From assembly GCA_001917535.1 (NCBI GenBank), contig MNEF01000098.1, positions 45,241 to 109,240 of the forward strand: a DNA stretch of 64,000 bases, in the 5' to 3' direction. Position numbers and translations under genes: made by a program. Within the stretch, counting starts at the first letter, position 1; each line of letters begins with the position of its first letter. Below the pieces are notes generated by a model. It worked only from the letters and a program-made list of their open reading frames with translations. It was not told the DNA's origin and made no database searches. Source of the stretch: Candidatus Rokubacteria bacterium 13_1_40CM_69_27 (GTDB lineage Bacteria > Methylomirabilota > Methylomirabilia > Rokubacteriales > CSP1-6). Below, piece after piece: positions 1 through 64,000 of this stretch.

Positions 1-726
1 CCGTCGAGGATGTAGGTGAACCCCTTGCCCTCCTCGCCGATGAGGGCCTCGGCCGGGATCTCCATGTCGTCGAAGAACAGCGCGTTGGTGGAGTGGTTCA
101 TCATCATGCGCAGCGGTCGCACCTCGAGCCCCTTGGCGTGGCGGATGTCCACCAGGAACACCGAGAGCCCTTCCGTCTTGCGCCGGACCTTATCCACCGG
201 GGTCGTGCGCGCGAGCAGGAGCATGAGGTCGGACTGCAGGACGCGGGAGATGAAGATCTTCTGGCCATTGACGACGTAGTGGTCGCCCCGGCGCACCGCG
301 GTGGTTTGAAGCTTGGTCGTGTCGGACCCCGCGTTGGGCTCGGTGACGCCGAAGGCCTGCAGGCGCAATTCGCCCGAGGCGATTTTCGGCAGGTAGGCCC
401 GCTTCTGAGCCGCGCTGCCGTGGCGGAGCAGCGTCCCCATGATGTACATCTGGGCGTGGCAGGCGGCCGCGTTGCCTCCGGCGGCGTGGACCGTCTCGAG
501 GATCAGCCCGCCTTCCGTGATGCCGAGCCCGGCGCCGCCGTACTCCTCGGGGATGAGGGCGGCCAGATAGCCGGCCTTGGTCAGGTCGTCGACGAAGGCC
601 TCGGGATACTCACGCTTGGCGTCGAGCGCGCGCCAGTACTCGCCGGGGTAGCGCTTGCAGATCTCGGCGACGCCGTCCCGCAGCGCGCGCTGCTCGTCGG
701 TGAGGGTGAGGTTGATGACCGCCATG
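1..726 (-). CDS. Acyl-CoA dehydrogenase; only the N-terminal 242 aa lie in the window, the C-terminus runs past coordinate 1
   Basis: Reverse-complement translation from the ATG at 726..724 gives MAVINLTLTDEQRALRDGVAEICKRY...GVTEPNAGSD...VVNGQKIFIS, the typical acyl-CoA dehydrogenase N-terminal and middle domain. It is not in the ORF track because there is no stop inside the window. Confidence 0.8.
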
Positions 727-747
727 GCTCTTTCCCTTTGGATCGGA

Positions 748-1536
748 TTATTTTCCCCGGAAATGGGGCTTGCGCTTCTCGTTGAAGGCCCGCACGCCCT
801 CGAGGCGATCCTCGGTGACGACGGTGGCGTTGTAGGCCTCGATGGCCAGGATCATCGCGGTGTCGAGGTCGGTCTCGAGGCCGTAGACGATGGCCTTCTT
901 GGCCTGGCGCACCGCCACCGGGCCGTTCTGGGCGATGGTCGCGGCGATCTCGAGCGCCCGGGCGCGGGCCTGTCCCTTGGGCACCAGGTGGTTGACGAGC
1001 CCGGCCGTCCTGGCCTCGTCGGCCTTCATGCGGCGGCCGGTGAAGATGAGCTCCTTGGCCAGCGGCGCGCCCAGGATCCGGGGCAGCAACTGCGTGCCGC
1101 CGATGCCGGGGAAGATGCCGAGCGTCGTCTCCGGCACGCCGAACACGGCCGTCTCGCTGGCCACGATGAAGTCGGAGAGGATGGCCAGCTCGCAGCCGCC
1201 GGCCAGCGCGAAGCCCTCCACCGCTGCGATGACGGGAACGGGGCAGCGGAGAATCCGGAACGCGGCTTGCTCGAAAACCACGTGTTGCGCCCGCCACGTC
1301 TCGTCCGACATCAAGTTGCGCTCCTTGAGGTCACCGCCGGCGCAGAAGGCGCGGTCGCCAGCGCCGGTCAGCACCACGGCGCGGATCTCGGCCTCGCGCT
1401 GGAGCGCGTCGAAACAGGCGATGATCTCCTCGCCCATGGCGGTGGTCATGGCGTTCATCTGCTCGGGGCGGTTCAACGTCACGGTGGCGACGTGTCCGTC
1501 CGGCGAGCGCTCGACCAGGAGATGCTGGTAGCTCAG
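748..1536 (-). CDS. Enoyl-CoA hydratase/isomerase (crotonase family)
   Basis: The protein reads LSYQHLLVERSPDGHVATVTLNRPEQMNAM...AFCAGGDL...VNGFALAGGCELA...AFNEKRKPHF, a crotonase fold. The arginine-rich N-terminal extension of the tracked ORF (to 1665) is rejected. The true start is near 1536, overlapping the stop of the upstream gene, and no canonical start codon could be pinned down. Confidence 0.75.
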   Translation of the reverse strand: MSYQHLLVERSPDGHVATVTLNRPEQMNAMTTAMGEEIIACFDALQREAEIRAVVLTGAGDRAFCAGGDLKERNLMSDETWRAQHVVFEQAAFRILRCPVPVIAAVEGFALAGGCELAILSDFIVASETAVFGVPETTLGIFPGIGGTQLLPRILGAPLAKELIFTGRRMKADEARTAGLVNHLVPKGQARARALEIAATIAQNGPVAVRQAKKAIVYGLETDLDTAMILAIEAYNATVVTEDRLEGVRAFNEKRKPHFRGK

Positions 1537-2723
1537 GCGATCACCCCCCGCGCGCGCAGGCTGCGCACGTCGTCGCGCGTGTAGCCGAGCCAGGTCAGCA
1601 CGTCCTCGCTGTGCTCGCCGAGCCGGGGCGGGCCGCGGCGCACCTCGGGCCGGCGGCCGTTCCACTGGATCGGCAGCCCGATGCTCGTGTAGTCGGGCAG
1701 GCGCGCGTGCGGCGCGCTCAGGAGCATCCCGCTCTCGCGCGTCTGGGGCTCCTCGAGCACGGCGTCGATCGTGAGGATCGGCGAGCAGGGCACGCCGCGG
1801 CTCCGCAGCCCCTCGACCAGCTCGCGGGCTTTCTTGTCGCGGGTCAGGGCCGAGAGGGCCTCGACGAGCGCCACCCGGTGGTGGACGCGCGAGGGGTTGT
1901 CCATGAAGCGCGCATCACGGGCGAGGTCGGGAACGCCCAGCCCCTCGGCCAGCCGCGCGAACATCGCGTCCGACGGCGCCGCGATCATGACGTGGCCGTC
2001 CGCGGTCGGGAAGGCCTGGTAGGGCGCGATCATCGCCGTGCCCGAGCCCTGGGGGGTGGGAACTTCACCCGACCCGAGATAGCCCATGGCCTGGTAGGAG
2101 ACCCACATGAGCGTCGTCTCGAAGAGCGCGGTGCTGACGTCCACCGCGCGGCCGGTGGCGTCGCGCTGACGGAGGGCGGCGACGATGCCCAGGGCTGCCC
2201 ACATGCCGGTGCCCATGTCGACGATCGAGGTGCCGACCCGGGCCGGCTCCTGGCCGGGATGGCCGTTGACGGACATGAGCCCCGCGTAGGCCTGCATCAT
2301 CGGATCGTAGCCGGGCAGGTCGCGCAGCGGACCGCGCGTCCCGTAGGCGGTGACGGAGCAGTAGACCAGCCGTGGGTTGAGCCGGCTGGCGGCAGCGAAG
2401 TCGAGGCCCAACTCGGCGACCACGCCGGCCCGGAGGCTCTGGACGAACACGTCGGCGCGGGCGACCAGTCGCCGGAGTACCTCGAGCCCGGCCTCGGTCT
2501 TGACGTCGAGCGCGAGGCTGCGTTTGTTGCGGTTCATGGCCAGGAAGAAGGCGCTCTCGTCGCCCCAGTACGGCGGCGCCCAGGCGCGAGCGTCGTCGCC
2601 GCGGTCGGGCCGCTCGATCTTGATGACGTCGGCGCCCATGTCGCCGAGGATCTGCGTGCAGAACGGTCCGGCGACGTTCTGGGTCAGGTCCGCGACGACC
2701 AGTCCCTCGAGCGGCAGCGCCAC
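1533..2723 (-). CDS. CoA-transferase family III (CaiB/BaiF-like)
   Basis: 396 aa with a GTG start at 2723. The protein reads LEGLVVADLTQNVAGPFCTQILGDMGADVIKIERP...AYDPMMQAYAGLMSVNG...RNKRSLALD, which are family III CoA-transferase signatures. Confidence 0.85.
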   Translation of the reverse strand: MALPLEGLVVADLTQNVAGPFCTQILGDMGADVIKIERPDRGDDARAWAPPYWGDESAFFLAMNRNKRSLALDVKTEAGLEVLRRLVARADVFVQSLRAGVVAELGLDFAAASRLNPRLVYCSVTAYGTRGPLRDLPGYDPMMQAYAGLMSVNGHPGQEPARVGTSIVDMGTGMWAALGIVAALRQRDATGRAVDVSTALFETTLMWVSYQAMGYLGSGEVPTPQGSGTAMIAPYQAFPTADGHVMIAAPSDAMFARLAEGLGVPDLARDARFMDNPSRVHHRVALVEALSALTRDKKARELVEGLRSRGVPCSPILTIDAVLEEPQTRESGMLLSAPHARLPDYTSIGLPIQWNGRRPEVRRGPPRLGEHSEDVLTWLGYTRDDVRSLRARGVIA

Positions 2724-2747
2724 GGGAGGGAGTCTACCACTGGGGAC

Positions 2748-3779
2748 TCAGCGCCGCGTCCCGCTGAGCTCCTGGCGGACCAGGGCCGCGCCGTCCGCCA
2801 GCGCCCGGAGCTTCTGGTTGCACATGTAGCGCGGCGACCAGCCGAAGCCGCAGTCGGGGTTGACCGTCAGCTTCTCGGTGGGGCACACCTCGAGCACGCG
2901 GCGGATTCGCCGCGCCACGTCCTCCGGCGTGTCCGGATAGAAGCCCTTCACGTCGATGAGGCCGGCGCCGAGCTCGCGCCCGTCGCCATGCTTCCTCCAG
3001 ATGTCCAGCTCGGCCAGTTCCCGGCTGGCGAACTCCAGCACGAACTGGTCGGCGCGTGCCTTGAGCAGCCCGGGGAAGTAGGGCTCGTAGGTCCGGGCGA
3101 AGCGCGAGCGGCCGAAGCGGTTGCCGAAGCAGATGTGAAAGCCGAGCTTGGCCTGCACGCCCTCGGTGGCCAGGTTGAACAGGCGCGCCATCTCCTCGCC
3201 GGAGACGTTGCCGCGCGCGGGCTCGTCGATCTGGATGAAGTCCGCGCCCGCCGCTACCAGCCCCTTGAGCTCCTCGTTGATGACCTCCGCGAACCGCTCG
3301 GCCACGTCGACCACGCCCCGATAGACCTTGCCGGGATGGATGCGGGAGCCGAAGGTGAGGGGCCCGGCGCACGTCGCCTTCGTCCGGCGCGTCGTGTGCG
3401 ATTTCAGGTATTCGAACTCCTTGATGATGCCCAGGCCGCCGGGCGGCGTCTCGATGCGGCCCACCGCCTGGTAGCGCGTCTGCTGGTCGTAGCCCCAGGG
3501 GCCGACGTGGCGCCGGACGGGCTGGGGATCGATCCCCTTGATGATGGCGTAGTAGGAGTCGACGTAGCCGTCGAGCCGGCGCACCTCGCCGTCGGTGATG
3601 ATGTCGATGCCCGCCGCCTCCATGTCGCCGATGGCGGCGTCGGCGGCGTCGTCGAACATCTCCTCGAGGTCGGCCGGGCCGGCCGCGCCGGCCTCGTACG
3701 CCTTGACCATGGTGAACCACCAGCCCGGCTTTCCGTGCGAGCCCACCACGGCGGTGGGAATGATCGGTAGCGCCCTCAT
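2748..3779 (-). CDS. Cobalamin-independent methionine synthase-like protein (MetE C-terminal/UroD-like fold)
   Basis: 343 aa reading MRALPIIPTAVVGSHGKPGWW...IDIITDGEVRR...FIQIDEPA...NPDCGFG, which matches the MetE-like 'methionine synthase II' family. Its ATG overlaps the livF stop (ATGA). Confidence 0.7.
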   Translation of the reverse strand: MRALPIIPTAVVGSHGKPGWWFTMVKAYEAGAAGPADLEEMFDDAADAAIGDMEAAGIDIITDGEVRRLDGYVDSYYAIIKGIDPQPVRRHVGPWGYDQQTRYQAVGRIETPPGGLGIIKEFEYLKSHTTRRTKATCAGPLTFGSRIHPGKVYRGVVDVAERFAEVINEELKGLVAAGADFIQIDEPARGNVSGEEMARLFNLATEGVQAKLGFHICFGNRFGRSRFARTYEPYFPGLLKARADQFVLEFASRELAELDIWRKHGDGRELGAGLIDVKGFYPDTPEDVARRIRRVLEVCPTEKLTVNPDCGFGWSPRYMCNQKLRALADGAALVRQELSGTRR

Positions 3780-4486
3780 GACACCGTCCCCCCGATGATG
3801 CGCAGGACCGTCGCATCACGCTGGGCGTCCTGCGGCTTGCCGGCGAAGATGATCTCGCCGCGCTCGATGACATACAAGCGGCTCGTATGCTCGGGCACGT
3901 GATGGATGTTCGACTCGGCCAGCAGGACGCCGTGCCCGAGCCGGGTGATGGCGGCGATGGACTGGCTGAGGGCCGGCAGGATCGCCGGCGAGAGCCCCTC
4001 GAAGGGCTCGTCCAGGAGCAGCAGCTCCGGGTCGAGGGCCAGGGCCCGGGCGACCGACAGCATCTTGCGCTCGCCGCCGGAGAGCTGCGTGCCCCCGCGC
4101 GCCGCGTAGGCGCGGAGCTCGGGGAACAGCGCCCAGGCGCGCTCGACGCGCTCGGCGGCGGACCGCGCCGTCGTGCGCGTCCAAGTGGCGATCTCGATGT
4201 TCTCGGCCACGGTCAGGTCGCCGAAGATCTCGCTCTCCTCGGGCGAGAAGCCGACGCCGAGCGCGGCGATCTCGTGGGTGCGCAGGCCGACGAGGGAGCG
4301 GCCCCTGAAGGTGATGCTGCCGGCGACGGGCCGCAGATACCCCATGATCGTGCGCAGCGTGGTGGTCTTGCCGGCGCCGTTGCGCCCGACGAGGCAGACC
4401 AGCTCGCGCTCGCCGACCTCCAGCCTGACGTCGTCGAGGATGCGGCTGGCCCGGATGTCGACCGTCAGCGCCTGGACCGCGAGCAT
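3776..4486 (-). CDS. livF: Branched-chain amino acid ABC transporter ATP-binding protein LivF
   Basis: 236 aa with a Walker A motif GRNGAGKTTTL, the ABC signature LSGGERKMLSVARAL and a Walker B motif LLLLDEP. It has the LivF-type short ATPase architecture. Confidence 0.85.
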   Translation of the reverse strand: MLAVQALTVDIRASRILDDVRLEVGERELVCLVGRNGAGKTTTLRTIMGYLRPVAGSITFRGRSLVGLRTHEIAALGVGFSPEESEIFGDLTVAENIEIATWTRTTARSAAERVERAWALFPELRAYAARGGTQLSGGERKMLSVARALALDPELLLLDEPFEGLSPAILPALSQSIAAITRLGHGVLLAESNIHHVPEHTSRLYVIERGEIIFAGKPQDAQRDATVLRIIGGTVS

Positions 4487-6345
4487 CAGGCCGGACGCTT
4501 GCCCAGCACGGTGGTCACCACGTGGGTGTCGGCCCGGATCTCAGCGGGGGTGCCGTCGGCGAGCAGCCGCCCCCCGTGGAGGGCGACGATCCGGTCCGAG
4601 TAGCCGAAGACGATGTCCATGTCGTGCTCGACCTGGATGATGGCCTTGATCGCGATGCGCTTGGCCGCCGCCACCAGGACCTCCATGATGGCGTGCTTGT
4701 CCCGCGTGCTGACGCCGGACGTGGGCTCGTCCAGGAGGATGACGTCGGGGTGGAGGGCGAAGGCGCCGGCCACGTCGAGCAGCTTCTTGTCCCCCTGAGG
4801 GAGCGTGCCGGCGAGGCAGGACAGCCGGTCGGCGAACCCGAAGAGCGCCGCCACGTCGCCGACCTGCGCCCGGACCTCCGCGTCGCGCGCCAGCGAGGCC
4901 AGGAGCCGGCGGCCGCGGCCCAGGCGCGAGACGACGGTGACCGCCAGGGTCTCGGCGACCGTGAGCCCCGGGAAAATGTTGACGAGCTGAAAGCTGCGGG
5001 CCAGGCCGAGCCGGACCAGGCGCACGGGCCCGATCCCGGCGACGTCCACGCCCTTGAACGTCACGCGGCCGCTCGACGGCTTTCCCAGCCCGCTCAGCAC
5101 GTTCACCAGCGTCGTCTTCCCGGCCCCGTTGGGGCCGATGATCGAGACGAACTCGCCCTCCCGGACCGCCAGCGACACGCCGTCGAGCGCCACCACGTCA
5201 CCGTAGAGCTTCACCACGTCTCGCGCTTCGATGAGCGGACGTGGGCGAGTGCCTGCAGGTCGGGCGCGTGACGGGAGCGGTTCGTGCGCCGGCTTGGCCG
5301 GCGTATCCACTGGGGAGGTTCGGAGGGGGCCGTGAGGCCCCCGCTGACTAGGGATTCGGAGGGGGCCGTGAGGCCCCCGCTGACGATGGATGTCGGAGGG
5401 GGCCGCCGAGGCCCCCTCCGAATCAAACAATCCCATGAGCCCGCGGGGGAAGCAGATGACCACGATGGCCAGGAGCGCGCCGAAGATGAATCTCCAGTAT
5501 TGCGTCAGGGACATGACCTGGTCCTGCAGGAAGATGAAGACGAAGGCACCCAGGATCGGGCCGAAGAAGTTGGCGAAGCCGCCCAGCAACAGCATGAAGA
5601 CCAGGTTGCCCGAGTGCGTCCAGTACGCCAGCAGAGGATCGGCCAGCCCGGTGGGCACGGCCAGCAGCGCTCCGCCGACGCCGCCGAACACGCCGGCGAT
5701 CACGAAGGCCGCCAGGCGGTAGCACCGCGCGCTCACGCCCACCGCCGCTGCCTTGTCGGGGTTCTCGCGGATCGCCCGCAGGCAGAGCCCGAAGGGCGAG
5801 CGCACGATGCGCCACATGACGACGGTGCCCAGGACCAGCAGCGCCAGCGCGTAGAAGTAGTAGGGGCCGGTGAGAAACTCGACCTTGTCGAGGAAGTCGA
5901 AGCCGCGGCCCAGGAGCTTCGGGCGCAGCACGCGCATGCCCTCGTCGCCCCCGGTCAGGGCGTAGAACTTGAAGAGGAACGAGTAGAAGAGCATCCCGAA
6001 GGCCAGCGTCAGCATGCCGAAGTAGATCTTGACGTAGCGCACGCACAAGAGGCCAGTGGGCACCGCCACCACCGCCGCCACCGCGGCCGCGGATACCAGG
6101 ATGGCCTCGAAGTGCACCATGCCGAAGGCGCTGGTCAGGTAGGCCGCGGTGTAGGCGCCGAGCGCCAGGAAGAGGGCATGGCCGAAGGAGAGCAGCCCGG
6201 TGTAGCCGAACAATAAGTTGAGGCCCAGCAGCGCCAGGCCGTAGCCGAAGAATGGCAGCATCAGGGTGGCGTAGTAGGCCCGGCCGGCGAAGGGCACCAG
6301 CGCCACCGCCAGCAGGGCCAGCCCGAGCGCGCCGCGGCCGATCAC
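4486..6345 (-). CDS. livM-livG: Fused LivM permease / LivG ATPase, joined by an in-frame repeat-derived linker
   Basis: A single frame with no stop runs through both domains. The LivM permease part (GVIGRGALGL ... ICFPRGLMGLFDSEG) starts at the GTG at 6345, overlapping the livH stop (GTGA). The LivG ATPase part (LIEARDVVKLYGDVVALDGVSL...GPNGAGKTTL...LSCLAGTLPQGDKKLLDVAGAF...LLDEPTSGV) follows a 12-aa x2 linker encoded by REP-like units. The 130-aa arginine-rich extension of the tracked ORF (to 6738) is rejected. Confidence 0.7.
   Translation of the reverse strand: MIGRGALGLALLAVALVPFAGRAYYATLMLPFFGYGLALLGLNLLFGYTGLLSFGHALFLALGAYTAAYLTSAFGMVHFEAILVSAAAVAAVVAVPTGLLCVRYVKIYFGMLTLAFGMLFYSFLFKFYALTGGDEGMRVLRPKLLGRGFDFLDKVEFLTGPYYFYALALLVLGTVVMWRIVRSPFGLCLRAIRENPDKAAAVGVSARCYRLAAFVIAGVFGGVGGALLAVPTGLADPLLAYWTHSGNLVFMLLLGGFANFFGPILGAFVFIFLQDQVMSLTQYWRFIFGALLAIVVICFPRGLMGLFDSEGASAAPSDIHRQRGPHGPLRIPSQRGPHGPLRTSPVDTPAKPAHEPLPSRARPAGTRPRPLIEARDVVKLYGDVVALDGVSLAVREGEFVSIIGPNGAGKTTLVNVLSGLGKPSSGRVTFKGVDVAGIGPVRLVRLGLARSFQLVNIFPGLTVAETLAVTVVSRLGRGRRLLASLARDAEVRAQVGDVAALFGFADRLSCLAGTLPQGDKKLLDVAGAFALHPDVILLDEPTSGVSTRDKHAIMEVLVAAAKRIAIKAIIQVEHDMDIVFGYSDRIVALHGGRLLADGTPAEIRADTHVVTTVLGKRPA
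5319..5421. repeat. Three tandem REP-like palindromic units lying in frame inside the livM-livG junction
   Basis: Units of ttcggagggggccgtgaggcccccgctgac at 5319-5348 and 5355-5384 (36-bp period), followed by a perfect palindrome tcggagggggcc gccga ggccccctccga at 5393-5421. Other copies of the same family lie elsewhere in the window. Confidence 0.85.
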
Positions 6346-7202
6346 GCCGCCGCCCTCGCGAAGAGCCCGGCCGGGCGCAGGACGAGGACGGCGATGACGA
6401 TCACGTAGATGCCCAGCATCTCTAGCTCGGGGTAGATCGCGATGGCCACCGCCTTGAGCACGCCCACGATGAGCGCGCCGGCGAACGCCCCGCGCATGCT
6501 GCCGAGCCCGCCGATGACGACGACGGCGAAGGCCTCGACGATCAACTCGATGCCCATCTCGTTCATCGCCGCCGTGGCCGGGATGACGAGCGCGCCGCCC
6601 ACCGTGCCCAACGCGACGCCCAGCGTGAAGACGCGGGAGTAGAGGCGGGGCAGGTCGATGCCCAGCGCTTCGGCCATGCGCGGGTTCTCGGCGGCGGCGC
6701 GAACGAGGCGACCGAAGCGCGTGCGCGTGAGCAGCCACCCCACGGCGGCGGCGATGGTGGCGCCGGCGGCGATGACGACCAGGTTGTAGACGGGAATGGT
6801 GAGGGCGCCGACCTTGAGCTGGCCGTATATCAGATAAACGGAGCCGAGCTGGTGGGGGGCGGTGCCCCAGAAGAACCGGATCACGTCCTCGAACATGAGC
6901 ACGAGGGCGAAGGTGAGCAGGAGCTGGAAGCTTTCGTCGCGGTCGTAGATGGTCCGGAGCAGCCGCTCGACCGGAGGGCCGATCGCGGCCAGGAGGACGC
7001 CGCTCAGGATCAGGATGCCCAGGAAGAGGGATGGCGGGGCGCCAGCCCCCAGGGCCCAGGTGACGAGCGACACGCCGAAGTAGGCGCCCAGCGCGTAAAA
7101 CGAGCCGCAGGCCAGGTTGAGGATCTTCTGGACGCCGAAGACGAGTTGCAGCCCGGCCGCCGCCAGAAAGAGCACGGCGGCATGGAACACGCCGCCGAGC
7201 AC
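6342..7202 (-). CDS. livH: Branched-chain amino acid ABC transporter permease LivH
   Basis: 286 aa, hydrophobic, with a LivH-like N-terminus (IQQSVNIVLGGVFHAAV...GSFYALGAY). The GTG at 7202 is the tracked start. The frame stays open upstream, so the true start may be up to about 60 nt further 5', overlapping the binding-protein stop. Confidence 0.8.
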   Translation of the reverse strand: MLGGVFHAAVLFLAAAGLQLVFGVQKILNLACGSFYALGAYFGVSLVTWALGAGAPPSLFLGILILSGVLLAAIGPPVERLLRTIYDRDESFQLLLTFALVLMFEDVIRFFWGTAPHQLGSVYLIYGQLKVGALTIPVYNLVVIAAGATIAAAVGWLLTRTRFGRLVRAAAENPRMAEALGIDLPRLYSRVFTLGVALGTVGGALVIPATAAMNEMGIELIVEAFAVVVIGGLGSMRGAFAGALIVGVLKAVAIAIYPELEMLGIYVIVIAVLVLRPAGLFARAAA

Positions 7203-7239
7203 GATGTTGACGCTCTGCTGGATCAGGGGCCCGGAATCC

Positions 7240-8511
7240 TCACGCCTTCCAGCTGTTGATCCACTCGTAGAGGCCCGTGCCGGAGGGCTTCTGGATCTGC
7301 CGGGTGGACATCACCTCGACGGGGTCGATCGTGACGAAGTCGTGCTTGTTCCGGTGGGTGCTGAGGCCCTGGAAGAAGCTGCACTCCATGACGTGGTCGG
7401 CCCGGTAGCTGCGCTTGCCCGACAGCGACTCGACCTCGATGCCCTCGAGCGCCTCGATGATCTGGTCGGTGGACGGCCACTTGCCGCCCGCGGCCCTGGC
7501 GGCCTTCTCCACCGCCGCCCGGTAGGCCGCCAGCGTGAAGTAGGCGTGGTCCGATTCGTAGTTCGGCCACTCCTTGAACCGCTCCTGGTGCCAGCGGACG
7601 AATTCGCGGAGGAGCGGGCTCGCGTTGGGCGCCTCGAAGTACATGGAGTTGTAGCCGAGGATCATCCCCTCGGGCGTGAACGCCTTCTTGAGCGACTCGT
7701 GAACGCCGCCGGCCGTGGTCATGACAAACTTGGTGGTCGCCGTCAGCCCGGCCGCGTGCGCCTGCTTCATTAAAATCGGGGCGTCGGCCGACCAGAACGA
7801 GCAGAAGATCAGGTCGGGCCTGGCCTGCCCCAGCGCGGCCACGTGCGAGGTGAAGTTGGTCTCGCCCAGCTTGGGCCAGAGGTCCACCACCGGCGTGACG
7901 CCCATCTCCAGCTTCTTCATGATGGCCAGGAACGCCGCCCAGTTGTCGCGCCCGTACGAATAGTCGTTGTTGATGCCGGCGACCGTCTTGATCTTCCCCT
8001 TGAGGTGCTTGGCGGTCAGGATCGACGCCATCACGGCTTCCGCTTCGTTATCGACGCTGCGGAACGAGTACCGGGGCTTCGGCATGGTCTCCTCCACGCC
8101 CTTCTGGGTCGTGGCATCCCAGGCCAGCCACAGCGTCTTGAGCTCCTCGGCGACGGGGCCGATGGCGAGACCCACCCCCGTGGAGACGACGCCGGTGATG
8201 ACGTCCACCCTGCTCTGGAGGCCGAGCTTGCGAAACCGCTCCACCGTGTCCTTGGGGTTCGACTCCTCCTCGACGACCAGCTCGATCCGGCGGCCGAGGA
8301 TGCCGCCGGCCGCGTTGATGCGGTCCACGGCGAACTGCGTGCCACGGAGCCCGGACTCCCCCACCGGCGCCGTGACGCCGGCCTTGGCGGCCAGCACGCC
8401 GATCTTGACAGGACCCGTCTGCGCGAACGCGGGCGGCACGTCCAGCCGCGCCGCCAGCGCGCCGGAGGCGCCGCCAAGCAGTCTCAGAAAGGTGCGCCGG
8501 GTCGTGGCCAT
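7240..8511 (-). CDS. livK: Tat-exported ABC transporter substrate-binding protein (Liv/branched-chain amino acid type)
   Basis: It has a twin-arginine signal MATTRRTFLRLLGGASGALAA, and the mature protein has a type I periplasmic binding fold (KIGVLAAKAGVTAPVGESGLRGTQFAVDRINAAGGILGRRIEL). The start is chosen at the internal ATG at 8511 (MATTRR) rather than the tracked 8538. Confidence 0.8.
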   Translation of the reverse strand: MATTRRTFLRLLGGASGALAARLDVPPAFAQTGPVKIGVLAAKAGVTAPVGESGLRGTQFAVDRINAAGGILGRRIELVVEEESNPKDTVERFRKLGLQSRVDVITGVVSTGVGLAIGPVAEELKTLWLAWDATTQKGVEETMPKPRYSFRSVDNEAEAVMASILTAKHLKGKIKTVAGINNDYSYGRDNWAAFLAIMKKLEMGVTPVVDLWPKLGETNFTSHVAALGQARPDLIFCSFWSADAPILMKQAHAAGLTATTKFVMTTAGGVHESLKKAFTPEGMILGYNSMYFEAPNASPLLREFVRWHQERFKEWPNYESDHAYFTLAAYRAAVEKAARAAGGKWPSTDQIIEALEGIEVESLSGKRSYRADHVMECSFFQGLSTHRNKHDFVTIDPVEVMSTRQIQKPSGTGLYEWINSWKA

Positions 8512-8653
8512 ACCAGCCTCCCTCGGTGTCCGAAGCATTCGTGCCGCCCGCAGGGCGCCTCATTCTAGCGCGCTTGATCGTCAGCGGCCACGGCCAGCAT
8601 GCTAGAATTCGTGACGCCGGCGCTAGAGATTCTGTCCGATCGATGGAGGGCTC

Positions 8654-10894
8654 GTGCACGTACGCTTCTGGGGAACGCGCGGCTCCGTCGCCGCTCCCGG
8701 CCCGGCCACGGTGCGGTACGGCGGTAACACCTCCTGTGTCGAGGTGCGCAGCGACGACGGCACCCTGATCGTGCTCGACTGCGGCACCGGCGCCCGGGCG
8801 CTCGGCCTGCACCTGGCGCGCTCGGAGCCCCAGCCCCTCCGGCTCAACCTCTTCATCGGGCACACCCACTGGGATCACATCCAGGGGTTTCCCTTCTTCG
8901 TCCCGGCGTTCATGCCGGGCGTCGAGCTGAACATCTACGCGCCCGTCGGCTTCCAGCGCAGCCTGGAGGAGGCGATGGCGGGGCAGATGGAGTACGCCTA
9001 CTTCCCGGTGACGCTCCGCGACCTGCGGAGCCGCATCCACTTCACGGAGCTGGACGAGGGCTTCTTCCGCCTGGGCGAGGTGCTGGTCGAGACGCAGTAT
9101 CTCAACCACACCGCGCCCACCATCGCCTACCGGATGTCGGCGGGCGGCGCCACCATCGCCTACACGACCGACCACGAGCCGTTCTGGAAGCCGGCGGGCG
9201 GGGTCTCCGACCATCCGGGCGACCAGAACCACATCACGTTCCTGCGCGGCGCCGATCTCGTCATCCATGACGCGCAGTACAGCGACGAGGAGTACCAGAG
9301 CAAGATCGGGTGGGGCCACAGCCCCGTCGAGTACGCCACCGATGTCGCCCTGGCCGCCGGCGTGCGCCGCCTTGCGCTCTTCCACCACGACCCCACCCAC
9401 GATGACGCCATGATCGAGCGCATGGAAACGGGAGCCCGTGACCGCGCCGCCCGCGCCGGCGGAGGCCTGGAGGTCTTCGCGGCCGCCGAGGGGCTCGAGC
9501 TGCGGGTGGACGGGCGGGGCGCCGCCAAGCCGATCGCGGCGGCCTCGGCGCTCCACCGCCGTCCGGTGGCCGGCGGACGCGTCCTCCTGGTGAGCTCCAA
9601 CGGCAGCGAGATCGCGGCCATCGAGGAGATTCTGGCAGCGGACGATCTGTCGGTGGTCGCAGTGCCGGACATGCGCGCCGCGTTGGCCCGCGGGCCCGAG
9701 GTCGCCCCCGACCTGGCGATCGTCGACGCACGACTGCCCGACGGCGACGGCGCCGCCCTCCTCCGCCCGCTGGTCGAGCGCATGGGGCGACGAAACTTCC
9801 CGATGCTGCTCCTCACCGAGGAGCCGAGCGCGGCGCGGGCGGCCGAGAAGGCCGGCGCGCCCTTCTGCGATTACCTGGCCAAGCCCTTCAGTCCGCCGAT
9901 GCTCCACGCGCGGGTGCGGGCCTGGCTGGCGCGGGCGCTGGCCACCGCGGAGACAGCCAGCCCCGACCGCGCCGAGGTTCGCCGGGCCGACGAGCCCCGC
10001 GATTTCGCCGGCATCCTCGCCCAGTTCCCGCTGTTCCAGCCGCTCGGGGGTGAGCGGCTCCGACATCTGATCCAGGGCGCCACCGAACACGCCTATCCGG
10101 CCGGCCACGTTATCGTCAGCGAGGGCGAGTTCGACGACCGCGTCTTCGTCATCCTCTCCGGGCGCGTCCGCGTGGTCGAGGCGATGGCGGACGCGATGAC
10201 CGAAGCGGTCCTGGGCGGGCTGGGGGAAGGGGAGATCTTCGGCGAGCTGAGCACGCTGACCGGCCGGCCGCGCTCGGCGACCGTCATCGCCATGGAGCGA
10301 ACCCGCTGCCTGGCGCTTCGTCACGAGCGCTTCCTCCAGGCGCTCGAGGGCTCCTCTGAAGTGGCGCTGGCTCTCCTGCGGCTGCTCGCGGGGCGGCTGC
10401 TCGAGGCCGACCGCCGGCTGGCCCGCTACGCTCCCGACACGCTGACCGGTCTGGCCAGCCGCCGCGCGTTTCACGACCAGTACCGGCGGCTCGCCGCCGG
10501 CGCCCGGCGCCGGAAGAGCGGTGTGCTGCTGTTGCTCTTCGACGTCCTGCGTCTGAGGACGATCAACGACCGTTTCGGCTACACGGTCGGCGACGAGGTG
10601 CTGCGCACCGTTGCCGACGCGCTCACCAGCACCACGAGGGCCACCGACCTCGTCGCCCGCTACGGCGCCGACGAGTTCGCCCTGCTCCTGCTGGACACGC
10701 ACGCCGACGACGTCGATCGGGTGCTGCGCCGCGTGGCGGAGAAGCTCGCGGAGCTGTCGGGCCGCCGGGGGCTATCGCTCACCGTGCAGTGCAGCGTCGG
10801 CGTCTCCTTCCGCGAGGTTCCGCCGGACATCGCCGACGAGCTGGTGCGGGAGGCGGACGGAGACATGCGCCGCGGCCGTCTCGTGCCGGCCTGA
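8654..10894 (+). CDS. Four-domain signalling protein: MBL-fold metallohydrolase, receiver (REC), cyclic-nucleotide-binding (cNMP) and GGDEF domains
   Basis: GTG start at 8654 with a GGAGGG ribosome-binding site 5 nt upstream. Residues 1-270 are an MBL fold with the HxHxDH motif GHTHWDHIQG. Residues around 300-410 are receiver-like (DLAIVDARLPDGDG, LLLTEE, YLAKPF), but the acidic pair is replaced (LLVSSNGS). Residues around 440-560 are a cNMP-binding domain (GEIFGELSTLTGRPRSATV). Residues around 575-746 are a GGDEF domain with an intact I-site RATD followed by an A-site RYGADEF (a GADEF variant). Confidence 0.8.
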   Translation: MHVRFWGTRGSVAAPGPATVRYGGNTSCVEVRSDDGTLIVLDCGTGARALGLHLARSEPQPLRLNLFIGHTHWDHIQGFPFFVPAFMPGVELNIYAPVGFQRSLEEAMAGQMEYAYFPVTLRDLRSRIHFTELDEGFFRLGEVLVETQYLNHTAPTIAYRMSAGGATIAYTTDHEPFWKPAGGVSDHPGDQNHITFLRGADLVIHDAQYSDEEYQSKIGWGHSPVEYATDVALAAGVRRLALFHHDPTHDDAMIERMETGARDRAARAGGGLEVFAAAEGLELRVDGRGAAKPIAAASALHRRPVAGGRVLLVSSNGSEIAAIEEILAADDLSVVAVPDMRAALARGPEVAPDLAIVDARLPDGDGAALLRPLVERMGRRNFPMLLLTEEPSAARAAEKAGAPFCDYLAKPFSPPMLHARVRAWLARALATAETASPDRAEVRRADEPRDFAGILAQFPLFQPLGGERLRHLIQGATEHAYPAGHVIVSEGEFDDRVFVILSGRVRVVEAMADAMTEAVLGGLGEGEIFGELSTLTGRPRSATVIAMERTRCLALRHERFLQALEGSSEVALALLRLLAGRLLEADRRLARYAPDTLTGLASRRAFHDQYRRLAAGARRRKSGVLLLLFDVLRLRTINDRFGYTVGDEVLRTVADALTSTTRATDLVARYGADEFALLLLDTHADDVDRVLRRVAEKLAELSGRRGLSLTVQCSVGVSFREVPPDIADELVREADGDMRRGRLVPA

Positions 10895-10909
10895 AGCGGG
10901 CTAGCCCAG

Positions 10910-10983
10910 TCGGAGGGGGCCTTGATGGCCCCCTCCGAAGCCTCCCCCAGGAAGGGGTTGCACCGGCGAAGCCGGCGCTCGAA
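10910..10983. repeat. REP-like palindromic element between convergent genes
   Basis: tcggagggggcc ttgat ggccccctccga at 10910-10938, a perfect 12-bp stem. It is followed by a conserved tail, cctcccccaggaaggggttgcaccggcgaagccggcgctcgaa, which is also seen at 15256-15292. Confidence 0.85.
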
Positions 10984-11030
10984 ACGGCCACCGGTGGTCG
11001 CAGTCGGCCGGCGCCATTCTTCGCAGGCAC

Positions 11031-11774
11031 CTAGCGCCGTCGCTTGCGGCTGACGAACGCCTGGATCAGCTCCCGGGCGGCCGGACTCGTCCTGAGCGCC
11101 GCCCCGTAGGCCTCGGCCTCGGGGCCGCGCCCGCCGGCGCGTAGCATCGCCACGACCGCCTTCGTCGCCGCCAGCCCCACCCGCGGCGCGCGCGCGATGT
11201 CGGCCGCCCACGCCTCGGCGGTGGCCTCCAGTGTGGGCGCCGCCACCACGCGGTTGACGAGTCCCATCCGCAGCGCCTCGCTGGCGTGGATGGTGCGCCC
11301 GGTCAGCAGCAGGTCGCGGCCGTGGGCGCCGCCGGCGACGTCCAGTAGCCGGGCGATCCCGTAGGCGGGGTTGAAGCCGAGCGTCACCTCGGGTAGGCCG
11401 AAGCGGGCGCGGTCGGACGCGATCCTCAAGTCCTGGGCCACCGCCAGCATCAGCCCGCCCCCCAGGGCATAGCCGTCGATCGCCGCCAGCGTCACCTGCG
11501 GCAGGCGCGCGAAGCGCTCCATAAGGGCCGCCTGGCGCCGGGCCAGCGCTTCGGCCTCGTCGGCGCCGAGCGTGGCCATCTCGGTGATATCGTTGCCTGC
11601 GCAGAAGGCGCGGCCCCGCCCGGCAACGACGAGGACGTTGACGTCCTCCATCGCGGTGACGCGTTCGAGCGCCTCCTCCAGCGCGGCCGTGAGCGTGCGG
11701 TTCAGCGCGTTCAGCGCCTCGGGACGGTTCAACCTGAGCCAGGCTACGCCGCGCCCGGTCTCGAGGTCGAGCAT
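11031..11774 (-). CDS. Enoyl-CoA hydratase/isomerase family protein
   Basis: 247 aa reading MLDLETGRGVAWLRLNRPEALNAL...AFCAGNDI...IDGYALGGGLMLA, a crotonase fold. Confidence 0.8.
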   Translation of the reverse strand: MLDLETGRGVAWLRLNRPEALNALNRTLTAALEEALERVTAMEDVNVLVVAGRGRAFCAGNDITEMATLGADEAEALARRQAALMERFARLPQVTLAAIDGYALGGGLMLAVAQDLRIASDRARFGLPEVTLGFNPAYGIARLLDVAGGAHGRDLLLTGRTIHASEALRMGLVNRVVAAPTLEATAEAWAADIARAPRVGLAATKAVVAMLRAGGRGPEAEAYGAALRTSPAARELIQAFVSRKRRR

Positions 11775-12007
11775 CAGGCGCGGGGATGCGGCCGGAGCCA
11801 GGCGAGCGCGGCCAGCGCGACGCCCGCAGCGGCGGCGAAGGGCCAGAAGTTGGTGCGGAAGAACGGGATCGAGAACGCATCGACACCCAGCGGCAGGTGG
11901 GGCCCGTGCTCCTCCAGCGGGCTGACGGTGAGGATGATGACGGTGCGCTGCCGGTCGAGCGCGTCCAGCGCCCGCGTGGACATCTCTTCGAGTCGATGCA
12001 CGCTCAA
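11774..12007 (-). pseudogene. Creatininase-family (creatinine amidohydrolase) N-terminal fragment
   Basis: A 77-aa ORF with a TTG start containing ILTVSPLEEHGPHLPLGVDAF, which matches the creatininase motif (EQHGPHLPLGTD). It then diverges and terminates. Full-length family members are about 250 aa. Confidence 0.4.
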
Positions 12008-13518
12008 AAGGAGGACCCTCGGGTGGCCGTGAGGTAGTCGGTCTTGGCGCGGTCCAGCTCCGCGATGACGGCGCGGCGCTCGGCGATCAGCTCACGCGCG
12101 GCCTGGTCGCGCGTGAGCGCCAGCACGCCGAAGCGCAGCACGCGCCGGAGCCGGCCGAGCCCGCGGAAGTAGTGATAGGCCACCACGCCGGTGAGGGGCA
12201 GCGAGAGCGCGAAGAGGGCGGCCCAGCCCCGGCCGGCGAGGCGCGCCACCAGCCCGACCTCGAGCCCCCAGAAGAGGGGAAAGGCGACGATGCTGGCCAG
12301 CAGCCGCGTCGTCGCGTAGTCGGTCTCCTTGCGCGCGGTGGCCCGAGCGAGCCAGCGGGGCACGAAGTAGGGCAGCGCGTTGACGGCGGCGCCGTAGACG
12401 AACACGGGGAAGCCCGCGATGGCGCCCCCGGTGCGCCGGAGGCGCCGCCGGATCGGCGAGTGTCCCAGCCGCGCCTGCACCGCCTCGTCCTTCACCCGGT
12501 AGGCGCGGAGGAGGGCACGGTAGCCCTGTATCCGCTGCCAGATTCGCTCGACCCGCTTCGGCTCGCGCGCCTTGAAGTACTGCACCGCGTCCACGATCGT
12601 GCGCGACAGGCGGAAGAGATCGATCTGCCTGTCAGCGAGCCCGCGCTCCTCCCTCAGCTCGCGGATCAGCTCGCCCCGATAAAGCTCCTCCACGGCCCGG
12701 ACGACCTCGGCGGCCTCGATCCGGTCCACGTGCACCACTTGGGCCTCCATGGCCCACTGGATCGCCGTGGTGAGCGCCTCCACGCCCTTGGTGGCGTCGG
12801 CGTGGTAGGCCGCGACGTACGCGGCGATCGGGATCGGCTCGCCGAAGGAGACGAGCACCCGCCCCCTGAACGACTTGCGTGCTTCGAAGGACAGGCCGAC
12901 CGGAATGAGCCGCAGCTCGCCGGGATGGTCCACCTCGTAACCCAGGGCGATGCGGGCGGCGCCGGTCCTGATGCGCTGGACGCGGGCCTCGGCGTGGGTG
13001 GTGCCCTCGGGATAGATCGCGATGAGCCGGCCCTCGGCGAAGGCCCGATGACATGCCGCGAAGACGTCGGCGTTGCGGTCGGCTCGTCGGCTCGCCTCGG
13101 GCGCAGGGGGCGAGTTTGATTCGCTCGCCTCGCGCGCGGGGGCCCCAGCCCCCGGCCGCGCTGCGGCTCGCCCTGCGGCTCGCACTGCCATCTTGTCCGG
13201 GTCGTCCTGTCTCCGGTAGACGGGGATGGCGCCGCAGGCGGCGAGGAAGCACGCCAAGAGCGGATTGCGGAAGAGCGCGGCGGTGGCCAGATAGTGTGCC
13301 TTGCGGGTGAGGACGGCGCCGACCAGCAGGGAGTCGATGAGGTTGTTGGGGTGGTTGATGCAGAGCAGGACCGGCCCCCGCTCCGGCACCCGCTCGGAGT
13401 GCCGCGCGTCCACGCGCTTGAAGAAGAACCACAGCCAGAACCGCGCGATCAGCCGGACGGCCACGTAGAAGCGATCGCTCCCGGATGCGGCCGGAGCCTC
13501 GGCGACGGTCGTCGTCAT
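12004..13518 (-). CDS. Lysophospholipid/1-acyl-sn-glycerol-3-phosphate acyltransferase (PlsC family) with a C-terminal membrane extension and an internal low-complexity insertion
   Basis: The start is the ATG at 13518 (MTTTVAEAP). It has the HX4D motif NHPNNLID and the IYPEGTTH motif. A 33-aa insertion, AVRAAGRAAARPGAGAPAREASESNSPPAPEASRRADR, lies between motifs II and III and is encoded by the repeat family 2 copy. The 150-aa arginine-rich N-terminus of the tracked ORF is rejected. Confidence 0.75.
   Translation of the reverse strand: MTTTVAEAPAASGSDRFYVAVRLIARFWLWFFFKRVDARHSERVPERGPVLLCINHPNNLIDSLLVGAVLTRKAHYLATAALFRNPLLACFLAACGAIPVYRRQDDPDKMAVRAAGRAAARPGAGAPAREASESNSPPAPEASRRADRNADVFAACHRAFAEGRLIAIYPEGTTHAEARVQRIRTGAARIALGYEVDHPGELRLIPVGLSFEARKSFRGRVLVSFGEPIPIAAYVAAYHADATKGVEALTTAIQWAMEAQVVHVDRIEAAEVVRAVEELYRGELIRELREERGLADRQIDLFRLSRTIVDAVQYFKAREPKRVERIWQRIQGYRALLRAYRVKDEAVQARLGHSPIRRRLRRTGGAIAGFPVFVYGAAVNALPYFVPRWLARATARKETDYATTRLLASIVAFPLFWGLEVGLVARLAGRGWAALFALSLPLTGVVAYHYFRGLGRLRRVLRFGVLALTRDQAARELIAERRAVIAELDRAKTDYLTATRGSSF
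13078..13190. repeat. Direct-repeat family 2 (GCTCGCCTCGGGCGCAGGGG-type) inside the plsC-like coding sequence
   Basis: ggctcgcctcgggcgcaggggg at 13088-13109, gattcgctcgcctcgcgcgcggggg at 13116-13141 and a degenerate gcggctcgccctgcggctcgcactgcc unit after that. Near-identical units are at 59916-60025. Confidence 0.7.
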
Positions 13519-14057
13519 CTGCCGGCGTGGCGCTTGAGCAGGCTGTCGAAGTCCTCCACCGTCAGGCTCTCCGCCCATTCCACCGCCTCGGAGTCGTGGC
13601 CGTAAGACTCGGCCATGTAGGTCATCGCCTCCCGCTTCGTCGAGAAGAGCCGCCACAGGTGGCCGGGGCCGCCGCCCCGCCGCCGCAGGTGGAAGGCGGG
13701 ATCGGTGGGCGTCTGGGGCTGATAGGTGGTGCGCTGGCCGAAGCGATCCAGGGTGATCCAGGCCACGGCGATACCGTGCGCGGAGAGTACCCGCGTCCTC
13801 AGCGAGTCCTCGGGCGGGAGCGAGTCGATGTCGCGGAGCTGGGGCCCGTAGTAGACGGGGACGCCTTCGCCGGGCAGCGTGAGCCGCGCGCTGAGCGGCT
13901 CGCCGACCGAGTCGAGCAGCGCCTTGGACTCTTCGCTCACCCAGACGAGCCCGGGCGTATAGAGGTCGGCCCACGCCTCGATCACGCTGCCGGCGGGCAG
14001 CAGGGGGCGCCGCCTCGCGATCTCGTCTCCTCCGGCGATGAGATAGAGGCGTCTCAC
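13515..14057 (-). CDS. Hypothetical protein with no recognised domain, embedded in the methylcitrate-type operon
   Basis: The GTG at 14057 overlaps the prpF stop (GTGA) and its stop overlaps the plsC-like start. The protein reads VRRLYLIAGGDEIARRRPLLPAGSVIEAW... Confidence 0.5.
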   Translation of the reverse strand: MRRLYLIAGGDEIARRRPLLPAGSVIEAWADLYTPGLVWVSEESKALLDSVGEPLSARLTLPGEGVPVYYGPQLRDIDSLPPEDSLRTRVLSAHGIAVAWITLDRFGQRTTYQPQTPTDPAFHLRRRGGGPGHLWRLFSTKREAMTYMAESYGHDSEAVEWAESLTVEDFDSLLKRHAGR

Positions 14058-15154
14058 GGAATCCTCACGAACCCTTCCATCAGGCGACGCGCCGTTCGGT
14101 AGACGGTCACGCACTCCGCCCACGGTTGGCCGTCGCGAATGGTCACCGTGGCGGCGACGGGCAGCACGCCCGACGGGTGGCCGAGCCTGAGATCACCCTC
14201 CTTGCCGCCGAGCGCGCATTCGTGGACCACCGTGCCCTCGACGCGGGCGGCCACCGCCAGACACATGGCGGCGGTCAGCGCGAAGGCCCGGTGACAGTTG
14301 CCCATCGACATGACGCGCGCCAGCAGGTCGACCTGGTCGGAGGCGTAGGGTGTCCCGTCGAGCGCCCGGAAGGGCGCGGCCCGAGCGACAACCGCGATCT
14401 TGGGGACGGCGGCGCTTCCGGGAACGCCCATCCGGCCGGCGGCCTCGACCCGGATCGCCTCGAGGCGGGCCCCGACCGCGCGATCGGCATCGATCGCCTC
14501 CGGCGTCTCGGCGCCCGTGAGCCCGAGATCCCGGGCCCGGACGAAGACCACGGGGTTGGTGGCGTCCACCAGCGAGGCCTCCACGCCGCCGACCGCGTCG
14601 CGCGGCCGGCCCGTCGGCAGCAGCCGCTCGGTGGCCGCGCCGCCGGGGTCGAAGAAGTCGAGCGCGATCCTGGCGCCGCTGCCGGGCACGCCGGCCAGCT
14701 CGAAGTCACCTTCCACCGCCGCCTCGCCGTCCTTCACCGGCACGTGGGCCACGATGATCTTCCTGGTGTTCGTGTTGTGGATCCGCACGATCTTCTCGTC
14801 GGCGCCGGCGGGTACGATCTTCTCGTCGATGGCGAACGGGCCGACAGTGGCCGAGCAGTTGCCGCAGTTGCCGGCGTAGTCCACGACGGGGTTCCTCACG
14901 TCGACCTGGGCGAACGTGTAGTTCACATCGGCGTCGGAACGGGTGGGCGGGCCGATGATACACGCCTTGGAGAGCGACGAGATGCCGCCGCCGAGACCGT
15001 CGAGCTGCCGGCCGTAAGGGTCGGGGCTGCCCAGCGCGGCGAGGAGGATGCGATCGCGCGCCGGCCCCGGATGCGGCAGGTCCTCCTCGTGGAAGACGAG
15101 GCACCGGCTCGTCCCGCCACGCATGTAGACGGCCCGGACCCGGCGCTGCGTCAT
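14054..15154 (-). CDS. prpF: PrpF family 2-methylaconitate isomerase (PrpF/AcnD-accessory)
   Basis: 366 aa reading MTQRRVRAVYMRGGTSRCLVFHEEDLP...CGNCSATVGPFAIDE..., the PrpF/methylaconitate isomerase family signature. Confidence 0.8.
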   Translation of the reverse strand: MTQRRVRAVYMRGGTSRCLVFHEEDLPHPGPARDRILLAALGSPDPYGRQLDGLGGGISSLSKACIIGPPTRSDADVNYTFAQVDVRNPVVDYAGNCGNCSATVGPFAIDEKIVPAGADEKIVRIHNTNTRKIIVAHVPVKDGEAAVEGDFELAGVPGSGARIALDFFDPGGAATERLLPTGRPRDAVGGVEASLVDATNPVVFVRARDLGLTGAETPEAIDADRAVGARLEAIRVEAAGRMGVPGSAAVPKIAVVARAAPFRALDGTPYASDQVDLLARVMSMGNCHRAFALTAAMCLAVAARVEGTVVHECALGGKEGDLRLGHPSGVLPVAATVTIRDGQPWAECVTVYRTARRLMEGFVRIP

Positions 15155-15157
15155 ATC

Positions 15158-15298
15158 CTCGGAGGGGGGTTACGCCCCCTTTCCTCCGTCGGAGGGGGCC
15201 GTCGAGGCCCCCTCCGAGATCCCTGGTCGGAAGGGGCCTCGCGGCCTCCTCCGAGCTACCCCAGAGGATTGCGCCGGCGGAGCCGGCGCTCGAAGCGT
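15158..15298. repeat. Cluster of three REP-like units plus the conserved tail, between the aconitase gene and prpF
   Basis: A degenerate unit at 15158-15188, the perfect unit tcggagggggcc gtcga ggccccctccga at 15189-15217, the variant tcggaaggggcc tcgc ggcctcctccga at 15227-15254, and the tail ccccagaggattgcgccggcggagccggcgctcgaa at 15256-15292. Confidence 0.85.
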
Positions 15299-15327
15299 CG
15301 TCGTCCCCCGCGCTGCGACCGATGGGG

Positions 15328-17247
15328 TCATCGCCGAGCGGAGCGGGTGTGGGCGAGGAGCCCACCGGCGAGGAGGATCTCGCGCTCGCGCGGCGTCAGC
15401 ACGCAGGAGGCCGCGAAGCCGCGCCCCGTGCGCGCGTTGACGACGGTCACGCGTGCGCCCGCCGCCAGGGCCGCGCGCAGCCCCTCGAGCCGGAGCCGGT
15501 CGTCGCGCTCGATATCGTCCCCGTCGCCGGGGTCGTCGCAGGTGAGGGGGACGATGCCCCAGTTGATGAGGTTGGCGCGGTGGATGCGCGCGAATGACCT
15601 GGCAATCACGGCGCGGACGCCCAGGTACATGGGCGCGACGGCGGCCACCTCGCGGGAGGAGCCCTGGCCGTAGAGCTCCCCGGCCACGATGATGCCCCGC
15701 CCGGCGGCCTTGGCGCGGGCCACGAACTCCGGGTCGACATACTTGAAGCAGAACTCGGCGATGGCCGGGATGTTCGAGCGGAAGATCAGGATGCCCGCCC
15801 CCGACGGGGAGATGTCGTCGGTCGAGACCTTGTCGCCGAGCTTCAGCAGTACGGGCGCCTCCAGCGTCTGGGCGACGGGCTCGCCGAGCGGGACCGGCTT
15901 GATGTTCGGGCCGCGCGCGACCTCGCCCTGGCCGTCGGCCTCGACCAGCCCGGCCGTCGACGCGGCGAAGCTCGCCGGCAGGCGCAGCGGCGGCTCGGGC
16001 CCGAGCGTGCGCGGATCGGTGATGACACCGGTCAGCGCCGAGGCGGCGGCGACCACCGACGAGCAGAGATAGACCTGATCGTCCTTGACGCCGCTGCGGC
16101 CGGGAAAGTTGCGGTTGAAGGCGCGCAGGCTCTTGGCCCCGCTGGCCGGCACGTGGCCGAGGCCCGGGCACGCGCCGCAGGTCGACTCGGAGACGGTGAC
16201 GCCGGCCTCCAGAAGATCGGTGAGCAGGCCCTCGCGGGCCATCGTTTCTAAAATTCGATGGCTGCCGGGGAAGAGAACGAACGAGACTGATGGGTGCACG
16301 CGGCGGGTCCTCAGAACGGCGGTGACCGATGCCATGTCGTGCCACGAGCCGTTCGTGCACGAGCCGACCATCACCTGCTCGACCGCCGTCCCCGCCACCT
16401 CCTCCACCGGCACCACGCGGTCGGGCGAGCCGGGCAGGGCGATCAGTGGCCCGACGGCGCCCAGGTCCAGCTCGAGCTGATCGTCGTAGGACGCGTCGTC
16501 ATCGGGCGCGGCCGGCCGCCAGTCGGCGCCGCGGCCGAGCCGCGACAGGTACGAGCGCGTGACCTCGTCGCTGGGAAAGACGCTCGTCGTGAGCGAGAGC
16601 TCGGCGCCCATGTTGGCGATGGTCATGCGCTGGGCCACCAGCAGGCTCTGGAGGCCCGGGCCGGCGTACTCGAAGATCTTGCCGCTCCCGCCGTGGACGC
16701 TCAGTCGGCGCAGCAGCTCGAGGATCACGTCCTTGGCGGTGACCCATGGACGCAGGGCGCCGCTCAGCCAGACGCGGACGACGGCCGGCATCGTGAAGAA
16801 GTAGGGGCCGCCGCCCATGGCCACCGCCACGTCGAGGCTGCCGGCGCCGATGGCGAGCATTCCCACCGCCCCGCAGAGCGGTGTGTGGCTGTCGCTGCCC
16901 AGCAGCGTCTGCCCCGGCACCGAGAAGGTCTCGAGGTGCACTTGATGGCAGATGCCGTTGCCGGGCTTGGAGAAGGTGGCGCCGTACTTCCGCGAGGCGG
17001 TGCCGAGATAGCGGTGGTCGTCGGAGTTCCGCGAGTCGAACTGGTAGACGTTGTGGTCGATGTAGGTGACGACCCGGGGGGCGGCCACCCGCTGGAAGCC
17101 CAGCGCCTCGAACTGGAGGAACGCCATGGTGCCGTTGGTGTCCGTCAGGAGGATCTGGTCCATGGCCAGGCCGATTTCTTCGCCCACGTCCAGCTTGCCG
17201 GCGGCCAGGTGGCTCCCGATCAGCTTGTGGGTGAGGCTCCGGCCCAT
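15328..17247 (-). CDS. Aconitase-family hydro-lyase (fused large and small subunit; candidate 2-methylcitrate dehydratase)
   Basis: 639 aa with an aconitase catalytic domain (GICHQVHLE..., GSDSHT, VGSCTNGSWHDM) and a C-terminal swivel domain. It lies between prpC and prpF. Confidence 0.8.
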   Translation of the reverse strand: MGRSLTHKLIGSHLAAGKLDVGEEIGLAMDQILLTDTNGTMAFLQFEALGFQRVAAPRVVTYIDHNVYQFDSRNSDDHRYLGTASRKYGATFSKPGNGICHQVHLETFSVPGQTLLGSDSHTPLCGAVGMLAIGAGSLDVAVAMGGGPYFFTMPAVVRVWLSGALRPWVTAKDVILELLRRLSVHGGSGKIFEYAGPGLQSLLVAQRMTIANMGAELSLTTSVFPSDEVTRSYLSRLGRGADWRPAAPDDDASYDDQLELDLGAVGPLIALPGSPDRVVPVEEVAGTAVEQVMVGSCTNGSWHDMASVTAVLRTRRVHPSVSFVLFPGSHRILETMAREGLLTDLLEAGVTVSESTCGACPGLGHVPASGAKSLRAFNRNFPGRSGVKDDQVYLCSSVVAAASALTGVITDPRTLGPEPPLRLPASFAASTAGLVEADGQGEVARGPNIKPVPLGEPVAQTLEAPVLLKLGDKVSTDDISPSGAGILIFRSNIPAIAEFCFKYVDPEFVARAKAAGRGIIVAGELYGQGSSREVAAVAPMYLGVRAVIARSFARIHRANLINWGIVPLTCDDPGDGDDIERDDRLRLEGLRAALAAGARVTVVNARTGRGFAASCVLTPREREILLAGGLLAHTRSARR

Positions 17248-17249
17248 GC

Positions 17250-18380
17250 TCAGCGCCGTGCCAACGGCACGAAGGCGCGCCGGCCCGCCCCGGTGTACTC
17301 GCCGCGCGGCCGGATCAGACGATTGTCGTCGTGCTGCTCGATGATGTTGGCGGTCCAGCCGGCGATGCGGCCGGCCGCGATGACCGGCGTGAAGAGATCG
17401 ACGGGGATCCCCAGCGAGTAGAAGAGGGGAGCCGAATAGAAATCGACGTTAGGGATCAGTCCCTTGGCTGCGCTGATCCGCTCGTGGAGCGTCACCGATA
17501 TTTGAAACCACTTGAACTGCCCCGACTGTCGGCACGCCTCCTCGGCCATCCCCCTGAGGATGGCCGCGCGCGGGTCACCCGCCCGGTAGACGCGGTGGCC
17601 GAAGCCCATGAGCCGCCGCTTGGTCCGGAGCGCGTCTTCGGTGAAGCGCTCCACGCTGGCGACCTCGCCGATCTCCAGGAGCGTGTGCATGACCGCTTCG
17701 CCCGCCCCACCGTGCAGAGGGCCCTTGAGAGCGCCCACGCCGCCGGCCACCGCCGAGTGCATGTCCGACTGCGTCGAGGTGATGACGCGCGTGGTGAAGG
17801 TGGACGCGTTCATCTCGTGCTCGGCGTAGAGCGTGAGGCTCGCGTCGAAGGCCTTGGCCGCCGTGGCCGAGGGGCGGACGCCGGTCAGCATGTAGAGGAA
17901 GTTGGCGGCGTGCCCGAGATCGGCCGCGGGCGTGACGGGTTCCTGACCGCCGCGGACGCGATGGTGGGCGCAGATCGCAATCGCGAGCTGACTGGCCACA
18001 CGCGCCGCCTTGCGGCGGTTGGCGTCGTGCGAGTTGTCGGTGGTGTCGGGATCGTGCATGCCCAGGATGGCCACGGCCGCCTGCAGCGCGCGCATGGGGT
18101 CGGTGGACCGCGGCATCAGCCGGAAGGCCTCGATCAGCTCGCGGGGGATCGACCGCGCCGAGATCAGCTCGCTGACGAAGCGATCGAGCTGCGGCTTGCC
18201 CGGCAGCTCGCCGTGCCAGAGGAGGTAGGCGACTTCCTCGAAGGTCGCCTGGCGCGCGAGATCCTCGATGTCGTACCCGCCGTAGGCGAGCCGGCCGTTC
18301 TTGCCGTCGAGGTCGCACAGCCGCGTCTCGGCGGCGACGACTCCCTCGAGCCCGCGGATCAACGAACTCCCTTCGCTCAT
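17250..18380 (-). CDS. prpC: Citrate synthase family protein, probably 2-methylcitrate synthase
   Basis: 376 aa containing GFGHRVY and the other conserved citrate synthase motifs. It is co-oriented with the aconitase-family gene and prpF. Confidence 0.85.
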   Translation of the reverse strand: MSEGSSLIRGLEGVVAAETRLCDLDGKNGRLAYGGYDIEDLARQATFEEVAYLLWHGELPGKPQLDRFVSELISARSIPRELIEAFRLMPRSTDPMRALQAAVAILGMHDPDTTDNSHDANRRKAARVASQLAIAICAHHRVRGGQEPVTPAADLGHAANFLYMLTGVRPSATAAKAFDASLTLYAEHEMNASTFTTRVITSTQSDMHSAVAGGVGALKGPLHGGAGEAVMHTLLEIGEVASVERFTEDALRTKRRLMGFGHRVYRAGDPRAAILRGMAEEACRQSGQFKWFQISVTLHERISAAKGLIPNVDFYSAPLFYSLGIPVDLFTPVIAAGRIAGWTANIIEQHDDNRLIRPRGEYTGAGRRAFVPLARR

Positions 18381-18462
18381 GGCCGGCTCCTCGTGAGGGC
18401 TCTACGGTAGACTGGGGGTCCGCCCCGCGCAAGACCGGGCGGCCGCGTGTATCCTCGGCCCG

Positions 18463-19425
18463 GTGCGGCCGCCGACACTCGTCGCTCATGCCGACTGGGG
18501 ATGGAGCCCGCCCAAGCGCTGGCTGGCCCGCGCGTGTCTGGAGGCCGGCCGGTACGTCGCCCGGGCCCCCGAGCCGGTGGGGGCGCCGCCGACGCTGCTC
18601 GGCGACCTGGTCGCGGCGGCCCCGGGCGGCGGGCCCGTGCTGCTCGGCTTCGACTTTCCCATCGGGCTGCCCGCGGCCTACGCGGAGCGGGTCGGTATCA
18701 CGCGCTTCCTCGACGTTCTGCCCGGCTTCGGTGAGGCCGCCTGGCCCGAGTTCTATCGCGTCGCCGATCGCCCGGAGGACATCGCGCTGGCGCGGCCCTT
18801 CTATCCCGACCGCCCCGGCCTGTCCGGCGCGCGGCGGCGGGTCCACCTGGCCCAGGGACTGGGCGTCACCCTGAGCGCGCTCTGGCGCGCGTGCGATCGC
18901 AAGCAACCGTACCGTCGCGCCGCCGCCCCGATCTTCTGGACGCTCGGCGGCCAGCAGGTCGGCAAGGCCGCCATCAGCGGCTGGCGCGACGTCCTGGGGC
19001 CCGCGCTGCGGTCGGGCGACGTTGACGTGGCGATCTGGCCGTTCGCCGGCCGGCTCGGCGAGCTGTTGCGCCCTGGACGCGTCGTGATCGTCGAGTGCTA
19101 CCCCGCCGAGATCTACGCGCAGCTCGGTCTCGTCTTTCGACGACGCGGGGAGCGGAAGTGGGGCAAGCGCATCCAGGCGGACCGGCGCGCCAACGCCGCC
19201 CGGCTCTTCGCGTGGGCGCGCTCCGCGGGCGTGGCCCTCGCACCCTCGCTGCGAAAGGCGATCGCCAGCGGGTTCGGCGCCGGCGCCGACGGGGAGGACC
19301 GGTTCGACGCCGTCGTCGGGCTCTGCGGCATGCTGGAGACCGCGCTGGGGCGGCGGCCACCCGGGGAGCCGGACGACGAGGTCGTCCGAGCCGTCGAGGG
19401 GTGGATTCTCGGGTTACGCGTTTGA
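18463..19425 (+). CDS. Conserved hypothetical protein (DUF429-like)
   Basis: 320 aa with a GTG start, reading VAHADWGWSPPKRWLARA...LLGFDFPIGLPAAY. The family assignment is tentative. Confidence 0.5.
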   Translation: MRPPTLVAHADWGWSPPKRWLARACLEAGRYVARAPEPVGAPPTLLGDLVAAAPGGGPVLLGFDFPIGLPAAYAERVGITRFLDVLPGFGEAAWPEFYRVADRPEDIALARPFYPDRPGLSGARRRVHLAQGLGVTLSALWRACDRKQPYRRAAAPIFWTLGGQQVGKAAISGWRDVLGPALRSGDVDVAIWPFAGRLGELLRPGRVVIVECYPAEIYAQLGLVFRRRGERKWGKRIQADRRANAARLFAWARSAGVALAPSLRKAIASGFGAGADGEDRFDAVVGLCGMLETALGRRPPGEPDDEVVRAVEGWILGLRV

Positions 19426-20358
19426 CCTGCGCAGCACCTCTTCCACGAAGGCCCGCAGTGCCTCCCAATCGTACGGCCCCTGGCGGAAGGCGATGTTCAG
19501 GCGAGCGGCTCCCGCGTCGCGGTAGGCGGCGGCCAGCTCGATCGCCTGCTTGGGCGTGCCGCGCACGAAGCCGGTGCGGCCCTGCGCGTCCTTTCCAAAG
19601 TGCGCCTGGAAGAGCGCCTCGCCCCGGGCCGCGCCCTTGGCGTCGGCGCCCATGTAGAAGCCGACGTTGGCGGACTTCAAGATCGTCTTCGGGTCCCGTC
19701 CCTCCTTGTCGCACCACTGGTCGAGCACCTGGCTCTTCTTCTTCCACTGGTCGGGGCCGAGATAGGGCGCGTTCCAGCCGTCGGCGTAGCGGGCGGCGGC
19801 GCGCAACGTGCGCTTCTCGCCGCCGCCGCCGATCCAGATCGGCAGGCGCGGCTGGAGCGGCTTGGGGTTGTTGGGCGCGTTCTGGAGCTGGAAGTGCTTG
19901 CCGGTGAAGTTCGCGCGCTTGACCGCGGGATCGAAGAGCTGGCGGAGGGCCTGCGCGAACTCCTCCAGCATGTCCTCGCGCACGCCGATGGAGGGGAAGG
20001 GGATGCCGAAGGCGCGGGCCTCGAGCTCGTGCCAGCCGGCGCCGATGCCGCACTCCACGCGGCCATTCGAGAGGTAGTCGATGGAGGTCAGCGCGGAGGC
20101 CAACACCCCCGGGTTGCGGTACAGGTTGCAGTAGACCAGCGAGCCGATGCGCACGCGCTTCGTCTCCAGCGCGGCCGCCGTCATGATCGAGATGGACTCG
20201 AAGCAGTCGAGATCGCCGCCCTGGGGCGGGGACTCCTGGAAGTGATCCGACACCGAGAACCAGTCGAAGCCGCTTTCGTCGGCGAACTTCCAGAGCCGCC
20301 GCATCTCGGCGAGCGGCCCCCCCATGTGGCCGACGTGGATGCCGAAGGTCATGGCCAT
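19414..20358 (-). CDS. Luciferase-like (LLM class) flavin/F420-dependent oxidoreductase
   Basis: The start is the ATG at 20358 (MAMTFGIHVGHMGGPLAEM). It has a luciferase-like TIM barrel (WFSVSDHF, GIGAGWHELEARAFGIPFP). The 185-aa arginine-rich N-terminus of the tracked ORF is rejected. Confidence 0.75.
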   Translation of the reverse strand: MAMTFGIHVGHMGGPLAEMRRLWKFADESGFDWFSVSDHFQESPPQGGDLDCFESISIMTAAALETKRVRIGSLVYCNLYRNPGVLASALTSIDYLSNGRVECGIGAGWHELEARAFGIPFPSIGVREDMLEEFAQALRQLFDPAVKRANFTGKHFQLQNAPNNPKPLQPRLPIWIGGGGEKRTLRAAARYADGWNAPYLGPDQWKKKSQVLDQWCDKEGRDPKTILKSANVGFYMGADAKGAARGEALFQAHFGKDAQGRTGFVRGTPKQAIELAAAYRDAGAARLNIAFRQGPYDWEALRAFVEEVLRRSNA

Positions 20359-20369
20359 TGGTCGGCTCC

Positions 20370-21137
20370 TCAGCCAGTGGTGAGCGTGAGCCCGGCGTCG
20401 ATGACGAGCGTCTGGCCCGTGACCCAGCGGGCCTCGTCGCTGGCCAGATAGACCGCGCCCCAGGCGACGTCCCACCCGGTGCCCTCGATGCCCAGCGGAG
20501 AGGACTGCCGGCGGCGTTCCCGCGCCTCGGCGCCCAGGCTCTCCACCATCGGCGTCCACACCCGGCCGGGCGCGATGGCGTTGACGCGGATTCCCCGGGG
20601 CCCGAGTTGCACGGCGACGCTTCGCACGAAGCCGATCACGCCGGCCTTGGCGGCGGCGTAGGCCGTGCGCCCGTGCCCGCGCAGCGCGGCCACCGACGAT
20701 ACGCAGATGATGCTGCCGGAGCCCTGAGCGACCATCGGGGGCACGGCCGCCTGGGTGGCCAGCAGCATGGACTTGAGATCGACGGTCATCACGCGGTCCC
20801 ACTCCTCTTCCGTCGTCTCCAGGAGGTCCTTGCGCGACTCGACGCCGACGTTGTTGTGGAGGATGTCGAGGCCGCCCCAGCGCGCGACGGCCGCCCGCAC
20901 CATCGCCTGGCACTCGGCCGCGCGGGTCACGTTGGCGGCGAACACCTCGGCCTCGCCGGACTCGGCGCGGATCAGCTCCACGGTGTCCGCGGCGCGCTCC
21001 TTGGCCTGGTCCACGCAGAGCACCCGCGCGCCTTCGCGCGCGAAGAGGATGGCCGTCGCCTTGCCGTTGCCGAGACCGGGGCCGCGGGAGCCGGCCCCGG
21101 TCACGATCGCAACCTTGCCCGCCAGTCGGCCGGGCAT
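20370..21137 (-). CDS. SDR family oxidoreductase
   Basis: The start is the ATG at 21137 (MPGRLAGKVAIVTGAGSRGPGLG), which overlaps the upstream stop (ATGA). The catalytic YAAAK motif is present. The N-terminal extension of the tracked ORF is rejected. Confidence 0.8.
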   Translation of the reverse strand: MPGRLAGKVAIVTGAGSRGPGLGNGKATAILFAREGARVLCVDQAKERAADTVELIRAESGEAEVFAANVTRAAECQAMVRAAVARWGGLDILHNNVGVESRKDLLETTEEEWDRVMTVDLKSMLLATQAAVPPMVAQGSGSIICVSSVAALRGHGRTAYAAAKAGVIGFVRSVAVQLGPRGIRVNAIAPGRVWTPMVESLGAEARERRRQSSPLGIEGTGWDVAWGAVYLASDEARWVTGQTLVIDAGLTLTTG

Positions 21138-22222
21138 CAGCCCATCAGGAGCTTGCCGGCCACCTCGCGCCCCATGGCCCGGATCTGCTCGCGGCTGACT
21201 CCTTCGCCAATCAACCCGGTCACCAGCATCGCGTAGCCGTCGGGCTGCGAAGGGTTGCCGGTCTGGCCGAGGTCCGTCGAGAGCAGGAAATTCTCGGCGC
21301 CGATGGCCTTGATGTGGCCCGCGGACTCCTTGTAGGTGACCTGACGCCAGTGGCGCATCCAGGCCAGGTGCGCCTGGGGCCCCATCAGCGGCCCCATCGC
21401 GCAGATCTCGAGCTTGGCGCCCATCGACGCCGCCTTCTTCATCTGCTCGACGGTCATGTTGACCACGTCGAACTCGGCGTGCGTCACCACGAGGCGATCG
21501 CAGCCGGCATCGCGCGCGGCCTCGACGATGGCCAGCGCCTCGGCGGGCGAGGCGTGGCCGGTGCAGACCACGAGCTTCTGCTGGGCGCAGACCTTCAGCA
21601 CCTCGCGGACCGCCGGCAGCACCTTGCCGTCGGCGCCGACGACCTTGATGCCCTCGGGCGCGTCCTTGAAGTGCTTGACGTGATTGTCGGCGTCGAAGGT
21701 CGGGAACCAGACGATGCGGCCGTAGCCGCCCTGCATGCGCCACATCCACTGCACCGCCTCGGGGTTGATGCCGCCGGCGGCGCCGTTGAGCGCGATGCCG
21801 CCGAAGGCCTTCATGCCCGGCACGTGCTTGCGGAGGAGCCAGGCCCGGTCGGCGGTGAGGGCCGTGTGGCTCTTGAGGACGACCGCCTCCAGCTTGCGGG
21901 CCGCGTAGAGCTGGGCCGATTCCTCGTCGTCCACGGCGCGACCGAAGACGTCGGGCGCCGTGTGCACGTGGAAGTCGATCAAGCCTTCGATCGGGCTGAC
22001 GACGGGGGGAGGCGGCGGGAAAACGCGCACCTGGGCGCCAGCCGCCTTCGGCCAGGTGGCCAGGGCGGCCAGGCCGGCGACGCCGGCGGTCGCCGTCTTG
22101 ATGAAGTCGCGCCGGCCCCCGCTCTGCGTCGCGGTTGTCGTCCCGTTCGAAACCGGAGGATGGCCCCAGCTGGGGCCGCAGCAGTTGGTGAATCGCCATC
22201 GGGGAAGCTGGAATGGCTTCAT
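21137..22222 (-). CDS. Tat-signal metal-dependent hydrolase (amidohydrolase/PHP-like HxH motif)
   Basis: 361 aa with a twin-arginine motif GGRRDFIKTATAGVAGLAALA, and LIDFHVHTAPDVFGR at the start of the catalytic domain. The family assignment is tentative. Confidence 0.5.
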   Translation of the reverse strand: MKPFQLPRWRFTNCCGPSWGHPPVSNGTTTATQSGGRRDFIKTATAGVAGLAALATWPKAAGAQVRVFPPPPPVVSPIEGLIDFHVHTAPDVFGRAVDDEESAQLYAARKLEAVVLKSHTALTADRAWLLRKHVPGMKAFGGIALNGAAGGINPEAVQWMWRMQGGYGRIVWFPTFDADNHVKHFKDAPEGIKVVGADGKVLPAVREVLKVCAQQKLVVCTGHASPAEALAIVEAARDAGCDRLVVTHAEFDVVNMTVEQMKKAASMGAKLEICAMGPLMGPQAHLAWMRHWRQVTYKESAGHIKAIGAENFLLSTDLGQTGNPSQPDGYAMLVTGLIGEGVSREQIRAMGREVAGKLLMG

Positions 22223-22238
22223 ACGCCCCTCCTGGTTG

Positions 22239-23909
22239 TTATGTGAACGAGGGATCGATGCGGACGTCGATCAGGTACGGGCCCCCGCTGCGCAGGCCCC
22301 GCGTCAGCGCCGCCGGCACCTCGCCGGCCTTCTCGACGTGCTCGCCGGGCACCCCCAGCGAGCGCGCCAGGCCGACCCAGTCGATGGGCGGCCGGTCGAG
22401 GTCCATGCCCACATAGCGGTCGTCCTCGGCCGAGAAGCCCTTGAGGGCGAGCGTGCGCTGCTTGAGGATCCGGTACGACGCGTTGTTGAAGATGACGTAG
22501 ACGACGCCGAGCCCTTCCCGGGCGGCCGTCCACAGCCCCTGGCTCGTGTACATCGCGCTACCGTCGCCGACCAGCGCGATCACCGGGCGCCGGGGCAGCG
22601 CCAGCTTGACGCCCAGCGCCGCCGGGAGCCCCCAGCCGATCCCGCCGCCCCGGAGGCCGAAGAAGCTCTTGGGATCGGCGCAGCGGAGGAGCTGGCGCAG
22701 GCCGTGGCCGGACGAGATCGACTCGTCGATGATGGTGACGTCGTCGGGGACGCTGGCGGCGATCGCCTGGACCAGGCTCAGCGACGACATCGGGATCTGC
22801 CGGGCCTCCCGCTGCGCGCGCTCGGTCAGCTCCGCGCGCATCCGTTCGTGGGCCGCCCGCGCCGCCTCCCGCCGCTTCGGCGCCTCGGCATGGCCGTGCG
22901 TCGTCGTGTGGCGGCGCAGCGCCTCGGAGAGCTCGGGCAGCGTCGCTTTGGGCTCGCCGTGGATGGCGACGGCGGCGGGATAGTTCTTGCCCAGCTCCCA
23001 GGGGTTCACGTCCAGGTGCACGATGCGGAGGCCGGGGGGCATCGGATCGACGTCGTCGGGCAGCGAGAGCGTGAAGAGGTCGCCGCCCACCGAGAAGAGA
23101 AGATCGTGGCTCATCAGCAGCGCCCTGATCTGAGGGCCCAGGCGCGGCATCGGGCCAGCGTACTGAGGATGCGTGAACGGGAAGCTGCAGGTGGAAGACA
23201 CGCACTCGGTGACGACCGGACAGCCCACCAGCTCGGCCAGCTCCACGATCTCGCCGAGCGCGTCGCCGTGGGCCACGGCGTCGCCGGCGACGAGCAGGGG
23301 CTGCTCGGCCTTCGCCAGCAGCGCGGCGGCCCGATCGATCGCCTGGTGATCGCCGACGATGCGCGGCGCCACCCGGGTGGAGGCCAGGAGATCGACGTCG
23401 CGCTCGGCGTTGAGGACGTCGACCGGCAGCGAGAGGAACACCGGGCCCGTCGGGTGGGCCAGCGCGGTTTTCGTGGCACGCCGGACGATCCGGGGCAGGT
23501 CCTCCAGGCGGCGCACCTCGGTGGACCATTTGACGAAGGGCTCGGCGACCGGCGGCAGCTCGGCCCAGAGGATCGGCTCCGTGGCCGTGAAGGACTGGTC
23601 GTGCTGCCCGGCGGTCAGGAGCATGGGCGCGCCCGACTTGCGCGCGTTGTAGAGCATGCCCATCGCGTTGCCGAGACCCGGCGCGATGTGCACGTTCACC
23701 GCGGCCAGCCCGCCGCTGGCCAGGGCGTAGCCATCGGCCATCGCGATGGCCACGGCCTCCTGGAGCGCCAGCACGTAGCGGATCCGCGGCTCGCGCGCCA
23801 GCCCGTCCATCAGCGGCAGCTCGGTCGTCCCCGGGTTGCCGAACATGACGGAGACGCCTTCTTGGGCGAGGATCTCGAGGAACGCCTGCTTGCCGGAGGT
23901 CAGTGGCAT
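22239..23909 (-). CDS. Thiamine-pyrophosphate-dependent enzyme (benzoylformate decarboxylase/acetolactate synthase family)
   Basis: It has an N-terminal TPP Pyr domain (FGNPGTTELPLMDGL) and a C-terminal PP domain (GDGSAMYTSQGLWTAAREGLGVVYVIFNN). The start is the ATG at 23909 (MPLTSG) or the tracked 23948. Confidence 0.8.
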   Translation of the reverse strand: MPLTSGKQAFLEILAQEGVSVMFGNPGTTELPLMDGLAREPRIRYVLALQEAVAIAMADGYALASGGLAAVNVHIAPGLGNAMGMLYNARKSGAPMLLTAGQHDQSFTATEPILWAELPPVAEPFVKWSTEVRRLEDLPRIVRRATKTALAHPTGPVFLSLPVDVLNAERDVDLLASTRVAPRIVGDHQAIDRAAALLAKAEQPLLVAGDAVAHGDALGEIVELAELVGCPVVTECVSSTCSFPFTHPQYAGPMPRLGPQIRALLMSHDLLFSVGGDLFTLSLPDDVDPMPPGLRIVHLDVNPWELGKNYPAAVAIHGEPKATLPELSEALRRHTTTHGHAEAPKRREAARAAHERMRAELTERAQREARQIPMSSLSLVQAIAASVPDDVTIIDESISSGHGLRQLLRCADPKSFFGLRGGGIGWGLPAALGVKLALPRRPVIALVGDGSAMYTSQGLWTAAREGLGVVYVIFNNASYRILKQRTLALKGFSAEDDRYVGMDLDRPPIDWVGLARSLGVPGEHVEKAGEVPAALTRGLRSGGPYLIDVRIDPSFT

Positions 23910-23974
23910 GGGGGCCCGATCATAAACCCGCAGCTCGCTTGATTCCAAGGGGGGTGCCCGGTACGCTCTCAGGC

Positions 23975-25012
23975 GTGCCGGCCACGGATGGTGCTCTCCT
24001 CCGCGCGGCGCGCCGCGAACCGACTCCCTACACGCCGGTGTGGCTCATGCGCCAGGCCGGGCGCTATCTGCCAGAATACCGAGCGATGCGGGCGCGGTAC
24101 GGCTTCCTCGAGCTGTGCCGCAACCCGGAGGCGGCCGCGGAGGTGACGCTGCAGCCCGTCGGGCGCCTCGGGGTCGACGCGGCGATCCTCTTCGCCGACA
24201 TCTTGCTGATCGTGGAGCCGCTCGGCGTCGGCCTGGAGTTCTCGAGAGGCGAGGGGCCGGTCATCGCGCGCCCCATCCGGCAGGAGGTGGATGTCGGCCG
24301 CCTCAAGCCCATCGACGTGGCCAGCGGGGTACCATTCGTCTTCGAGACGGTGCGGAAGGTTGTTCGCGCGCTGGGCGGCCGCGTGCCCCTCATCGGCTTC
24401 GCGGGCGCGCCGTTCACCGTCGCCTCGTACCTGGTCGAGGGAGGGCCGTCGCGCCACTACCTGCACACGAAGCGTCTCATGTACGAGGCGCCGGAGGCCT
24501 GGCATCGCCTGATGGAGCTGCTGGCCGACGCCACCGCGCGCTATCTGAACGGGCAGATCGCGGCGGGCGCCCAGGCCGTCCAGCTCTTCGACTCCTGGGT
24601 GGGCGTGCTGAGCCCCGCCGACTACCGCGCGTTCGTGCTGCCGCACGTGCGAGCGCTGCTCAAGGCGCTGACGCCGGGCGCCCCCGTCATTCACTTCGGC
24701 ACCGGCACGGCCGCATTGCTCCCGCTCATGCGCGAGGCGGGCGGCAACGTCATCGGCCTCGACTGGCGCGTGGACCTCGACGCCGCCTGGGCCACGGTCG
24801 GGCACGACATCGCGGTCCAGGGCAATCTCGATCCCGCCGTGCTGCTGGCCAAGCCGTCCTATATAAGGGAACGGGCCAAAGAGGTCCTGGCGCGGGCCGG
24901 GGGTCGGCCGGGTCATATCTTCAACCTCGGCCACGGCGTGCTCCCTGACACGCCCGTCGAGCACGTGAAGGCGCTCGTCGACATCGTCCACGAGCTCTCC
25001 GACCGTCGATGA
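23975..25012 (+). CDS. hemE: Uroporphyrinogen decarboxylase
   Basis: The protein reads TPVWLMRQAGRYLPEYRA...FAGAPFT.... The GTG at 23975 gives a typical HemE N-terminus. The tracked ORF began at 23903. Confidence 0.85.
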   Translation: MPATDGALLRAARREPTPYTPVWLMRQAGRYLPEYRAMRARYGFLELCRNPEAAAEVTLQPVGRLGVDAAILFADILLIVEPLGVGLEFSRGEGPVIARPIRQEVDVGRLKPIDVASGVPFVFETVRKVVRALGGRVPLIGFAGAPFTVASYLVEGGPSRHYLHTKRLMYEAPEAWHRLMELLADATARYLNGQIAAGAQAVQLFDSWVGVLSPADYRAFVLPHVRALLKALTPGAPVIHFGTGTAALLPLMREAGGNVIGLDWRVDLDAAWATVGHDIAVQGNLDPAVLLAKPSYIRERAKEVLARAGGRPGHIFNLGHGVLPDTPVEHVKALVDIVHELSDRR

Positions 25013-26124
25013 TCGAGGCGGTACTGCTGATCGCCTTCGGTGGGCCCACGGCGCCCGACGAGATTCGGCCGTTCCTCCGCAACGTGGCGCGCGGCCGCGC
25101 CGTCCCGGCGGCGCGACTGGAGGAGGTGGCGCATCACTACGAGCGGATGCCCGGTGGCCGCTCGCCGCTCAACGAGCTGACGGTCCGCCAGGCCCGCGCT
25201 CTCGCCGAGACACTCGCCGCTGACGGCCCCGCGCTTCCGGTCTTCGTCGGCATGCGCAACTGGCACCCGTACCTGCACGAGACGCTGGCCGAGATGGCCG
25301 GCCAGGGGATCCGGCGAGCGCTGGGCATCATCCTGTCACCGCTCCGCACGGAGGCGTCGTGGGAGCGCTACCTGCGGGACGTCGCCGAGGCCCGCGCCCA
25401 GACGCCCACCGCGCCGGAGGTGGTCTTCGCGCCGGCCTGGTTCGAGCACCCGCAGTTCGTCGCCGCCGCCGCCGATCGCTGCCGGCGCGCGCTGGACGAA
25501 GTGCCCCCCGGCGAGCGCGCGGCGACGCCGCTCGTCTTCACCGCCCACAGCGTTCCGGTCCCGATGGCCGAGGCGTCGCCGTACGTCGCCGATTTCGCGG
25601 CGGCCGCGGGCGCAGTCGCGGCGGCGCTCGGGCGCGCGCGCTGGTCCCTCGCCTACCAGAGCCGGAGCGGGAGCCCGCGCGACCGGTGGCTGGAGCCCGA
25701 CGTCAACGATGTCCTGAAGGAGCTGGCGCGGCAGGGTGCGCCGCACGTCGTCGTCGTCCCCCTCGGCTTCGTGTGCGACCACGTCGAGGTGCTTTACGAT
25801 CTCGACGTCGAAGCGCGCGCGACCGCCGCCACGGTGGGCCTCATCCTCCACCGCGCGGCCGCTGTCAACGATCATCCCGACTTCATCGCCGCGCTGGCCG
25901 ATCTCGTGCGCCGTCACGTCGCCGAGGGCGACGCTGCGCGGGCCGGGCAGGCCCGAGCGCCCTCCTCGACCACGCAATCCACGCCGCGGCCTTCGCCCTC
26001 TTCCAGCGCTCGCTTCCCTCAACCCCCTGAGACACGGGTCTCGGAGGGCGCATCCGGCCCGCCTGGCCCGCGCCCCCCGTCCCCCGGCGAGACGGCGCCC
26101 ACGCGTCGGCGAGGGCGGCGGTGA
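25009..26124 (+). CDS. hemH: Ferrochelatase with a Pro/Ser-rich C-terminal tail
   Basis: The protein reads MIEAVLLIAFGGPTAPDEIRPFLRNV...VVVVPLGFVCDHVEVLYDLD. Its stop overlaps the hemY GTG start. Confidence 0.85.
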   Translation: MIEAVLLIAFGGPTAPDEIRPFLRNVARGRAVPAARLEEVAHHYERMPGGRSPLNELTVRQARALAETLAADGPALPVFVGMRNWHPYLHETLAEMAGQGIRRALGIILSPLRTEASWERYLRDVAEARAQTPTAPEVVFAPAWFEHPQFVAAAADRCRRALDEVPPGERAATPLVFTAHSVPVPMAEASPYVADFAAAAGAVAAALGRARWSLAYQSRSGSPRDRWLEPDVNDVLKELARQGAPHVVVVPLGFVCDHVEVLYDLDVEARATAATVGLILHRAAAVNDHPDFIAALADLVRRHVAEGDAARAGQARAPSSTTQSTPRPSPSSSARFPQPPETRVSEGASGPPGPRPPSPGETAPTRRRGRR

Positions 26125-27536
26125 AGGTGGTGGTCGTCGGGGGCGGCATCACCGGACTGGCCTGCGCCCACCGTGCGGTGGAGATCGCGCGGGAACGCGG
26201 CATCGAGCTCGAGCTCACGCTGCTGGAGGCGCGCGAGCGACTCGGGGGGACGATCGAGACCGAACGAACCGGCGGCTTCCTGATCGAGGCCGGCCCCGAT
26301 TCCTTCCTGTCCGAGAAGCCGTGGGCGCTCGCACTCTGCCGGCGCCTGGGGGTGGTGGATCGGCTCGTACCGACCGACGATCGCTTCAGGAAGACGTTCG
26401 TGTGGTTCCGGGGACGTCTGCACCCCTTGCCCGAGGGCTTTCAGCTCCTGGCGCCGGCCCGCTTCGGCCCCTTCATCACCTCCGGCCTCTTCTCGTGGCC
26501 AGGCAAGCTGCGCATGGCGCTCGATCTGCTGCTGCCGCGCGGGATCCCCGGCGAGGACGAGAGCCTGGGCTCGTTCGTGCGGCGGCGGCTCGGACGGGAA
26601 GCGCTCGAGCGCGTCGCCCAGCCGCTGGTGGCGGGCATTTACACGGCCGATCCGGACGAGCTGAGCCTCGCCGCCACCATGCCGCGCTTCCTCGAGCTCG
26701 AGCGTCGGGAGCGGAGCCTGATCCTCGCCCTCTGGCGCGCGCGCCGCCGCGCGCCGGCGACGGCCGAAGGGACGAGCGGAGCGCGCTGGAGCCTCTTCGT
26801 CACCTTCGCCGACGGGATGGGGGAACTGGCGGAGGCGCTGGCCGGACGCTTGCCGCCGGGAGCCGTGCACCTCAAGCACCGCGTGGACGGGATCGAGCGC
26901 GGCGGTCGCTGGCGGATCGATCTCGGTGCCGGCGGCGCGCTCGAAGCCGACCGCGTGGTCGTCGCCACCGAGGCCCACGGGGCCGCTCGCCTGCTCCGGT
27001 ACGTCGATCCGCCGCTGGCGACGATGCTCCAGATGATTCCGTACGCCTCGTCGGCCACCGTGTCGCTCGGCTATCGGCGCGCCGACATCCCCCATCCGCT
27101 CGATGGCTTCGGCTTCGTGGTGCCGCGCGTGGAGGGCCGCCAGCTGCTGGCGTGCACCTTCGCGAGCGTCAAGTACCCGGGGCGGGCCCCAGAGGGCGGA
27201 GCGCTCCTGCGCTGTTTCCTCGGCGGCGCCCTGAACGCCGCGGTGCTGGAGCGGGACGACGGCGAGCTCATCCAGCGGGCCAGAGAGGAGCTGAGCGCGG
27301 CGCTCGGCGTCACCGCCGAGCCGGTGCTCGCCCGGGTGGCGCGCCATCCCTTCGCGATGCCGCAGTACGGTGTGGGCCACCGCAAGAGCGTCGAGGCGAT
27401 CGAGCGCCGGCTCGAGACGGCGCCCGGCCTCGCGCTCGCCGGGGCCGCCTACGGGGGCGTGGGCATCGCCGACTGCGTGAGGTCGGGCGAGAGCGCCGCC
27501 GAGCGTGTCCTCCTCGGCCGAGCCCACGAGGGCTGA
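26121..27536 (+). CDS. hemY: Protoporphyrinogen oxidase (FAD-dependent HemY/PPOX type)
   Basis: 471 aa with a GTG start and a dinucleotide-binding motif VVVVGGGITGLACA. It has full-length PPOX-family similarity. Confidence 0.85.
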   Translation: MKVVVVGGGITGLACAHRAVEIARERGIELELTLLEARERLGGTIETERTGGFLIEAGPDSFLSEKPWALALCRRLGVVDRLVPTDDRFRKTFVWFRGRLHPLPEGFQLLAPARFGPFITSGLFSWPGKLRMALDLLLPRGIPGEDESLGSFVRRRLGREALERVAQPLVAGIYTADPDELSLAATMPRFLELERRERSLILALWRARRRAPATAEGTSGARWSLFVTFADGMGELAEALAGRLPPGAVHLKHRVDGIERGGRWRIDLGAGGALEADRVVVATEAHGAARLLRYVDPPLATMLQMIPYASSATVSLGYRRADIPHPLDGFGFVVPRVEGRQLLACTFASVKYPGRAPEGGALLRCFLGGALNAAVLERDDGELIQRAREELSAALGVTAEPVLARVARHPFAMPQYGVGHRKSVEAIERRLETAPGLALAGAAYGGVGIADCVRSGESAAERVLLGRAHEG

Positions 27537-28231
27537 CGGCGACGGCGAGGACGGTGGACCGCGTTACGCGCGGTGCCGGAGCCCGCGCCGTAGGCGTCGA
27601 CGACCTCGCCCAGCTCGGCCCGCTCGTCGGGCCCCAGCGCCCGCTCGAGAACGCTCGCCGCGTGCCGGAGGACGGTGGCGTCCCGGGCTCGGGTGGCGCG
27701 CACCGCCAGGGCCTCCATCAGAAGCGCGCCGTAGGCGTCGAGCGCCTCGCCCGTGAGCCTGGGGCCGGCGGCGGCGACGAGCCGGCCGAGCCGCGGATAG
27801 TGCGGGGGGCTGTGGACCAGCACGGCGTCCTCGTGCGCCGCGTGGTAGGCCGCGAGGTCGCGGGTGCGGGGCGGGGTCGCCCAGCCGGCCTTCTTCTTCC
27901 ACGGGCAGACGCGGCAGGCGACCGACGAGCACGGCGGCGTAGAGCCCGCGGCCCGCCCCCGGGGGCGGCCGTCCGCGTGGTACACGAGAACACGGAAGGC
28001 CCCGCAGGAGGGCGACGCGCGCTTGAGGACGTAGCCGTCGAGGCCGAGTCGTCGGGCGGGGCACGCCGAGGCCGACCTCGACTCCGGGCAGACGGGCACC
28101 CACTCGACGAAGGGGCCGAGCGTCGCGGTGAGGAACGGATCGCGTTTGTCGCCGCCGTCGTAGCGGACACGCTCGCCCAGCAGGCACGCCGAGATTCCGA
28201 GGCGGGGCTTTTCGGACTCGATTTTCGGCAT
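27449..28231 (-). CDS. DUF523 + DUF1722 fusion protein (YbgA-like)
   Basis: The start is the ATG at 28231, giving MPKIESEKPRLGISACLLGERVRYDGGDKRD...VPVCPE (DUF523 N-terminus), then LKRASPSCG, then a DUF1722-like C-terminus (LAAYHAAHEDAVLVHSPPHYPRLGRLVAAA). The central part of DUF523 is shortened and the conserved GLxxPRP segment appears in another frame. The 3' end overlaps hemY by 88 nt. Confidence 0.5.
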   Translation of the reverse strand: MPKIESEKPRLGISACLLGERVRYDGGDKRDPFLTATLGPFVEWVPVCPESRSASACPARRLGLDGYVLKRASPSCGAFRVLVYHADGRPRGRAAGSTPPCSSVACRVCPWKKKAGWATPPRTRDLAAYHAAHEDAVLVHSPPHYPRLGRLVAAAGPRLTGEALDAYGALLMEALAVRATRARDATVLRHAASVLERALGPDERAELGEVVDAYGAGSGTARNAVHRPRRRRQPSWARPRRTRSAALSPDLTQSAMPTPP

Positions 28232-28253
28232 CGGCTCGCATAGTGTAGCAGTC

Positions 28254-28733
28254 GTGTCGGAGCCGCTGAGCCCGAGCGCCCAGAAGGTGCAGGAGGCGCT
28301 GACCGCGTTGGGCTTCACGTACCAGGTCGTCGAGTCGCCGCGACCGACGCGCACGGCCGCCGAAGCCGCCACGCTCGTCGGCGGCCAGGTCGGTCAGATC
28401 GCGAAGTCGCTCGTCTTCCGGGCGGCGCCGAGCGGTCGGCCGATTCTGGTGATCGCCAGCGGCGCGAATCAGGTGAACGAGTGGCGGATCGGCGCGCTGC
28501 TCAAGGAAACGCTCGAGAAGGCCAACGCCGCCTTCGTGCGCGAGCACACTGGCTTCGCCATCGGCGGGGTGCCCCCTCTCGGTCACGCCAAGCCGCTCCC
28601 GACCTTCATCGATCAGGACCTCATGAGGCACGCCGAGATCTGGGCCGCGGCCGGCACGCCGAACGCGCTCTTCCGGCTGATCCCCGCCGACCTGGTCAAG
28701 ATGACGGGGGGCCGCGTGGTCAAGGTCACCTAG
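28254..28733 (+). CDS. YbaK/ProX-type aminoacyl-tRNA deacylase domain protein
   Basis: 159 aa with a GTG start, reading SAQKVQEALTALGFTYQVVES...KSLVF...GGVPPLGH, which matches the YbaK/EbsC family. Confidence 0.75.
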   Translation: MSEPLSPSAQKVQEALTALGFTYQVVESPRPTRTAAEAATLVGGQVGQIAKSLVFRAAPSGRPILVIASGANQVNEWRIGALLKETLEKANAAFVREHTGFAIGGVPPLGHAKPLPTFIDQDLMRHAEIWAAAGTPNALFRLIPADLVKMTGGRVVKVT

Positions 28734-28746
28734 CCGGAGCCCCCGG

Positions 28747-29781
28747 ATGCCGACGATCGACCCTGCCAAACTCGAGCAGGTAACGCGTGACGTCTTCGTG
28801 GCCCGTGGGGTGCCCGCCGGCGATGCCGGGTGGATCGCCACGCTGCTCGTCCGTGCGAACCTCCGAGGCCACGATTCACACGGGGTGATCCGCATCCCCC
28901 ATTACGTACGCGCGATGAAGGCGGGCGAGGTCAACCCCGCGCCGCACATCACCGTGGAATCGGAGACGCCGACGATCGCCCTGATCGACGGCGATCAAGG
29001 CTTCGGGCAGGTCGTCGCCCGGCGGGGGATCACGCTGGCGGTCGAGAAAGCCACGGCCCAGGGGATGTCGGCGGTGACGCTGAAGCGCACGAATCACATC
29101 GGGCGCCTGGCCGACTACGCGGAGATGGCGGCCAGCCAGGGGCTGATCGGGATGCTCTGGGTGAACGCGCCCATGGCGCTCAACGTGGCGCCCTGGGGCG
29201 GCGCCGGGCGGCGGCTCGGGACCAACCCGCACGCGATCGCCGTCCCCGGACCGAACGGCAGCGTCGCCATGTCCCTCGACTTCGCGACGAGCGTCATCGC
29301 CGAGGGCAAGCTGAAGGTGAAGTTCAACCGGGGCGAGCCGGTCGCGCCCGGGATCATGCTGAACGGCGCCGGGCAGCCCTCGACCGATCCCCGCGAGTTC
29401 TACGCCGACCCGCCGGGCTCGCTGCTGACGGTGGGCGGGCACAAGGGCTACGGGCTCTCGCTGGCGGTCGAGATTCTGGGCGGGATCCTCTCGGGTACCG
29501 GCGTCGCCCGGGCCACGCCGGGTCCCGTCCAGAACGGCACCCTGATGGTCTGCCTCGATCCCGGCCGCTTCCTGCCCCCGGCGGACTTCCACGCCCAGGT
29601 GGAGGCGCTCTTCGCCTTCGCGCGCTCGGCGCCGCTCGCCGCCGGCGCCAAGGAGATCCTGATCCCCGGCGAGCCGGAGGCCCGCACCGAGCGCGAGCGC
29701 CGCGCGCACGGCATTCCCGTGGACGACGAGACCTGGCGACAGATCGCGAAGTGTGCGGCCGAAGTCGATGTGAGCGCCTGA
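28747..29781 (+). CDS. Ldh2 family malate/L-lactate/sulfolactate dehydrogenase
   Basis: 344 aa reading GHDSHGVIRIPHY...TNPHAIAVP...GGHKGYGLSLAVEILGG. Confidence 0.8.
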   Translation: MPTIDPAKLEQVTRDVFVARGVPAGDAGWIATLLVRANLRGHDSHGVIRIPHYVRAMKAGEVNPAPHITVESETPTIALIDGDQGFGQVVARRGITLAVEKATAQGMSAVTLKRTNHIGRLADYAEMAASQGLIGMLWVNAPMALNVAPWGGAGRRLGTNPHAIAVPGPNGSVAMSLDFATSVIAEGKLKVKFNRGEPVAPGIMLNGAGQPSTDPREFYADPPGSLLTVGGHKGYGLSLAVEILGGILSGTGVARATPGPVQNGTLMVCLDPGRFLPPADFHAQVEALFAFARSAPLAAGAKEILIPGEPEARTERERRAHGIPVDDETWRQIAKCAAEVDVSA

Positions 29782-29804
29782 GGGGCGCGGAGGCGGGATC
29801 GCGA

Positions 29805-30029
29805 ATGCTCCAGGTGGTCACGATGAAGGAGATCGACGCCATCTTCGCGGTCACCGACGCGCTCGGCATCCACCGGGAGATGCTGGTCATCCCGCTCGGC
29901 CCGGCCTCGCCGGGACGCGTGAGGCGGTTGCCGAACGGCAAGCTCGAGATCACCGTCGATGCCGCGCGCCCGATCGAGGAGTGGGTGAAGGAGCTGCCCG
30001 CCCTGATCGCGGCGGCCCCGGGGAAGTGA
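29805..30029 (+). CDS. Small hypothetical protein (74 aa)
   Basis: ATG at 29805 with GGAGG 8 nt upstream. Its stop overlaps the permease GTG start (GTGA). There is no recognised domain. Confidence 0.35.
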   Translation: MLQVVTMKEIDAIFAVTDALGIHREMLVIPLGPASPGRVRRLPNGKLEITVDAARPIEEWVKELPALIAAAPGK

Positions 30030-31342
30030 CGGCCGGGCTCCGGCGCGACCTCGGGCTGCTCCCCCTCGCCGCCGTCGTCTTCTTCAACGTCAGCGGCGGC
30101 CCCTATGGCGTCGAGGACATGGTGCCGTCGTTCGGCCCCGGCCTCACGCTCCTCCTGCTGCTCCTCACGCCGCTGCTGTGGAGCCTCCCCGTCTCGCTGG
30201 CCATGTCCGAGCTGGCCTCGGCGATGCCCGACGAGGGCGGCTACGTCACGTGGACCACCCGTGCCTTCGGGACCTTCTGGGGCTTCCAGGTCGGCTGGTG
30301 GTCCTGGGTGGACAGCTTCGTGGACGTCGCCGTCTACCCCACGCTCTTCGTCGAGTACGCGAAGTTCTGGTACCCGGCAATGACCTCACTGGAACGCTGG
30401 CTGCTGGCCCTCGCCTTCATCGTCGCCCTGACCGCGCTCAACGTGCTCGGCGTGCGCCCGGTCGGCCGGGCCGCCGTCGCCATGGCGGCCGCCGCGCTCC
30501 TGCCGATCATCGCGCTCGTCGTGGCCGGGCTCGCCTCCCCGCGCCAGTGGCCGTGGACACCATTCCTGACCGAGAGCGGCACGCTGGGGACGAGCCTGGG
30601 TCTGGGACTGGCCGTGGTCATGTGGAACTACTCGGGGTGGGACACGCCCTCGACCTGCCTCGGCGAAACGCGGGCGCCGGAGCGCGCGTTCCGGGCCGCG
30701 CTGTTCATGGCCCTGCCCGTGATCGCCGCCGGCTATCTCCTGCCGATGACCGCGGCGTTCGCCAGCGGAGCCGACTGGACGACGTGGACGACCGGCGAGC
30801 TGCCCAAGATCGCCCGCGCGGTGGGCGGCGCGTGGCTGGGACACGCGGTAGGCGCCGGCGCGGTCGTCAGCACGGCGGGGCTGTTCATGTCGCTGCTCCT
30901 GACCAACTCGCGCCTGCCCTACGTGCTGTCGCGGGAGGGGCTGATGCCCGCCTCCCTGGCGGCCGTCCACCCGCGGTTCGGCACGCCGTGGGTGGCGGTG
31001 GTGCTCTCGGCCGCGCTCTACGCCGCGTTCGCCGCCTTTTCCTTCAAGGAACTGATCGTCCTCAACGTCTGGCTCTACTCGCTGAGCCTGCTCGTGGAGC
31101 TGGCGGCGTTCGTCCGGCTGCGGGCGACCGAACCCACGATGGTGCGCCCGTGGCGGGTGCCGGGCGGTCGGGCCGGGGCGCTCGTCGTGGCGATCGTCCC
31201 CGCGCTGTTCGCCCTGGGGGCCATGGCCACGGCGGGGTGGCTCAACACGGCGGCTGGCGTCATGGCGGCGCTGACCGGGCCGATCATGTACGTGCTCTTG
31301 CAGCGGCGGCGATACTCTCTGAGCCAGGAGGGCCGGCCATGA
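30026..31342 (+). CDS. APC family amino acid/polyamine permease
   Basis: 12-TM hydrophobic protein (VVFFNVSGGPYGVEDMV..., AMSELASAMP). The start is the GTG at 30026. The tracked ORF started at 29981. Confidence 0.8.
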   Translation: MTAGLRRDLGLLPLAAVVFFNVSGGPYGVEDMVPSFGPGLTLLLLLLTPLLWSLPVSLAMSELASAMPDEGGYVTWTTRAFGTFWGFQVGWWSWVDSFVDVAVYPTLFVEYAKFWYPAMTSLERWLLALAFIVALTALNVLGVRPVGRAAVAMAAAALLPIIALVVAGLASPRQWPWTPFLTESGTLGTSLGLGLAVVMWNYSGWDTPSTCLGETRAPERAFRAALFMALPVIAAGYLLPMTAAFASGADWTTWTTGELPKIARAVGGAWLGHAVGAGAVVSTAGLFMSLLLTNSRLPYVLSREGLMPASLAAVHPRFGTPWVAVVLSAALYAAFAAFSFKELIVLNVWLYSLSLLVELAAFVRLRATEPTMVRPWRVPGGRAGALVVAIVPALFALGAMATAGWLNTAAGVMAALTGPIMYVLLQRRRYSLSQEGRP

Positions 31343-31540
31343 GACATCCTGTGTCAACCTTCGAATTGCATGCAGCGGCCACGCGCTGGGCGGCACAGTG
31401 AAGCATGACGTCGTAGGGACGGCGGTCTTGCCAGCAGCGCCACAGGACGCGAACTCACGCGCGGGCCAGGACGCGGATCGCGTGGGGATGATGGCAGCCC
31501 CGCCGGCGTGCGGCGGCGTAGATCGCCGCCGCCCAGGGCC

Positions 31541-31569
31541 TCGGAGGGGGCCGTCGAGGCCCCCTCCGA
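31541..31569. repeat. REP-like palindromic element
   Basis: tcggagggggcc gtcga ggccccctccga, a perfect 12-bp stem, lying between convergent genes (the permease and the ferredoxin-like protein). Confidence 0.85.
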
Positions 31570-31573
31570 CTGG

Positions 31574-31885
31574 CTAGCGCGAGGCCAGGTTGTCGTCGAT
31601 GACCGCCGCCAGACAGTTCAGGGCGCCGATCGAGTAGACGTATGTCTTCCAGCCGATCGCCACGTGATCCCCGCGCTCGCCCGGCCGCGGGGCGCGGTAA
31701 ATCGTCACGCCGACGTTCGGTCCCCTCCCCGTGCAGCCACCGGCGCAGCCCTCGCGCACGCGCACGACGTCCGCGAGGTTGCGGTCGGCGACGAGCGCCT
31801 GGAGATGGCGCGCGATCGCCCGGGCGTCCATCGGCACAGGCCGGCCGCCCCGCCGGAGGGGCAGCGTCACGGCCCCCGGCTCCAT
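31574..31885 (-). CDS. Thioredoxin-like [2Fe-2S] ferredoxin family protein (putative)
   Basis: The start is the ATG at 31885 (MEPGAVTLPL). It reads REGCAGGCTGRGPNVGVTIY...VAIGWKTYVYSI. The start may lie further upstream so as to include a fourth cysteine. The tracked N-terminal extension is rejected. Confidence 0.45.
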   Translation of the reverse strand: MEPGAVTLPLRRGGRPVPMDARAIARHLQALVADRNLADVVRVREGCAGGCTGRGPNVGVTIYRAPRPGERGDHVAIGWKTYVYSIGALNCLAAVIDDNLASR

Positions 31886-31938
31886 CGGACATACGGTGAC
31901 GACCAGTCGTCGCTTCGAAACCGCTTGCCTCCGGGGCC

Positions 31939-32217
31939 TCACGGGCAGCTCCCGGCCCTGGTCAGACCCAGGAGCAGGAAGGCGGCTCCGCCGGTGAGCC
32001 CGCCGGCGATGTCGGTCACCCAGTGAGCATTCAGAACGACGCGACTTACCGCGACCCCGGCCACCGCCGCCAGGCACAGGCCGGTGCCGACGCAGCGCCA
32101 GGCGCGCCGCGCGTCGCTCGTCCACAGCAGGTGGGTCAGCGCGCCAAAGAGAAGCGAGACGAGGGCCGGCCCGGCGAGCGCCTGTCGCGCGCCGCTCATT
32201 CGGGTGTCGGGCGTCAT
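31939..32217 (-). pseudogene. PAP2 phosphatase C-terminal fragment
   Basis: A 92-aa ORF carrying only the third PAP2 motif (SRVVLNAHWVTDIAGG) and two TM segments. Motifs 1 and 2 are absent. Confidence 0.4.
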
Positions 32218-33095
32218 CGCCGCTTCATTCTAGTCGGTGTCACGGGGGGAAGCGCCAATCGTCCAGCCAGTCGCGCCGCGGCGACGACCGGCTCCTCAGC
32301 GGGCGCGACCCAGCGCGCGCGCAAGCCGGCCTGCGCGACCGCCCGTCGGAGGCCCGCCCGGAACCACTCGTCCCTCAGCACGCTCCCGGCCCAGCTGATC
32401 GCGATGGGCGGCGGAAGCCGCAGGCGCCGCGCGACGTCCGCCACAAGCGCGGCAAGGTGGGCCTGGCCCGTCGTGACAATGGCCCGCGCCCTGCGGTGGC
32501 CGCGCCGGGCCCGCCGGACCACCGCCGGGGCGAGCGCGGCGATTCGCGCCACCGGATTTTGAGCATGCACGAGCCGGCGCAACGGCGGGAAGTCCTCGCC
32601 CCGGGTCGTCGCCCGTAGCCACTCCCGCCCGAGCCAGAAGGCCGAGCCCTCGTCACCGAGCAACGGGCCGAGCCCGCCCGCCCGCTCCCAACGTCCCCTC
32701 GCGTCCCGTCCGACCACGATCGAGCCCGTGCCCGACAGGACCAGCACGCCCGGGCGCGTTCCCAGCGCTCCCAGCAGCGCCGCCTGAGCATCCGAGAGCA
32801 CGACGACCCGCCGCGCCATGCCCTGGAGGCGGTGCGCCAGCGCGCGGCGCTCGCGCGCCGTCCAGATGCCGTGTGAGGCGACAACCAGCGTGGCGACGTC
32901 GCGATGCGTCCAGCCGCGGGGTTTCCAGACCGTAGGAAAAAATTTCTCCACTTCGCGCAGGCCGGTCGCCGGCACTGCAACGCTGGCGACGCGACGACCA
33001 CCCCGGAGCGCGAGCATCCGAAGCCACGTACCCCCGATGTCAACCCCGACCTCCAGGGCAGGCGGCGCGGGTCCTTTGTGTCGATTCGCGGACAT
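32214..33095 (-). CDS. BadF/BadG/BcrA/BcrD-type ATPase (N-acetylglucosamine kinase-like)
   Basis: 293 aa reading LEVGVDIGGTWLRMLAL...VLVLSGTGSIVVG. Confidence 0.75.
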   Translation of the reverse strand: MSANRHKGPAPPALEVGVDIGGTWLRMLALRGGRRVASVAVPATGLREVEKFFPTVWKPRGWTHRDVATLVVASHGIWTARERRALAHRLQGMARRVVVLSDAQAALLGALGTRPGVLVLSGTGSIVVGRDARGRWERAGGLGPLLGDEGSAFWLGREWLRATTRGEDFPPLRRLVHAQNPVARIAALAPAVVRRARRGHRRARAIVTTGQAHLAALVADVARRLRLPPPIAISWAGSVLRDEWFRAGLRRAVAQAGLRARWVAPAEEPVVAAARLAGRLALPPVTPTRMKRR

Positions 33096-33215
33096 GGCGT
33101 GACTCCCTGTCCCGTATTGTCTGTCAGTCGCACGAGGGGGAGTCTCCCGAAATCAGGCGGTTAAGGGGTATGTCCTGGATGGCATGGTAGATGCTGACAT
33201 TTCCGCCGGGAAGGG

Positions 33216-33845
33216 GTGCGGGCGATGGGCAGGACACTGGCGGCGTGGCTCTTGATGGCAGCCGCCGCGGCAGCGCCGACCATGACGCCGCGCGACGTCG
33301 TGCAGTCGGCCGTCATGCGCGTGCTCCAGACGATCGAAGACGCGCAGGCGTCGCAGCAGGCCGGGCGTCCGAACCCCGAGAAGGTGCGGCTGGAGATCCG
33401 GCGCATCGCCACGGATCTCTTCGACTTCGACGAAGTCTCCCGGCGCGCGCTGTCGCGCCACTGGGCCGCGCGGACCAGTCAGGAGCAGGCCGAGTTCATC
33501 TCGCTGTTCACCGACCTCCTCGAGCGCTCCTACGTGGGCAAGATCGAGTCGTACTCGGGCGAGAAGATCGCGTACACGGGGGAGCTCGTGGACGGCGACT
33601 ACGCCACCGTCCGCTCCCGCATCGTCAGCAAGCGGCGCACCGAGACCGCCCTCGACTATCGCCTGCACCGCGCGGGCGGCCGGTGGAAGGTCTACGACGT
33701 CATGATCGACGGCGTGAGCTTCGTCTCGACCTACCGCAGCGAGTTCAACCGGATCATCCAGTCGTCGTCGTGGGACGATCTGATGAACCGGCTGCGCAAG
33801 AAGCGGATCGAAATCCGGACCGTCGTCGACCGTCGAGCGAGCTGA
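33216..33845 (+). CDS. mlaC: MlaC/Ttg2D family phospholipid-binding periplasmic protein
   Basis: It has a signal peptide MGRTLAAWLLMAAAAAA followed by the Ttg2D/MlaC fold (LEIRRIATDLFDFDEVSRRALSRHWA...KVYDVMIDGVSFV). Confidence 0.75.
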   Translation: MRAMGRTLAAWLLMAAAAAAPTMTPRDVVQSAVMRVLQTIEDAQASQQAGRPNPEKVRLEIRRIATDLFDFDEVSRRALSRHWAARTSQEQAEFISLFTDLLERSYVGKIESYSGEKIAYTGELVDGDYATVRSRIVSKRRTETALDYRLHRAGGRWKVYDVMIDGVSFVSTYRSEFNRIIQSSSWDDLMNRLRKKRIEIRTVVDRRAS

Positions 33846-33865
33846 CCCGCAGAGTATGATGGGGC

Positions 33866-35350
33866 GTGCCCGGCACGCCCTCCGGCCTCACCTGGCCCGA
33901 TTACGCGGTCCTGGCCGTCTCCCTCGCCCTCCTCCTCGCCATCGGATTCGGCCTCAGCCGGCAGCAGCGCGACACGGTCGACTTCTTCCTGGCCCGCCGC
34001 CGCGTCCCCTGGTGGGCGGCCTGTCTGTCGTTCCTGGCCACCGAGATCAGCGCGGTCACCATCATCTCCGTGCCGGCCACCGCCTACAGCGAAAATTGGG
34101 AGTACGTGCAGTTCTTCGTCGGCGCCACCCTGGCCAAGTTCGCCGTCGCCTACCTGTTCATCCCCGCCTTCTACCGGCACGACGTGACCACCATCTACGA
34201 GTTCCTGCATCACCGCTTCGGGCGCGCCAGCCAGGTGACCGCCTCCATCTTCTTCTTCGTCACGCGCCTGCTGGGCTCGGGCGTACGCCTGATGGCGGCC
34301 GCCCTGGCGGTGTCCATTCTCATGGGCTGGCCGCTGGGGCCGACCATTGCCGTGTTCATCGTGGTGTGCATCCTCTACATCGGCACCGGGGGCGTCAAAG
34401 CGGTCGTCTGGACCAACGTCTTCCAGGCGGCCATGTTCCTCACGGCGGGCGCCGCGACGCTCCTCTACCTGATCTCGCGCATCGACGGCGGCCTGGCCGG
34501 CGTTGTCGCCGTGGCCGGCGGCGCCGGCCGCCTGAACGTCGTCAATTGGGGCCCGGCCCCCGGCGCGCCGGACTTCTGGCCCCGCGTCCTCACCGAGCCC
34601 AACATCGTCTGGGTGGCCGTTCTCAACGGCTTCGTCGGCTCGATGGCGGCGTTCGGCACCGACCACGATCTGATGCAGCGCCTGCTCACGGTCGAGACGC
34701 GGCGTGAGAGCCAGACGACCCTGTCGCTGACGCCGCTGGGGACGCTGGTGACGCTGATCATTTACCTGGGCCTGGGCGCGGCGCTCTACACCTTCTACGC
34801 CCAGCACCCGGCGCTCGCCGTCTCGCGACCCGATGAGATCCTCCCCCACTTCGTCCAGCAGGCGATGCCGGCGGTGCTCCGCGGGCTCATGCTGAGCGCC
34901 ATCGTGTTGGCCTCGATCGACTCGCCGCTGGGCTCGCTGGCCGCCTCGTTCGTCACCGACATCTACCGGCCCCTCCTGGTCCGCGGGCGGGGCGAGGGCC
35001 ACTACCTCCTCGCCTCCCGGATCAGCGTGGTCGGATTCGGCCTGGTCCTCGGCGTGCTCGCTCACGCATTCTCGCGGTTCGACCAGATCCTCTGGCTCGC
35101 CTTCAAGATCGCGGGCGTCACCTTCGGCTCGCTGCTGGGCGTGTTCCTGCTGGGGCTCCTCTGGCACCGCCGGGTGAACGACTGGGCCAACGTGGCGGCC
35201 ATGGTCCTGATGGCCCTGGTGAACCTGGTGCTGCTGGTCCTGTCGGAGACGACGGTGCTCGTCTTCGCGTGGTCGTGGCTGGTGATCCTGGGCACCGCGG
35301 GGACGATATTGGTGGCGCTGGCCCTCTCGGAGCTCTCCGAGAAGCGTTAA
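33866..35350 (+). CDS. Sodium:solute symporter (SSS/SLC5 family)
   Basis: 494 aa with a polytopic topology. It reads FFLARRRVPWWAACLSFLATEISAVTII...TIYEFLHHRFG. Confidence 0.85.
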   Translation: MPGTPSGLTWPDYAVLAVSLALLLAIGFGLSRQQRDTVDFFLARRRVPWWAACLSFLATEISAVTIISVPATAYSENWEYVQFFVGATLAKFAVAYLFIPAFYRHDVTTIYEFLHHRFGRASQVTASIFFFVTRLLGSGVRLMAAALAVSILMGWPLGPTIAVFIVVCILYIGTGGVKAVVWTNVFQAAMFLTAGAATLLYLISRIDGGLAGVVAVAGGAGRLNVVNWGPAPGAPDFWPRVLTEPNIVWVAVLNGFVGSMAAFGTDHDLMQRLLTVETRRESQTTLSLTPLGTLVTLIIYLGLGAALYTFYAQHPALAVSRPDEILPHFVQQAMPAVLRGLMLSAIVLASIDSPLGSLAASFVTDIYRPLLVRGRGEGHYLLASRISVVGFGLVLGVLAHAFSRFDQILWLAFKIAGVTFGSLLGVFLLGLLWHRRVNDWANVAAMVLMALVNLVLLVLSETTVLVFAWSWLVILGTAGTILVALALSELSEKR

Positions 35351-35418
35351 GGGGCCGAGGCGGGCAGAAGGCCCCGGGGATCACATCGTGCCGGTCTGGG
35401 AATTGCCGCGCGTCAAAG

Positions 35419-35443
35419 CGCGGGGGCGGGGACGGCCCCCGCG
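35419..35443 (+). terminator. GC-rich hairpin downstream of the symporter gene
   Basis: A 9-bp stem cgcgggggc ggggacg gcccccgcg with no U-tract after it. Confidence 0.3.
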
Positions 35444-35567
35444 GGTAGGCCGGTTGGGAGGGACGGTGATGAACGCCGACAAAGGAAGGGCTGAGTTCGG
35501 ACAGGCCAAAGGTTGCGTGATACTCCTCGCGTAGAGTGGAATGAAACAGAGGAGTTCAACCGGGCCA

Positions 35568-36296
35568 ATGGCTTCCGTTCGCGATTACTATAAGATTTTG
35601 GGTCTGGGCCGGCACGCCGACCAAGCAGCCATCAAGCGGGCCTACCGGCGACTCGCGCTGAAGCACCATCCCGACGTCGCCGGGCGCCATTCGCCGGCTC
35701 GTTTCCTGGAGATCCAGGAGGCCTACGCTGTTCTCTCCGATCCCGAAAAGCGCCGCCAGTACGACGCCGTCCGCCGGGAGCGGGACCTGGCGTCGCCGGG
35801 TGATCGCCCGGCACGGGCAGGCGCCAAGCGAGCTGGCCGTCGCCCGGGGGCGGACTTTTTCCGGCTCGTCGTGGAAGGGCTTGGGCTCAGCATCGGTGTC
35901 AGGCTGGGGAGGGCCGGGGGGGACCGGCGACGGCGCGGCCAAAAGCCGAGCTCGAAGGACCCGGGGCCACGGTCATGGAAAGATCTCACGCGATCAGTTC
36001 CGTCGCGCCCGTCACAATCACCCCTCGGGAGGCCACCGCCCGACCCGGCGGAGACAGGGAAAGCACGATCGGTGCCCCGGGGGCGACGGCGCGGCGGGAG
36101 TTGGGGAACTTGGCCATGGATCGTGCTGCGGCAGTGCGGGGCCGACGACTTGACGCCACCATCATCATCGCCAATGCTGCGGACCCCGTGTTCGTCGCCG
36201 ACCTCCAGGGCCGGATCTTGGCAAGGTCAGAACGCTGGAGCGGGAGAGCGACGGACAGATCCCGACCGTGGCGCTGACCGCCTACGCACGCAGTGA
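35568..36296 (+). CDS. J-domain (DnaJ-like) protein with a low-complexity C-terminal region
   Basis: It starts MASVRDYYKILGLGRHADQAAIKRAYRRLALKHHPD...EAYAVLSDPEKRRQYD, a canonical J domain with HPD. The following 170 aa are Pro/Arg/Ser-rich with no recognised domain and overlap the receiver remnant in another frame. The ATG at 35568 has a GAGGAG-type site upstream. Confidence 0.5.
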   Translation: MASVRDYYKILGLGRHADQAAIKRAYRRLALKHHPDVAGRHSPARFLEIQEAYAVLSDPEKRRQYDAVRRERDLASPGDRPARAGAKRAGRRPGADFFRLVVEGLGLSIGVRLGRAGGDRRRRGQKPSSKDPGPRSWKDLTRSVPSRPSQSPLGRPPPDPAETGKARSVPRGRRRGGSWGTWPWIVLRQCGADDLTPPSSSPMLRTPCSSPTSRAGSWQGQNAGAGERRTDPDRGADRLRTQ

Positions 36297-36417
36297 AGAT
36301 CGTGCGCGAGCGCTCTCCGCAGGATTCCAGATGCACGTGGCCAAGCCGGTCGAGCCGGTCGAGTTCGCGGCCCTCATTGCGGGCCTGACGGCCAGGCCCC
36401 GTCAGCGACGCGCCTGA
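36154..36417 (+). pseudogene. Response-regulator receiver (REC) domain remnant with a possible frameshift
   Basis: This frame encodes PGPDLGKVRTLERESDGQIPTVALTAYARSEDRARALSAGFQMHVAKPVEPVEFAALIAGL, which matches the REC beta3-to-alpha5 half, with no start codon. The phospho-acceptor segment DPVFVADLQG sits in a neighbouring frame, separated at a GGG run at about 36209. The N-terminal acidic pocket is not found. Confidence 0.35.
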
Positions 36418-36420
36418 TGA

Positions 36421-37935
36421 TCAGTGGCCCAGCCGCGCGATGACGGCGGCGAGCTGACACTTGCGAAAGCCGTAGGCGGTGATGCCCAGCACGCCGGGCG
36501 CGAGCAGGGCGGCGTCGTAGGGGTCGCGTAGCAGAACGACGGCGAGTGCGCGCGCCCGCGCCTGGATCGCGTCGAGCAGGGCGCGGTTCGACGAATAGAG
36601 GTGGGCGTCGAAGAGGAAGAGCACCGTCGCGTCGGCGACGCTGGCTCGCTCGGCCGCCTCGGTGATCTCCGCCGGCGACGGCTCGATGCCCACCAGCGCG
36701 GTGTCCGGGCTGACCCCGGCGGCGGCGAACGCCCGCGCGACATAGCCCTTCTCGTCGGTCAGCTCCGGCTCGATGGTGATGCGCGGGGCCAAGTCCGAAA
36801 AGCGAGGGAAGACGACCACGACGCGCCGGTTGAGCGCTTGCTTGAAGTCGGGTCGGCCCGCGGCGACGACGGTCAGCGCGCGCGTCGCCATGGCCATGGC
36901 CAGCGGCGTACCGTCGGTCTCGGCGGCTGGCGGACCGCCCTCGAAGCGGGCCGAGCGTGTCTGGCGGAGGCGCCCCACACGCTGGGCGGCGGCCTCCAGC
37001 TCGGGTCGGGGCCGCGCGCCCGCGCGGTAGGCCTGGACCAGCGCCTGCGCCGCCGCGCGCTGGGCATCCGCGGTATGACAGACGAGGAGCAGGTCATGAC
37101 CCGCCGCCGCGGCCCGCACGGTCGCCTCGCCGATGGGGCATGTCTCCGCGATCGCGCCCATCTCGAGATCGTCCGAGACGATGACGCCCCGGAAGCCCAC
37201 CTGGCCGCGCAGGTACTCCTCGACGATCAGGTGTGAGAAGGTGGCCGGCACCCCCGAGGGATCGAGGTTCGGATACACGGGATGGGACGTCATCACGCAC
37301 TCGATGCCGGCGGCGATGGCCTCGAGGAACGGCACGAGATGGAGCGCGTGCATCTCGTCCCAGGTCGACTCGATCCGCGGCAGGCGCAGGTGCGCGTCGA
37401 GGGGAGAGTGACCCTTGCCGGGGAAGTGCTTGGCGCATGCCGACAGGCCGCCCCGGGCCATCCCCCTGATTCGGGCGGCGCCGTAGCGGGCCACGATCGA
37501 CGGGTCCTTGCCGTACGACCGGATGCCGATGTTGGGGCTGTAGCGCTCGGTGAGGACGTCGAGCACCGGTGCCAGGTTCAGGTCCACGCCCAGCCGGCGC
37601 AGCTCGCGCGCCTCGATGAGGCCCTGGCGGAATGCGAACGCTTCCTCGCCCGCCGCGCCCACCGCGAGATTGTCCGGAAAGATCGTCACGCCGCGGCCGA
37701 GCATGATGACGCGGCCGCCCTCGTGGTCCGTGGCGACGAGCAGTCGGCGGCCGAGCGACGTCTCCAGTCGCGTGATCAGCGTCGCTAGCTGTTCGGGGCT
37801 CTCGAAGTTTCGCCGGTAGAGGATCAGGCCCGCCGCGCGCGTGTCGCGGAAGAGCGCGATGTCTTCCTCCCGGAGCACGGGGCCCGGCAGGCCGAACATC
37901 AGGCGCCCGCCGACGAGGTCTTCCAGGTCGCTCAC
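36421..37935 (-). CDS. nagZ: Beta-N-acetylhexosaminidase (glycoside hydrolase family 3, NagZ)
   Basis: 504 aa reading VATDHEGGRV...GIDLNLAPVLDV...KHFPGKGH...VIVSDDLEMGA. Confidence 0.85.
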   Translation of the reverse strand: MSDLEDLVGGRLMFGLPGPVLREEDIALFRDTRAAGLILYRRNFESPEQLATLITRLETSLGRRLLVATDHEGGRVIMLGRGVTIFPDNLAVGAAGEEAFAFRQGLIEARELRRLGVDLNLAPVLDVLTERYSPNIGIRSYGKDPSIVARYGAARIRGMARGGLSACAKHFPGKGHSPLDAHLRLPRIESTWDEMHALHLVPFLEAIAAGIECVMTSHPVYPNLDPSGVPATFSHLIVEEYLRGQVGFRGVIVSDDLEMGAIAETCPIGEATVRAAAAGHDLLLVCHTADAQRAAAQALVQAYRAGARPRPELEAAAQRVGRLRQTRSARFEGGPPAAETDGTPLAMAMATRALTVVAAGRPDFKQALNRRVVVVFPRFSDLAPRITIEPELTDEKGYVARAFAAAGVSPDTALVGIEPSPAEITEAAERASVADATVLFLFDAHLYSSNRALLDAIQARARALAVVLLRDPYDAALLAPGVLGITAYGFRKCQLAAVIARLGH

Positions 37936-38090
37936 GTGTCGATTTTAACGGACGTCGGCCCTTTGGCCGCCGCCGCGGCCGTCGTAAGAATCACGTATTC
38001 GTCGGCCCCGTGACAGATCGGCCCGACATGACGGTCGGCCCTCGTGCCTAACCTCTTCATAAGAATAAGTTTTCGAGCTTGGCCCGAGTC

Positions 38091-38106
38091 TGGCACAGGC
38101 GGTGCA
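38091..38106 (+). promoter_or_regulatory. Putative sigma-54 (-24/-12) promoter
   Basis: TGGCAC aggcg GTGCA. GG and GC are spaced as in the TGGCAC-N5-TTGCA consensus. It lies about 105 nt upstream of the glycine-zipper gene. Confidence 0.3.
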
Positions 38107-38211
38107 CGCCCGCAGCGGATGGAAGGATTGCAAGGAGCTGCGGTCATGGCGGTGCTCCGGGCAGGGCCGAAGGGCGAGGGGACGGGGACGAAGCCTCAAG
38201 GAGGGAGCGAC

Positions 38212-38721
38212 ATGGCGGACAACAGCTGGAACCCGTGGAAGATGACGGCGATCGGGATGGCGCTGGTGATGGTGACCGCGCTCATCACCGGTCTCGTCGT
38301 CGCGAACTGGAGCGGCTCGGATACCGGCGCGAAGGTGGTCGCGCCCCCAGCTCCGGCCTCGCGACCTGCCGCGCCGGCGGCGTCGCGACCGGTCGCCGCG
38401 ACGGCGCCCGTGTCCACGATGCCGACGCAGGTGGCGATCAACGCGTGTAACCAGTACGCGGCGCAGCAGGCGGGGCAGGGTGACAAGACCATGGAGGTCG
38501 TGAAGGACGCCGCGGTCGGCGCGGTGGTCGGGGCGGCGGTCGGGGCCGCCGGCGGCGCCATCGCCGACGGTGGCAAGGGTGCCGGCAAGGGCGCAGCGAT
38601 CGGCGGCGTGGTGGGCGCCGGGGCTGGCACCCTCTACGGGCTGAATGAGGGCAAGAAGAACGACCAGCGCTACCGTGATGCCTACGCGACCTGTATGCGC
38701 TCGAAGGGTTACACCGGCTAA
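38212..38721 (+). CDS. Glycine-zipper membrane protein (YMGG-like 'Gly-zipper_2TM' family)
   Basis: ATG at 38212 with AAGGAGG 7 nt upstream. It has an N-terminal TM helix, an Ala/Pro-rich linker, then GAVVGAAVGAAGGAIADGGKGAGKGAAIGGVVGAGAG and a C-terminal DAYATCMRSKGYTG. Confidence 0.6.
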   Translation: MADNSWNPWKMTAIGMALVMVTALITGLVVANWSGSDTGAKVVAPPAPASRPAAPAASRPVAATAPVSTMPTQVAINACNQYAAQQAGQGDKTMEVVKDAAVGAVVGAAVGAAGGAIADGGKGAGKGAAIGGVVGAGAGTLYGLNEGKKNDQRYRDAYATCMRSKGYTG

Positions 38722-38739
38722 TTCGGCCGCGTTCCCCTC

Positions 38740-38771
38740 GGCCCGCCCCGCGAGATCTCCGCGGGGCGGGC
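38740..38771 (+). terminator. Perfect 13-bp GC hairpin after the glycine-zipper gene
   Basis: ggcccgccccgcg agatctc cgcggggcgggcc. Confidence 0.4.
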
Positions 38772-38845
38772 CTGTGTCGCCGGGTCGATCGCCCCTCGTT
38801 GGTAAGATGAATGCAAGGATTCTGTGTCCATGGGGGAGGTTGGCG

Positions 38846-39184
38846 ATGAGAGCGTTCATCATTGCGTTGGTTCTGGGCTTGGCCATGCTCTGGGCGCTGC
38901 CCGGCTGGACCGCCGACGACTCGAAGGTCAAGGCGGGGACCAACCAGGTGGAGACCGGCGCCAAGAAGATCGGCGACGGCAAGATCGGCCAGGGTGTCGA
39001 GGATACGGCCAAAGGTATCGGCAAGACCGTCGTCGAGGGCGCCAAGTTCACCGGCGACAAGCTGAAGGAAGCCGGCAAGGCGGCCGAGCCGAAGGCCAAA
39101 ACCACCTGGGAGCACATCAAGGACGGGGCCGTTTCGTTCGGCCAGAGCGTCAAGAACTTCTTCGGGCGCCTGTTCTCGGGCTGA
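38846..39184 (+). CDS. Small secreted Lys/Gly-rich hypothetical protein
   Basis: ATG at 38846 after GGGGGAGG. It has a signal peptide MRAFIIALVLGLAMLWALPGWTA and a repetitive lysine-rich sequence (GAKKIGDGKIGQGVEDTAKGIGKTVVEGAKFTGDKLKEAGKAAEPKAK). Confidence 0.5.
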   Translation: MRAFIIALVLGLAMLWALPGWTADDSKVKAGTNQVETGAKKIGDGKIGQGVEDTAKGIGKTVVEGAKFTGDKLKEAGKAAEPKAKTTWEHIKDGAVSFGQSVKNFFGRLFSG

Positions 39185-39193
39185 CGAAGCCGG

Positions 39194-40372
39194 TCACGGG
39201 TAGAGGAGGTACGGCGCGCGCATTCGCCTCCAACCCTCGAGCGATCTGCGCCAGCCGCGCTCGATTTCGCCGAGCGCGGTGCCCCGCTCGAGCGCCAGAC
39301 GGATGACCTCGGTGCCGCAGAGAATGTCGATGGGGAGGCGCCGGCGCTCGAACTCATAGGGCGGCCGGCGCCAGGCGAAGCGGCGGGGCGCCAGGCGCCG
39401 CGCCGCGGCGAGCAGTGCGAGCCCCGTGACGAATGGTCTGAAGCGATCGCGATCGGTGACGTGCACCTGCACACCGCCGCACAGCCGCCCGGCCCACTTG
39501 TGAAAGGTCGGGGCGAAGCGGGCGGGGCGGAAGTGGACGCCGGGCAGGCGCTGGGCGTTCAGGAGCTCGGCGTACCGGTGGGCGTCGAGAAAGGGCGCGC
39601 CCACCCACTCGAACGGGCGCGTCGTGCCCCGGCCCTCCGAGAGATTGCTGCCCTCGATGAGGCAGCCGCCCGGATAGACACGCGCGGTGTCGGGCGTCGG
39701 CATGTTCGGTGACGGCGCGACCCACTGGAGCCCGGTGTCCTCCCACGCCATGGCCCGGCGCCAGCCGCTCATCGGCACCACCGTCAGCGCGCAGCCGAGC
39801 GCGTGCTCGGAGTTCAGGTAGCGCGCCAGCTCGCCGATCGTCATCCCGTGGCGCGCCGGAAGCGGGTAGAGGCCGACGAAGGAGGCGAACGCGGGGTCGG
39901 GGACGTTGCCTTCGACGGCGACGCCGCCGAGCGGGTTCGGCCGGTCGAGCACGATCAGCGGCACCCCGGCCCGCCCGCACGCCCGCATGGTCAGGGCCAT
40001 CGTCCACACGAAGGTGTAGTACCGGGCGCCGACGTCCTGCAGGTCCACGAGCAGCACGTCGAGATCGTGCAGCCTCGCGGGCGTCGGCGCGCGGCGCGGG
40101 CCGTAAAGGCTCTCGACGGGCAGCCCGGTCACGGGGTCGCGCGACCTTCCGACCCTCGCGTGGTCCTGGGCCGCGCCCCAGAGCCCGTGCTCGGGGGCAA
40201 AGAGGCGGGCCAGGCGAGCGCCGGGCAGGTCGGCCAGGAGCGTGACGGCGTGCTGGAGCCGGCCATCGACGGATGCCTGGTGAGCCAGCAGCGCGAAGCG
40301 CTTGCCCCTCAGGAGCGCGGCGCGGCGGCGGACGAGCACGTCGAGACCCGATGCGACGCGGCGCACGCGCAC
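39194..40372 (-). CDS. namZ: DUF1343 family protein (exo-beta-N-acetylmuramidase NamZ-like)
   Basis: It reads VASGLDVLV...LRGKRFALLAHQASV...LLVDLQDVGARYYTF...LDRPNPLGG. The start is chosen at the GTG at 40372 or 40366, because the tracked start at 40453 would abut the divergent murQ start. Confidence 0.75.
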   Translation of the reverse strand: MRVRRVASGLDVLVRRRAALLRGKRFALLAHQASVDGRLQHAVTLLADLPGARLARLFAPEHGLWGAAQDHARVGRSRDPVTGLPVESLYGPRRAPTPARLHDLDVLLVDLQDVGARYYTFVWTMALTMRACGRAGVPLIVLDRPNPLGGVAVEGNVPDPAFASFVGLYPLPARHGMTIGELARYLNSEHALGCALTVVPMSGWRRAMAWEDTGLQWVAPSPNMPTPDTARVYPGGCLIEGSNLSEGRGTTRPFEWVGAPFLDAHRYAELLNAQRLPGVHFRPARFAPTFHKWAGRLCGGVQVHVTDRDRFRPFVTGLALLAAARRLAPRRFAWRRPPYEFERRRLPIDILCGTEVIRLALERGTALGEIERGWRRSLEGWRRMRAPYLLYP

Positions 40373-40451
40373 GATAGTAGCCCACGGGGCGCTGCCGCTG
40401 CGCCGGCGTTCGTCACGTCCGGGCGGCGAATCGGGGTACGATGCGGGCGTC

Positions 40452-41363
40452 ATGCTCCGCCCACGCTACGAGCGGCTGCTGACGGAGCGCACCAATCGCG
40501 CGAGCCGCGCGCTCGACTGCCTGAGCCCACTGGCGATCGCCCGCCTCATGAACCGCGAGGATTGGCTGGCGGTGCGGGCGGTGGGCCGGGCGCTGCCGGC
40601 GATTGCGCGGGCCGTGGACCTCATCGTCGCGTCGCTCCGGCGGGGCGGCCGCCTGTTCTTCGTAGGCGCCGGCACCAGCGGCCGGCTGGGCGTGCTGGAG
40701 GCCGCCGAGTGCCCGCCGACCTTCGGCACCCCACGCGGTCTCGTGCAGGCGATCATGGCCGGCGGCCGCGCCTCCGTCTTCCGCGCGCGGGAGGGGGCCG
40801 AGGACGACGTGACGGCCGCCGTGCGGGCGGTGGGCGCCCGCGTGCGCCCGGGCGACGTGGTCGTGGGCGTCTCGGCGAGCGGGGTGACGCCATTCGTCCG
40901 CGCGGCGCTGGCGGCGGCCCGCCGCGGGGGCGCGGCGACCGTGCTCGTCGTCTGTAACCCGATGCGCCGGCGCCAGGGTGCGGCTCAGGCGCTTATCGCG
41001 CTGCGTCCGGGCCCCGAAGTCCTGGCGGGATCCACGCGGCTGAAGGCCGGGACGGCCACCAAGCTGGTGCTCAACACCCTCACCACGGCGAGCATGGCCC
41101 GGCTGGGTCGCATCTACGGTAATCGGATGGTCGATCTGCAACCGCGCTCGCGAAAGCTCCGCGCTCGCGCGCTGCGGCTCATTCAGGATGTCGCCGACGT
41201 GCCGCGCCCGGCGGCGGCTCGTGCGCTTGACGCCGCCGGCAATCGCGTGCGCCTGGCCATCGTCATGGCGCGGCGGGGACTGTCCGCGCCGGCCGCCGCC
41301 CGCGTCCTGCGCGCAGCCGGAGGGTCGCTGAGGACCGTCCTCGGCGGTGACAGCCACCGGTAA
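40452..41363 (+). CDS. murQ: N-acetylmuramic acid 6-phosphate etherase
   Basis: It has a SIS domain (LFFVGAGTSGRLGVLEAAECPPTFG, GVSASGVTPFV). The start is the ATG at 40452 (MLRPRYERLL). Confidence 0.85.
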   Translation: MLRPRYERLLTERTNRASRALDCLSPLAIARLMNREDWLAVRAVGRALPAIARAVDLIVASLRRGGRLFFVGAGTSGRLGVLEAAECPPTFGTPRGLVQAIMAGGRASVFRAREGAEDDVTAAVRAVGARVRPGDVVVGVSASGVTPFVRAALAAARRGGAATVLVVCNPMRRRQGAAQALIALRPGPEVLAGSTRLKAGTATKLVLNTLTTASMARLGRIYGNRMVDLQPRSRKLRARALRLIQDVADVPRPAAARALDAAGNRVRLAIVMARRGLSAPAAARVLRAAGGSLRTVLGGDSHR

Positions 41364-41455
41364 CCGCCTTCACACCCGAACTCCCGGCGGCGCCAAGAAA
41401 TGCCGCCAACGCCGCCCCCGCATCGCGGCACATGTTTTGCTCCGCTCGCTCAGCG

Positions 41456-42244
41456 ATGGTGGTTCGGCGCTGCGTCTGGCATCGCAAGTATCGCGGGTAC
41501 CCCCTCGTGTACGGCGTCGCCTCGTGGCGCGACCCGAGCATCGCCTTCAGCGATGGCATCTGCCGCCGGTGCACCGTCCGCCTGCGGGAGGACCTGCGGT
41601 TTCCCCCTCACGTGGTGGACTCGGCGCCGGAGGCGCCGGCGTGGGAGCCGCTGGTGCCGGGGACCGCGGTCGCGCTCGCCGTCATCGCGACGCTGCTGAT
41701 CGTCACGCAGCCCCTCGACGCGCCCCCGCCGGCGCGGATCGTGACGCCCGAGCCCCCGCGGGCCGTTGTCGACGCGGCCCTCGATCGCGCGGTCCGGATC
41801 GAGTCGCGGGGGGTGAGCCGGCCGGGCCCGCACCGAACCGTCACGACGAGGTCCAAGGCAGACGAGTCGGCGCTGCCGAGAGCGGCGGTGGCGATGCGTC
41901 CAGGGCGGCCTCTCCTCGCATCGGCAACGGGGGCCCGCCCGGCAGCCGCGAGCCCGCCCGGAGTGATCGCGTTCAACGACCGCGCGGCCGCGGGCGCCGG
42001 GTTGGGGATGCAGGCCCCCGAGGTCATCGAAGGGGGCCTCGACGCCCCCTGCGAGCCTCTCCCAGAGCCGATTGCGCCCGCGAAGCCGGCACTCGAACCG
42101 CGGTTACTCCGACAGCCCCTAGCCGACGCGGCGCCGCCTCAGGCGTGCGAGGGGCCGGCGGTGTCCTCGGCGCGCACCGGCGTCCGGCCACGCAGGAAGT
42201 CGAAGTCGCAGCCCTCGTCGGCTTGCAGCACGTGGTCGAGGTAG
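41456..42244 (+). CDS. Hypothetical Cys-rich membrane protein with a Pro-rich tail
   Basis: It starts MVVRRCVWHRKYRGYPLVYGVASWRDPSIAFSDGICRRCTVRL, a C-x2-H...C-x2-C zinc-ribbon-like module. This is followed by one TM helix (AVALAVIATLLIV) and then a long Pro/Ala-rich region whose 3' end overlaps the convergent dehydratase gene by about 100 nt. Confidence 0.35.
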   Translation: MVVRRCVWHRKYRGYPLVYGVASWRDPSIAFSDGICRRCTVRLREDLRFPPHVVDSAPEAPAWEPLVPGTAVALAVIATLLIVTQPLDAPPPARIVTPEPPRAVVDAALDRAVRIESRGVSRPGPHRTVTTRSKADESALPRAAVAMRPGRPLLASATGARPAAASPPGVIAFNDRAAAGAGLGMQAPEVIEGGLDAPCEPLPEPIAPAKPALEPRLLRQPLADAAPPQACEGPAVSSARTGVRPRRKSKSQPSSACSTWSR

Positions 42245-43872
42245 AGCCGGCCGTAGCCGCGGGTGAAGTGGGGCGGCCGCGGCTTCCAGGCCGCCTTGCG
42301 CCGGGCCAGCTCCTCATCGCCCACCCGGAGCGTCAGCGTGCGCGTCGGCACGTTCAGCTCGATCTCGTCGCCGTCGCGCACGAGGGCCAGGGGACCCCCG
42401 ACGGCCGACTCCGGCGCCACGTGCAGCACCACCGTGCCGTACGACGTTCCGCTCATCCGCGCGTCGGAGATGCGGACCATGTCCTTGACCCCCTTCTTCA
42501 ACAGGCGCGCCGGAATCGGCGCCGCGCCCCATTCCGGCATGCCGGGCGCCCCCTTGGGGCCGACGTGCTTGAGGACGAGGACGGACGTGTCGTCGACCGG
42601 CAACGCGGGGTCGTCGATCCGCTGGTGCAGATCGTCGTGGTCCTCGAAGACGACCGCCTTCCCCCGATGGGTGAGCAGGTGCGGCGAGGCCGCCGACTGC
42701 TTGAGCACAGCGCCGTCGGGACAGAGGTTGCCGGAGAGGATCACGGTTCCGCCCTCGGACCCCAGCGGCATCGAGAGCGGACGGATGACGTCTTCGTTGT
42801 AGCACCGCGCGTCGCGGACGTTGTCGGCCATGGAGACGCCGTTCACGGTGAGCGCGCCGCCGTGGAGCAACGGTAACAGCTCCTTGAGTACCGCCGGCAG
42901 CCCGCCGGAGTAGAAGAAGTCCTCCATCAGATATTTCCCCGACGGACGGAGGTTGGCCAGGAGGGGCGTGGTCTTGGACAACTCGTCGAAGCGGGAGAGC
43001 GGGAGTCGCACGCCCAGTCGGCCGGCGATCGCCACCAGGTGAATGATGGCGTTGGTGGAGCCCCCGATGGCCATGTCGGTGCGGATGGCGTTGTCGAACG
43101 CCTTCGCCGTCATGATCTCGGAGGGCTTGGGACCGCCGGCCAGGGCCATGGCGACAGCGCGGCGGCCGCTGAGCTCGGCCAGCGCCAGGCGCCGAGAGTC
43201 CGGCGCGGGAATGGCGGCGTTGCCCGGCAGGGTCATGCCGAGCGCCTCCGCCATCGAGGCCATCGTGGACGCCGTGCCCATGACCATGCAGTGACCGGTC
43301 GAGCGAGACATGCAGGATTCGGCCTCGCACAGCTCCTCGTCCGTGAGACGTCCGGCCCGGCGCTCCGCCCAGAGGCGCCAGACGTCGGTGCCCGAGCCCA
43401 GCTCCTCCATGCGCCACTTGCCCCGGAGCATCGGGCCGCCGGTGACCATGAGCGCGGGGATGTCGGCCGAGGCGGCGCCCATGAGCATGGCGGGGGTGGT
43501 CTTGTCGCAACCCGAGAGCAGCACCACGGCGTCCAGCGGATAGGCGCGGACGCACTCCTCGACGTCCATCGCCATCAAATTGCGGAAGAGCATCGTGGTG
43601 GGCTTCATCAGGACTTCCCCGAGCGAGATGGTCGGGAACTCGAGCGGGAAGCCGCCGGCGGACCACGCGCCGCGCTTGACCGCGTCGGCGACCTGGCGCA
43701 GATGGGCGTTGCAGTTGGTCAGCTCGGACCAGGAGTTGGCGATGCCGATCACCGGACGGCCGTCGAAGACGAGATCGCTGAACCCTTCGGTCTTGAGCCA
43801 CGAGCGATGGACGAACCCGTCCAGGTCCCGTCGCCCGAACCAGTTGCGGCTGCGGAGATGCTGTGTTGTCAT
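42139..43872 (-). CDS. Dihydroxy-acid/sugar-acid dehydratase (IlvD/EDD family)
   Basis: The start is the ATG at 43872 (MTTQHLRSRNWFG). It reads CDKTTPAML and SGGLP, and the [4Fe-4S] ligand cysteines are present. Confidence 0.85.
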   Translation of the reverse strand: MTTQHLRSRNWFGRRDLDGFVHRSWLKTEGFSDLVFDGRPVIGIANSWSELTNCNAHLRQVADAVKRGAWSAGGFPLEFPTISLGEVLMKPTTMLFRNLMAMDVEECVRAYPLDAVVLLSGCDKTTPAMLMGAASADIPALMVTGGPMLRGKWRMEELGSGTDVWRLWAERRAGRLTDEELCEAESCMSRSTGHCMVMGTASTMASMAEALGMTLPGNAAIPAPDSRRLALAELSGRRAVAMALAGGPKPSEIMTAKAFDNAIRTDMAIGGSTNAIIHLVAIAGRLGVRLPLSRFDELSKTTPLLANLRPSGKYLMEDFFYSGGLPAVLKELLPLLHGGALTVNGVSMADNVRDARCYNEDVIRPLSMPLGSEGGTVILSGNLCPDGAVLKQSAASPHLLTHRGKAVVFEDHDDLHQRIDDPALPVDDTSVLVLKHVGPKGAPGMPEWGAAPIPARLLKKGVKDMVRISDARMSGTSYGTVVLHVAPESAVGGPLALVRDGDEIELNVPTRTLTLRVGDEELARRKAAWKPRPPHFTRGYGRLYLDHVLQADEGCDFDFLRGRTPVRAEDTAGPSHA

Positions 43873-43919
43873 GAGTGCCTCCCGGGGCACTCGATTATAG
43901 AGGAGATCGGAGGAAACGA

Positions 43920-44717
43920 ATGCGGCTGGCGGGCAAACTCGCGGTGGTGACGGGTGGGGGCAGCGGGATCGGGCGCGGGATCGCCCTGGCCATGGCCCGG
44001 GAGGGCGCGGACGTCGCCATTTCCGACATCCAGGTGCTGAACGCCGAGAAAGTGGCGGCCGAGATCAAGGCGTTGGGGCGGCGGGTGGCCGCCATGAAGA
44101 CCGACGTGACCAGCGCCGCCGACGTCAAGGCCATGATCGATCGCACGCGGGAGACGTTCGGCAAGATCGACATCCTCGTCAACAACGCCGGGGCGGCGGC
44201 ATCGCCCGGAATGCCCTTCACCAACAACACCGAGGAGGATTGGGACCGCGCGTTCGCCGTAAACACCAAGTCAGTGTTTCTCACCTGCAAGGCGATCGCG
44301 CCGTACCTGATCGAGCGGAAGAGCGGGCGCATCATCAACATCGCGTCGATCGCCGGCCCCATCGCCGCGCTCACGATGCCGCCGTACAGCGTGGCCAAGA
44401 TGGGCGTCATCACGTTCACCAGGATCGTCGCCAAGGAGCTGGCGCCCTACGGCGTCACCGTGAACGCGATCTGCCCGGGGGTGCTCTACACCGCGTTCTG
44501 GGAGAAGCTGGCGGCGCACATCGCCACGACCAACCCGGCCTTCGCGGGCATGACGCCCCGCCAGGTGTTCGAAAAGCGCGTGGCCGACCTCGTCCCCCTG
44601 AAGCGCGAGCAGACGCCCGACGACATCGCCTGGGCCGCGGTGTTCCTGGCCTCCGAGGAGGCGCGGAACATCACCGGCCAGGCTCTCAACGTCGACGGCG
44701 GGGTGGTGATGCACTGA
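43920..44717 (+). CDS. SDR family oxidoreductase
   Basis: ATG at 43920 after GGAGGAAACGA. It reads MRLAGKLAVVTGGGSGIGRG...NNAG...YSVAKMGV. Confidence 0.8.
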   Translation: MRLAGKLAVVTGGGSGIGRGIALAMAREGADVAISDIQVLNAEKVAAEIKALGRRVAAMKTDVTSAADVKAMIDRTRETFGKIDILVNNAGAAASPGMPFTNNTEEDWDRAFAVNTKSVFLTCKAIAPYLIERKSGRIINIASIAGPIAALTMPPYSVAKMGVITFTRIVAKELAPYGVTVNAICPGVLYTAFWEKLAAHIATTNPAFAGMTPRQVFEKRVADLVPLKREQTPDDIAWAAVFLASEEARNITGQALNVDGGVVMH

Positions 44718-44756
44718 TGCCGGGCCAACTGACTTCCCCGTGGTGGTGATGTACTG

Positions 44757-45935
44757 ATGGATTTCGACTTCACGCCCGAGCAGGAGGCATTCCGCAAGGA
44801 GGTCCAGCAGTGGCTGGAGCAGAACCTCCCGGACGACCTGCGCGGTCGCGCCTTCGCGGCCTCCCGGGCCGACCGCGAAGAGGTCCGGAAGCTCCGGACC
44901 TGGCAGAAGAGGATGTACGAGGCCGGCTACGTCGGCATGGACTGGCCGCGCGAGTTCGGGGGCCGCGGCGCCACGCTGGTCGAGCAGGTCATCCTTTACC
45001 AGGAGCTGGCGCGCGCGGAATCGCCGCAGTTCGTCAACCGCGGCGGCCTCTCGATGCTGGGGCCGACTCTCATGAAGCACGGCACGCCGCCCCAGCAGAA
45101 GCGCTTCCTTCCCCAGATCCTGACCGCCGACGAGATCTGGTGTCAGGGATTCTCCGAGCCCAACGCGGGCTCGGATCTCGCCAATCTCCAGACGCGCGCC
45201 GAGCGCGTGGGCGATCACTTCGTCGTCAACGGCCAGAAGGTCTGGACCAGTATGGCCCACGTCGCCGACTGGTGCTTCCTGCTGGTCCGCACCGACCCCG
45301 CGGTGCCCAAGCACAAGGGCATCACCTTCCTCCTGGTCGACATGAAGTCGCCCGGCATCACGGTCCGGCCCCTCCGCCAGATCACGGGCGAGGCGGAGTT
45401 CAACGAGGTCTTCTTCGACACCGTCCGGGTGCCCCTCGAGAACCTCGTGGGCAAGCCGAACGAGGGGTGGAGCGTGGCCCTGACGACGCTGGCCTACGAG
45501 CGCGATCTGCTGACCTTCATCCGGCACATCTCACTGCGCAACGCGGTGCACCGGCTGGTCAAGCTCGCGCGGGCGCGCGGCCGGGCCCGCGATCCGGTCG
45601 TGCGGCAGAAGATCGCGAACATCTGGATCGGCGAGCAGGCGCTCCAGCTCAACGCCTACCGGAGCCTCACGAACATTCTCCGGGGCGGTCAGCCGGGGCC
45701 CGAAGGCTCGACCTCCAAGCTCTTCTGGAGTCAGGTGGACCAGGAGTTGGCGCAGGTCGCCACCGAGGTGATCGGCCCCTATGCTCAGGTCGCCCACGGC
45801 TCGGCGTGGGCGCCAGACGAGGGCCAGTGGGAGTTCTACGCGATGCTCGCCCAGGCCAGCGGGATCCGCGCGGGGACGTCGGAAATATTGAGAAATATCC
45901 TGGGGGAGCGCGTGCTCGGGCTGCCCAAAGACTGA
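44757..45935 (+). CDS. Acyl-CoA dehydrogenase family protein
   Basis: 392 aa reading WCQGFSEPNAGSDLANL...VNGQKVWTS, a typical acyl-CoA dehydrogenase middle domain and helical C-terminal domain. Confidence 0.8.
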   Translation: MDFDFTPEQEAFRKEVQQWLEQNLPDDLRGRAFAASRADREEVRKLRTWQKRMYEAGYVGMDWPREFGGRGATLVEQVILYQELARAESPQFVNRGGLSMLGPTLMKHGTPPQQKRFLPQILTADEIWCQGFSEPNAGSDLANLQTRAERVGDHFVVNGQKVWTSMAHVADWCFLLVRTDPAVPKHKGITFLLVDMKSPGITVRPLRQITGEAEFNEVFFDTVRVPLENLVGKPNEGWSVALTTLAYERDLLTFIRHISLRNAVHRLVKLARARGRARDPVVRQKIANIWIGEQALQLNAYRSLTNILRGGQPGPEGSTSKLFWSQVDQELAQVATEVIGPYAQVAHGSAWAPDEGQWEFYAMLAQASGIRAGTSEILRNILGERVLGLPKD

Positions 45936-45941
45936 TGGGTC

Positions 45942-46724
45942 ATGAGTGATCTGCTCTACGAGGTGAAGGACCGGATCGCCACCATCACCTTGAACCGCCC
46001 GGACAAGCTCAACGCCTTCACGGGGCCGATGATCGACGCCTGGGCCGCCTCGCTGGGCGAAGCCCAGCGCGACGACCGCATCCACGTGGTCGTCGTCACC
46101 GGAAGCGGCCGCGCCTTCTGCGCCGGTGGCGACGTGGGGCGCATGGGCGAGGGCAAGCCCAGCGGGCTCGACCACAAGAACCAGCTCTGGGAGCACATCC
46201 ACCGAATCCCCAAGACGCTCGAGGCCATGGACAAGCCGGTGATCGCGATGGTCAACGGCCTGGCGGTGGGGGCGGGCATGGGGATGTGCCTCATGTGCGA
46301 CGTACGCATCGCGTCCGAGGAGGCGCGATTTTCGACGGGCTACGTGAAGGTGGGGCTGGTTCCCGGCGACGGCGACACCTACTTCCTGCCGCGCCTGGTG
46401 GGCGCCGCGAAGGCGCTGGAGCTCTTGTGGACGGCGGACTTCGTCGAGGCGGCCGAGGCGCTCCGCTTGGGGATCGTCAACCGCGTGGTCCCCGCCGCCC
46501 AGCTCAGGGACGCCACCTACGCGCTGGCCGAACAAATCGCCAGCGGGCCCCAGATCCCCGTCCGCATGATCAAGAGGCTGGTCTATCAGAGCCTGCGGCT
46601 CGACCTCCGCACGCACCTCGACCTCGTCTCGTCCCACATGGCGATCGTCCGCGAGACGGCCGACCACGCCGAGGGCGTCGCCGCCTTCAAGGAAAAGCGC
46701 GCGCCGAAGTTCCAGGGGCGGTGA
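45942..46724 (+). CDS. Enoyl-CoA hydratase/isomerase
   Basis: It reads ITLNRPDKLNAF...AFCAGGDV...VNGLAVGAGMGMCLMCDVRIA. Confidence 0.8.
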   Translation: MSDLLYEVKDRIATITLNRPDKLNAFTGPMIDAWAASLGEAQRDDRIHVVVVTGSGRAFCAGGDVGRMGEGKPSGLDHKNQLWEHIHRIPKTLEAMDKPVIAMVNGLAVGAGMGMCLMCDVRIASEEARFSTGYVKVGLVPGDGDTYFLPRLVGAAKALELLWTADFVEAAEALRLGIVNRVVPAAQLRDATYALAEQIASGPQIPVRMIKRLVYQSLRLDLRTHLDLVSSHMAIVRETADHAEGVAAFKEKRAPKFQGR

Positions 46725-46856
46725 CGGGCTGTCCGCTTCCTGGTCACTGTCTGTCAGGCTGACACCCTGCCCGGCCGCCGAGGGATCGGAACCCCTCGAA
46801 AGATCACGTCGGCCTCGCCGTGACGGCGTGGCCCCGGTCTTGCTCTACCGGCCGCC

Positions 46857-47375
46857 GTGGATCTCCACGAGACGAAGGACCGGGTCGCCGTCGCCTTGGT
46901 GGAGTCGATCTTCCGCCGGGCCCGCTACCGCGTGCGGCCCTTCGACGCGGATGGAACGAAGCCCCGATTCGTCCGCGAGGACTTCGCGCCGAGCTTCTTC
47001 GTCTTCGTCCCGGGGCCGGAGGGCGCCGAGCGCGAGTTCCTGATCGACGTCACCTATCGGCCCTTCGTCGAGCAGTTCATCGCGCTCGAGAACAAGCGCC
47101 GGGACTCCTCGATCTTCGTCCTGGCCCGGCGTCACTGGCCGGCGCTGCACTTCGTGCTCGTCACCGATCATCCCGGAGCCGGCCGCTCCTGCTTCCAGGC
47201 CGTCACGCTGGGTGAACGCGGCGCCGAGGTGAGGCTCCGCACGGTCGACCTCGTCGATCTCGCCGAGTTCGGCGTCTTCCCGCACAACGTCGCGGATCAC
47301 GAGGAGCTGCTGCTCCGGATCTTCGCGATGCTCTCGGCCGACCGGCACCGTCGCGAGCAGCCGCACGCCGGCTAG
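46857..47375 (+). CDS. Hypothetical protein, no recognised domain
   Basis: 172 aa with a GTG start, reading VDLHETKDRVAVALVESIFRRARYRVRPFDADG.... Confidence 0.4.
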   Translation: MDLHETKDRVAVALVESIFRRARYRVRPFDADGTKPRFVREDFAPSFFVFVPGPEGAEREFLIDVTYRPFVEQFIALENKRRDSSIFVLARRHWPALHFVLVTDHPGAGRSCFQAVTLGERGAEVRLRTVDLVDLAEFGVFPHNVADHEELLLRIFAMLSADRHRREQPHAG

Positions 47376-47410
47376 GCGCGCGTCGGACTAAGCTCCGTTA
47401 ATAGGCAGAG

Positions 47411-47683
47411 ATGAACGAGGACCCGGACAGCAACCGACGAACGCACCTCGTGATGGTGTGGACGACCCTCCTGTGGCTGTTCGGGACTGTGGCGTACGCC
47501 TACACCTACATCCTACATCGGGTAAGTCTGCCAGACGCCGTCGGCTATGAAGCCGACTGGTCGTGGCAGCTGTTTTTCTTCTCCCTCGTCCGCCTTCCGC
47601 TCTTGATAGCGGGTCTCGTTGCCGTTCTTTGCCTCGAGCGTGTGCTTTGGTCGCGCTGGGGGGCTGCCAGCCGTGCCGCCTAA
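47411..47683 (+). CDS. Small hypothetical membrane protein (90 aa, 2 TM)
   Basis: MNEDPDSNRRTHLVMVWTTLLWLFGTVAYAYTYIL...QLFFFSLVRLPLLIAGLVAVLCL. Its GC content is visibly lower (about 58-60%) than the surrounding region (about 70%). Confidence 0.4.
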   Translation: MNEDPDSNRRTHLVMVWTTLLWLFGTVAYAYTYILHRVSLPDAVGYEADWSWQLFFFSLVRLPLLIAGLVAVLCLERVLWSRWGAASRAA

Positions 47684-47746
47684 CCGGCGATTGGAGCGGC
47701 CCGACGTAGAGCCGTTCGAGCGCGGGCTTCGCCCGCGCAATCCTTG

Positions 47747-47787
47747 CTGGGGGAGGTTTCGGAGGGGGCCGTCGAGGCCCCCTCCGA
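47747..47787. repeat. REP-like palindromic element (full unit with leader)
   Basis: ctgggggaggtt tcggagggggcc gtcga ggccccctccga, lying between convergent genes (the small membrane protein and the DJ-1 gene). Confidence 0.85.
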
Positions 47788-47792
47788 CTAGA

Positions 47793-48374
47793 TCACACCG
47801 CCGAGTAGGCGCGGTACTCCATCTGGGCGGCGATCTCCTCGCGGGCGGCGGCGCCCCAGAACCTCTCGACCAGGTAGAGCCCGAGGTCGAGCGCCGAGGC
47901 GACGCCCCCCGCGGTGACCACCTGCCCCTCGTCGACGATGCGCCGGTCGGTGACGACCTCGCGACAGTAGGGACGGAGAAGGTCGTAGGCCCGGTGATGC
48001 GTGGTCGCCCGCCGGCCAGCGAGATAGCCGGCCTTGCCGAGCAGCAGCGCGCCCGTGCAGACCGACGCCAGCGGGCGCCGGGGCCCCCACGATTTCAGAT
48101 AATCGATCAGGCGCGCGTCGTTGACGAGGGCGCGCGTGCCGAAGCCGCCCGGGACGTAGAGGAGGTCGAAGGCGGCCAGGTCCTCGTAGACCGCGTCGGG
48201 CCTGATCAGGAGCCCGGTCTCGTCCCCGATCTCGGCATCCGTCCCGATGATCCGGTGGGTCACAGCGGGGTCGATCCCCATGGTGGCCACGCGTCGCAGC
48301 GCGTCGTAGCCGCCGATGAAGTCGAGGAAGGTCAGGCGCGGGAACACGAGGAAGGCGATGCGCTTGATGGCCAT
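47793..48374 (-). CDS. DJ-1/PfpI family protein (class I glutamine amidotransferase-like)
   Basis: The start is the ATG at 48374 (MAIKRIAFLVFPRLTFLDF). It has the nucleophile elbow ASVCTGALLLG. The tracked N-terminal extension is rejected. Confidence 0.8.
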   Translation of the reverse strand: MAIKRIAFLVFPRLTFLDFIGGYDALRRVATMGIDPAVTHRIIGTDAEIGDETGLLIRPDAVYEDLAAFDLLYVPGGFGTRALVNDARLIDYLKSWGPRRPLASVCTGALLLGKAGYLAGRRATTHHRAYDLLRPYCREVVTDRRIVDEGQVVTAGGVASALDLGLYLVERFWGAAAREEIAAQMEYRAYSAV

Positions 48375-48379
48375 GGCCG

Positions 48380-49075
48380 TCAGGCGAACGCGCGGGCGAT
48401 GGCGAAGGCGGCGCCGGCGGCCAGCCCGCCGATCAGCGCCGTCTGGAGCGCGCTCCGCGCGGGCGGCGCCCCGGTGAAGCGCGCCTTGATGTACCCGAAG
48501 ACCAGCAGGGCCACGATGGTGACGACGACCGAGACCGTCAGGGCGCTGGTCGCCTTGGGGAAGACGATGTACGGCCAGAGCGGGATGAGCCCGCCCATGA
48601 CGTAGGCGCCGCCGATCGTCAGCGCGCTCGCCAGCGCCCGGCCTGGATCGGGCCGCTCGAGGCCCAACTCGAAGCGCATCATGAAGTCGACCCACCCCTC
48701 CGGGTGCCGTTTCAAGGCGTCGACGAGGGGCCGGGCCTCTTCCGCCTTGACGCCGTAAGTCTCCAGGACCTCGACCACTTCCGCCGCCTCCGCCTCGGGC
48801 TTCTCGCGGACCTCGCGCTGCTCGCGCCGGCGCTCGCTCTCATAATGCTCGGCGTCGCTCCGGGCCGCCAGGTAGCCGCCGAGGCCCATGGCCAGAGCGC
48901 CGGCGGCGATCTCGGCGAGTCCCGCCACCACGATGATCCACGTGGCGTCAATGACCCCCGTGAGCCCCGCCGCCAGCGCGAAGGGCACGGTCAGCCCGTC
49001 CGCCATGCCGAGCACGAGGTCGCGCACGGTCCGGTTGCCCGTGAAGTGCCGCTCGGGGTGCGCCACCGGAATCAT
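48380..49075 (-). CDS. VIT1/CCC1 family iron/manganese transporter
   Basis: The start is the ATG at 49075 (MIPVAHPERHF...DLVLGMADGLTVPFALAAGL). It has a central acidic cytoplasmic helix region (EVREKPEAEAAEVVEVLETYG). Confidence 0.75.
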   Translation of the reverse strand: MIPVAHPERHFTGNRTVRDLVLGMADGLTVPFALAAGLTGVIDATWIIVVAGLAEIAAGALAMGLGGYLAARSDAEHYESERRREQREVREKPEAEAAEVVEVLETYGVKAEEARPLVDALKRHPEGWVDFMMRFELGLERPDPGRALASALTIGGAYVMGGLIPLWPYIVFPKATSALTVSVVVTIVALLVFGYIKARFTGAPPARSALQTALIGGLAAGAAFAIARAFA

Positions 49076-49602
49076 CCCTCGATGGACGCGATGCCGTGCT
49101 TGTGGCGCTGGGCCAGGGCTTGGTAACCGGTGGGATTGGCGCGCACCCAAAACTCGGCCGGGGTCCCGGCCAGGGGCCCCTTGATCTTGGCGGGCGCGCC
49201 GAGGGCGAGCATGCCCTCCGGAATCTCGGTGCCCGGTGTGACCAGGGCGCCGGCGGCGATCATGGCTCGCGCTCCGATCCGGGCGCCGTCGAGGACGGTC
49301 GCCCCGTTGCCGACGAGCGCTTCCTCACCGAGGGTGGCGCCGTGGACCACGCAGGTGTGACCGATCGTCGCGCCGGCACCCACTTCCACCGGATTGACGG
49401 GCGTCACATGGACGACGGCGCAGTCCTGGACGTTGGCGCCCCGCCGGATGACGATCGGACCAAAGTCAGCCCGGATGACGGCGTTGTACCAGATGGAGGC
49501 GTTCTCCTCGACCGTGACGTCGCCGATCAGGACCGCGGTCGGCGCGATGAACGCGGACGGGTGCACGTGGGGGTGCTTTCCCTCGAAGCTGAACAGTGGC
49601 AT
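49072..49602 (-). CDS. Gamma-class carbonic anhydrase / hexapeptide-repeat (CaiE/PaaY-like) protein
   Basis: 176 aa reading HPSAFIAPTAVLIGDVTVEENASIWYNAVIRAD with left-handed beta-helix repeats. Confidence 0.8.
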   Translation of the reverse strand: MPLFSFEGKHPHVHPSAFIAPTAVLIGDVTVEENASIWYNAVIRADFGPIVIRRGANVQDCAVVHVTPVNPVEVGAGATIGHTCVVHGATLGEEALVGNGATVLDGARIGARAMIAAGALVTPGTEIPEGMLALGAPAKIKGPLAGTPAEFWVRANPTGYQALAQRHKHGIASIEG

Positions 49603-49675
49603 GGGGCGGGCCCTCGCAGTATGCTCGGAATCGGTTCCTATCTTACGCGAAGTCCTTCGGGCGATGGAGGGTGGA

Positions 49676-50701
49676 ATGCCGATGCCGAGGATCGCCGCCG
49701 TGGCGACGGCGACGCCCCCCTACCGGTTCACGCAGTCCGACCTGCTGGCGCTGTCCGGCTACACCGACGCGCAGCGCCGCGGCTTCTTCGAGCGCAGCGA
49801 GATCGAGAGCCGCTTTCTCTACATCGACCCCCGGCGCTTCCGTCCCGACGAGAGCGTGGATGAGCTGCAGGACCGCTTTCGGCGCGGCGCGCTGGAGCTC
49901 TCGGAGGCGGCGGCGCGGGGGGCGCTGGCGCGGGCCGGCTGGACGGCGGGCGACGTGGACTTCGTGGCCACCACCACCTGCACCGGGCGCCTCACCCCCA
50001 GCCTGGACGCTCACCTGATCGGGCGCCTCGGCTGTCGGGCCGACGTCCAGCGCGCGCACATCGGTGACACCGGCTGCGCCTCCGCGATGGTGGCGCTGCA
50101 GCAGGCGTGGAATCATCTCCACGCCTTCCCGGAGCACCGCGCGCTCGTGGTGGCGGTGGAGATCTGCTCGGCCGCGTACTTCCTCGATCAGCGCCTGGAG
50201 TCGGCGGTCGCCCACGCCATTTTCGCCGACGGCGCCGGAGCCCTGGCGCTGTCGGCTACCGGCCAGGGCCCTGCCGTCGTGGCCCACCGCACGCTCTTCA
50301 GACCCGAGCATCTCGACGCCATGGGCTTCGAGTATCCCGGCGGCCGCCCCCGGGTGGTCCTCTCCAAGGACGTGCGTCGCATCGGCGCCGGCATGCTCGA
50401 CGAGATGACGAAGGTGTTGATGGACGCGCAGGGGCTCAAGCGCGAGGATATCCGCCACTGGATCCTGCACTCGGCGGGGCGGCGCGTGCTCGATCGCGCG
50501 CGCGTGCTGCTCGCGCTCACCGAGGAGCAGATGGCGCACGCGCGGGCGGTGCTGAGAAAGTACGGCAACATGTCATCGGCGACGATCCTCTTCGTGCTCG
50601 AGGAGATGCTACGCGCCGAGTCGACGGTGCCGGGCGACTGGGGGCTCATGATCGGCCTCGGGCCCGGGTTCGCGGCCGAGGGCGCCCTGCTCAGATGGTA
50701 G
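49676..50701 (+). CDS. Type III polyketide synthase (chalcone/stilbene synthase family)
   Basis: It has the Cys-His-Asn triad context (TTTCTGRLTPSLDAHL, GCASAMVALQQA, ILHSAGRRVL, GPGFAAEGALLRW). The ATG at 49676 has a GGAGGG site 4 nt upstream, with alternatives at 49664 and 49682. Confidence 0.85.
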   Translation: MPMPRIAAVATATPPYRFTQSDLLALSGYTDAQRRGFFERSEIESRFLYIDPRRFRPDESVDELQDRFRRGALELSEAAARGALARAGWTAGDVDFVATTTCTGRLTPSLDAHLIGRLGCRADVQRAHIGDTGCASAMVALQQAWNHLHAFPEHRALVVAVEICSAAYFLDQRLESAVAHAIFADGAGALALSATGQGPAVVAHRTLFRPEHLDAMGFEYPGGRPRVVLSKDVRRIGAGMLDEMTKVLMDAQGLKREDIRHWILHSAGRRVLDRARVLLALTEEQMAHARAVLRKYGNMSSATILFVLEEMLRAESTVPGDWGLMIGLGPGFAAEGALLRW

Positions 50702-50824
50702 TGCGAGCCGCAGGACGGCCGGGGGCGGGGGCCCCCGCGTCCGAGGCGAGCCGATGAATCGAGTGGTGCGAGCCGCAGGACGGCCGGGGGCGGGGGCCCC
50801 CGCGTCCGAGGCGAGCGGTGTCCC

Positions 50825-51499
50825 ATGGTGATGCAGCGCGCGGAGGGAGCGATCGAGTATCTGGACCGGCCCGTGCCGTGGGCGGATCGCGACGCCTCGC
50901 TCGACGACATCGATCGCCTCAACGCCTGGTTCGGCGGCTACTGGCTGACGCTGCGCGAGGTCCGCCGCCTCGCCGGGGCGGCGGCGGCCGGGCCGGCGCT
51001 GCTGGTCGTCGACGTCGGCGGCGGCCGGGGGGACTTTGCCCACCGGCTGATCGACTGGGCCCGGCGCGGGGGACGCGCGGTCCGCGTCGTCGTGGTCGAC
51101 CGGGAGTGCGCGGGCGACGGCGCCGGCATTCTCCGGGTGAGGGCGGACGCGACGGCGCTGCCCTTCCGGGAGGGCGCGGCCGACGTCGTCACGGCGTCGC
51201 TGACGCTCCACCACCTCGAGCCCGACGCCGCGGTCGCGTCGCTGCGGGAGATGCGGGCGACGGCGCGCGGGGCGGTGGTGGTCAACGACCTGCTACGCTC
51301 GCGGCTCACGCTGGGGCTCGTGTGGCTGGTGACGCGGCTCTTCTGCCGCCACCGCTTCTCGCGCCACGACGGGCCGCTCTCGGTCCGCCGCGCGTATGCG
51401 GCGGAGGAACTGCGGGTGCTGGCCGACAAAGCCGGCCTCGCGCGCGTGGCGATCCGGCGCTATCCGTGGCTCGGCCGGATCGTGGCGGTGCTGGCATGA
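50825..51499 (+). CDS. Class I SAM-dependent methyltransferase
   Basis: It has SAM motif I, VVDVGGGRGDF. It is coupled to the downstream gene by an ATGA overlap. Confidence 0.75.
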   Translation: MVMQRAEGAIEYLDRPVPWADRDASLDDIDRLNAWFGGYWLTLREVRRLAGAAAAGPALLVVDVGGGRGDFAHRLIDWARRGGRAVRVVVVDRECAGDGAGILRVRADATALPFREGAADVVTASLTLHHLEPDAAVASLREMRATARGAVVVNDLLRSRLTLGLVWLVTRLFCRHRFSRHDGPLSVRRAYAAEELRVLADKAGLARVAIRRYPWLGRIVAVLA

Positions 51500-52698
51500 G
51501 GCCGGGGGCGGACGTCATCGTCGTCGGCGCCGGCCCAGCCGGCGCGGCGACCGCCATCCTCCTGGCGGAGCGGGGCCTCGAGGTCCTCGTGCTCGACCGG
51601 GCCAAGTTCCCCCGCCCGAAGATCTGTGGCGAGTATCTGAGCCCCGAGGCCGTGCGCATCCTCGACGGCCTCGGCGTGCTCAAGGCCCTCGACGCGGCCG
51701 GCGCGGCGCTGGTGATGGGCATGCGGATCACCGCCCCCGACGGCACGGTCGTCGCCGGTACCTATCGTCCGGTGGGGCCGTGGCAGCCCTATCGAGGGCA
51801 CGCGATGGGGATCACGCGCTCGAGGCTGGACGGCGCGCTGGTCGATCGGCTCCGTGCCCTGCCCGTGGACTTCCGCGAGCAGGTGCGCGTCACCGACGTG
51901 CTCGGCGACGGTGACCGGATCGTCGGCGTCGAGGCCATCGACGTCGAGGGGCGCCGGCGCACCTTTCGCGCGCCGTTGGTGGTGGGCGCCGATGGCCGGG
52001 CCTCGGTGATCGCCCAGCGGCTGGGGTGCCGCCGACCCCACCGCCTGCGGCGCATGGCCCTCGTCACCTACGTGGCGGGGCTGCCGGACTGCCGCGACGC
52101 CGGCGAGATCTTCGTGGACCCGCCCGACTACGCGATCCTGAACCCGCTGTCGCCCGACCGCGTGAACATGAGCGTCGTCGTCCCGCTCGAGCACGTGACG
52201 CCGTGGAGCGATCGGCTGGACGTCTTCTTCGCCGCGCGCGTCAGGCAGTTGCCGCATCTGGCCCGGCGCGTGAGCGGCGCCGAGCGGGTCGCGCCGGTGC
52301 AGGCGATGGGGCCGCTCGCCTACCGGGTGCGGCCGCCGCGGGTGGGGGGCGTGTTGCTGGTCGGCGACGCCGCCGGCTTCTACGACCCGCTGACGGGCGA
52401 GGGCGTCTTCAGCGCCCTGCGCGCGGCCGAGCTGGCGGCGGAGACGGCTGCGCAGGCGTTCCGGGTGGGCGACTGGTCGGCGGCGACGCTGGCCGCCTAT
52501 GAGCGGGCCCGGCGCGCCTGCTTCGGCGACAAGGAGCGCTTCGTCCGGGCGCTCCAGGCCGTCATCCGGCGTCGCTGGCTGGCGAACGTCGCGGCGCGCG
52601 CCCTGGCGCGCCGCCCGGCACTCCTCGACCTCCTGCTCGGTGTCGCCGGCGACTACGTTCCAGCCCGCGCGTTGCTGGCCGGTCTCCGGACGCGTTGA
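51496..52698 (+). CDS. FAD-dependent oxidoreductase (geranylgeranyl-reductase/flavin monooxygenase family)
   Basis: The start is the ATG at 51496 (MRPGADVIVVGAGPAGAATA, a dinucleotide-binding motif). It also has GDAAGFYDPLTGEG. The 225-aa N-terminal extension of the tracked ORF is rejected. Confidence 0.8.
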   Translation: MRPGADVIVVGAGPAGAATAILLAERGLEVLVLDRAKFPRPKICGEYLSPEAVRILDGLGVLKALDAAGAALVMGMRITAPDGTVVAGTYRPVGPWQPYRGHAMGITRSRLDGALVDRLRALPVDFREQVRVTDVLGDGDRIVGVEAIDVEGRRRTFRAPLVVGADGRASVIAQRLGCRRPHRLRRMALVTYVAGLPDCRDAGEIFVDPPDYAILNPLSPDRVNMSVVVPLEHVTPWSDRLDVFFAARVRQLPHLARRVSGAERVAPVQAMGPLAYRVRPPRVGGVLLVGDAAGFYDPLTGEGVFSALRAAELAAETAAQAFRVGDWSAATLAAYERARRACFGDKERFVRALQAVIRRRWLANVAARALARRPALLDLLLGVAGDYVPARALLAGLRTR

Positions 52699-52771
52699 AG
52701 CTTCGGGCGGGGGCGCTCCCGGCCTAAGCTAGCGCTGGTGCCGCTCTCTAACCTCTTCCGAGGAGCCGACG

Positions 52772-53437
52772 ATGGCGAGGTCTGCTGACAACCTGCCGCG
52801 GAGATTCGGCAAGCTCCCCACGCCCGCTGTCACCGACGTGATGGACGAGATGGGGCTGCCGCGGCAGACCCTGCCGTCCACGATCCAGCCCCTCACCGCC
52901 GACATGCGCCTGGCCGGTTACGCGTTCACCGCGCGGGGCCGCCCGCATCGAGGCCCCCCGCGCGAGCGCGATCAGACGCTGCGGCAGTTCTTGAAGATGC
53001 TGGGAGCGGTACCCAGCGACTCGGTCCTCGTGCTGGCGGCCAACGACAACATGGCCGCCCACTTCGGCGAGCTGTCCGCCCACTGGTTCCGCGCCCGGCG
53101 CGTGCGAGGGGCCGTGATCGACGGCGCCACCCGGGACGCCGCCGCCATCGGCCGGCTCCGCTTCCCGACCTTCGTGCGCTACCGCACGCCTCAGGACTCG
53201 GTGCCGCGCTGGCGGGTGACCGACTGGGGGCTGCCGCTGACCATCGGGGGGGTGCGCGTGAGCCTGGGCGACATCATCGTTGCCGACGTCGACGGCGTCG
53301 TCGTCGTCCCCCGCCGTGTCGCCCACCAGGTGCTGATCCGCTCCGAGAAGCTCGTGGGGGCCGAGAACAAGGTGCGTTCCGCCGTGCGCCGGGGGATGAC
53401 GCCGCTGCAGGCGTACGAGAAGTTCGGGAGCTTCTAG
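52772..53437 (+). CDS. RraA family protein (RNase E inhibitor/4-hydroxy-4-methyl-2-oxoglutarate aldolase fold)
   Basis: 221 aa reading AVIDGATRDAAAI...DGVVVVPR. There is a GAGGAG site upstream of the ATG. Confidence 0.75.
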   Translation: MARSADNLPRRFGKLPTPAVTDVMDEMGLPRQTLPSTIQPLTADMRLAGYAFTARGRPHRGPPRERDQTLRQFLKMLGAVPSDSVLVLAANDNMAAHFGELSAHWFRARRVRGAVIDGATRDAAAIGRLRFPTFVRYRTPQDSVPRWRVTDWGLPLTIGGVRVSLGDIIVADVDGVVVVPRRVAHQVLIRSEKLVGAENKVRSAVRRGMTPLQAYEKFGSF

Positions 53438-53484
53438 CGGCGTGTTGGAGTACGCACCGGATCTGGACTCCTCCCGTTCGAGCG

Positions 53485-53550
53485 CCGGCTTTGCCGGCGC
53501 CACCTGTTCCTGGGGGAGGTTTCGGAAGGGGGGCGAAGCCCCCCGCCGAG
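53485..53550. repeat. REP-like element (variant) plus a short hairpin
   Basis: gccggc ttt gccggc at 53485-53501, then ctgggggaggtt tcggaagggggg cgaa gccccccgccga at 53510-53549. It lies between convergent genes (the RraA-family gene and the M23 peptidase). Confidence 0.75.
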
Positions 53551-53554
53551 GCTC

Positions 53555-54973
53555 CTAGCGGGTCCGGCGGGGACCGGGACGCGGCGCCGGGACGGCCGCC
53601 GGCCGCGGCGCCCGGTCGCGGGAGTCGGCGCTCCCGATCGGGCTCAGGCCCGCCGCCGCCAGCGGCTCGCTGATCCGGTCCCGAATCCACTTCGCGTCCC
53701 ACCATTCCAGCGGCGTCACCGAGACGCCGTGCACCAGCACTTCGTAGTGCAGGTGATCGCCGATGGCCAGGCCGGTGGTGCCCGTCCGCCCGATCTCCTG
53801 GCCCTTGGCCACATGGTCGCCGACGTTGACGGCGATCGTCGAGAGATGACCGTAGAGGGTCATGAGGCCGAGACCGTGATCGAGGATGATCGTGTTGCCG
53901 TAGATCGTCAGGGGTCCGGTGAAGACGACGGTGCCCGAGTTCGCGGCCGGCACCGGCGCCTGCCTGGTCGAGGCGAGGTCGTAGCCGAAGTGCACCTGCG
54001 TGTCGACGTCGCGCCCGGCGTAGACGTACGTGCGTGTCTCGGCGAAGTTCGAGAAGACCTTGGTGTTCCGGGGCTGCAGGAACGGGCCCTCCCAGAGCGG
54101 TCGCTCGGCGGTCTTGACGGCCAGCCGCCGCTTTTCCGCCTCGGCCTGGCGGCGCTGTTCGCGATTGATGACCAGGAAGGCGTCGAGGAGCGGGCGCGAG
54201 GCCGGATGCTGAGGCAGCAACTCCGGGATCTTGGCCTGGAGGAAGGCGTCCTTGATCTCGATCCGCTCCCGGCGGAAACGACGGGGCAGCACCTCGGCGC
54301 TGATCCCGCGGGACGTGCTGTTGCCGGCCTCATCCTCGGCGGTGACCGTGATGGGCGTGCCCGAGGCGTAGTCGTAGGGCAGCGCAAAGAAGCCCACGCG
54401 CGTGCCCGGCGCTCCCAGCGGGAAGGTCGGGAACGCCAGCGCGCCCACGCGCGTCTCGGCGCGGGCGGCGTCGCCGGCGCGGACGACGACCAGCGCGGCC
54501 CCGCCCGGCGCCAGGTAGCGCGTGGAGGCCACGACGTCGAGCGTGGGCGGCGTGAGGTCGATGGTGACGGGATAGCTGGCGGCGGCGCGCTGGCGGGCGG
54601 GGAGCGGGCGCCAGAAGTCGTCACGCGCCCACACCTCGATGGTGGCCTCGCCCTCGCGAAGGCCCACGGCCGCCGGCTCCAGCGTCACCGCGATCTCGGC
54701 GCGGGGGCCCAGCGGCTCTTCCCGCTTGACGACGACCACGGGCTGATCGCCCTGCACGACGCGCACCTCGGCGCGGGCGACGTTGCCGCGGGCCGCCTCG
54801 ATGAGGAAGGTGAGCGGCGTCTTCTGGCCGACGAAGCGCCGCGGCGCCGCCGTCACCCGCACGTCCGGCACCGACTGGCGCCAGAGCAGGTACGACAGGG
54901 CACCCGCCAGGACGAGGAGGAGAAGCAGGACGAGGATCCAGGTTCGGGACCGCCGAGGCACGAGGCGCATCAT
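53555..54973 (-). CDS. M23 family metallopeptidase (peptidoglycan endopeptidase) with an N-terminal membrane anchor
   Basis: It has the catalytic motifs HFGYD...YGHLS...GDHLHYEV. The start is the ATG at 54973 (MMRLVPRRSRTWILVLLLLLVLAG). Confidence 0.75.
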   Translation of the reverse strand: MMRLVPRRSRTWILVLLLLLVLAGALSYLLWRQSVPDVRVTAAPRRFVGQKTPLTFLIEAARGNVARAEVRVVQGDQPVVVVKREEPLGPRAEIAVTLEPAAVGLREGEATIEVWARDDFWRPLPARQRAAASYPVTIDLTPPTLDVVASTRYLAPGGAALVVVRAGDAARAETRVGALAFPTFPLGAPGTRVGFFALPYDYASGTPITVTAEDEAGNSTSRGISAEVLPRRFRRERIEIKDAFLQAKIPELLPQHPASRPLLDAFLVINREQRRQAEAEKRRLAVKTAERPLWEGPFLQPRNTKVFSNFAETRTYVYAGRDVDTQVHFGYDLASTRQAPVPAANSGTVVFTGPLTIYGNTIILDHGLGLMTLYGHLSTIAVNVGDHVAKGQEIGRTGTTGLAIGDHLHYEVLVHGVSVTPLEWWDAKWIRDRISEPLAAAGLSPIGSADSRDRAPRPAAVPAPRPGPRRTR

Positions 54974-55023
54974 ACCACGGCGGTTGCTTGACACCCCTCC
55001 GGGCCCTTGGCTAGATTGGCGCG

Positions 55024-56898
55024 GTGTCCATCGCCGTCTGGCTGATCCCCGCCTTTCCGCTCGCCGGCGCGCTGGTCAACATGCTCTTCGGGCGCGTCAT
55101 CCGCTCGCGCGCTCACTGGATCGCGGTGCCCGCGCTGGCCGGATCGTTCCTGGCCGCCTGTGCGGTCTTCGCGGGGATCTGGAGCGGCCGCACCATCGCC
55201 CCCCGGCTCTTCCCCTGGATCGTTGCCGGCGACTTCGAAACGTCGGTCGCGGCGCACGTCGATCCGCTCGCCGGCGTCATGCTGCTGGTCGTCACCGGTG
55301 TCGGCTTCCTCATCCACCTCTACTCGGCGGGCTACATGCGCGGCGACCCCGGGTATGCCCGCTACTTCGCCTACCTGAACCTCTTCGTCTTCTCCATGAC
55401 GATGCTGGTGCTGGCCGGCAACTTCCTGCTCCTCTACGTGTTCTGGGAAGCGGTGGGCCTCTGCTCCTATCTCTTGATCGGCTTCTGGTACACGCGCCCG
55501 GCGGCTGCGCAGGCGGGCAAGAAGGCGTTCATCGTCAACCGCGTCGGCGACTGCGGCTTCGGCCTGGGCGTCATGTGGCTCTGGACCGCGCTGGGCACGC
55601 TGGACTACGCCGACGTCTTCGCCAAGGTCCCCGAGCTCTCGCCGGCGGTCGCCACCGGCATCGCGCTCCTGCTCTTCATGGGGGCGTGCGGAAAGTCGGC
55701 GCAGCTGCCGCTCCACACGTGGCTGCCGGACGCGATGGAGGGCCCGACGCCGGTCTCCGCGCTCATTCACGCCGCCACCATGGTCACCGCGGGCGTCTAC
55801 ATGGTCGCGCGGAGCCACGCGCTCTTCGAGCGCTCGGGCCTGGCGCTGGAGGTGGTGGCGTGGGTCGGCGTGGTCACCGCGCTGTTCGCCGCCACCGTCG
55901 GGCTCGTCCAGACCGACATCAAGCGCGTGCTGGCCTACTCCACGATCAGCCAGCTCGGGTACATGTTCGCCGCCGTCGGGCTCGGTGCCTACGCGGCCGG
56001 CATCTTTCACCTGGTGACGCACGCCTTCTTCAAGGCGCTCCTCTTCCTGGGCGCCGGCAGCGTCATCCACGCGCTCGGCGGCGAGCAGGACCTCCGGAAG
56101 ATGGGCGGGCTGGCCCCCAAGATGGTGCCGACCGCGCTCACCATGGCCATCGGCGCGGCCGGGCTGGCCGGCGTGCCCGGCCTGGCCGGCTTCTTCTCGA
56201 AGGACGAGATCCTGGCCTCCGCGTTCGGGGGCGGGCACCGCCTGCTCTGGGCGTTGCTGCTGATGGGCGCCTTCCTTACGGCCTTCTATGCGTTCCGCCT
56301 GCTCTTCCTGGCTTTCTTCGGCGGCCCCCGCATGCCGCGCGAGGTGGCCCATCACGTCCATGAATCGCCGGCGGTGATGACGGCGCCGCTGGCCGTGCTG
56401 GCACTCCTCACCGTGGTAGCCGGTTGGGCCGTGGGCGTGCCGTCCGAGCAGGGCACGCGCTTCGCCCGGTTCCTGGCCCCCGTCTTCCCGCTCCCCGCGG
56501 CCGAGCCCAGCGGCCTCGTCACCTACGTCCTGCTCATGCTCAACGTGGTCGTGGTCACGGCGGGCATCATGCTGGCGTGGTTCATGTACATGTCGGCCCC
56601 GGTGCGGCCGGAGAGGATCGGCCGCCCGCGCACGCCGATCCACGCCCTGCTGCTGAACGCCTACTACGTCGACGGGCTGTACGATCGCGCCATCGTGCGG
56701 CCGCTGCTGGCCCTGTCGACGTACCTGGCCCGCGTCGTCGACCTCGGCCTGGTCGACGGTCTGGTGAACCTGACCGGGCGGGCCGTCCTGGCCTGGGCGG
56801 CGGGGCTCCGGCGCGCCCAGACGGGGTACGTCGTGAACTACGCGCTCACGATGCTGGTGGGCGCGGTGGTGCTGGTCGGTTTCCTGCTCATCCGATGA
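55024..56898 (+). CDS. nuoL: NADH-quinone oxidoreductase subunit L
   Basis: 624 aa with a GTG start. It reads KSAQLPLHTWLPDAMEGPTPVSALIHAATMVTAGVY, and the long C-terminal amphipathic helix region is present. Confidence 0.9.
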   Translation: MSIAVWLIPAFPLAGALVNMLFGRVIRSRAHWIAVPALAGSFLAACAVFAGIWSGRTIAPRLFPWIVAGDFETSVAAHVDPLAGVMLLVVTGVGFLIHLYSAGYMRGDPGYARYFAYLNLFVFSMTMLVLAGNFLLLYVFWEAVGLCSYLLIGFWYTRPAAAQAGKKAFIVNRVGDCGFGLGVMWLWTALGTLDYADVFAKVPELSPAVATGIALLLFMGACGKSAQLPLHTWLPDAMEGPTPVSALIHAATMVTAGVYMVARSHALFERSGLALEVVAWVGVVTALFAATVGLVQTDIKRVLAYSTISQLGYMFAAVGLGAYAAGIFHLVTHAFFKALLFLGAGSVIHALGGEQDLRKMGGLAPKMVPTALTMAIGAAGLAGVPGLAGFFSKDEILASAFGGGHRLLWALLLMGAFLTAFYAFRLLFLAFFGGPRMPREVAHHVHESPAVMTAPLAVLALLTVVAGWAVGVPSEQGTRFARFLAPVFPLPAAEPSGLVTYVLLMLNVVVVTAGIMLAWFMYMSAPVRPERIGRPRTPIHALLLNAYYVDGLYDRAIVRPLLALSTYLARVVDLGLVDGLVNLTGRAVLAWAAGLRRAQTGYVVNYALTMLVGAVVLVGFLLIR

Positions 56899-58421
56899 CG
56901 GTAGGGATCCTCTCGGCGGTGACGTTCCTGCCCGCCGCCGGTGGGCTGGCGCTGGCGCTGGTGCCGCGCCATCGCGCGAACGCCCTGCGGGGGGGCGCGC
57001 TCGTCGTGGCCCTGGCCACCTTCGCGCTGTCGTTGCCGCTCTACGTCGCGTTCGACGCGGAGTCGGCCGATTACCAGTTCGAGGTGTACGCGCGCTGGAT
57101 GCCCACACTCGGCGTGGGCTACCACCTGGGCATCGACGGCATCAGCCTGCTGCTGGTCCTCCTGACCACGTTCCTGATGCCGATCGCGCTCCTCTCGGCG
57201 TGGCACGCGATCGACGATCGCCCCAAGGAGTTCGTGGTGACCATGCTCGTTCTCGAGACGGGCATGCTCGGCGTCTTCGTGAGCCTCGACCTGTTCCTCT
57301 TCTACGTCTTCTGGGAGGCCATGCTGATCCCGATGTACTTCATCATCGGGGTCTGGGGCGGGCCCAGCCGCGTCTACGCGGCGGTCAAGTTCGTCCTCTA
57401 CACGATGCTCGGCTCCGTGCTGATGCTGCTGGCCATCCTGGCCCTCTACTACCAGCACGGCGCCGCCACCGGGACGTTCACCTTCGACCTGCCGACGCTG
57501 GCCCGCTGGGTGGTGCCGGCCGGGCTCGGGCAGCACCTCATGTTCCTGGCCTTCGCGCTGGCGTTCGCCATCAAGGTGCCCCTCTTTCCCTTCCACACCT
57601 GGCTGCCGGACGCGCACGTGGAAGCGCCTACGGCCGGCTCGGTCATCCTGGCCGGCGTCCTGCTCAAGATGGGCACCTATGGCTTCCTGCGCTTCTGCCT
57701 GCCGCTCTTCCCCGACGCCAGCCTCGCCTTCGGTCCCCTGATCTTCGCGCTGGCCGTGATCGGGATCGTCTACGGCGCCTGGGTGTCGACCGTCCAGCCC
57801 GACCTCAAGAGGCTCGTCGCCTACTCGAGCGTGAGCCACCTCGGCTTCGTCATGCTGGGGATCTTCACGCTGAACACCCAGGGGCTCGTGGGCGGACTCA
57901 TCCAGATGGTCAATCACGGGCTCTCGACGGGCGCGCTCTTCCTCCTGGTGGGCATGATCTACGAGCGCCGGCACACGCGCCTCATCGCCGACTTCGGGGG
58001 CCTCTGGAAGGTCGTGCCGGCCTTCTCGGCGGTGCTGCTGCTGGTGTCGCTCTCGTCCCTGGGCCTGCCCGGGCTGAACGGGTTCGTGGGCGAGTTCCTG
58101 ATCCTCGTCGGCGTTTTCCAGGTCAACCGGCTGCTCGCCGCCGCGGCCACCACCGGAATCATCTTCGCGGCCGTCTATCTGCTGTGGATGTACCAGCGGG
58201 TGATCTTCGGCGAAGTGACGCGCGAGGAAAACCGCCGGCTGCCCGACCTCACGCCCCGCGAGTGGGCGGTGATGGCGCCGGTGATCGTGTTCATCGTGTG
58301 GATCGGCGTCTACCCGGCCGCCTTCACCGGACCCACCGAGGCCACGATCGATGCGTTGATCGCCCAGGTCGAATCGAAGGCCAGCGTGGCCGCCGAGCCG
58401 GTGCGGACCTCGCGGCGATGA
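56895..58421 (+). CDS. nuoM: NADH-quinone oxidoreductase subunit M
   Basis: The ATG at 56895 overlaps the nuoL stop (ATGA). It reads KVPLFPFHTWLPDAHVEAPTAGSVILAGVLLKMGTYG. Confidence 0.9.
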   Translation: MTVGILSAVTFLPAAGGLALALVPRHRANALRGGALVVALATFALSLPLYVAFDAESADYQFEVYARWMPTLGVGYHLGIDGISLLLVLLTTFLMPIALLSAWHAIDDRPKEFVVTMLVLETGMLGVFVSLDLFLFYVFWEAMLIPMYFIIGVWGGPSRVYAAVKFVLYTMLGSVLMLLAILALYYQHGAATGTFTFDLPTLARWVVPAGLGQHLMFLAFALAFAIKVPLFPFHTWLPDAHVEAPTAGSVILAGVLLKMGTYGFLRFCLPLFPDASLAFGPLIFALAVIGIVYGAWVSTVQPDLKRLVAYSSVSHLGFVMLGIFTLNTQGLVGGLIQMVNHGLSTGALFLLVGMIYERRHTRLIADFGGLWKVVPAFSAVLLLVSLSSLGLPGLNGFVGEFLILVGVFQVNRLLAAAATTGIIFAAVYLLWMYQRVIFGEVTREENRRLPDLTPREWAVMAPVIVFIVWIGVYPAAFTGPTEATIDALIAQVESKASVAAEPVRTSRR

Positions 58422-59872
58422 GCCCGATCCCGGCGCCGCCGGTCGTGCTCGGCCCGCTCCTGCCCTCGCTGATCGTGGTCGGCACCGCCATCGTGGTGCT
58501 CCTGCTCGATCTCCTGCCGCCCCGCGCCAGCAAGGCGCACCTGGGCACCGTCGCCCTGGCCGGGCTGGTGGGGGCGCTCCTGGCCACCTTGAGGACGTGG
58601 GGCAGCGGCGGCCGCGCCTTCCACGACATGATCGTGCTGGACGACTACGCCCTCTTCTTCCACATCGTCATCTGCTACGCGGCGGCGCTGATCGTGCTCC
58701 TCTCGATGGATTACCTGCGTCGGGCCGGCGCCGAGTCGGGCGAGGGCTACGGCCTCATCCTCTTTTCCACCGCCGGCATGATGGTGCTCGCCTCCGCCAA
58801 TGACCTGATCGTCGTGTTCCTGGCCATCGAGCTGATGTCGCTTTCGCTCTACGTGCTGGCGGGGCTGTTCAAGCGACGGCGGGAGGCGGGCGAGGCGTCG
58901 ATGAAGTACTTCCTGCTCGGCGTGTTCGCCTCCGCCTTCCTCCTCTACGGCATCGCCCTGGTCTACGGCGCCACCGGCACGACCAACTTCGACCGCATCG
59001 TGGTGGCCGTGGGCGCGGGGCCGCGCGATCGGCTCTTCCTCATCGGGCTCGGGATGCTCATGGTGGGCTTCGGCTTCAAGATCTCGTCCGTGCCCTTCCA
59101 CATGTGGGCCCCGGACGTCTACCAGGGAGCGCCCACCAGCGTCACCGCGCTCATCGCCACCGGATCGAAGGCGGCGGTCTTCGCGGCACTCATCCGCCTG
59201 CTGGTGGCCGGCCTGCGCACGATCCAGCCGGACTCCACCGCGCTGCTGTGGGCGCTGGCCGCGCTGACCATGACCGTCGGCAACGTCGTCGCCATCGCCC
59301 AGTCGAACCTCAAACGGATGCTGGCGTACTCCTCCATCGCCCACGTGGGGTACATGCTGGTCGGGCTGGTGGCCGGCGGCGCGCCGGGCGCCGGCGCCGT
59401 TCTCTTCTACCTGCTGGCGTACACCTTCACCACGGTGGGCACGTTCGGGGTGATCGCGCTCTGCGAGCGAGCGGGGCAGGAGGCGGTCGAGGTGCGCGAC
59501 TACGCGGGGCTCGGGCGACGCCATCCGCTGCTGGCGCTCACGCTCGGCCTCTTCCTCCTGTCGCTGATCGGGATCCCGCCCCTGGCCGGCTTCGTCGGCA
59601 AGTTCTACCTCTTCGGCTCCGCGGTGCGCGCCGGCTACGTCTGGCTCGCCGTCATCGCCGTGCTCAACTCCGCCGTCGCCGCTTACTACTATCTGCGGGT
59701 GATCGTCTACATGTACATGCAGGAGCCGGAGGCGGCCTCGGCGTCGCTGGCGCCGTCTTTCGCCGGGGGCCTGGCGCTCGCGATCGCGCTCATCGGCATC
59801 GTGCTCCTCGGGGTGATGCCGGCGCCGTTCGCGGACCTCGCGCAGGCCGCCGTCGCCCCCCTGATCCGCTAG
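58418..59872 (+). CDS. nuoN: NADH-quinone oxidoreductase subunit N
   Basis: The ATG at 58418 overlaps the nuoM stop. It reads KISSVPFHMWAPDVYQGAPTSVTALIATGSK. Confidence 0.9.
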   Translation: MSPIPAPPVVLGPLLPSLIVVGTAIVVLLLDLLPPRASKAHLGTVALAGLVGALLATLRTWGSGGRAFHDMIVLDDYALFFHIVICYAAALIVLLSMDYLRRAGAESGEGYGLILFSTAGMMVLASANDLIVVFLAIELMSLSLYVLAGLFKRRREAGEASMKYFLLGVFASAFLLYGIALVYGATGTTNFDRIVVAVGAGPRDRLFLIGLGMLMVGFGFKISSVPFHMWAPDVYQGAPTSVTALIATGSKAAVFAALIRLLVAGLRTIQPDSTALLWALAALTMTVGNVVAIAQSNLKRMLAYSSIAHVGYMLVGLVAGGAPGAGAVLFYLLAYTFTTVGTFGVIALCERAGQEAVEVRDYAGLGRRHPLLALTLGLFLLSLIGIPPLAGFVGKFYLFGSAVRAGYVWLAVIAVLNSAVAAYYYLRVIVYMYMQEPEAASASLAPSFAGGLALAIALIGIVLLGVMPAPFADLAQAAVAPLIR

Positions 59873-59915
59873 TGCCGGCCCAAGTAACTTCGCCATACTT
59901 CGTTCTCGGACTTAC

Positions 59916-60025
59916 GCAGGCTCGCCTCGCGTACCGAGCACGCTGCGGCTTCGCACGAATGGTCTCAGGCTCGCCTCGGACGGGCGGGATTCTCCGGGTT
60001 CGCTCGCCTCGGGCGCAGGGGCCCA
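59916..60025. repeat. Direct-repeat family 2 (three units) at the truncation point of a CoA-transferase remnant
   Basis: caggctcgcctcgcg at 59916, caggctcgcctcggacgggcggg at 59966 and ttcgctcgcctcgggcgcaggggcc at 59998. The last unit is almost identical to 13088-13109. Confidence 0.7.
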
Positions 60026-60444
60026 AGGCGCTGGGACTGGACCAGCTGCTCACCGACCCGCGGTACACGCCGTGGTCGAATCTCCTCGCCCGGCGCGGCG
60101 AGCTGATCGAGACGCTGGAGGCGCGCTTCCGCACCCGCACGACAGAGGAGTGGCTGAAGGTCCTCGTCGAGAGCGGCGTGCCGGCGGGCCGGGTCAACTC
60201 CGGCCGGGAGGTCTTCGAGCACCCGCAGCTCAAGCTCAACGGCGTCGTGATGGACACACGGCATCCCCGGGCCGGCCGCCTGCGCATGATGGGCTTCCCG
60301 CTGCGGCTCACCCGCACGCCGGCGCGGCTGCGCCGTCACGCGCCGGCGCTCGGTGCCGACACCCGCGCGGTGCTGCGGGACCTCGGCTATCGTCCGGCGG
60401 AGATCCGACGGCTGGTCGGCGAGCGCGTGGTGCGCGGCCGGTGA
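60007..60444 (+). pseudogene. C-terminal 145 aa fragment of a family III CoA-transferase
   Basis: It reads LGLDQLLTDPRYTPWSNLLARRGELIETLEARFRTRTTEEWLKVLVESGVPAGRVNSGREVFEHPQL...HPRAGRLRMMGFPLRLTRTPA...LGADTRAVLRDLGY, which matches the CaiB/BaiF C-terminal domain. The about 250-aa N-terminal domain is missing, and upstream in the frame lies repeat sequence and the end of nuoN. Confidence 0.5.
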
Positions 60445-61232
60445 CGACGCCCCGCCTCCGGCTACCGCACCGGGGCTGGCTCTTCGATCTCGACGGCACG
60501 GTGTATCGCGGCGAGGCGCTGATCCCCGGCGCGCGCGAGACGATCCTGGCTTTGCGCGCCGCCGGCCGCCGGGTGGTCTTCCTCTCGAACAAGCCGCTCC
60601 AGACCCGCGAGGATTACGCGCTCAAGCTCACCGGCCTGGGGATCCCCACGAGGGCCGACGAGGTGATCAGCTCGTCGCTGGTGCTGGTCCGCCACCTGGC
60701 GGTCCTCGATCCGGGGGCCCCCGTCTTCGTCATCGGCGAGCCGCCGCTGATCGCCGAGCTCGCCGCCACCGGGTTCGAGGTCCGGCGCGACCACCAGGTG
60801 CGGTGGGTCGTGATCGCCTTCGACCGCACCTTCGATTACGCGAAGCTCAACACGGCTCTCCAGGCCGTGCGGGGCGGGGCCGGGCTGATCGCCACGAATC
60901 CTGATCGCACGTGCCCCACCGAGCACGGCGAGATTCCCGACTGCGCTGGCATGATCGCCGCCGTCGAGGCGGTGACGGGCCGGGCGGTGGAGATCATCGT
61001 CGGCAAGCCGTCGCCGATCATCCTGGAGGTCGCGCTGGCGACATTGGGGGTCGAGGCGGCCGACTGCGTCGTGGTGGGCGACCGCCTCGAGACCGACATC
61101 GTCATGGGCAAGCGGCGGGGGCTGGGGACGGTGCTCGTGCTGAGCGGCATCACGCGTCCGGACGATCCCCGCATCGCCGAGATCAACCCGGACGCCGTGA
61201 TAGGATCGATTCGAGAGCTGATCCAACCATGA
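60441..61232 (+). CDS. HAD superfamily hydrolase, subfamily IIA (NagD/PGP-like phosphatase)
   Basis: GTG at 60441 (GTGA overlap). It reads WLFDLDGTVYRG...VVFLSNKP...GKPSP...VGDRLETDI. Confidence 0.75.
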   Translation: MTTPRLRLPHRGWLFDLDGTVYRGEALIPGARETILALRAAGRRVVFLSNKPLQTREDYALKLTGLGIPTRADEVISSSLVLVRHLAVLDPGAPVFVIGEPPLIAELAATGFEVRRDHQVRWVVIAFDRTFDYAKLNTALQAVRGGAGLIATNPDRTCPTEHGEIPDCAGMIAAVEAVTGRAVEIIVGKPSPIILEVALATLGVEAADCVVVGDRLETDIVMGKRRGLGTVLVLSGITRPDDPRIAEINPDAVIGSIRELIQP

Positions 61233-62848
61233 CGCGAGCGGCGCTGACCGACGGTGACTACGACGTCGTCATCATCGGCGGCGGCATGGCGGGCGCCGGC
61301 GCCGCCCGCGACCTCGCGCTGCGGGGTGCGGCGGTGGCGCTGTTGGACAAGGGCGACTTCGCCTCCGGCACCACCTCCCGCTCGTCGAAGCTGATCCACG
61401 GCGGGCTGCGCTACCTCGAGCTCTTCGACGTCGCCCTGGTCCGCGAGTCGCTGCGCGAGCGGGAGACCCTCCGGCGGCTGGCGCCGCACCTCGTCCGACC
61501 GCTGCCGTTCCTGGTGCCCGTCTACCGCGATTCGTCGCGCAGCCTCATCAAGGTCCGGATCGGGCTCACGCTCTACGACTGGCTCACGCCGGGGCGGGAC
61601 CGCGAGCGCTACCGCGTGCTGCGCCCCGTCGACGCGCTGAGCCTGGAGCCGGGGATCCGCGCGGAGGATCTCAAGGGGGCGGGCTACTACTTCGACGACC
61701 TGCTGGTGTTCCCCGAGCGGCTCTGCCTGGAGAACGTGCTCTCGGCCTGCCGGCACGGCGCCCGCGCCTTCAACTACGCCGACGTCGAAGAGGTCGTTCG
61801 GGACCCGCGCGGGCGCATCCGGGGCGTGCGGGCCCGCGACCTCCTCACCGGCCGGGTGGTGACGTTCGGCGCCCGCGTCGTCGTCAACGCCACGGGGCCG
61901 TGGGTCGATCTGATCCGCGAGCGAGCGCGCATCGCCGACCGGGGGCGGCAGATCGTGCGGCGGACCAAGGGCGTCCACTGCCTGCTGCCCCGACTCACCG
62001 ACCGCGCCGTCTATCACGGCACCAGCGACGACCGGATGATCTTCGTGATCCCCTGGCGCGACTTCTCCCTGGTGGGCACCACCGACACCGACTTCGACGG
62101 CGACCTCGATCGCCTCTTCGCCACGCGCCAGGAGGTCACCTATCTCCTCCAGGAGGTCCGCAAGGCGGTGCCCGATCGGCGCGTGGTTCCGGAGGAGGTG
62201 GCGTACACGTACGCCGGCGTGCGACCGCTCTCGTTCGAGGAGGGCAAGCGCGCGTCGGACGTGTCGCGAGCGCACCGGGTGGTGGTCGAGGCGGGCGGCG
62301 ACTTCCTCTCGGTCACGGGGACGAAGCTGACCTGCTACCGCAGCCTGGCCGCCGCGCTGGGGGATCGCGTGATGCAGAGGCTGGGGCGCCGCGCGCCCAG
62401 CCGCACCGACCGCCTGACGCTGGACGGCGCCGACGAGCCGCCGGGGCGCGTCGAGGCGCGCGCCTGGCTCGACGTCTCGCCGGAGGTGGCGGCCTCCGGG
62501 CTCAGCCGCGAGACGCTGGAGACGCTCGTCGCCACCTACGGCCGCACCTACCGCCGGGTGATCGAGCTGGCGGGCAAGGTGCCGGGCGGCGCCGAGCGGC
62601 TCTGCCCGCAGAATCCGGAGATCGTCGCCCAGCTCCACCACGCGGTGCAGGAGGAGTTGGCGGTGTCGCTCCAGGACGCGCTGCTGCGCCGCACCGGCAT
62701 CGGCACCAGCGGGTGCCAGGGGCTCGACTGTGCCGAAGCCATCGGCCGACGGATGGCGCAGCTCGCCGGCTGGACCCCGCGCCGGCTCCAGGCGGAGCTG
62801 GACGCCTGGGAGGCGCACGTGGCGCGCTCCCAGCGCTTCAAGGCGTGA
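61229..62848 (+). CDS. glpD: FAD-dependent glycerol-3-phosphate dehydrogenase
   Basis: The ATG at 61229 overlaps the HAD stop (ATGA). It reads YDVVIIGGGMAGAGAARDLALRG...SSKLIHGGLRYLE. The tracked N-terminal extension is rejected. Confidence 0.85.
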   Translation: MTRAALTDGDYDVVIIGGGMAGAGAARDLALRGAAVALLDKGDFASGTTSRSSKLIHGGLRYLELFDVALVRESLRERETLRRLAPHLVRPLPFLVPVYRDSSRSLIKVRIGLTLYDWLTPGRDRERYRVLRPVDALSLEPGIRAEDLKGAGYYFDDLLVFPERLCLENVLSACRHGARAFNYADVEEVVRDPRGRIRGVRARDLLTGRVVTFGARVVVNATGPWVDLIRERARIADRGRQIVRRTKGVHCLLPRLTDRAVYHGTSDDRMIFVIPWRDFSLVGTTDTDFDGDLDRLFATRQEVTYLLQEVRKAVPDRRVVPEEVAYTYAGVRPLSFEEGKRASDVSRAHRVVVEAGGDFLSVTGTKLTCYRSLAAALGDRVMQRLGRRAPSRTDRLTLDGADEPPGRVEARAWLDVSPEVAASGLSRETLETLVATYGRTYRRVIELAGKVPGGAERLCPQNPEIVAQLHHAVQEELAVSLQDALLRRTGIGTSGCQGLDCAEAIGRRMAQLAGWTPRRLQAELDAWEAHVARSQRFKA

Positions 62849-63402
62849 CGTCCCGCCGCGTCGTCGTCGGCTCCGTGGCGCTGCTCGCCACCGCATTCGC
62901 CGCGCCGCTGGCCGCGGTGTCAGACGAAGAGGTGAAGACGATCTCCACGCGGCCGGGTGTGACGCAGTCGTTTCTCCTCCTGCCTCCGGCCGCGCCCCCG
63001 CTGGCCAGCGTCATCCTCTTCACCGCCACGTTCCTGTTCCGGCAGTTCTACCTGACGGTCCCCGACGAGCCGGCCGAGGCGGCGCAGCTGGACGGCGTCG
63101 GACCCCTGCGGTTCCTCTGGTCGTTCCTCCTCCCGCTGTCATGGACGAACGTCGCCGCCCTCTTCGTGGTTCTCTTCATCTACGGCTGGAACCAGTACCT
63201 CTGGCCCCTCATGATCACCAACACCGAGGCCATGCGCGTCGTCGTCATCGGCCTGCAAGACCTCATTCCGCGGACGGGGACGCACGTCCCCGGGTGGAAC
63301 ATCATGATGGCCGCCGCCATGGTGGCGCTCCTGCCGCCGGTGGCGGTGATCCTCCTCATGCAGCGCTGGTTCGTGAAGGGCCTCGTCGGGAGCGAGAAGT
63401 AG
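62845..63402 (+). pseudogene. ugpE: C-terminal remnant of sn-glycerol-3-phosphate ABC permease UgpE fused to an unrelated signal-peptide-like leader
   Basis: Only about 130 aa match the UgpE/MalG C-terminal half (FRQFYLTVPDEPAEAAQLDGVGPLRFLWSFLLPLSW...WNQYLWPLMITNTEAMRVVVIGL...MAAAMVALLPPVAVILLMQRWFVKGL, an EAA loop with the last 2-3 TM helices). The N-terminal 60 aa (VTSRRVVVGSVALLATAFAAPLAAVSDEEVKTIS) is not UgpE-like. Confidence 0.45.
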
Positions 63403-64000
63403 ATGCCCCGGTTCGTCGTGCACCGGGGCGGGGCGGCCCTCTGGCCCGAGAACAGCCTGCTGGCCTTCCGCAACGCCATCGCGCTCGGCGCCCGGCTCCT
63501 GGAGTTCGACGTCCACCGCACGGCCGACGGTGAGGCCGCGGTGATCCATGACCCGACGCTGGACCGGACGACGAACGGCTCCGGCCCGGTGGCGGCGCGC
63601 ACGGCGGCCGAGTTGCGCGGCGTGCGGCTCAAGGGGCTCGATGGCGCGCTCACCGACGAATGGGTGCCGACGATCGATGAGGTGCTGGCCCTGGCCGGGC
63701 CGGCGGGCGTGACGCTCCTGGTCGAGATCAAGACGCCGGGCCCGGCCGTGCGCTACGAGCGCCGGGGCGACCGCGTCAGGGTCGTTCCGGGCCCACGCTA
63801 CGAAGAGCTGGAGAAAAAGATCGTCGGAGCGCTCCGGACGGCGGGCGTCGCCGACCGCGCCTACGTCATGGCCTTCAACCCCGCCGTGCTCGCGGAGATC
63901 CGCGCGCTGGCGCCGCGGCAGCCCACGGCGCTGCTGGTGGACCGCCAGCACCTCGAGGGAGCGGGCGTGCCGGCGGCGGAAGCGGTGGTCTGGGCCACGG
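63403..64000 (+). CDS. ugpQ: Glycerophosphodiester phosphodiesterase (partial; the 3' end lies beyond the window)
   Basis: The ATG is at 63403. It reads MPRFVVHRGGAALWPENSLLAFRNAIALGARLLEFDVHRTADGEAAVIHDPTLDRTTNG, the GDPD catalytic motifs. There is no stop inside the window. Confidence 0.7.
   Translation, partial: MPRFVVHRGGAALWPENSLLAFRNAIALGARLLEFDVHRTADGEAAVIHDPTLDRTTNGSGPVAARTAAELRGVRLKGLDGALTDEWVPTIDEVLALAGPAGVTLLVEIKTPGPAVRYERRGDRVRVVPGPRYEELEKKIVGALRTAGVADRAYVMAFNPAVLAEIRALAPRQPTALLVDRQHLEGAGVPAAEAVVWAT

Follow-up and report, generated by a model that had tools for sequence, protein, structure and literature searches.

The GC-rich palindromes that recur in a 64,000-nucleotide (64-kb) stretch of DNA from Candidatus Rokubacteria bacterium 13_1_40CM_69_27, hereafter the window, belong in our estimate (probability about 0.7), as modules, to a family of non-coding, non-autonomous interspersed repeats that is specific to Rokubacteria/Methylomirabilota, has spread to gene 3′ ends and presumably depends on a hairpin-recognising enzyme. 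Each palindrome is one module of an oriented two-hairpin repeat of about 75–120 bases, and mobility, on which the preliminary description of the window made no claim, is the best-documented property of the repeat.

The palindrome, which we call hairpin B, is a 29-nt unit with a 12-bp stem and thus a short repeated GC-rich palindrome of the REP type. Its forward form is TCGGAGGGGGCC-TCGAC-GGCCCCCTCCGA, preceded by 3–5 variable nucleotides. The pattern TCGGAGGGGGCC-N3-7-GGCCCCCTCCGA occurs five times in the window, at 5393, 10910, 15189, 31541 and 47759, in each case as a perfect TCGGAGGGGGCC-N5-GGCCCCCTCCGA, with zero occurrences expected by chance and none in 100 dinucleotide-preserving shuffles. 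With the degenerate units at 5320–5347, 5356–5383, 15158–15186, 15226–15254, 42027–42054 and 53522–53549, there are 11–12 B units at seven loci per 64 kb, which bears out both the recurrence and the count of at least 10 units given originally. The statement that a 29-mer is identical six times does not hold: three copies are identical (15189, 31541 and 47759) and five have a perfect stem.

These palindromes had been taken for stand-alone REP units of 29–41 bp; they belong instead to an asymmetric two-hairpin composite with further optional modules, in the order hairpin B (1–3 copies), linker CCTCCCCCAG, hairpin A, TCGAA and a variable tail. Extra B units, the result of occasional tandem amplification, are direct copies, not inverted ones, and in about 8 of 117 copies of the repeat a module C stands between B and the linker. 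The linker is C-rich, single-stranded and strongly conserved among copies, and a short variable spacer separates it from hairpin A (GCGCCGGC-rAA-GCCGGCGC, 8 bp). The tail 3′ of TCGAA is heterogeneous (0–103 nt), is assembled from optional modules and is of type X or Y; the element is free of stop codons in all six frames.

The leader CTGGGGGAGGTT and the tail CCCCAG...GCCGGCGCTCGAA reported earlier are real segments but not separate features, being one segment read on opposite strands, and this segment is not attached only sometimes but partners the palindrome at every locus, with an A-like hairpin and no linker at 31501–31573. The sequence TTCGAGCGCCGGCTTCGCCGGCGC, with up to 3 mismatches, has six matches in the window against 0.01 expected. 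A covariance model of the composite, R1, finds exactly seven loci in the window: the six named in the preliminary description and a seventh, at 42023–42101, that it overlooked.

The best-preserved copy (47711–47791, minus strand; R1 95.9 bits; z = −4.0, two hairpins on folding) follows the stop of the DJ-1/PfpI gene (47793–47795) and a CTAG, and consists of B at 47759–47787, a linker at 47747–47756 that reads CTGGGGGAGG on the plus strand, hairpin A at 47720–47738 and TCGAA at 47715–47719; it is also present in the relative L115. The copy 3′ of a GGDEF/cNMP response-regulator gene (10906–11034, plus strand; 92.6 bits; gene stop 10892–10894) has CTAG at both ends and no counterpart in the orthologous spacers of L113 and L114. 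Its parts are CTAG at 10902–10905, B at 10910–10938, the linker at 10941–10950, A at 10960–10978, TCGAA at 10979–10983 and a 47-nt tail that extends to CTAG 11031–11034, in which the convergent enoyl-CoA hydratase gene has its stop.

A 173-nt insert (15155–15327, plus strand; 62.3 and 42.8 bits) separates the aconitase gene (15328–17247, minus) from prpF (14054–15154, minus) and runs from A to B relative to the operon transcript. It comprises a B-like unit (15158–15186), B (15189–15217), B′ (15226–15254), a decayed linker, A (15271–15289), TCGAA (15290–15294) and a 33-nt tail. Only 4 nt separate the last unit from the prpF ATG, which has GAGGA just before it. The livM-livG junction copy (5277–5425, minus strand) is in frame inside a 619-aa ORF (4486–6345, minus), with B at 5393–5421, two 36-nt tandem B′ units (5356–5383 and 5320–5347), the linker at 5310–5318, A at 5286–5304 and TTCGTG at 5281–5286. 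It encodes ...SEGASAAPSDIHRQRGPHGPLRIPSQRGPHGPLRTSPVDTPAKPAHE..., orthologous LivM-LivG fused proteins contain translated modules ("AKPALE", "SEGG..GPL"), and the site is also occupied in L113 and L114.

In the convergent spacer between RraA (plus) and peptidase M23 (minus), the copy at 53473–53553 (minus strand; 67.3 bits) has a B′ variant (53522–53549) 5 nt from the M23 stop (53555–53557), a linker (53510–53519), A (53482–53500), TTCGA (53477–53481) and a 39-nt tail reaching the CTAG of the RraA stop (53434–53437). The overlooked copy (42023–42101, plus strand; 53.6 bits) is decayed, and its predicted fold is no better than that of shuffles; B (42027–42054), the linker (42055–42065), A (42074–42092) and TCGAA (42093–42097) are followed by the Y-type tail GGTTACTCCGAC, with the A side toward the ilvD stop (42139). 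The copy 3′ of a 103-aa gene (31574–31885, minus) lies at 31501–31573 on the minus strand (44.8 bits; z = −5.2), with B (31541–31569) 4 nt from a CTAG stop and the A-like hairpin GCGGCGGCG-TAGATC-GCCGCCGC at 31510–31532.

As had been predicted, the palindromes fold, with z = −3.5 to −6 for intact copies, and both stems covary. In hairpin A, two pairs show C-G/G-C swaps (in 11 and in 9 of 41 sequences), and one-sided changes are absent; in hairpin B, six pairs are changed on both sides against 0.5 in shuffles, in a set not selected on B.

With intrinsic (Rho-independent) terminators the repeat shares a GC-rich stem-loop directly 3′ of a gene but differs in lacking a U-tract in either orientation and in occurring within operons and ORFs. 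A hairpin-plus-T-run scan reports no element in either orientation, and such sites occur in the window at chance level. The copies are not canonical terminators, because no T-run lies 3′ of either hairpin, and their persistence in a tRNA cluster, between the operon genes for aconitase and prpF and within the livM-livG ORF makes efficient termination impossible.

The bias toward gene 3′ ends, convergent ones above all, is borne out by the spacers of the window: five of the eight convergent ones are occupied, none of the nine divergent ones and two of the 38 co-directional ones. Four of the six loci named earlier are indeed convergent (10.9, 31.5, 47.7 and 53.5 kb), as is the 42.0-kb locus, and the other two sit, as described, in an operon spacer (aconitase-prpF) and in a coding frame (the 619-aa LivM-LivG ORF). 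Unrelated GC-rich hairpins occupy the equivalent place in other spacers, e.g., at 38740–38772.

The same picture emerged from 96 copies that had been collected without requiring a perfect B, with genes in the fetched loci called by a simple GC3-based caller. The contexts on the B and A sides were end/end in 32 copies, end/start in 21, start/end in 19 and start/start in none, i.e., 0 of 72 fully flanked copies lay between divergent genes; eight of the 96 lay inside called ORFs. The median distance to a stop was 4 nt for B and 47 nt for A. Since the unit usually occupies its spacer entirely, the distance from B is about 4 nt to a stop or about 1–16 nt to the next start. Orientation relative to transcription in co-directional spacers is unbiased (21 vs. 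19), which argues against a strictly strand-specific RNA function.

With model R1 we retrieved more than 200 copies, nearly all from Rokubacteria/Methylomirabilota assemblies and also from soil metagenomes, while the viral contigs searched gave zero matches. Copy density in syntenic relatives is 1–6 per 22 kb. Rfam at gathering thresholds gave no matches over the whole 64 kb, and for the best copy the top match was a weak one (17 bits vs. a threshold of 38). The repeat is of a REP/BIME-like kind and fits no described family that we found.

Comparison with relatives reveals rapid change at single sites. Between aconitase and prpF, where the window is filled, L113 and L114 lack the insert and their stop and start codons overlap as ATGA; ATGAC(G/C)C.A is present on both sides of the insert, so that about 5–9 nt are duplicated. 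In L116 the RraA/M23 spacer measures 12 nt and is empty, and in L115 and L117 it is filled in the orientation opposite to that of the window. The ilvD 3′ spacer exists in three states: a forward copy in the window, a strong reverse copy starting at the ilvD stop in L116 and L117, and none in L115. The site orthologous to the 31.5-kb copy is filled in L115–L117, L115 having a tail-to-tail pair of copies, and L117 is occupied at 14999–15079, where its relatives are not. Direct repeats of at least 8 nt adjoining B flank 12 copies against 3.1 expected; only about 10% of copies have recognisable ones, and their length varies. The empty, filled and inverted states, together with the flanking direct repeats, indicate a mobile, or at least fast-turnover, repeat.

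It is conceivable, though we think it unlikely, that the repeat is a MITE moved in trans by a DDE transposase resembling those of the IS481 family, one that prefers CTAG targets and duplicates about 8 bp. IS481-family elements insert at NCTAGN. Accordant with this, a quarter of copies (33/126) have CTAG 4–5 nt from B, outside the variable 3–5-nt junction, an enrichment of about 70-fold just outside B, and several copies have CTAG at both ends. TAG is the stop adjoining B in 26 of 51 genes vs. 174 of 569 elsewhere (odds ratio 2.4, p = 0.004). Of the 12 direct repeats, nine have a length of exactly 8 bp, and CTAG or CTAGA stands at the end of several; the longer ones, however, are of 10, 16 and 18 bp. 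Like MITEs such as Correia elements and Nezha, the repeat is short, non-autonomous, high-copy and insertion-polymorphic, and some copies have target duplications. It differs in that the duplication length does not appear to be fixed (8–18 bp) and in that the ends defined via direct repeats share no terminal inverted repeats; the end opposite B differs in sequence from copy to copy and lies anywhere from 0 to 103 nt after TCGAA. No known parent IS exists, none with such ends was seen in any locus, and in none of the about 250 loci read do the palindromes form the terminal repeats of a larger IS, in line with the preliminary description.

Rather improbable, in our judgement, is a bona fide REP/BIME system, in which the hairpins would be REPs that a RAYT (HUH Y1 transposase), its gene lying elsewhere in each genome, excises and inserts in single-stranded form. 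As in the REP/BIME elements of Enterobacteria and Pseudomonas, which are associated with RAYTs, many copies of short, folding GC-rich palindromes occupy gene 3′ ends and convergent spacers, avoid promoter-only (divergent) spacers, form mosaics with accessory motifs and are tolerated inside operons; this part of the original REP/BIME assignment stands. One strand's hairpin is also better kept (mismatches A.C 26 vs. G.T 7, an excess coming largely from one 14-copy subfamily), which fits one DNA strand as substrate. The GTAG head and the inverted doublets expected of REPs do not appear: the 4 nt before TCGG are unconserved, and GTAG occurs within 14 nt in only 11 of 126 copies. Whereas REPs form inverted doublets of one hairpin, the usual unit here is a single B-linker-A, with two unlike hairpins in fixed order and only occasional tail-to-tail pairs (L115). 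There is no sequence similarity to REPs, B adjoins stop codons with a TAG bias, and flanking direct repeats of 8–18 bp are, to our knowledge, not a feature of RAYT/IS200-type transposition. A tblastn search of about 1 Mb of fetched loci with IS200 TnpA and the E. coli RAYT, a weak test with these two queries, gave nothing at E < 1; no Y1 transposase, RAYT or other mobilising gene turned up.

The BOX elements of Streptococcus pneumoniae, the RIME elements of rhizobia and ERIC resemble the repeat in architecture only: they are likewise intergenic and modular, with stable predicted structures and one module variable in tandem number (boxB 0–8 in BOX, B 1–3 here); their sequences are unrelated, with no homology found in Rfam, and the present repeat differs in host phylum, is shorter and much more GC-rich, and is constant at its B end but variable at the opposite one. 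Mycobacterial MIRUs also sit between the genes of operons, can form tandem arrays and can lie in frame with or overlap flanking stop/start codons, as may be compared with the aconitase-prpF and livM-livG copies. They are, however, direct tandem repeats of unrelated sequence without the two-hairpin structure.

The tight spacing of B and stop codon (median 4 nt) and the TAG/TAA bias among the adjoining stops would also suit a translation-linked cis element, a reading that we consider distinctly improbable. A stable hairpin 4–5 nt past a mostly UAG stop would then modulate termination, read-through or coupling, and in the reverse orientation CUGGGGGAGG together with the hairpin would serve a start 0–9 nt after B as a split ribosome-binding site. 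The stop-free frames, the copy read through as a LivM-LivG linker and the strong conservation of the linker are consistent with this, as are copies with a start 0–9 nt 3′ of B, leaving no space for another Shine-Dalgarno sequence, although these starts are only putative. However, B is placed identically behind a tRNA gene (in the tRNA cluster of L083 it begins 6 nt past the tRNA 3′ end), the spacing is equally explained by B as the terminal module of a spacer-filling insert, and a target preference also accounts for the TAG bias.

Vertically inherited terminators or attenuators, kept alike by selection rather than spread, are hardly credible: the constant 3′-end position, the unrelated hairpins in the equivalent place and the old livM-livG copy, orthologous across relatives about 70% identical, would fit them, but near-identical 75-nt sequences, unpaired parts included, stand at unrelated loci in many assemblies, target duplications exist, the U-tract is absent, and presence, absence and inversion in one spacer among relatives largely refute this explanation already.

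Taken together, our results describe what is most likely a non-autonomous REP/BIME-like mosaic that supplies 3′ stem-loops. Its spread would require a trans-acting enzyme that recognises hairpins, perhaps those of the A-to-B strand, as the mismatch spectrum suggests, and that favours gene ends containing (C)TAG. Once inserted, the unit would be transcribed within a 3′ UTR or an intercistronic spacer. A terminator or stabiliser role, like any role at the RNA level, is presumptive. E. coli REPs within operons stabilise upstream mRNA, and the two very stable stem-loops may similarly act, in the manner of enterobacterial REP/BIME, as 3′ barriers or weak U-tract-independent stops rather than as efficient terminators, while for units read from A to B a Shine-Dalgarno sequence for the downstream gene could come from the conserved CTGGGGGAGG and the junction.

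The palindrome TCGGAGGGGGCC-N3-7-GGCCCCCTCCGA matches five times in the window (positions 5393, 10910, 15189, 31541 and 47759) and had no match in 100 dinucleotide-preserving shuffles, which confirms the recurrent palindrome of the preliminary description; the degenerate units that it listed were also found on inspection of six loci. Just three copies (15189, 31541 and 47759) are identical, not the six identical 29-mers claimed, and the supposedly separate "leader" CTGGGGGAGGTT and "tail" CCCCAG...GCCGGCGCTCGAA are one segment read on opposite strands. A second hairpin, TTCGAGCGCCGGCTTCGCCGGCGC, occurs with up to 3 mismatches at six sites in the window, against 0.01 expected; all six adjoin a palindrome, and one marks a locus at about 42.0 kb that had been overlooked.

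We define the forward orientation of the resulting element as running from the palindrome (hairpin B) to the second hairpin (hairpin A). Alignment of 41 copies, drawn from the window and from public assemblies, gave the consensus 5'-nnnn TC GGAGGGGGCC TCGAC GGCCCCCTCC GA rr CCTCCCCCAG (5-20 variable nt) TT GCGCCGGC rAA GCCGGCGC TCGAA-3', in which hairpin B has a stem of 12 bp, hairpin A pairs over 8 bp around a loop of 3 nt, and the C-rich linker is unpaired in predicted folds. As read off this consensus, all six reading frames of the element lack a stop codon. Intact copies are predicted to fold, as anticipated, with z-scores of −3.5 to −6.

A covariance model (R1) built from the 41-copy alignment and run without speed filters on the 64 kb found exactly seven loci. 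The strongest are 47711-47791 (−, 95.9 bits) and 10906-10987 (+, 92.6 bits), followed by 53473-53553 (−, 67.3 bits), 15223-15298 (+, 62.3 bits, with extra B units back to 15154), 42023-42101 (+, 53.6 bits), 5277-5351 (−, 49.2 bits, with B units up to 5425) and 31501-31573 (−, 44.8 bits), which has an A-like hairpin and no linker. The family is modular: hairpin B occurs in tandem, with a maximum of three units (at 5.3 kb and 15.2 kb), and some metagenomic copies, about 8 of 117 among the matches listed, have an extra hairpin module, CGGTCGTCGCACGGCTTCGCCGTGCTCC, placed between B and the linker. The sequence 3' of TCGAA is heterogeneous, with a minimum of two recurrent types (GCGGAACACC... and GGTnACTCCGACGCGCTCC), so that a single conserved third module after A is rejected.

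Both hairpins show compensatory change. For hairpin A, in 41 sequences selected on a perfect B, two pairs carry C-G to G-C swaps (11/41 and 9/41) with zero one-sided changes, a covariation reached by none of 500 shuffles. For hairpin B, in the set selected on A, 96% of positions are paired, and both-side changes occur at 6 pairs, compared with 0.5 in shuffles. The mismatches of B on the forward strand comprise 26 A.C/C.A and 7 G.T/T.G; since A.C mismatches become wobble pairs on the opposite strand, this is a hint that A-to-B is the strand on which the hairpin is important. The asymmetry is no more than suggestive, because a single subfamily (TCGAAGG) contributes 14 of the 26 A.C mismatches, and the smaller first set gave no such signal (6 G.U versus 10 A.C). 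An attenuator-like switch in which the linker pairs with the 5' arm of B was rejected, as a maximum of 5 G-C pairs can form and the linker is left open in the predicted folds.

The Rokubacteria and Methylomirabilota abound in soil, are uncultivated and have large genomes; the searchable literature yielded no description of their repeat content. The IlvD protein encoded in the window shows 100% identity to its counterpart in Candidatus Rokubacteria bacterium 13_1_40CM_69_27. A scan for the B core, using one genome per species, returned more than 112 loci, and nearly all the matches that also bear the linker and A belong to MAGs of Candidatus Rokuibacteriota/Methylomirabilota. The B-like hairpins found in Streptomyces, Micromonospora and others were rejected as family members, being generic GC hairpins without linker and A. 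A metagenome scan anchored on the linker and A, and hence blind to B, gave at least 120 loci; among the matches listed, B stood upstream in the same sequence and loop orientation in about 100 of 117 copies. Across the regions examined, copies occur about every 5-10 kb. Two complete composite copies were on contigs labelled otherwise than Rokubacteria, one of 319 kb (uncultured Alphaproteobacteria) and one of 5.8 kb from the same soil study (Acidobacteria), which may be mis-binned. No copy of the B-linker junction was present among viral contigs, so a phage origin is not indicated. Rfam gave no usable match, either for the whole window at gathering thresholds or in a permissive search with the best copy, and the searchable literature held nothing on the element; queries for Rokubacteria with REP and for the core decamer gave unrelated human or other sequences.

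Genes were called with a simple caller based on third-position GC, checked against Pfam for the window. The element occupies 5 of 8 convergent spacers in the window, none of 9 divergent spacers and 2 of 38 co-directional junctions. Context was then counted over 96 copies chosen without requiring a perfect B, of which 72 were fully flanked: a gene end lies on both sides in 32, a gene end on the B side and a gene start on the A side in 21, the converse in 19, and two gene starts in none. This absence from divergent spacers has p ~3e-6 if they are as frequent elsewhere as in the window. In co-directional spacers, orientation shows no bias relative to transcription (21 versus 19). Hairpin B is always near a gene boundary, with a median distance of 4 nt where this is a stop codon (0-9 nt in 49 of 60) and of 14 nt where it is a start codon; on the A side the gaps are wider, the corresponding medians being 47 and 64 nt. 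In one retrieved locus (L083, 189-595), the element separates two tRNA-Ser genes of a Ser-Ser-Arg tRNA cluster and begins 6 nt past the encoded CCA end of a tRNA-Ser, which shows that its placement is independent of translation. The interpretation of the palindromes as REP-like elements of convergent gene ends is supported in part.

Three relatives are syntenic with the window, represented by loci L113/L117, L114/L116 and L115, whose IlvD proteins are 88%, 90% and 95% identical to that of the window; presence or absence in them was judged from R1 without filters and by reading the sequence. At the aconitase-prpF junction, L113 and L114 have an overlapping ATGA stop/start, and the window has a 173-nt insert with ATGAC(G/C)C.A at each flank; the new junction creates GAGGA 4 nt ahead of the prpF ATG. 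The RraA/M23 spacer is 12 nt long in L116 (TAG gcggccgggcga CTA); in the window B adjoins the M23 stop, and in L115 and L117 it adjoins the RraA stop, that is, the element is inverted. Downstream of ilvD, L116 and L117 carry a strong forward copy starting from the ilvD stop, and the window carries a decayed reverse copy. The spacer between the ECH and GGDEF genes is filled in the window only, 14999-15079 of L117 is filled and its counterpart in L116 has neither the element nor the 13-bp palindrome described below, and livM-livG is filled in all, with two tandem copies in L113 and a decayed copy in L114.

Other sequences occupy some of the same places. The ilvD 3' spacer of L115 (11780-11853) holds an unrelated, fairly AT-rich segment of about 75 nt, with TTCCAAC and GTTGGAA at its two ends. 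The hypothetical gene convergent with ilvD in the window (41432-42244, +) has CTC where L115 has a stop (CTA on the shown strand), so that its ORF extends through the decayed element; the gene caller made no confident gene at 41364-42138. The convergent ECH/GGDEF spacer of L113 (5277-5440) contains a different element with inverted arms of about 32 nt, CCCGACGGAGGCGCGCGGTTCGGGGGCCAGGG ... CCCTGGCCCCCGAACCGCGCGCCTCCGTCGGG, some 90 nt apart. An unrelated perfect 13-bp GC palindrome, GGCCCGCCCCGCG-AGATCTC-CGCGGGGCGGGCC, lies in a co-directional spacer at 38740-38772 of the window and is common to L115; the orthologous place in L117 has a B/A element. Finally, 50698-50816, between a gene ending at 50701 and one starting at 50825, holds a different small repeat, two 54-nt direct repeats that are 98% identical, 65 nt apart and each provided with the palindrome CCGGGGGCGGGGGCCCCCGCGTCCGAGG.

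To examine the junctions, the 30 nt before B were set against the 120 nt following TCGAA. In 12 of 126 copies this gave a direct repeat of 8 nt or longer with its upstream copy ending no more than 8 nt from B, compared with 3.1 expected from permuted pairs; nine are 8 nt long, and the others are 10 nt (L139), 16 nt (L147, GAACTGCTGGGCTAGA) and 18 nt (L237, CGATCGTGACCTCTGCTT). The upstream repeat invariably stops 3-5 unconserved nt short of TCGG, and the downstream repeat begins at distances between 0 and 103 nt past TCGAA, which indicates that the tail belongs to the inserted DNA and that this end of the element is not constant.

Several direct repeats terminate in CTAG or CTAGA. In the fetched Rokubacteria DNA (~1.5 Mb), CTAG has a frequency of 0.0003 per nt, about eight-fold below the roughly 0.003 estimated from base composition, and many of the occurrences read are stop codons in a CTAG context. 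Of 126 copies, 33 have it no more than 14 nt from B, mostly at 4-5 nt and hence at the junction. The stop codon adjoining B is TAG in 26 of 51 genes, compared with 174 of 569 others (odds ratio 2.4, p = 0.004), and TAA is likewise enriched. Two copies of the window, 10906 and 47791, follow genes that really end in TGA, and CTAG still lies between this stop and B. We take these data to suggest that insertion favours (C)TAG; as this motif occurs mostly at gene ends in these genomes, such a preference would account for the placement at 3' ends as well as for the excess of TAG.

Several copies bear on the structure of adjoining genes. The element at 5277-5425 is in frame in a 619-aa ORF (4486-6345, −), where it encodes the linker of about 50 residues between the LivM permease (residues 28-295) and LivG ATPase (387-543) domains. 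In fused orthologues (P0002-P0007, 70-91% identical) the translated modules are recognisable, "AKPALE" from A and "SEGG...GPL" from B, which argues for an old insertion that gene callers, at least, treat as a linker. Other relatives have a separate LivM of about 340 aa. At 4323-4582 (−) of L237, the 18-bp target duplication parted two formerly overlapping genes, and the inserted tail places AGGAAGGAG-N7-ATG before the downstream gene instead of the original GTG start context. Several reverse-oriented copies have a plausible, putative start codon 0-9 nt past B, leaving no space for a ribosome-binding site except the conserved CTGGGGGAGG just upstream of the hairpin.

Taken together, our results best support a phylum-specific, non-autonomous, modular interspersed repeat. 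The element fills short spacers and turns over on the time scale of species divergence; it would insert at gene ends containing (C)TAG. Its tolerance, and perhaps its retention, may be due to the very stable 3' stem-loops, and in some cases the ribosome-binding site, that it provides. By role and genomic ecology it resembles REP/BIME elements, as had been proposed, or BOX elements; its sequence and architecture match none of them.

How the repeat spreads may be explained in different ways. The rival candidates are mobilisation by a REP-associated tyrosine transposase (RAYT), mobilisation by a CTAG-targeting DDE transposase, and a copy-out process. The copy-out reading draws on the fixed end at B, the other end that varies, the duplications of unequal length and the junction bases that are not conserved. 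No associated RAYT gene was found: tblastn for Y1 (IS200/RAYT) transposases had no match in about 1 Mb of retrieved DNA, a weak test of limited sensitivity given the approximate queries. On the A-to-B strand, the element has a 3' end that is constant, namely hairpin B followed by 3-5 variable nt, and a 5' end of variable extent, with variable flanking duplications of 8-18 bp and unconserved "filler" bases, a signature of target-primed, SINE-like retroposition; the suggestively better preservation of the hairpin on this strand, dominated by one subfamily, points the same way. To our knowledge, such retroposition is undescribed for any bacterial intergenic repeat, and we consider it quite improbable that the element is copied out in this manner, via RNA or single-stranded DNA and not by cut-and-paste, or that selection maintains the hairpin beside the stop codon as a signal for translation termination or read-through.

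An IS200/IS605-derived "PATE" with two subterminal hairpins is unlikely, as the sequences of A and B are unrelated and some copies show target duplications. With these duplications, with neither a GTAG head nor inverted doublets, and with no Y1 transposase found in the weak search above, the element is not a demonstrable REP/RAYT system. A classical MITE is rejected by the absence of terminal inverted repeats, the one variable end and the duplications, whose recognised lengths range from 8 to 18 bp. Nor is the element a canonical intrinsic terminator: no T-run follows either hairpin on either strand, hairpin-plus-T-run sites in the window are at chance level, and efficient termination is incompatible with the copies that lie in an operon, in an ORF and in a tRNA cluster.

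One fixed and one variable end, duplications of several lengths and the apparent preference for CTAG together give a pointer to how the element inserts. Gene callers are misled by the element because its six frames are free of stop codons, and it likely breaks or mis-joins metagenome assemblies; it is also usable as a phylum-specific marker. This dense family shapes gene ends: it can part overlapping genes and give them new ribosome-binding sites, and it can fuse adjacent ORFs, as in LivM-LivG.

What the first reader, a model, noticed from the sequence alone, without database searches (positions are those of the whole stretch)
5319..5421. livM and livG are fused by an in-frame tandem REP insertion that encodes a 12-aa repeat linker
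The reading frame runs without a stop from the LivM permease (ending ...ICFPRGLMGLFDSEG) into the LivG ATPase (PLIEARDVVKLYG...).

- The junction consists of three REP-like units.
- The first two have a 36-bp period, which is a multiple of three.
- They translate to QRGPHGPLRIPS / QRGPHGPLRTSP on the coding (minus) strand.
- Either a normal livM stop and livG start were replaced by repeats that happen to preserve the frame, producing a genuine permease-ATPase fusion, or the element insertion is recent.
- Palindromic repeats entering a coding sequence in frame is rare and is a neat example of repeat-driven protein innovation.
Basis: seen in the sequence. Interest (0 to 1): 0.65.

Follow-up and report, generated by a model that had tools for sequence, protein, structure and literature searches.

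The report
Repeat-element linker fuses LivM to LivG
In this soil Rokubacteria genome, a copy of a genome-wide palindromic repeat sits between the permease gene livM and the ATPase gene livG and is read in frame, so the two are made as one 619-residue protein; this is a tidy but not unprecedented case of "junk" repeats becoming a protein linker.

Summary
On the minus strand one ORF (GTG 6345 to stop 4486, 619 aa) runs from a LivM permease domain through a 192-nt spacer (5236-5427) into a LivG ATPase domain. The spacer holds three GC-rich hairpins, two of them a 36-nt tandem repeat, followed by a fourth hairpin.

The "REP" label is justified. The spacer contains a full copy of a ~72-nt composite palindromic element that occurs six times in the window. 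The other five copies lie between genes.

About 140 orthologous loci have separate, translationally coupled livM and livG with junctions of 10-80 nt. Element-bearing junctions are confined to one Rokubacteria/Methylomirabilota sub-clade. Some of those lineages keep a livM stop and a livG ATG. Five have lost both and are fused.

The fusion is old (dS about 0.6-0.7 between fused lineages) and appears to be under selection:
- All five inferred linker indels are multiples of 3.
- dN/dS is about 0.24 for LivG against 0.57 for the linker.
- No livG start with a Shine-Dalgarno sequence remains.

Only the 36-nt duplication looks recent. At least four assemblies reproduce the ORF, so it is not an artefact.

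In-frame repeat insertions and LivM-LivG fusions are each already known, so this is a new variant of known kinds. Translation of the fused product has not been shown experimentally.

The parts
4486..6345 (-). Fused livM-livG ORF, 619 aa. GTG start at 6345 overlaps the livH stop (GTGA). The TGA stop at 4486-4488 overlaps the livF ATG.
   Evidence: the identical or near-identical 619-aa protein occurs in at least 4 assemblies
5428..6345 (-). LivM permease domain, aa 1-306, ending ...FPRGLMGL.
   Evidence: Pfam PF02653 at aa 28-295, E 1.5e-35; GC3 0.95; dN/dS 0.18 against L001
5236..5427 (-). Repeat-derived linker, 64 aa, FDSEGASAAPSDIHRQRGPHGPLRIPSQRGPHGPLRTSPVDTPAKPAHEPLPSRARPAGTRPRP. Rich in Pro/Arg/Gly/Ser and predicted disordered.
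   Evidence: GC3 0.69, measured over 5239-5412, against 0.95/0.96 in the flanking domains; AlphaFold2 coil with pLDDT about 27-30; dN/dS 0.57; RNA fold -97.2 kcal/mol, z -4.6
5393..5421 (-). Hairpin A, canonical form: TCGGAGGGGGCC-N5-GGCCCCCTCCGA, 12-bp perfect stem. It starts 6 nt after the last LivM-core codon and encodes ...SEGASAAPS.
   Evidence: 5 exact copies in the window, 0 expected
5355..5390 (-). 36-nt tandem unit, first on the coding strand. A-type hairpin variant GGGGGCC-TCAC-GGCCCCC, encoding QRGPHGPLRIPS.
5319..5354 (-). 36-nt tandem unit, second on the coding strand, encoding QRGPHGPLRTSP. Together with the spacer and hairpin B it forms the complete composite element.
5281..5346 (-). 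Complete copy of the dispersed composite element: last A hairpin, CCTCCCCAG spacer (5305-5318), hairpin B CGCCGGC-CAA-GCCGGCG (5286-5304), then ACGAA.
   Evidence: nhmmer hit, E 2.3e-13, to a profile that included this copy as well as the five intergenic ones; independent of the profile, it aligns over its full length with those five copies; hairpin B found
4489..5235 (-). LivG ATPase domain, aa 371-619, starting LIEARDVVKLYG. Contains Walker A GPNGAGKT. There is no ATG at the ancestral start position; that codon is now CGT (Arg).
   Evidence: Pfam PF00005, E 2.1e-24; NCBIfam LivG/UrtD-like; GC3 0.96; dN/dS 0.24; start-codon comparison
6342..7202 (-). livH, the second permease subunit, translationally coupled to livM.
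7240..8538 (-). livK-like periplasmic binding protein.
3776..4486 (-). livF, the second ATPase subunit. Its ATG shares one base with the livMG stop.
10910..10983 (+). Intergenic copy of the composite element, 16 nt after the stop of the upstream gene.
15155..15327 (+). Intercistronic cluster between two co-directional minus-strand genes: three A-type hairpins plus B. This is the unfused equivalent of the liv junction.
42027..42097 (+). Intergenic copy of the composite element.
47715..47787 (-). Intergenic copy of the composite element.
53477..53544 (-). Intergenic copy of the composite element, between convergent genes.

Best explanation
This is a genuine single-polypeptide LivM-LivG subunit (permease plus ATPase) of a LivKHMGF-type ABC importer. 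The 64-aa region between the conserved domain cores, mostly linker, is encoded by a dispersed REP/BIME-like palindromic element.

**Inferred history**
1. Ancestrally, livM and livG were separate and translationally coupled, with overlapping stop and start (TGATG or GTGA) and a junction of about 26-41 nt.
2. In an ancestor of one Rokubacteria sub-clade, a composite element (A hairpin(s), CCTCCCCCAG spacer, B hairpin, TCGAA) landed in the last codons of livM. Because the element is GC-rich and almost free of stops, the livM frame read through it to a stop next to the livG ATG. This state survives in L002 and L013 and keeps the coupling.
3. Later indels brought the livM frame into register with livG. 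The stop and the livG ATG were lost, and LivG can now be made only as the C-terminal part of LivM.
4. Since then the linker has drifted freely in sequence and length (120-192 nt), but only by frame-preserving changes. The 36-nt (12-aa) tandem duplication in this genome is one of them.

**How it works (inferred)**
The peptide acts as a disordered cytoplasmic tether. It fixes a 1:1 LivM:LivG stoichiometry and pairing, leaving LivH to pair with LivF. At the RNA level, ribosomes must unwind about four strong hairpins.

**Shown:** ORF continuity, element identity, comparative distribution, and signatures of selection.
**Inferred:** the order of events, translation of the fusion, and the tether role.
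For: **ORF and domains.**

**Element family.**
- Five exact A hairpins occur in the window against 0 expected.
- Six full composite copies align end to end. The other five are intergenic.

**Ancestral state.**
- About 60 orthologs from genomes and about 78 from metagenomes are separate, with short junctions free of the element and a retained livG start.
- Typical junction sequences show TGATG or GTGA overlaps.

**Element-bearing junctions.**
- They occur almost only in the clade with at least 78% identity.
- Fused: the window, L001, L005, L006 and L007, with spacers of 192, 168, 168, 147 and 120 nt.
- Separate intermediates: L002-4 and L013, where livM stops 4 nt before, or overlapping, the livG ATG.

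**Phylogeny.** Fused loci group together in a neighbour-joining tree, near the element-bearing separate loci.

**Signatures of selection.**
- Indels between fused lineages are 3, 27, 18 and 66 nt. A one-copy variant differs by 36 nt.
- All five are multiples of 3, about (1/3)^5 = 0.004 if unconstrained. The separate pair L002/L013 differs by a 1-nt indel.
- dN/dS is 0.18 for LivM, 0.24 for LivG and 0.57 for the linker. dS to L005, L006 and L007 is 0.6-0.7.

**Start codon.**
- The livG ATG is replaced by Arg, Ser, Ser and Gly codons in four fused lineages.
- No Shine-Dalgarno motif precedes the only in-frame GTG in the linker (sequence).

**Reproducibility.**
- An independent ENA contig differs at 4 of 6,560 nt and carries the same ORF.
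- GenBank holds the same 619-aa protein as OLC13287.1, OLC30873.1 and OLE38178.1, and JGI holds further copies.

**Structure.** The AlphaFold2 model shows the linker as coil with the lowest pLDDT, while the LivG domain scores 85-93.
Against: - There is no direct evidence of translation of a fused product: no proteomics or Ribo-seq.
- The deep nodes of the tree are poorly supported (bootstrap 15-48). A single origin of the fusion, and the order "insertion then fusion", are therefore plausible but not proven. A short-junction locus, L105, nests weakly inside the group.
- Stop-free frames are cheap in 71% GC DNA. One other frame of the linker is also open, so ORF openness alone is weak evidence.
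- Indel counts depend on pairwise alignments of repetitive sequence. The 36-nt event is a multiple of 3 simply because the unit is.
- L007 keeps a GTG at the ancestral livG start position, so independent initiation cannot be excluded there.
- The LivM part of the structure model is poor because the alignment is shallow.
Confidence: 0.8

Rival explanations
1. The ORF is continuous, but the functional products are still two proteins. LivG would be initiated internally, for example at the in-frame GTG at 5304-5306 or at GTG codons in ...DVVKLYG. The read-through LivM extension would be an irrelevant by-product of a stop-poor, GC-rich intercistronic repeat.
For: - An in-frame GTG exists in the linker (VDTPAK...).
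- L007 retains a GTG at the ancestral start position.
- The linker has non-coding-like composition, GC3 0.69, and relaxed dN/dS of 0.57.
- Sister lineages with the same element do make two proteins.
Against: - There is no livM stop, so every ribosome that finishes LivM continues into LivG. The fused chain is made regardless.
- No Shine-Dalgarno-like sequence precedes the GTG at 5306; the upstream sequence is CGAACCTCCCCA.
- The GTGs inside DVVKLYG would truncate the conserved first beta-strand of the ATPase domain.
- Indels in fused lineages are all multiples of 3. That would be unnecessary if LivG started on its own.
Confidence: 0.1
2. The fusion is an assembly or sequencing artefact, or a decaying pseudogene. 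An indel error in the G5/C5 runs of the hairpins would hide a real stop or frameshift.
For: - GC-rich hairpins and tandem 36-nt repeats are error-prone for short-read assembly.
- All the data come from metagenome-assembled genomes.
- Several more distant homologues in the protein database do look frameshifted (P0011, P0013, P0018, P0024).
Against: - The same 619-aa ORF is recovered in at least 4 independent assemblies from NCBI, ENA and JGI.
- Five diverged lineages with different linker sequences are all open and in frame.
- Both domains are under purifying selection, with GC3 0.95-0.96.
- No single-base shift in the linker restores a normal short LivM tail followed by a livG ATG.
Confidence: 0.03
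3. The primary selected function is at the RNA level, and the encoded peptide is merely tolerated. The hairpin array could act as an mRNA stabiliser or processing site, or as a translational pause that times membrane insertion of LivM or tunes LivG output.
For: - Hairpin stems are conserved as structures across lineages while the peptide sequence is not.
- The fold is very stable, z = -4.6.
- The same family sits at the 3' ends of genes and between cistrons elsewhere in the window. That is where REP elements are known to act on mRNA in enterobacteria (established knowledge).
Against: - Hairpin number and identity vary widely between fused lineages, from 1 to 4 perfect stems of 7 bp or more. 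L001 has lost perfect stems altogether.
- More than 140 orthologs work without any hairpin.
- This reading is not exclusive of the fusion explanation.
Confidence: 0.07

Closest known systems
Rickettsia palindromic elements (RPE) and other small repeats found in frame inside ORFs (BRE of Bordetella, BOX/RUP of pneumococcus, intragenic ERIC)
   Same: A short, dispersed palindromic repeat is read in frame as part of a host protein without destroying it. The inserted peptide sits outside the conserved domains. Repeats that extend the 3' end of genes are also described, which matches the L002/L013 intermediate state (PMC10969869, PMC3184786).
   Different: - The sequence family and the phylum differ.
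- RPEs insert inside single genes and do so frequently: nearly half of the 44 copies in R. conorii lie within ORFs. Here only 1 of 6-7 copies in the window is coding.
- This copy bridges two cistrons and turns them into one protein.
- I found no described case of a REP-type element forming the linker of a fusion between two subunits in the papers searched. That search was limited.
REP / BIME elements of Enterobacteria and Pseudomonas (repetitive extragenic palindromes, mosaic clusters)
   Same: - GC-rich imperfect palindromes of about 20-30 nt.
- Many dispersed copies just downstream of stop codons and between cistrons, including ABC-transporter operons.
- Mosaic clusters of two hairpin types with conserved spacers, and tandem amplification of units.
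   Different: - There is no sequence similarity and no GTAG-type 5' signature.
- Association with a RAYT transposase was not examined.
- The element is in a different phylum, Methylomirabilota/Rokubacteria.
- This copy is intragenic, which by definition is atypical for REPs.
Naturally fused HAAT-family subunits annotated 'branched-chain amino acid ABC transporter ATP-binding protein/permease'
   Same: The architecture is the same: an N-terminal BPD_transp_2 permease and a C-terminal ABC_tran ATPase, joined by a low-complexity linker of 30-60 aa. NCBI's annotation pipeline already gives this name to two close relatives, P0004 and P0126.
   Different: - The classical fused proteins are only 30-38% identical, for example L082 of Pseudomonas putida and L087 of Fulvimarina. 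Their linkers carry none of this element family (nhmmer). They represent older, independent fusions.
- Within the window's own orthologous group the normal state is unfused.
- Two further independent fusions without the element exist: L169, and L170, which keeps the livG ATG.

Membership tests
REP/BIME-like dispersed palindromic repeats | Short (about 20-40 nt) GC-rich imperfect palindrome able to form a stable stem-loop | tested here: met
   Hairpin A has a 12-bp stem and 5-nt loop. Hairpin B has an 8-bp stem and 3-nt loop. The junction folds at -97.2 kcal/mol, z -4.6.
REP/BIME-like dispersed palindromic repeats | Many dispersed copies, predominantly extragenic (3' of genes or intercistronic) | tested here: met
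   There are 5 exact A hairpins against 0 expected and 6 full composite copies in 64 kb. The other five lie between genes. The genome-wide copy number was not measured.
REP/BIME-like dispersed palindromic repeats | Mosaic clusters that combine different hairpin types with conserved spacers; variable tandem copy number | tested here: met
   The order A(1-3 copies), CCTCCCCCAG spacer, B, TCGAA is conserved in all six copies. L005 has two tandem composites.
REP/BIME-like dispersed palindromic repeats | Association with a RAYT (Y1 transposase) gene flanked by the repeats; conserved 5' GTAG-like tetranucleotide | not tested
   No search for a RAYT gene was made in the window or in related genomes. 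No GTAG signature is evident at the hairpin borders.
MITE (miniature inverted-repeat transposable element) | Terminal inverted repeats and target-site duplications flanking the element | tested here: inconclusive
   The two ends, hairpin A and hairpin B-TCGAA, are not inverted copies of each other. No flanking duplication was obvious in the six copies. No empty-site/filled-site pair was analysed at base resolution.
Rickettsia palindromic elements (RPE) | Membership of one of the RPE sequence families of Rickettsia; frequent in-frame insertion in many unrelated ORFs | tested here: not met
   The phylum differs and the sequence is unrelated. Only one of 6-7 copies in the window is inside an ORF. 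The resemblance is functional, not by descent.
HAAT-family ABC importer, fused LivM-LivG type ('ATP-binding protein/permease') | BPD_transp_2 permease domain and ABC_tran ATPase domain in one polypeptide, with intact Walker A, Walker B and H-loop | tested here: met
   PF02653 at aa 28-295 and PF00005 at aa 387-543. GPNGAGKT, ILLDEP and VEHDM are invariant across the alignment. Both domains show low dN/dS.
HAAT-family ABC importer, fused LivM-LivG type ('ATP-binding protein/permease') | Operon context with a second permease, a second ATPase and a periplasmic binding protein | tested here: met
   livK at 7240-8538, livH at 6342-7202 and livF at 3776-4486, all on the minus strand and coupled. The same synteny is seen in L001-L008.
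HAAT-family ABC importer, fused LivM-LivG type ('ATP-binding protein/permease') | The fused polypeptide is actually produced and functional | not testable with these tools
   Only indirect evidence is available: frame-preserving indels, loss of the livG start, and purifying selection on LivG.

The most novel reading that the evidence does not exclude
Translational coupling may channel repeat insertions into gene fusions. When a stop-poor, GC-rich palindromic element lands between two cistrons whose stop and start overlap, the only well-tolerated outcomes are read-through of the element up to the next start, or outright fusion. REP-type elements in high-GC genomes would then be a recurrent source of new C-terminal tails, interdomain linkers and subunit fusions. 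The retained in-ORF hairpins may additionally act as a programmed translational pause between membrane insertion of LivM and folding of LivG. The livM-livG junction was hit at least twice independently, in the window's clade and, in the opposite orientation, in L159. All stages are visible in extant lineages: empty, inserted with read-through, inserted after the stop, and fused.
Probability: 0.2. Interest if true: 0.65.

Novelty: new variant of a known kind. Interest (0 to 1): 0.45.

Why it matters
This locus gives a step-by-step natural series for how a selfish or neutral intergenic repeat can become protein-coding and weld two subunits of a membrane complex into one chain. The series runs from the empty junction, to a repeat read as a C-terminal tail, to a fused protein whose linker drifts in length.

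It also defines an apparently undescribed, high-copy composite palindromic element in Rokubacteria/Methylomirabilota, at about 6 copies per 64 kb.

For annotation, it shows that "hypothetical protein" entries such as OLC13287.1 are LivM-LivG fusions, and that repeat-derived linkers explain the length variation among them.

It does not change the understanding of ABC transporters or of REP biology in any fundamental way.

Tried and rejected
- **First motif search.** It used a 4-nt loop (GGGGGCC-N4-GGCCCCC) and found the motif essentially only at the liv locus. That wrongly suggested the repeat was local. A systematic hairpin scan and the 5-nt-loop pattern revealed the dispersed family.
- **Rfam.** No family matched at gathering thresholds. 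Only spurious microRNA-like hairpin hits appeared at permissive E-values.
- **Early hypothesis of an ancient fusion.** I first supposed the fusion was ancestral to the whole orthologous group and that repeats had merely invaded an existing linker, based on fused homologues at 56-60% identity. I rejected this. About 140 orthologs are unfused. The 56-60% fused proteins are independent events (L169, L170) or look frameshifted (P0011, P0012, P0013, P0018, P0024).
- **Metagenome scan**. It returned no additional fused, element-bearing loci, so the fused sample stays small at five lineages.
- **P0016.** The DNA could not be fetched.
- **Phylogeny.** The Biopython bootstrap timed out and was redone with numpy distances. 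The resulting tree is only weakly resolved at the nodes that matter.
- **Structure.** AlphaFold2 with a 9-sequence alignment gave a poor LivM domain. I used it only for the linker and LivG, and ran no fold search.
- **Not done.** I made no RAYT search and no genome-wide census of the element.
Full report
**1. What is in the sequence**

On the minus strand a single ORF runs from 6738 to 4486. The biologically sensible start is the GTG at 6345, which overlaps the livH stop as GTGA. This gives a 619-aa product.

Pfam places a BPD_transp_2 permease domain at aa 28-295 and an ABC_tran ATPase domain at aa 387-543. NCBIfam scores the C-terminal half as LivG/UrtD-like.

Between the last conserved LivM residues (...FPRGLMGL) and the first conserved LivG residues (LIEARDVVKLYG) lie 192 nt, at 5236-5427, with no stop. 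Tandem Repeats Finder reports 5319-5416 with period 36 and 2.7 copies.

Each unit is a GC-rich hairpin. The third unit, 5393-5421, has a perfect 12-bp stem. A fourth, different hairpin lies at 5286-5304. The spacer folds at -97.2 kcal/mol, z = -4.6.

Third-position GC drops from 0.95 and 0.96 in the two domains to 0.69 in the linker. The linker therefore does not look like long-standing coding sequence.

**2. The repeats belong to a dispersed family**

My first pattern, with a 4-nt loop, found nothing elsewhere. A hairpin scan and the pattern TCGGAGGGGGCC-N5-GGCCCCCTCCGA then found five exact copies in the window: 5393, 10910, 15189, 31541 and 47759. Shuffles gave none.

A second hairpin type, B (GCGCSGGC-N3-GCCSGCGC), sits next to A at most of these sites. 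Lining the copies up shows a composite element of about 72 nt: A hairpin(s), CCTCCCCCAG-N-ATT, B hairpin, TCGAA.

A profile built from the alignment finds six full copies in the window:
- the liv copy at 5281-5346 (-)
- 10910-10983 (+)
- 15227-15294 (+)
- 42027-42097 (+)
- 47715-47787 (-)
- 53477-53544 (-)

By a crude GC3-based gene map and ORF listing, the other five lie between genes. The copy at 15155-15327 fills a 173-nt intercistronic gap with three A hairpins plus B. It is effectively the unfused equivalent of the liv junction.

Rfam has no matching family. "REP-like" is therefore a fair label, more precisely BIME-like. Association with a RAYT transposase was not examined.

**3. Comparative evidence**

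The protein search returned fused relatives at 91%, 70-74% and 56-60% identity. It also returned stand-alone LivM proteins at 76-80%.

I fetched syntenic loci with the order livK-livH-livM-livG-livF-Meth_synt_2. I then scanned species-representative genomes and metagenomes. For each locus I measured the junction between the LivM and LivG cores.

- **Ancestral state.** Roughly 140 orthologs with 55-84% LivM identity have separate genes. These come from Proteobacteria, Rokubacteria/Methylomirabilota and others. Junctions are 10-80 nt, free of the element, and keep a livG ATG or GTG. Typically the livM stop overlaps the livG start as TGATG or GTGA. This is the classic arrangement for translational coupling.
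- **Where the element occurs.** Element-bearing junctions are almost confined to the clade with at least 78% identity.
- **Fused loci.** The window (192 nt), L001 (168), L005 (168, two tandem composites), L006 (147) and L007 (120).
- **Separate but element-bearing loci.** L002-4 (127 nt) and L013 (131 nt). There the livM frame reads through the element as a 38-41-aa tail and stops 4 nt before, or overlapping, a retained livG ATG. L099 (59 nt) has a truncated element.
- **Independent insertion.** The more distant lineage L159 (66% identity) has the element in the opposite orientation, after the livM stop.
- **Fusions without the element.** L169 has a 177-nt linker. L170 has a 57-nt linker and keeps the ATG.
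- **Classical fused family.** Proteins of the "ATP-binding protein/permease" type are only 30-38% identical. Their linkers carry none of this element family (nhmmer).

**4. Is the fusion real and selected?**

- **Reproducibility.** An independent ENA contig differs from the window at 4 of 6,560 nt and carries the same ORF. GenBank proteins OLC13287.1, OLC30873.1 and OLE38178.1 are the same 619-aa protein. They come from Candidatus Rokubacteria bacterium 13_1_40CM_69_27 and 13_1_20CM_2_70_7 and are annotated "hypothetical protein". This also indicates the likely source organism.
- **Start codon.** At the position of the ancestral livG ATG, four fused lineages have Arg, Ser, Ser and Gly codons. 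L007 has GTG. The only in-frame GTG in the window's linker, at 5304-5306, has no Shine-Dalgarno sequence upstream.
- **Indels.** Those separating fused lineages are 3 and 27 nt (window vs L001) and 18 and 66 nt (L005 vs L007). A read-derived fragment, P0010, has one QRGPHGPLR unit instead of two, a 36-nt difference. All five are multiples of three. The unfused pair L002/L013 differs by a 1-nt indel.
- **Substitution rates.** Between the window and L001, dN/dS is 0.18 for LivM, 0.24 for LivG and 0.57 for the linker. Synonymous divergence to L005, L006 and L007 is 0.6-0.7. The start-less LivG domain has therefore stayed under purifying selection for a long time.
- **Structure.** An AlphaFold2 model shows the linker, residues about 307-370, as coil with pLDDT about 27-30. 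The LivG domain scores 85-93.

Together these points argue that LivG is made as part of a fused polypeptide. Selection appears to maintain the reading frame of the linker but not its sequence.

**5. Order of events**

A neighbour-joining tree of concatenated LivM and LivG cores groups the five fused loci. It places them near the element-bearing separate loci L002 and L013. Bootstrap support at these nodes is weak (15-48), and the short-junction locus L105 intrudes.

The most economical reading is one insertion, then read-through tails, then one fusion, followed by lineage-specific remodelling of the linker. The 36-nt duplication in the window's lineage belongs to that last stage. This history is inferred, not shown.

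**6. Relation to what is known**

In-frame fusion of small dispersed repeats with host ORFs is documented for several families. Known cases include insertion inside genes and extension of gene 3' ends, for RPE, BRE, BOX/RUP and ERIC elements (PMC10969869; PMC3184786).

LivM-LivG fusions are common enough to carry a standard NCBI product name, which is applied to the close relatives P0004 and P0126.

I did not find a described case where a REP-type element forms the linker that joins two subunits, nor any description of this element family in Rokubacteria. These were limited full-text searches.

**7. Verdict**

- Age: the fusion is old, and only the tandem duplication is recent.
- Causation: the element provided the raw material, and fusion needed further changes.
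- Rarity: in-frame repeat insertions are already documented.

This is a new variant of known kinds and of moderate interest.

Noticed in passing
window 10910-10983, 15155-15327, 31541-31569, 42027-42097, 47715-47787, 53477-53544: An apparently undescribed composite palindromic element occurs at about 6 copies per 64 kb: A hairpin(s), CCTCCCCCAG spacer, B hairpin, TCGAA. Most copies sit just 3' of genes or between cistrons. The copy at 31541 has hairpin A paired with a different upstream hairpin (31510-31532).
   Followed up: partly
window 15140-15175 (minus strand); L159 about 2440-2482: In two unrelated places the 3' arm of an A-type hairpin is followed directly by the start codon of the next gene (CCCCCCTCCGAGGATATG and CCCCCCTCCGAGATATG). 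The 5' arm of hairpin A contains a perfect GGAGG and the 3' arm a CCUCC. The element may therefore supply or mask ribosome-binding sequences.
   Followed up: no
window 2748-3779 (-) and 1533-2747 (-): A gene for a Meth_synt_2 protein (catalytic domain of cobalamin-independent methionine synthase) is translationally coupled to livF. It follows the transporter in all syntenic loci examined (L002-L008). In the window a family III CoA-transferase gene follows it. The transporter's substrate may therefore not be a branched-chain amino acid.
   Followed up: partly
window 8627-10894 (+): A divergently transcribed gene encodes a 755-aa multidomain protein: Lactamase_B_2, response-regulator receiver, cNMP-binding and GGDEF. 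It is conserved next to the liv operon in L005, L006, L007 and L171. A copy of the palindromic element starts 16 nt after its stop.
   Followed up: partly
L169 (939-2789) and L170 (1501-3228): Two further independent livM-livG fusions occur in other Methylomirabilota lineages without this element. One has a 177-nt Pro/Thr/Ala-rich linker. The other has a 57-nt linker that still carries the livG ATG. Fusion of this gene pair seems to recur.
   Followed up: partly
L159 about 2349-2480; L099 junction: L159 has an independent insertion of the same element family into the livM-livG junction, in the opposite orientation and after the livM stop. L099 has a truncated derivative (hairpin A plus the end of B). 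The junction may be a preferred landing site.
   Followed up: partly
window 5180-5220: Tandem Repeats Finder reports a 21-nt, 2-copy repeat inside the LivG N-terminus (DVVKLYG / DVVALDG). It coincides with the conserved first beta-hairpin motif of LivG-type ATPases and is probably just sequence similarity within that motif.
   Followed up: no
window 1611-3770 (+), 8048-10702 (-), 5284-6216 (+): Very long ORFs (310-884 aa) lie antisense to real genes. They are shadow ORFs typical of 71% GC DNA and should not be annotated as genes.
   Followed up: no

Follow-up and report, generated by a model that had tools for sequence, protein, structure and literature searches.

Probable relics of deleted accessory genes at high local density in an uncultured soil Rokubacterium

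Pseudogenes and gene remnants in bacteria reportedly result from a deletional bias, a view associated with Mira, Ochman and Moran in 2001, and it is well established that accessory genes decay by deletion. Related genomic features include flexible genomic islets or pangenome hotspots, which are usually either filled or empty, and REP/BIME elements, short GC-rich palindromes that occur in many copies and mostly after genes. Comparable gene structures are also built on purpose as engineered in-frame (non-polar) deletions, which keep the start, the stop and both neighbour overlaps of the deleted gene. Literature searches retrieved no paper on pseudogenes in Rokubacteria and no study of whether natural selection favours in-frame relics. 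The Rokubacteria lineage itself is reported to have 8–17% non-coding DNA and a high cell-to-cell heterogeneity (PMC5712423).

Here we analyzed five gene fragments in one stretch of 64,000 nt (the window) from an uncultured species of soil Rokubacteria (Methylomirabilota). A preliminary description, made from the sequence alone, had read them as domain-sized remnants, and Pfam searches return a partial-domain match at all five of its positions. Synteny comparison with related genomes likewise confirmed a full-length gene at the matching position for four of the five (creatininase, PAP2, CoA-transferase, and hydrolase-ugpBAE). Judging from the sequences, we consider it highly probable (roughly 0.85) that the five fragments are what independent deletions left of dispensable, patchily distributed genes, and, as part of the same joint explanation and with the same confidence, that their host operons are otherwise conserved and tightly packed. 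The deletions span ∼0.35 kb to ∼3.5 kb and lie within accessory genes or operons. Neighbouring genes abut every fragment and thus leave no room for the missing parts; a frameshift that had moved these parts into another reading frame was rejected, as the space is absent around each fragment. The relics and associated features are as follows.

11774–12007, minus strand: creatininase relic ORF, 75–77 aa from a TTG start, made of N- and C-terminal pieces of a 306-aa creatininase
31939–32217, minus strand: PAP2 relic ORF, 92 aa, with motif 3 and the last transmembrane helices only
35541–35978, plus strand: small J-domain ORF (Pfam DnaJ 1–63 of 63), low coding score
36106–36222, plus strand: PAS-domain N-terminal stub (…IIIANAADPVFVADLQGRIL), in a frame different from that of the receiver stub
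36220–36417, plus strand: receiver-domain C-terminal stub, assigned by Pfam (Response_reg 62–110 of 111) and homologues
59877–60026, plus strand: repeat-derived filler, 150 nt that replace ∼790 nt at the 5′ end of the CoA-transferase gene
59959–60444, plus strand: CoA-transferase III relic ORF, 161 aa, of which the first ∼23 aa are repeat filler and the remainder is the C-terminal domain
62845–63021, plus strand: N-terminal 59 codons of an alpha/beta-hydrolase (signal peptide and first strand), identified by tblastn
63022–63402, plus strand: last 126 codons of ugpE with the EAA loop, joined in frame to the stub of the hydrolase gene

The creatininase relic had been taken for a single N-terminal stub. 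While the partial match is real (Pfam Creatininase profile positions 1–39 of 238), both gene ends are retained in the ORF, which corresponds to residues 1–44 and 274–306 of the 306-aa homologue P0001, with two collinear BLASTP pieces of 90% and 85% identity. The internal deletion of 693 nt is in frame, and alignment of the DNA with the sister locus (L007) places its junction (∼11873–11876) at an imperfect 12-nt direct repeat, TCGaTGC-GTTC / TCGcTGCtGTTC, the single junction of this kind among the five. The complete ∼240-residue metal-dependent amidohydrolase fold (PF02633) is absent: 231 of 306 residues are gone and a hydrophobic C-terminal tail is left. In the sister genome GCA_036001065.1, at a divergence of dS ∼0.11–0.22, an intact 306-aa creatininase gene lies between the acyltransferase and ECH genes in the same arrangement, and intact copies are also found in other Rokubacteria. 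The relic overlaps its neighbours by TTGA and TGATG, and the intact sister gene sits in the same tight junctions. Among the best 120 homologues listed, lengths range from 300 to 327 aa, with no short orthologue. The dN/dS of the N-terminal stub is 0.37, a value based on 48 codons only.

The reading of the PAP2 ORF as a C-terminal fragment with the third motif only is borne out by Pfam coverage (PAP2 profile positions 62–120 of 130) and by motif comparison with relatives. Motif 3 is present as SRvvlnaHwvtD, whereas motifs 1 and 2 of the three-motif set (KxxxxxxRP, PSGH, SRxxxxxHxxxD) are missing. Full-length PAP2 genes of ∼205 aa with motifs 1–3 occupy the matching site in three relatives (L105, L150, and L151), and ∼25 others have just 75–130 nt there. 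Residues 23–85 of the relic are 52–56% identical to these full-length genes, compared to 66–82% for neighbouring genes, a divergence that is only suggestive as to relaxed selection. Residues 1–22 may or may not go back to the start of the full-length protein, which would imply an in-frame internal deletion: their local alignment with it did not score above shuffles (p ∼0.1), and the deletion may have been either internal or 5′-terminal. The homologue search returned no close full-length PAP2, the relic's own 92-aa cluster being the sole match. The relic and its neighbouring ORFs have very low coding scores, and its ATG overlaps the stop of a BadF-type kinase gene.

The PAS/receiver remnant lies in a variable insert between convergent SSF-transporter and GH3 genes, which starts with the J-domain ORF; at positions 35976–35978 this ORF has TGG in the window versus TAG in strains L171 and L089. 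The PAS stub shares ∼60% identity with the N-terminal portion of P0123, which matches Pfam PAS_8 (6–39 of 65) and PAS (6–37 of 113); in the window stub itself Pfam reports no PAS match. The Response_reg match of the receiver stub (23.7 bits) is below the 30.2-bit cut-off, and homologues of 55–73% identity back the assignment. The two stubs left by this event are out of frame with each other. A receiver-domain C-terminal half at 36154–36417 had been described, and the partial domain is indeed there. Translational coupling and expression, proposed for several of the fragments, did not hold up for this one, as the frame has no start codon before 36268; public gene callers do not predict it, and a complete (beta-alpha)5 receiver domain with a phospho-acceptor Asp is not encoded in any translatable ORF. 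Without a usable start codon, the receiver stub is thus a non-coding relic. P0123, from another organism, is a homologous 95-aa in-frame remnant joining PAS N-terminus to receiver C-terminus at a different junction. In relatives the SSF-transporter/GH3 gap measures 0–7 kb and its cargo varies: as read from the sequences, it carries an unrelated ECF sigma factor, substrate-binding protein, protein similar to that of 18463–19425, cupin, or GAF-PAS sensor. Neither this variable spot in the related loci nor the homologue searches yielded an intact syntenic orthologue or full-length parent of the PAS/receiver remnant.

That the CoA-transferase ORF represents a C-terminal domain is confirmed by its Pfam match (CoA_transf_3, 255–366 of 366), compared to 1–366 in relatives. 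The large N-terminal domain, which would hold the CoA-binding and catalytic Asp region, is missing, so that the ORF does not qualify as a functional family III member. Full genes encoding ∼400 aa are found between nuoN and the HAD hydrolase gene in six relatives (L022, L038, L043, L077, L084, and L085) and beside the HAD gene in L008; L012 has its own 35-aa in-frame deletion, and ∼45 relatives lack a gene at this site. Homology to relatives at the DNA level ends at 59872–59876 and restarts at 60027, and the filler in between consists of partial copies (59913–60030) of the GCTCGCCTCGG…GGGGCCC repeat family, with further copies at 13116–13174, 50698–50751, and 50763–50816. This multi-copy, imperfectly palindromic, GC-rich short element corresponds to the REP/BIME type. 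The stop of the relic overlaps the start of the HAD gene (GTGA).

The ORF at 62845–63402 had been described as a C-terminal half of UgpE. It does contain partial UgpE (Pfam BPD_transp_1, 54–182 of 184), 79–91% identical to the C-terminus of full-length UgpE of relatives, but its start belongs to a hydrolase gene. By tblastn the hydrolase stub matches, at 53–55% identity, the gene immediately downstream of glpD in L021 and L024; more matches are found in L025 and L039–L041. The full hydrolase ORF of relatives matches Pfam Hydrolase_4 and in some of them comes right after glpD, overlapping it by GTGA as in the window. In most of 80 relatives glpD is followed by ugpB-ugpA-ugpE, in some with the hydrolase gene first, and ugpB, ugpA, and the 5′ half of ugpE span 2.7–3.7 kb. 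A deletion of ∼3.5 kb behind the fusion has taken out ugpB and ugpA, and no strain has either gene at this locus; a six-helix permease with UgpA, UgpB, and ATPase is therefore not encoded here. Right after the stop of the fusion ORF comes the ATG that starts the GDPD gene (TAGATG). Two relatives (L082 and L032) independently keep just the last 24–31 ugpE codons before the GDPD gene, and six others keep none. Together with creatininase, this is one of two in-frame deletions that retain an original start and stop. The species has lost the Ugp glycerol-3-phosphate importer, while the glpD and GDPD genes are kept.

One of the two processes in the preliminary description was recombination-driven rearrangement; in this reading, recombination between the two repeat families would have made the fragments the breakpoints of inversions or translocations. 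Repeats are indeed frequent in the window, and the 5′ breakpoint of the CoA-transferase relic coincides exactly with a repeat-family sequence. However, this is the only one of the five junctions beside a repeat copy; at the creatininase junction there is a microhomology of 4–12 nt, and none of the missing gene parts was found elsewhere in the window when ORFs of relatives were compared against it in a screen for further relics. Gene order and orientation flanking every fragment match the relatives, and this collinearity indicates deletional decay rather than rearrangement. Thus, of the two processes originally proposed, gene decay is upheld by the full-length syntenic genes at four of five sites, and recombination-driven rearrangement appears very unlikely. 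Chimeric joins or collapsed repeats in metagenome assemblies could likewise create fragments, given that the source organisms are uncultured, that REP-like repeats are present, and that one strain assembly shows a length difference at the repeat inside the acyltransferase gene. Apart from the single repeat-adjacent junction, the independent assemblies speak against such artefacts: all five junctions are gap-free at 99–100% identity in two to six assemblies from different projects, samples, and assemblers. The creatininase junction is found in ERZ27285634, GCA_036820235.1, GCA_001920475.1, ERZ27285545, and SRR2546425; the PAP2 junction in GCA_001918005.1, GCA_036820235.1, and JGI 3300002562; the PAS/receiver region in JGI25382J43887 and GCA_001918005.1; and the CoA-transferase and UgpE junctions in ERZ27285634, ERZ27285562, and GCA_036820235.1. 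As every junction recurs in at least two independent assemblies of the same species, the fragments are not chimeras, and the comparison of assemblies leaves an artefact with a negligible likelihood.

The small ORFs could also be functional short proteins, either neofunctionalised or stand-alone domains, kept by selection for their product. Four of them begin with a start codon, retain the translational coupling of the intact operons and are predicted by public gene callers; the two exact in-frame fusions keep a signal peptide or a transmembrane helix; all are fixed across the sampled strains; and P0123 represents a similar mini-ORF in another organism. The start/stop overlaps noted earlier are present (TTGA, TGATG, ATGA, GTGA, GTGA, and TAGATG), with the receiver frame as the exception, so that the proposed coupling stands for four ORFs. 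For these, small-protein expression is plausible as far as can be told from start codons and overlaps; for the receiver piece it is not. The overlaps are inherited from intact operons and are thus no evidence of new function. Moreover, the ORFs lack catalytic motifs and partner subunits, the coding score of the PAP2 ORF is very low, and the CoA-transferase and UgpE sites of relatives are full, empty, or occupied by stubs of varying length. Short family members aligning end to end, which would have spoken for genuine small proteins, were not found in other species for creatininase (300–327 aa in the best homologues listed), PAP2 (its own cluster only), CoA-transferase, or UgpE; for PAS/receiver the same check gave one analogue, P0123, with its different junction. 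Selection for a product is therefore improbable, and the relics would be by-products of deletion, neither working enzymes nor transporters. Strain polymorphism amounts to 0–2 SNPs per relic, i.e., the sequences are fixed and the SNPs too few to infer relaxed selection. PAP2 and CoA-transferase, both absent from most relatives, could be clade-specific gains now being lost, which would be decay all the same.

The deletions may have arisen by illegitimate recombination at microhomology, possibly with involvement of the REP-like repeats at the CoA-transferase site. With a neighbour's ribosome-binding site, start, or stop located within the stub, a deletion would survive only if it affected nothing but the dispensable gene, and stubs might remain at the ends of genes owing to the neighbours that overlap or adjoin them. 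In-frame alleles might be favoured because ribosomes would still terminate at the stop coupled to the downstream start. From this follows a tentative and rather doubtful reading, in which relic stubs would be more than neutral debris and be retained, preferentially as in-frame mini-ORFs, for the ribosome-binding site and stop-start junction that drive the downstream gene; equally speculative, as its second half, is that selection against polar effects would shape which deletion alleles reach fixation. Consistent with such coupling are the in-frame creatininase and hydrolase::UgpE relics of the window, a solute-binding-protein::permease relic in L010, and three independent deletions (in the window, L082, and L032) that keep the 3′ end of ugpE before the GDPD gene. 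Four of the scorable deletions with both ends retained are in frame and two are out, where one third would be expected in frame (binomial p ∼0.1). P0123, found via a protein database that favours in-frame ORFs, is one further in-frame case and was left out of this count.

The fragment density of the window had been called unusual. A like-for-like comparison over 42 conserved families and 2.07 Mb of related loci agrees: relics make up 2 of 25 matches in the window (2 versus 23 full-length) and 8 of 1,214 in the other 160 loci (8 events versus 1,206), with a one-sided Fisher p = 0.016 that is optimistic since the window was chosen as fragment-rich. One relic in the related loci is the in-frame fusion in L010, which joins a solute-binding-protein N-terminus to a permease C-terminus. 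Two further candidates in the window were rejected as relics: 41456–42244 is an intact, conserved small Cys-rich protein, and 18463–19425 is a gene replacement. Separately, the DUF523/DUF1722 gene at 27449–28231 is possibly decayed.

Taken together, the process behind the five relics is ordinary bacterial gene decay at unusually high local density, and the window captures ongoing gene loss in a large-genome, uncultured soil lineage. The relic ORFs are deposited as hypothetical, creatininase, PAP2, CoA-transferase, or ABC-permease proteins; metabolic reconstructions of Rokubacteria should not treat them as functional genes. They also form a small data set for testing whether the architecture of operons influences which deletions persist.

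Like the pseudogenes attributed to deletional bias (e.g., Kuo and Ochman 2010, PMC2916853), the relics are non-functional leftovers with intact orthologues in close relatives, formed by deletion in accessory, weakly connected genes, lineage-specific, and young (sister dS ∼0.15). In contrast to these, their density is high for a free-living bacterium (∼5 of ∼62 genes), insertion sequences are absent from them, and several are clean in-frame fusions with the operon junctions retained on both sides, whereas such pseudogenes are more often frameshifted or truncated. With flexible islets the relic sites share presence/absence or cargo replacement in relatives, as seen at the nuoN-HAD and glpD-GDPD sites, the kinase-neighbour gap, and the convergent SSF/GH3 gap; they carry no integrase or mobile-element genes at the sites examined and, unlike islets, are half-emptied. 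The repeats share palindromes, copy number, and the position mostly after genes with REP/BIME elements, one family providing the CoA-transferase filler, but some copies lie inside ORFs, namely in the LivM-LivG linker, an acyltransferase loop, and the N-terminus of the CoA-transferase relic. Finally, the creatininase and hydrolase::UgpE relics resemble engineered non-polar deletions in that start, stop, and both neighbour overlaps are kept, with the difference that they arose naturally, where selection for downstream expression might have acted.

Comparison with Pfam profiles bore out that the five ORFs described as domain-sized gene remnants are partial, each giving an incomplete domain match and the receiver one falling below the cut-off.

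11774-12007: creatininase fragment, Creatininase profile positions 1-39 of 238
31939-32217: PAP2 fragment, PAP2 profile positions 62-120 of 130
36154-36417: receiver fragment, Response_reg positions 62-110 of 111 (23.7 bits; cut-off 30.2 bits)
60007-60444: CoA-transferase fragment, CoA_transf_3 profile positions 255-366 of 366
62845-63402: UgpE fragment, BPD_transp_1 profile positions 54-182 of 184

None of the five qualifies as a functional member of its own Pfam family, and in no case do the flanking genes leave room for the missing parts. The window has a G+C content of ∼70% and ∼60 genes by codon-usage gene calling, most of which abut or overlap by 1-4 nt. Its proteins match metagenome-assembled genomes of Candidatus Rokubacteria/Methylomirabilota, and a protein identical to the 92-aa PAP2 ORF is annotated in Candidatus Rokubacteria bacterium 13_1_40CM_69_27. 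The start/stop overlaps listed in the preliminary description are real at six junctions.

TTGA overlap: acyltransferase/creatininase
TGATG overlap: creatininase/enoyl-CoA hydratase (ECH)
ATGA overlap: kinase/PAP2
GTGA overlap: CoA-transferase/HAD
GTGA overlap: glpD/fusion ORF
TAGATG junction: ugpE/GDPD

They do not extend to the receiver frame, which lacks any start codon before 36268 and is absent from the gene calls of public assemblies. The relic ORFs may be expressed as small proteins. Exact-protein look-ups and DNA comparison across assemblies reproduced all five junctions at 99–100% identity in independent assemblies (ENA, NCBI, JGI, and Logan), which largely rules out chimeric assembly or another assembly artefact as the source of the fragments. 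Among conspecific strains, the relics differ by 0-2 substitutions and are free of indels.

The 120 best creatininase homologs are all 300-327 aa long. Against one of them, P0001, the window ORF aligns as two collinear segments covering residues 1-48 (90% identity) and 274-306 (85%). P0001 is encoded in the sister genome GCA_036001065.1 at locus L007, which is syntenic with the window across 20 kb (protein identity 91–96%, dS 0.11-0.22) and carries an intact 306-aa creatininase gene flanked, as in the window, by the genes for the acyltransferase and enoyl-CoA hydratase; the related loci L174, L175, and L176 likewise have the acyltransferase paired with creatininase. DNA alignment revealed a 693-nt (231-codon) in-frame deletion in the window gene, both ends of which fall within a direct repeat that is imperfect (TCGaTGC-GTTC / TCGcTGCtGTTC), with 4 nt matching perfectly.

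The adjacent minus-strand acyltransferase ORF (12004-13518) contains in frame a copy of the second repeat family (13116-13174). The window protein is 504 aa long and its sister counterpart 510 aa, versus 471 aa in L174-L176, and in strain L002 it differs in length exactly at this repeat, with a split gene call.

At the glp cluster, the sequence matching ORF residues 60-185 begins 2.7-2.9 kb past glpD in most of 80 related loci, the interval encoding UgpB, UgpA, and the 5′ half of UgpE. It measures ∼3.7 kb in L018, L021, L023, L024, L025, L033, and L040. The first gene of the interval in L021, L024, L025, and L040 encodes an alpha/beta-hydrolase with a signal peptide, its GTG overlapping the glpD stop as in the window, and window residues 1-59 are 53–55% identical to the hydrolase N-terminus. 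Thus, the ORF is an in-frame fusion of hydrolase residues 1-59 to the C-terminal 126 aa of UgpE, left behind by a deletion of ∼3.5 kb. The site has evolved independently in other species: just the last 24-31 ugpE codons remain ahead of the GDPD gene in L082 and L032, and nothing is left in L012, L015, L081, L060, L072, and L074.

Relics of an ABC importer lie downstream of the glp cluster in other Rokubacteria: a solute-binding-protein N-terminus fused in frame to a permease C-terminus in L010 (17089-17661), an out-of-frame internal deletion in L048 (8597-9231), and a 72-aa C-terminal stub in L056 (17630-17845). Just past the window end, the conspecific strain L169 (GCA_036820235.1) has only ORFs of 93 and 74 aa (8000-9591) at the place where L168 encodes an FGGY glycerol kinase of 500 aa. 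The glycerol-phosphate cluster may thus have suffered another disruption, specific to this strain.

The PAP2 site comprises 329 nt in the window and only 75-130 nt in ∼25 other relatives. In L105, L150, and L151 the same neighbors flank a PAP2 gene of ∼205 aa whose three motifs are all present; motif 3 is the sole one left in the window. Relic residues 23-85 are 52–56% identical to the C-terminus of these genes, and the protein collection searched contained no closer full-length homolog.

A full-length ∼400-aa CoA-transferase (Pfam positions 1-366 of 366) lies between nuoN and HAD in L022, L038, L043, L077, L084, and L085, and one adjoins HAD in L008. L012 shows its own in-frame deletion of ∼35 aa that removed the GDFGADVVKVE region, and ∼45 relatives have merely 3-170 nt at the site. 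DNA homology between the window and relatives stops at the nuoN stop (59872-59876) and restarts at 60027. The 150-nt filler consists of partial copies of a repeat family present also at 13116-13174 and 50698-50816; since the ATG at 59959 lies within it, the 161-aa ORF begins with ∼23 residues encoded by repeat sequence.

Repeats occur inside other ORFs as well. Three copies of a GC-rich hairpin repeat (TCGGAGGGGGCC…GGCCCCCTCCGA family; 5319-5448) lie within a minus-strand ORF (4486-6345) for a 619-aa LivM-LivG-type permease-ATPase fusion and are translated as the LivM-LivG linker (…SEGASAAPSD…QRGPHGPLR…QRGPHGPLR…), which may be the former intergenic region between two now-fused genes. At 41456-42244 (plus strand) lies a conserved small Cys-rich protein (RRCxWHR…GYP…C..C) that continues with a transmembrane helix and closes with a Pro-rich tail whose last residues are QAP; it is found in many relatives and uncalled by public gene callers. 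The window copy lacks the stop after QAP, and its ORF reads via a hairpin repeat into the antisense ilvD 3′ end.

Convergent SSF-transporter and GH3 genes flank a 1,071-nt stretch that scores low for coding and comprises a small J-domain ORF, a PAS N-terminal stub, and the receiver C-terminal stub, the two stubs in different frames. Another metagenome encodes a homologous PAS-N::receiver-C fusion, the 95-aa protein P0123, which is in frame and has a different junction. A full-length parent gene was not found, including in the variable spot of relatives, where 0 to 7 kb of unrelated cargo marks a hypervariable insertion and deletion site.

The J-domain ORF carries a nonsense polymorphism at 35976-35978, TGG in the window (251-aa ORF) and TAG in L171 and L089 (called as 136 aa). 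The variable SSF/GH3 spot of L125 contains a gene similar to the window's 320-aa, putative DUF429-like gene (18523-19431). In place of the latter, the sister genome (91–96% identical) has an 80-aa tautomerase, and DNA homology between the two genomes is lost at 18522 and regained at 19432. This is a flexible site at which one gene has replaced another.

For a density control, 42 conserved families (≥6 members, ≥150 aa) were assembled from 2.07 Mb of sequence, the window and 160 related loci, and the coverage of each was scored per locus; PAP2, creatininase, and PAS/receiver were left out because they have too few full-length relatives. The window had 2 relics versus 23 full matches, and the relatives 8 relic events versus 1,206 (Fisher one-sided p = 0.016); because the window was selected for its fragmented look, this excess is no more than suggestive. 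With all five counted, relic genes make up ∼8% of the window; annotated pseudogenes typically account for ∼1–5% in free-living bacteria. The remaining window genes checked have full Pfam coverage, with one possible exception.

This is a DUF523 (2-thiouracil desulfurase)/DUF1722 gene (27449-28231, minus strand) that scores low for coding and is covered only patchily by Pfam profiles; it overlaps its convergent neighbor by 88 nt and is missing or merely 43–45% identical in relatives. It may be a sixth decaying gene.

Two readings had been proposed, gene decay and recombination-driven rearrangement. The events are deletions in accessory genes, and for four of the five fragments relatives have full-length genes at the same sites, which supports decay; synteny around them is otherwise intact, which speaks against rearrangement, and among the junctions one shows microhomology and one is repeat-associated. 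The stubs left by these deletions would mark the limits past which deletion would harm a retained neighbor, since the ends of the lost gene share sequence with the neighbors' starts, stops, and ribosome-binding sites. The in-frame relic of L010, from another species, spans a whole ABC operon and shows the same architecture as in the window. Four scorable deletions with both ends kept are in frame (window creatininase, window hydrolase::UgpE, L010, and L012) versus two out of frame (window PAS/receiver and the L048 permease). Against an expected one third this gives a binomial p of ∼0.1, and selection for in-frame, non-polar alleles is for this reason put forward as a hypothesis.

Deletional gene decay and pseudogene removal are established processes in bacteria (PMC2916853), and Rokubacteria are reported to have large genomes, 8–17% of them non-coding, and to be highly heterogeneous from cell to cell (PMC5712423). 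Those relics that are in frame and preserve coupling offer a testable angle. The window relics are new examples of this known process of gene decay, here within Rokubacteria.
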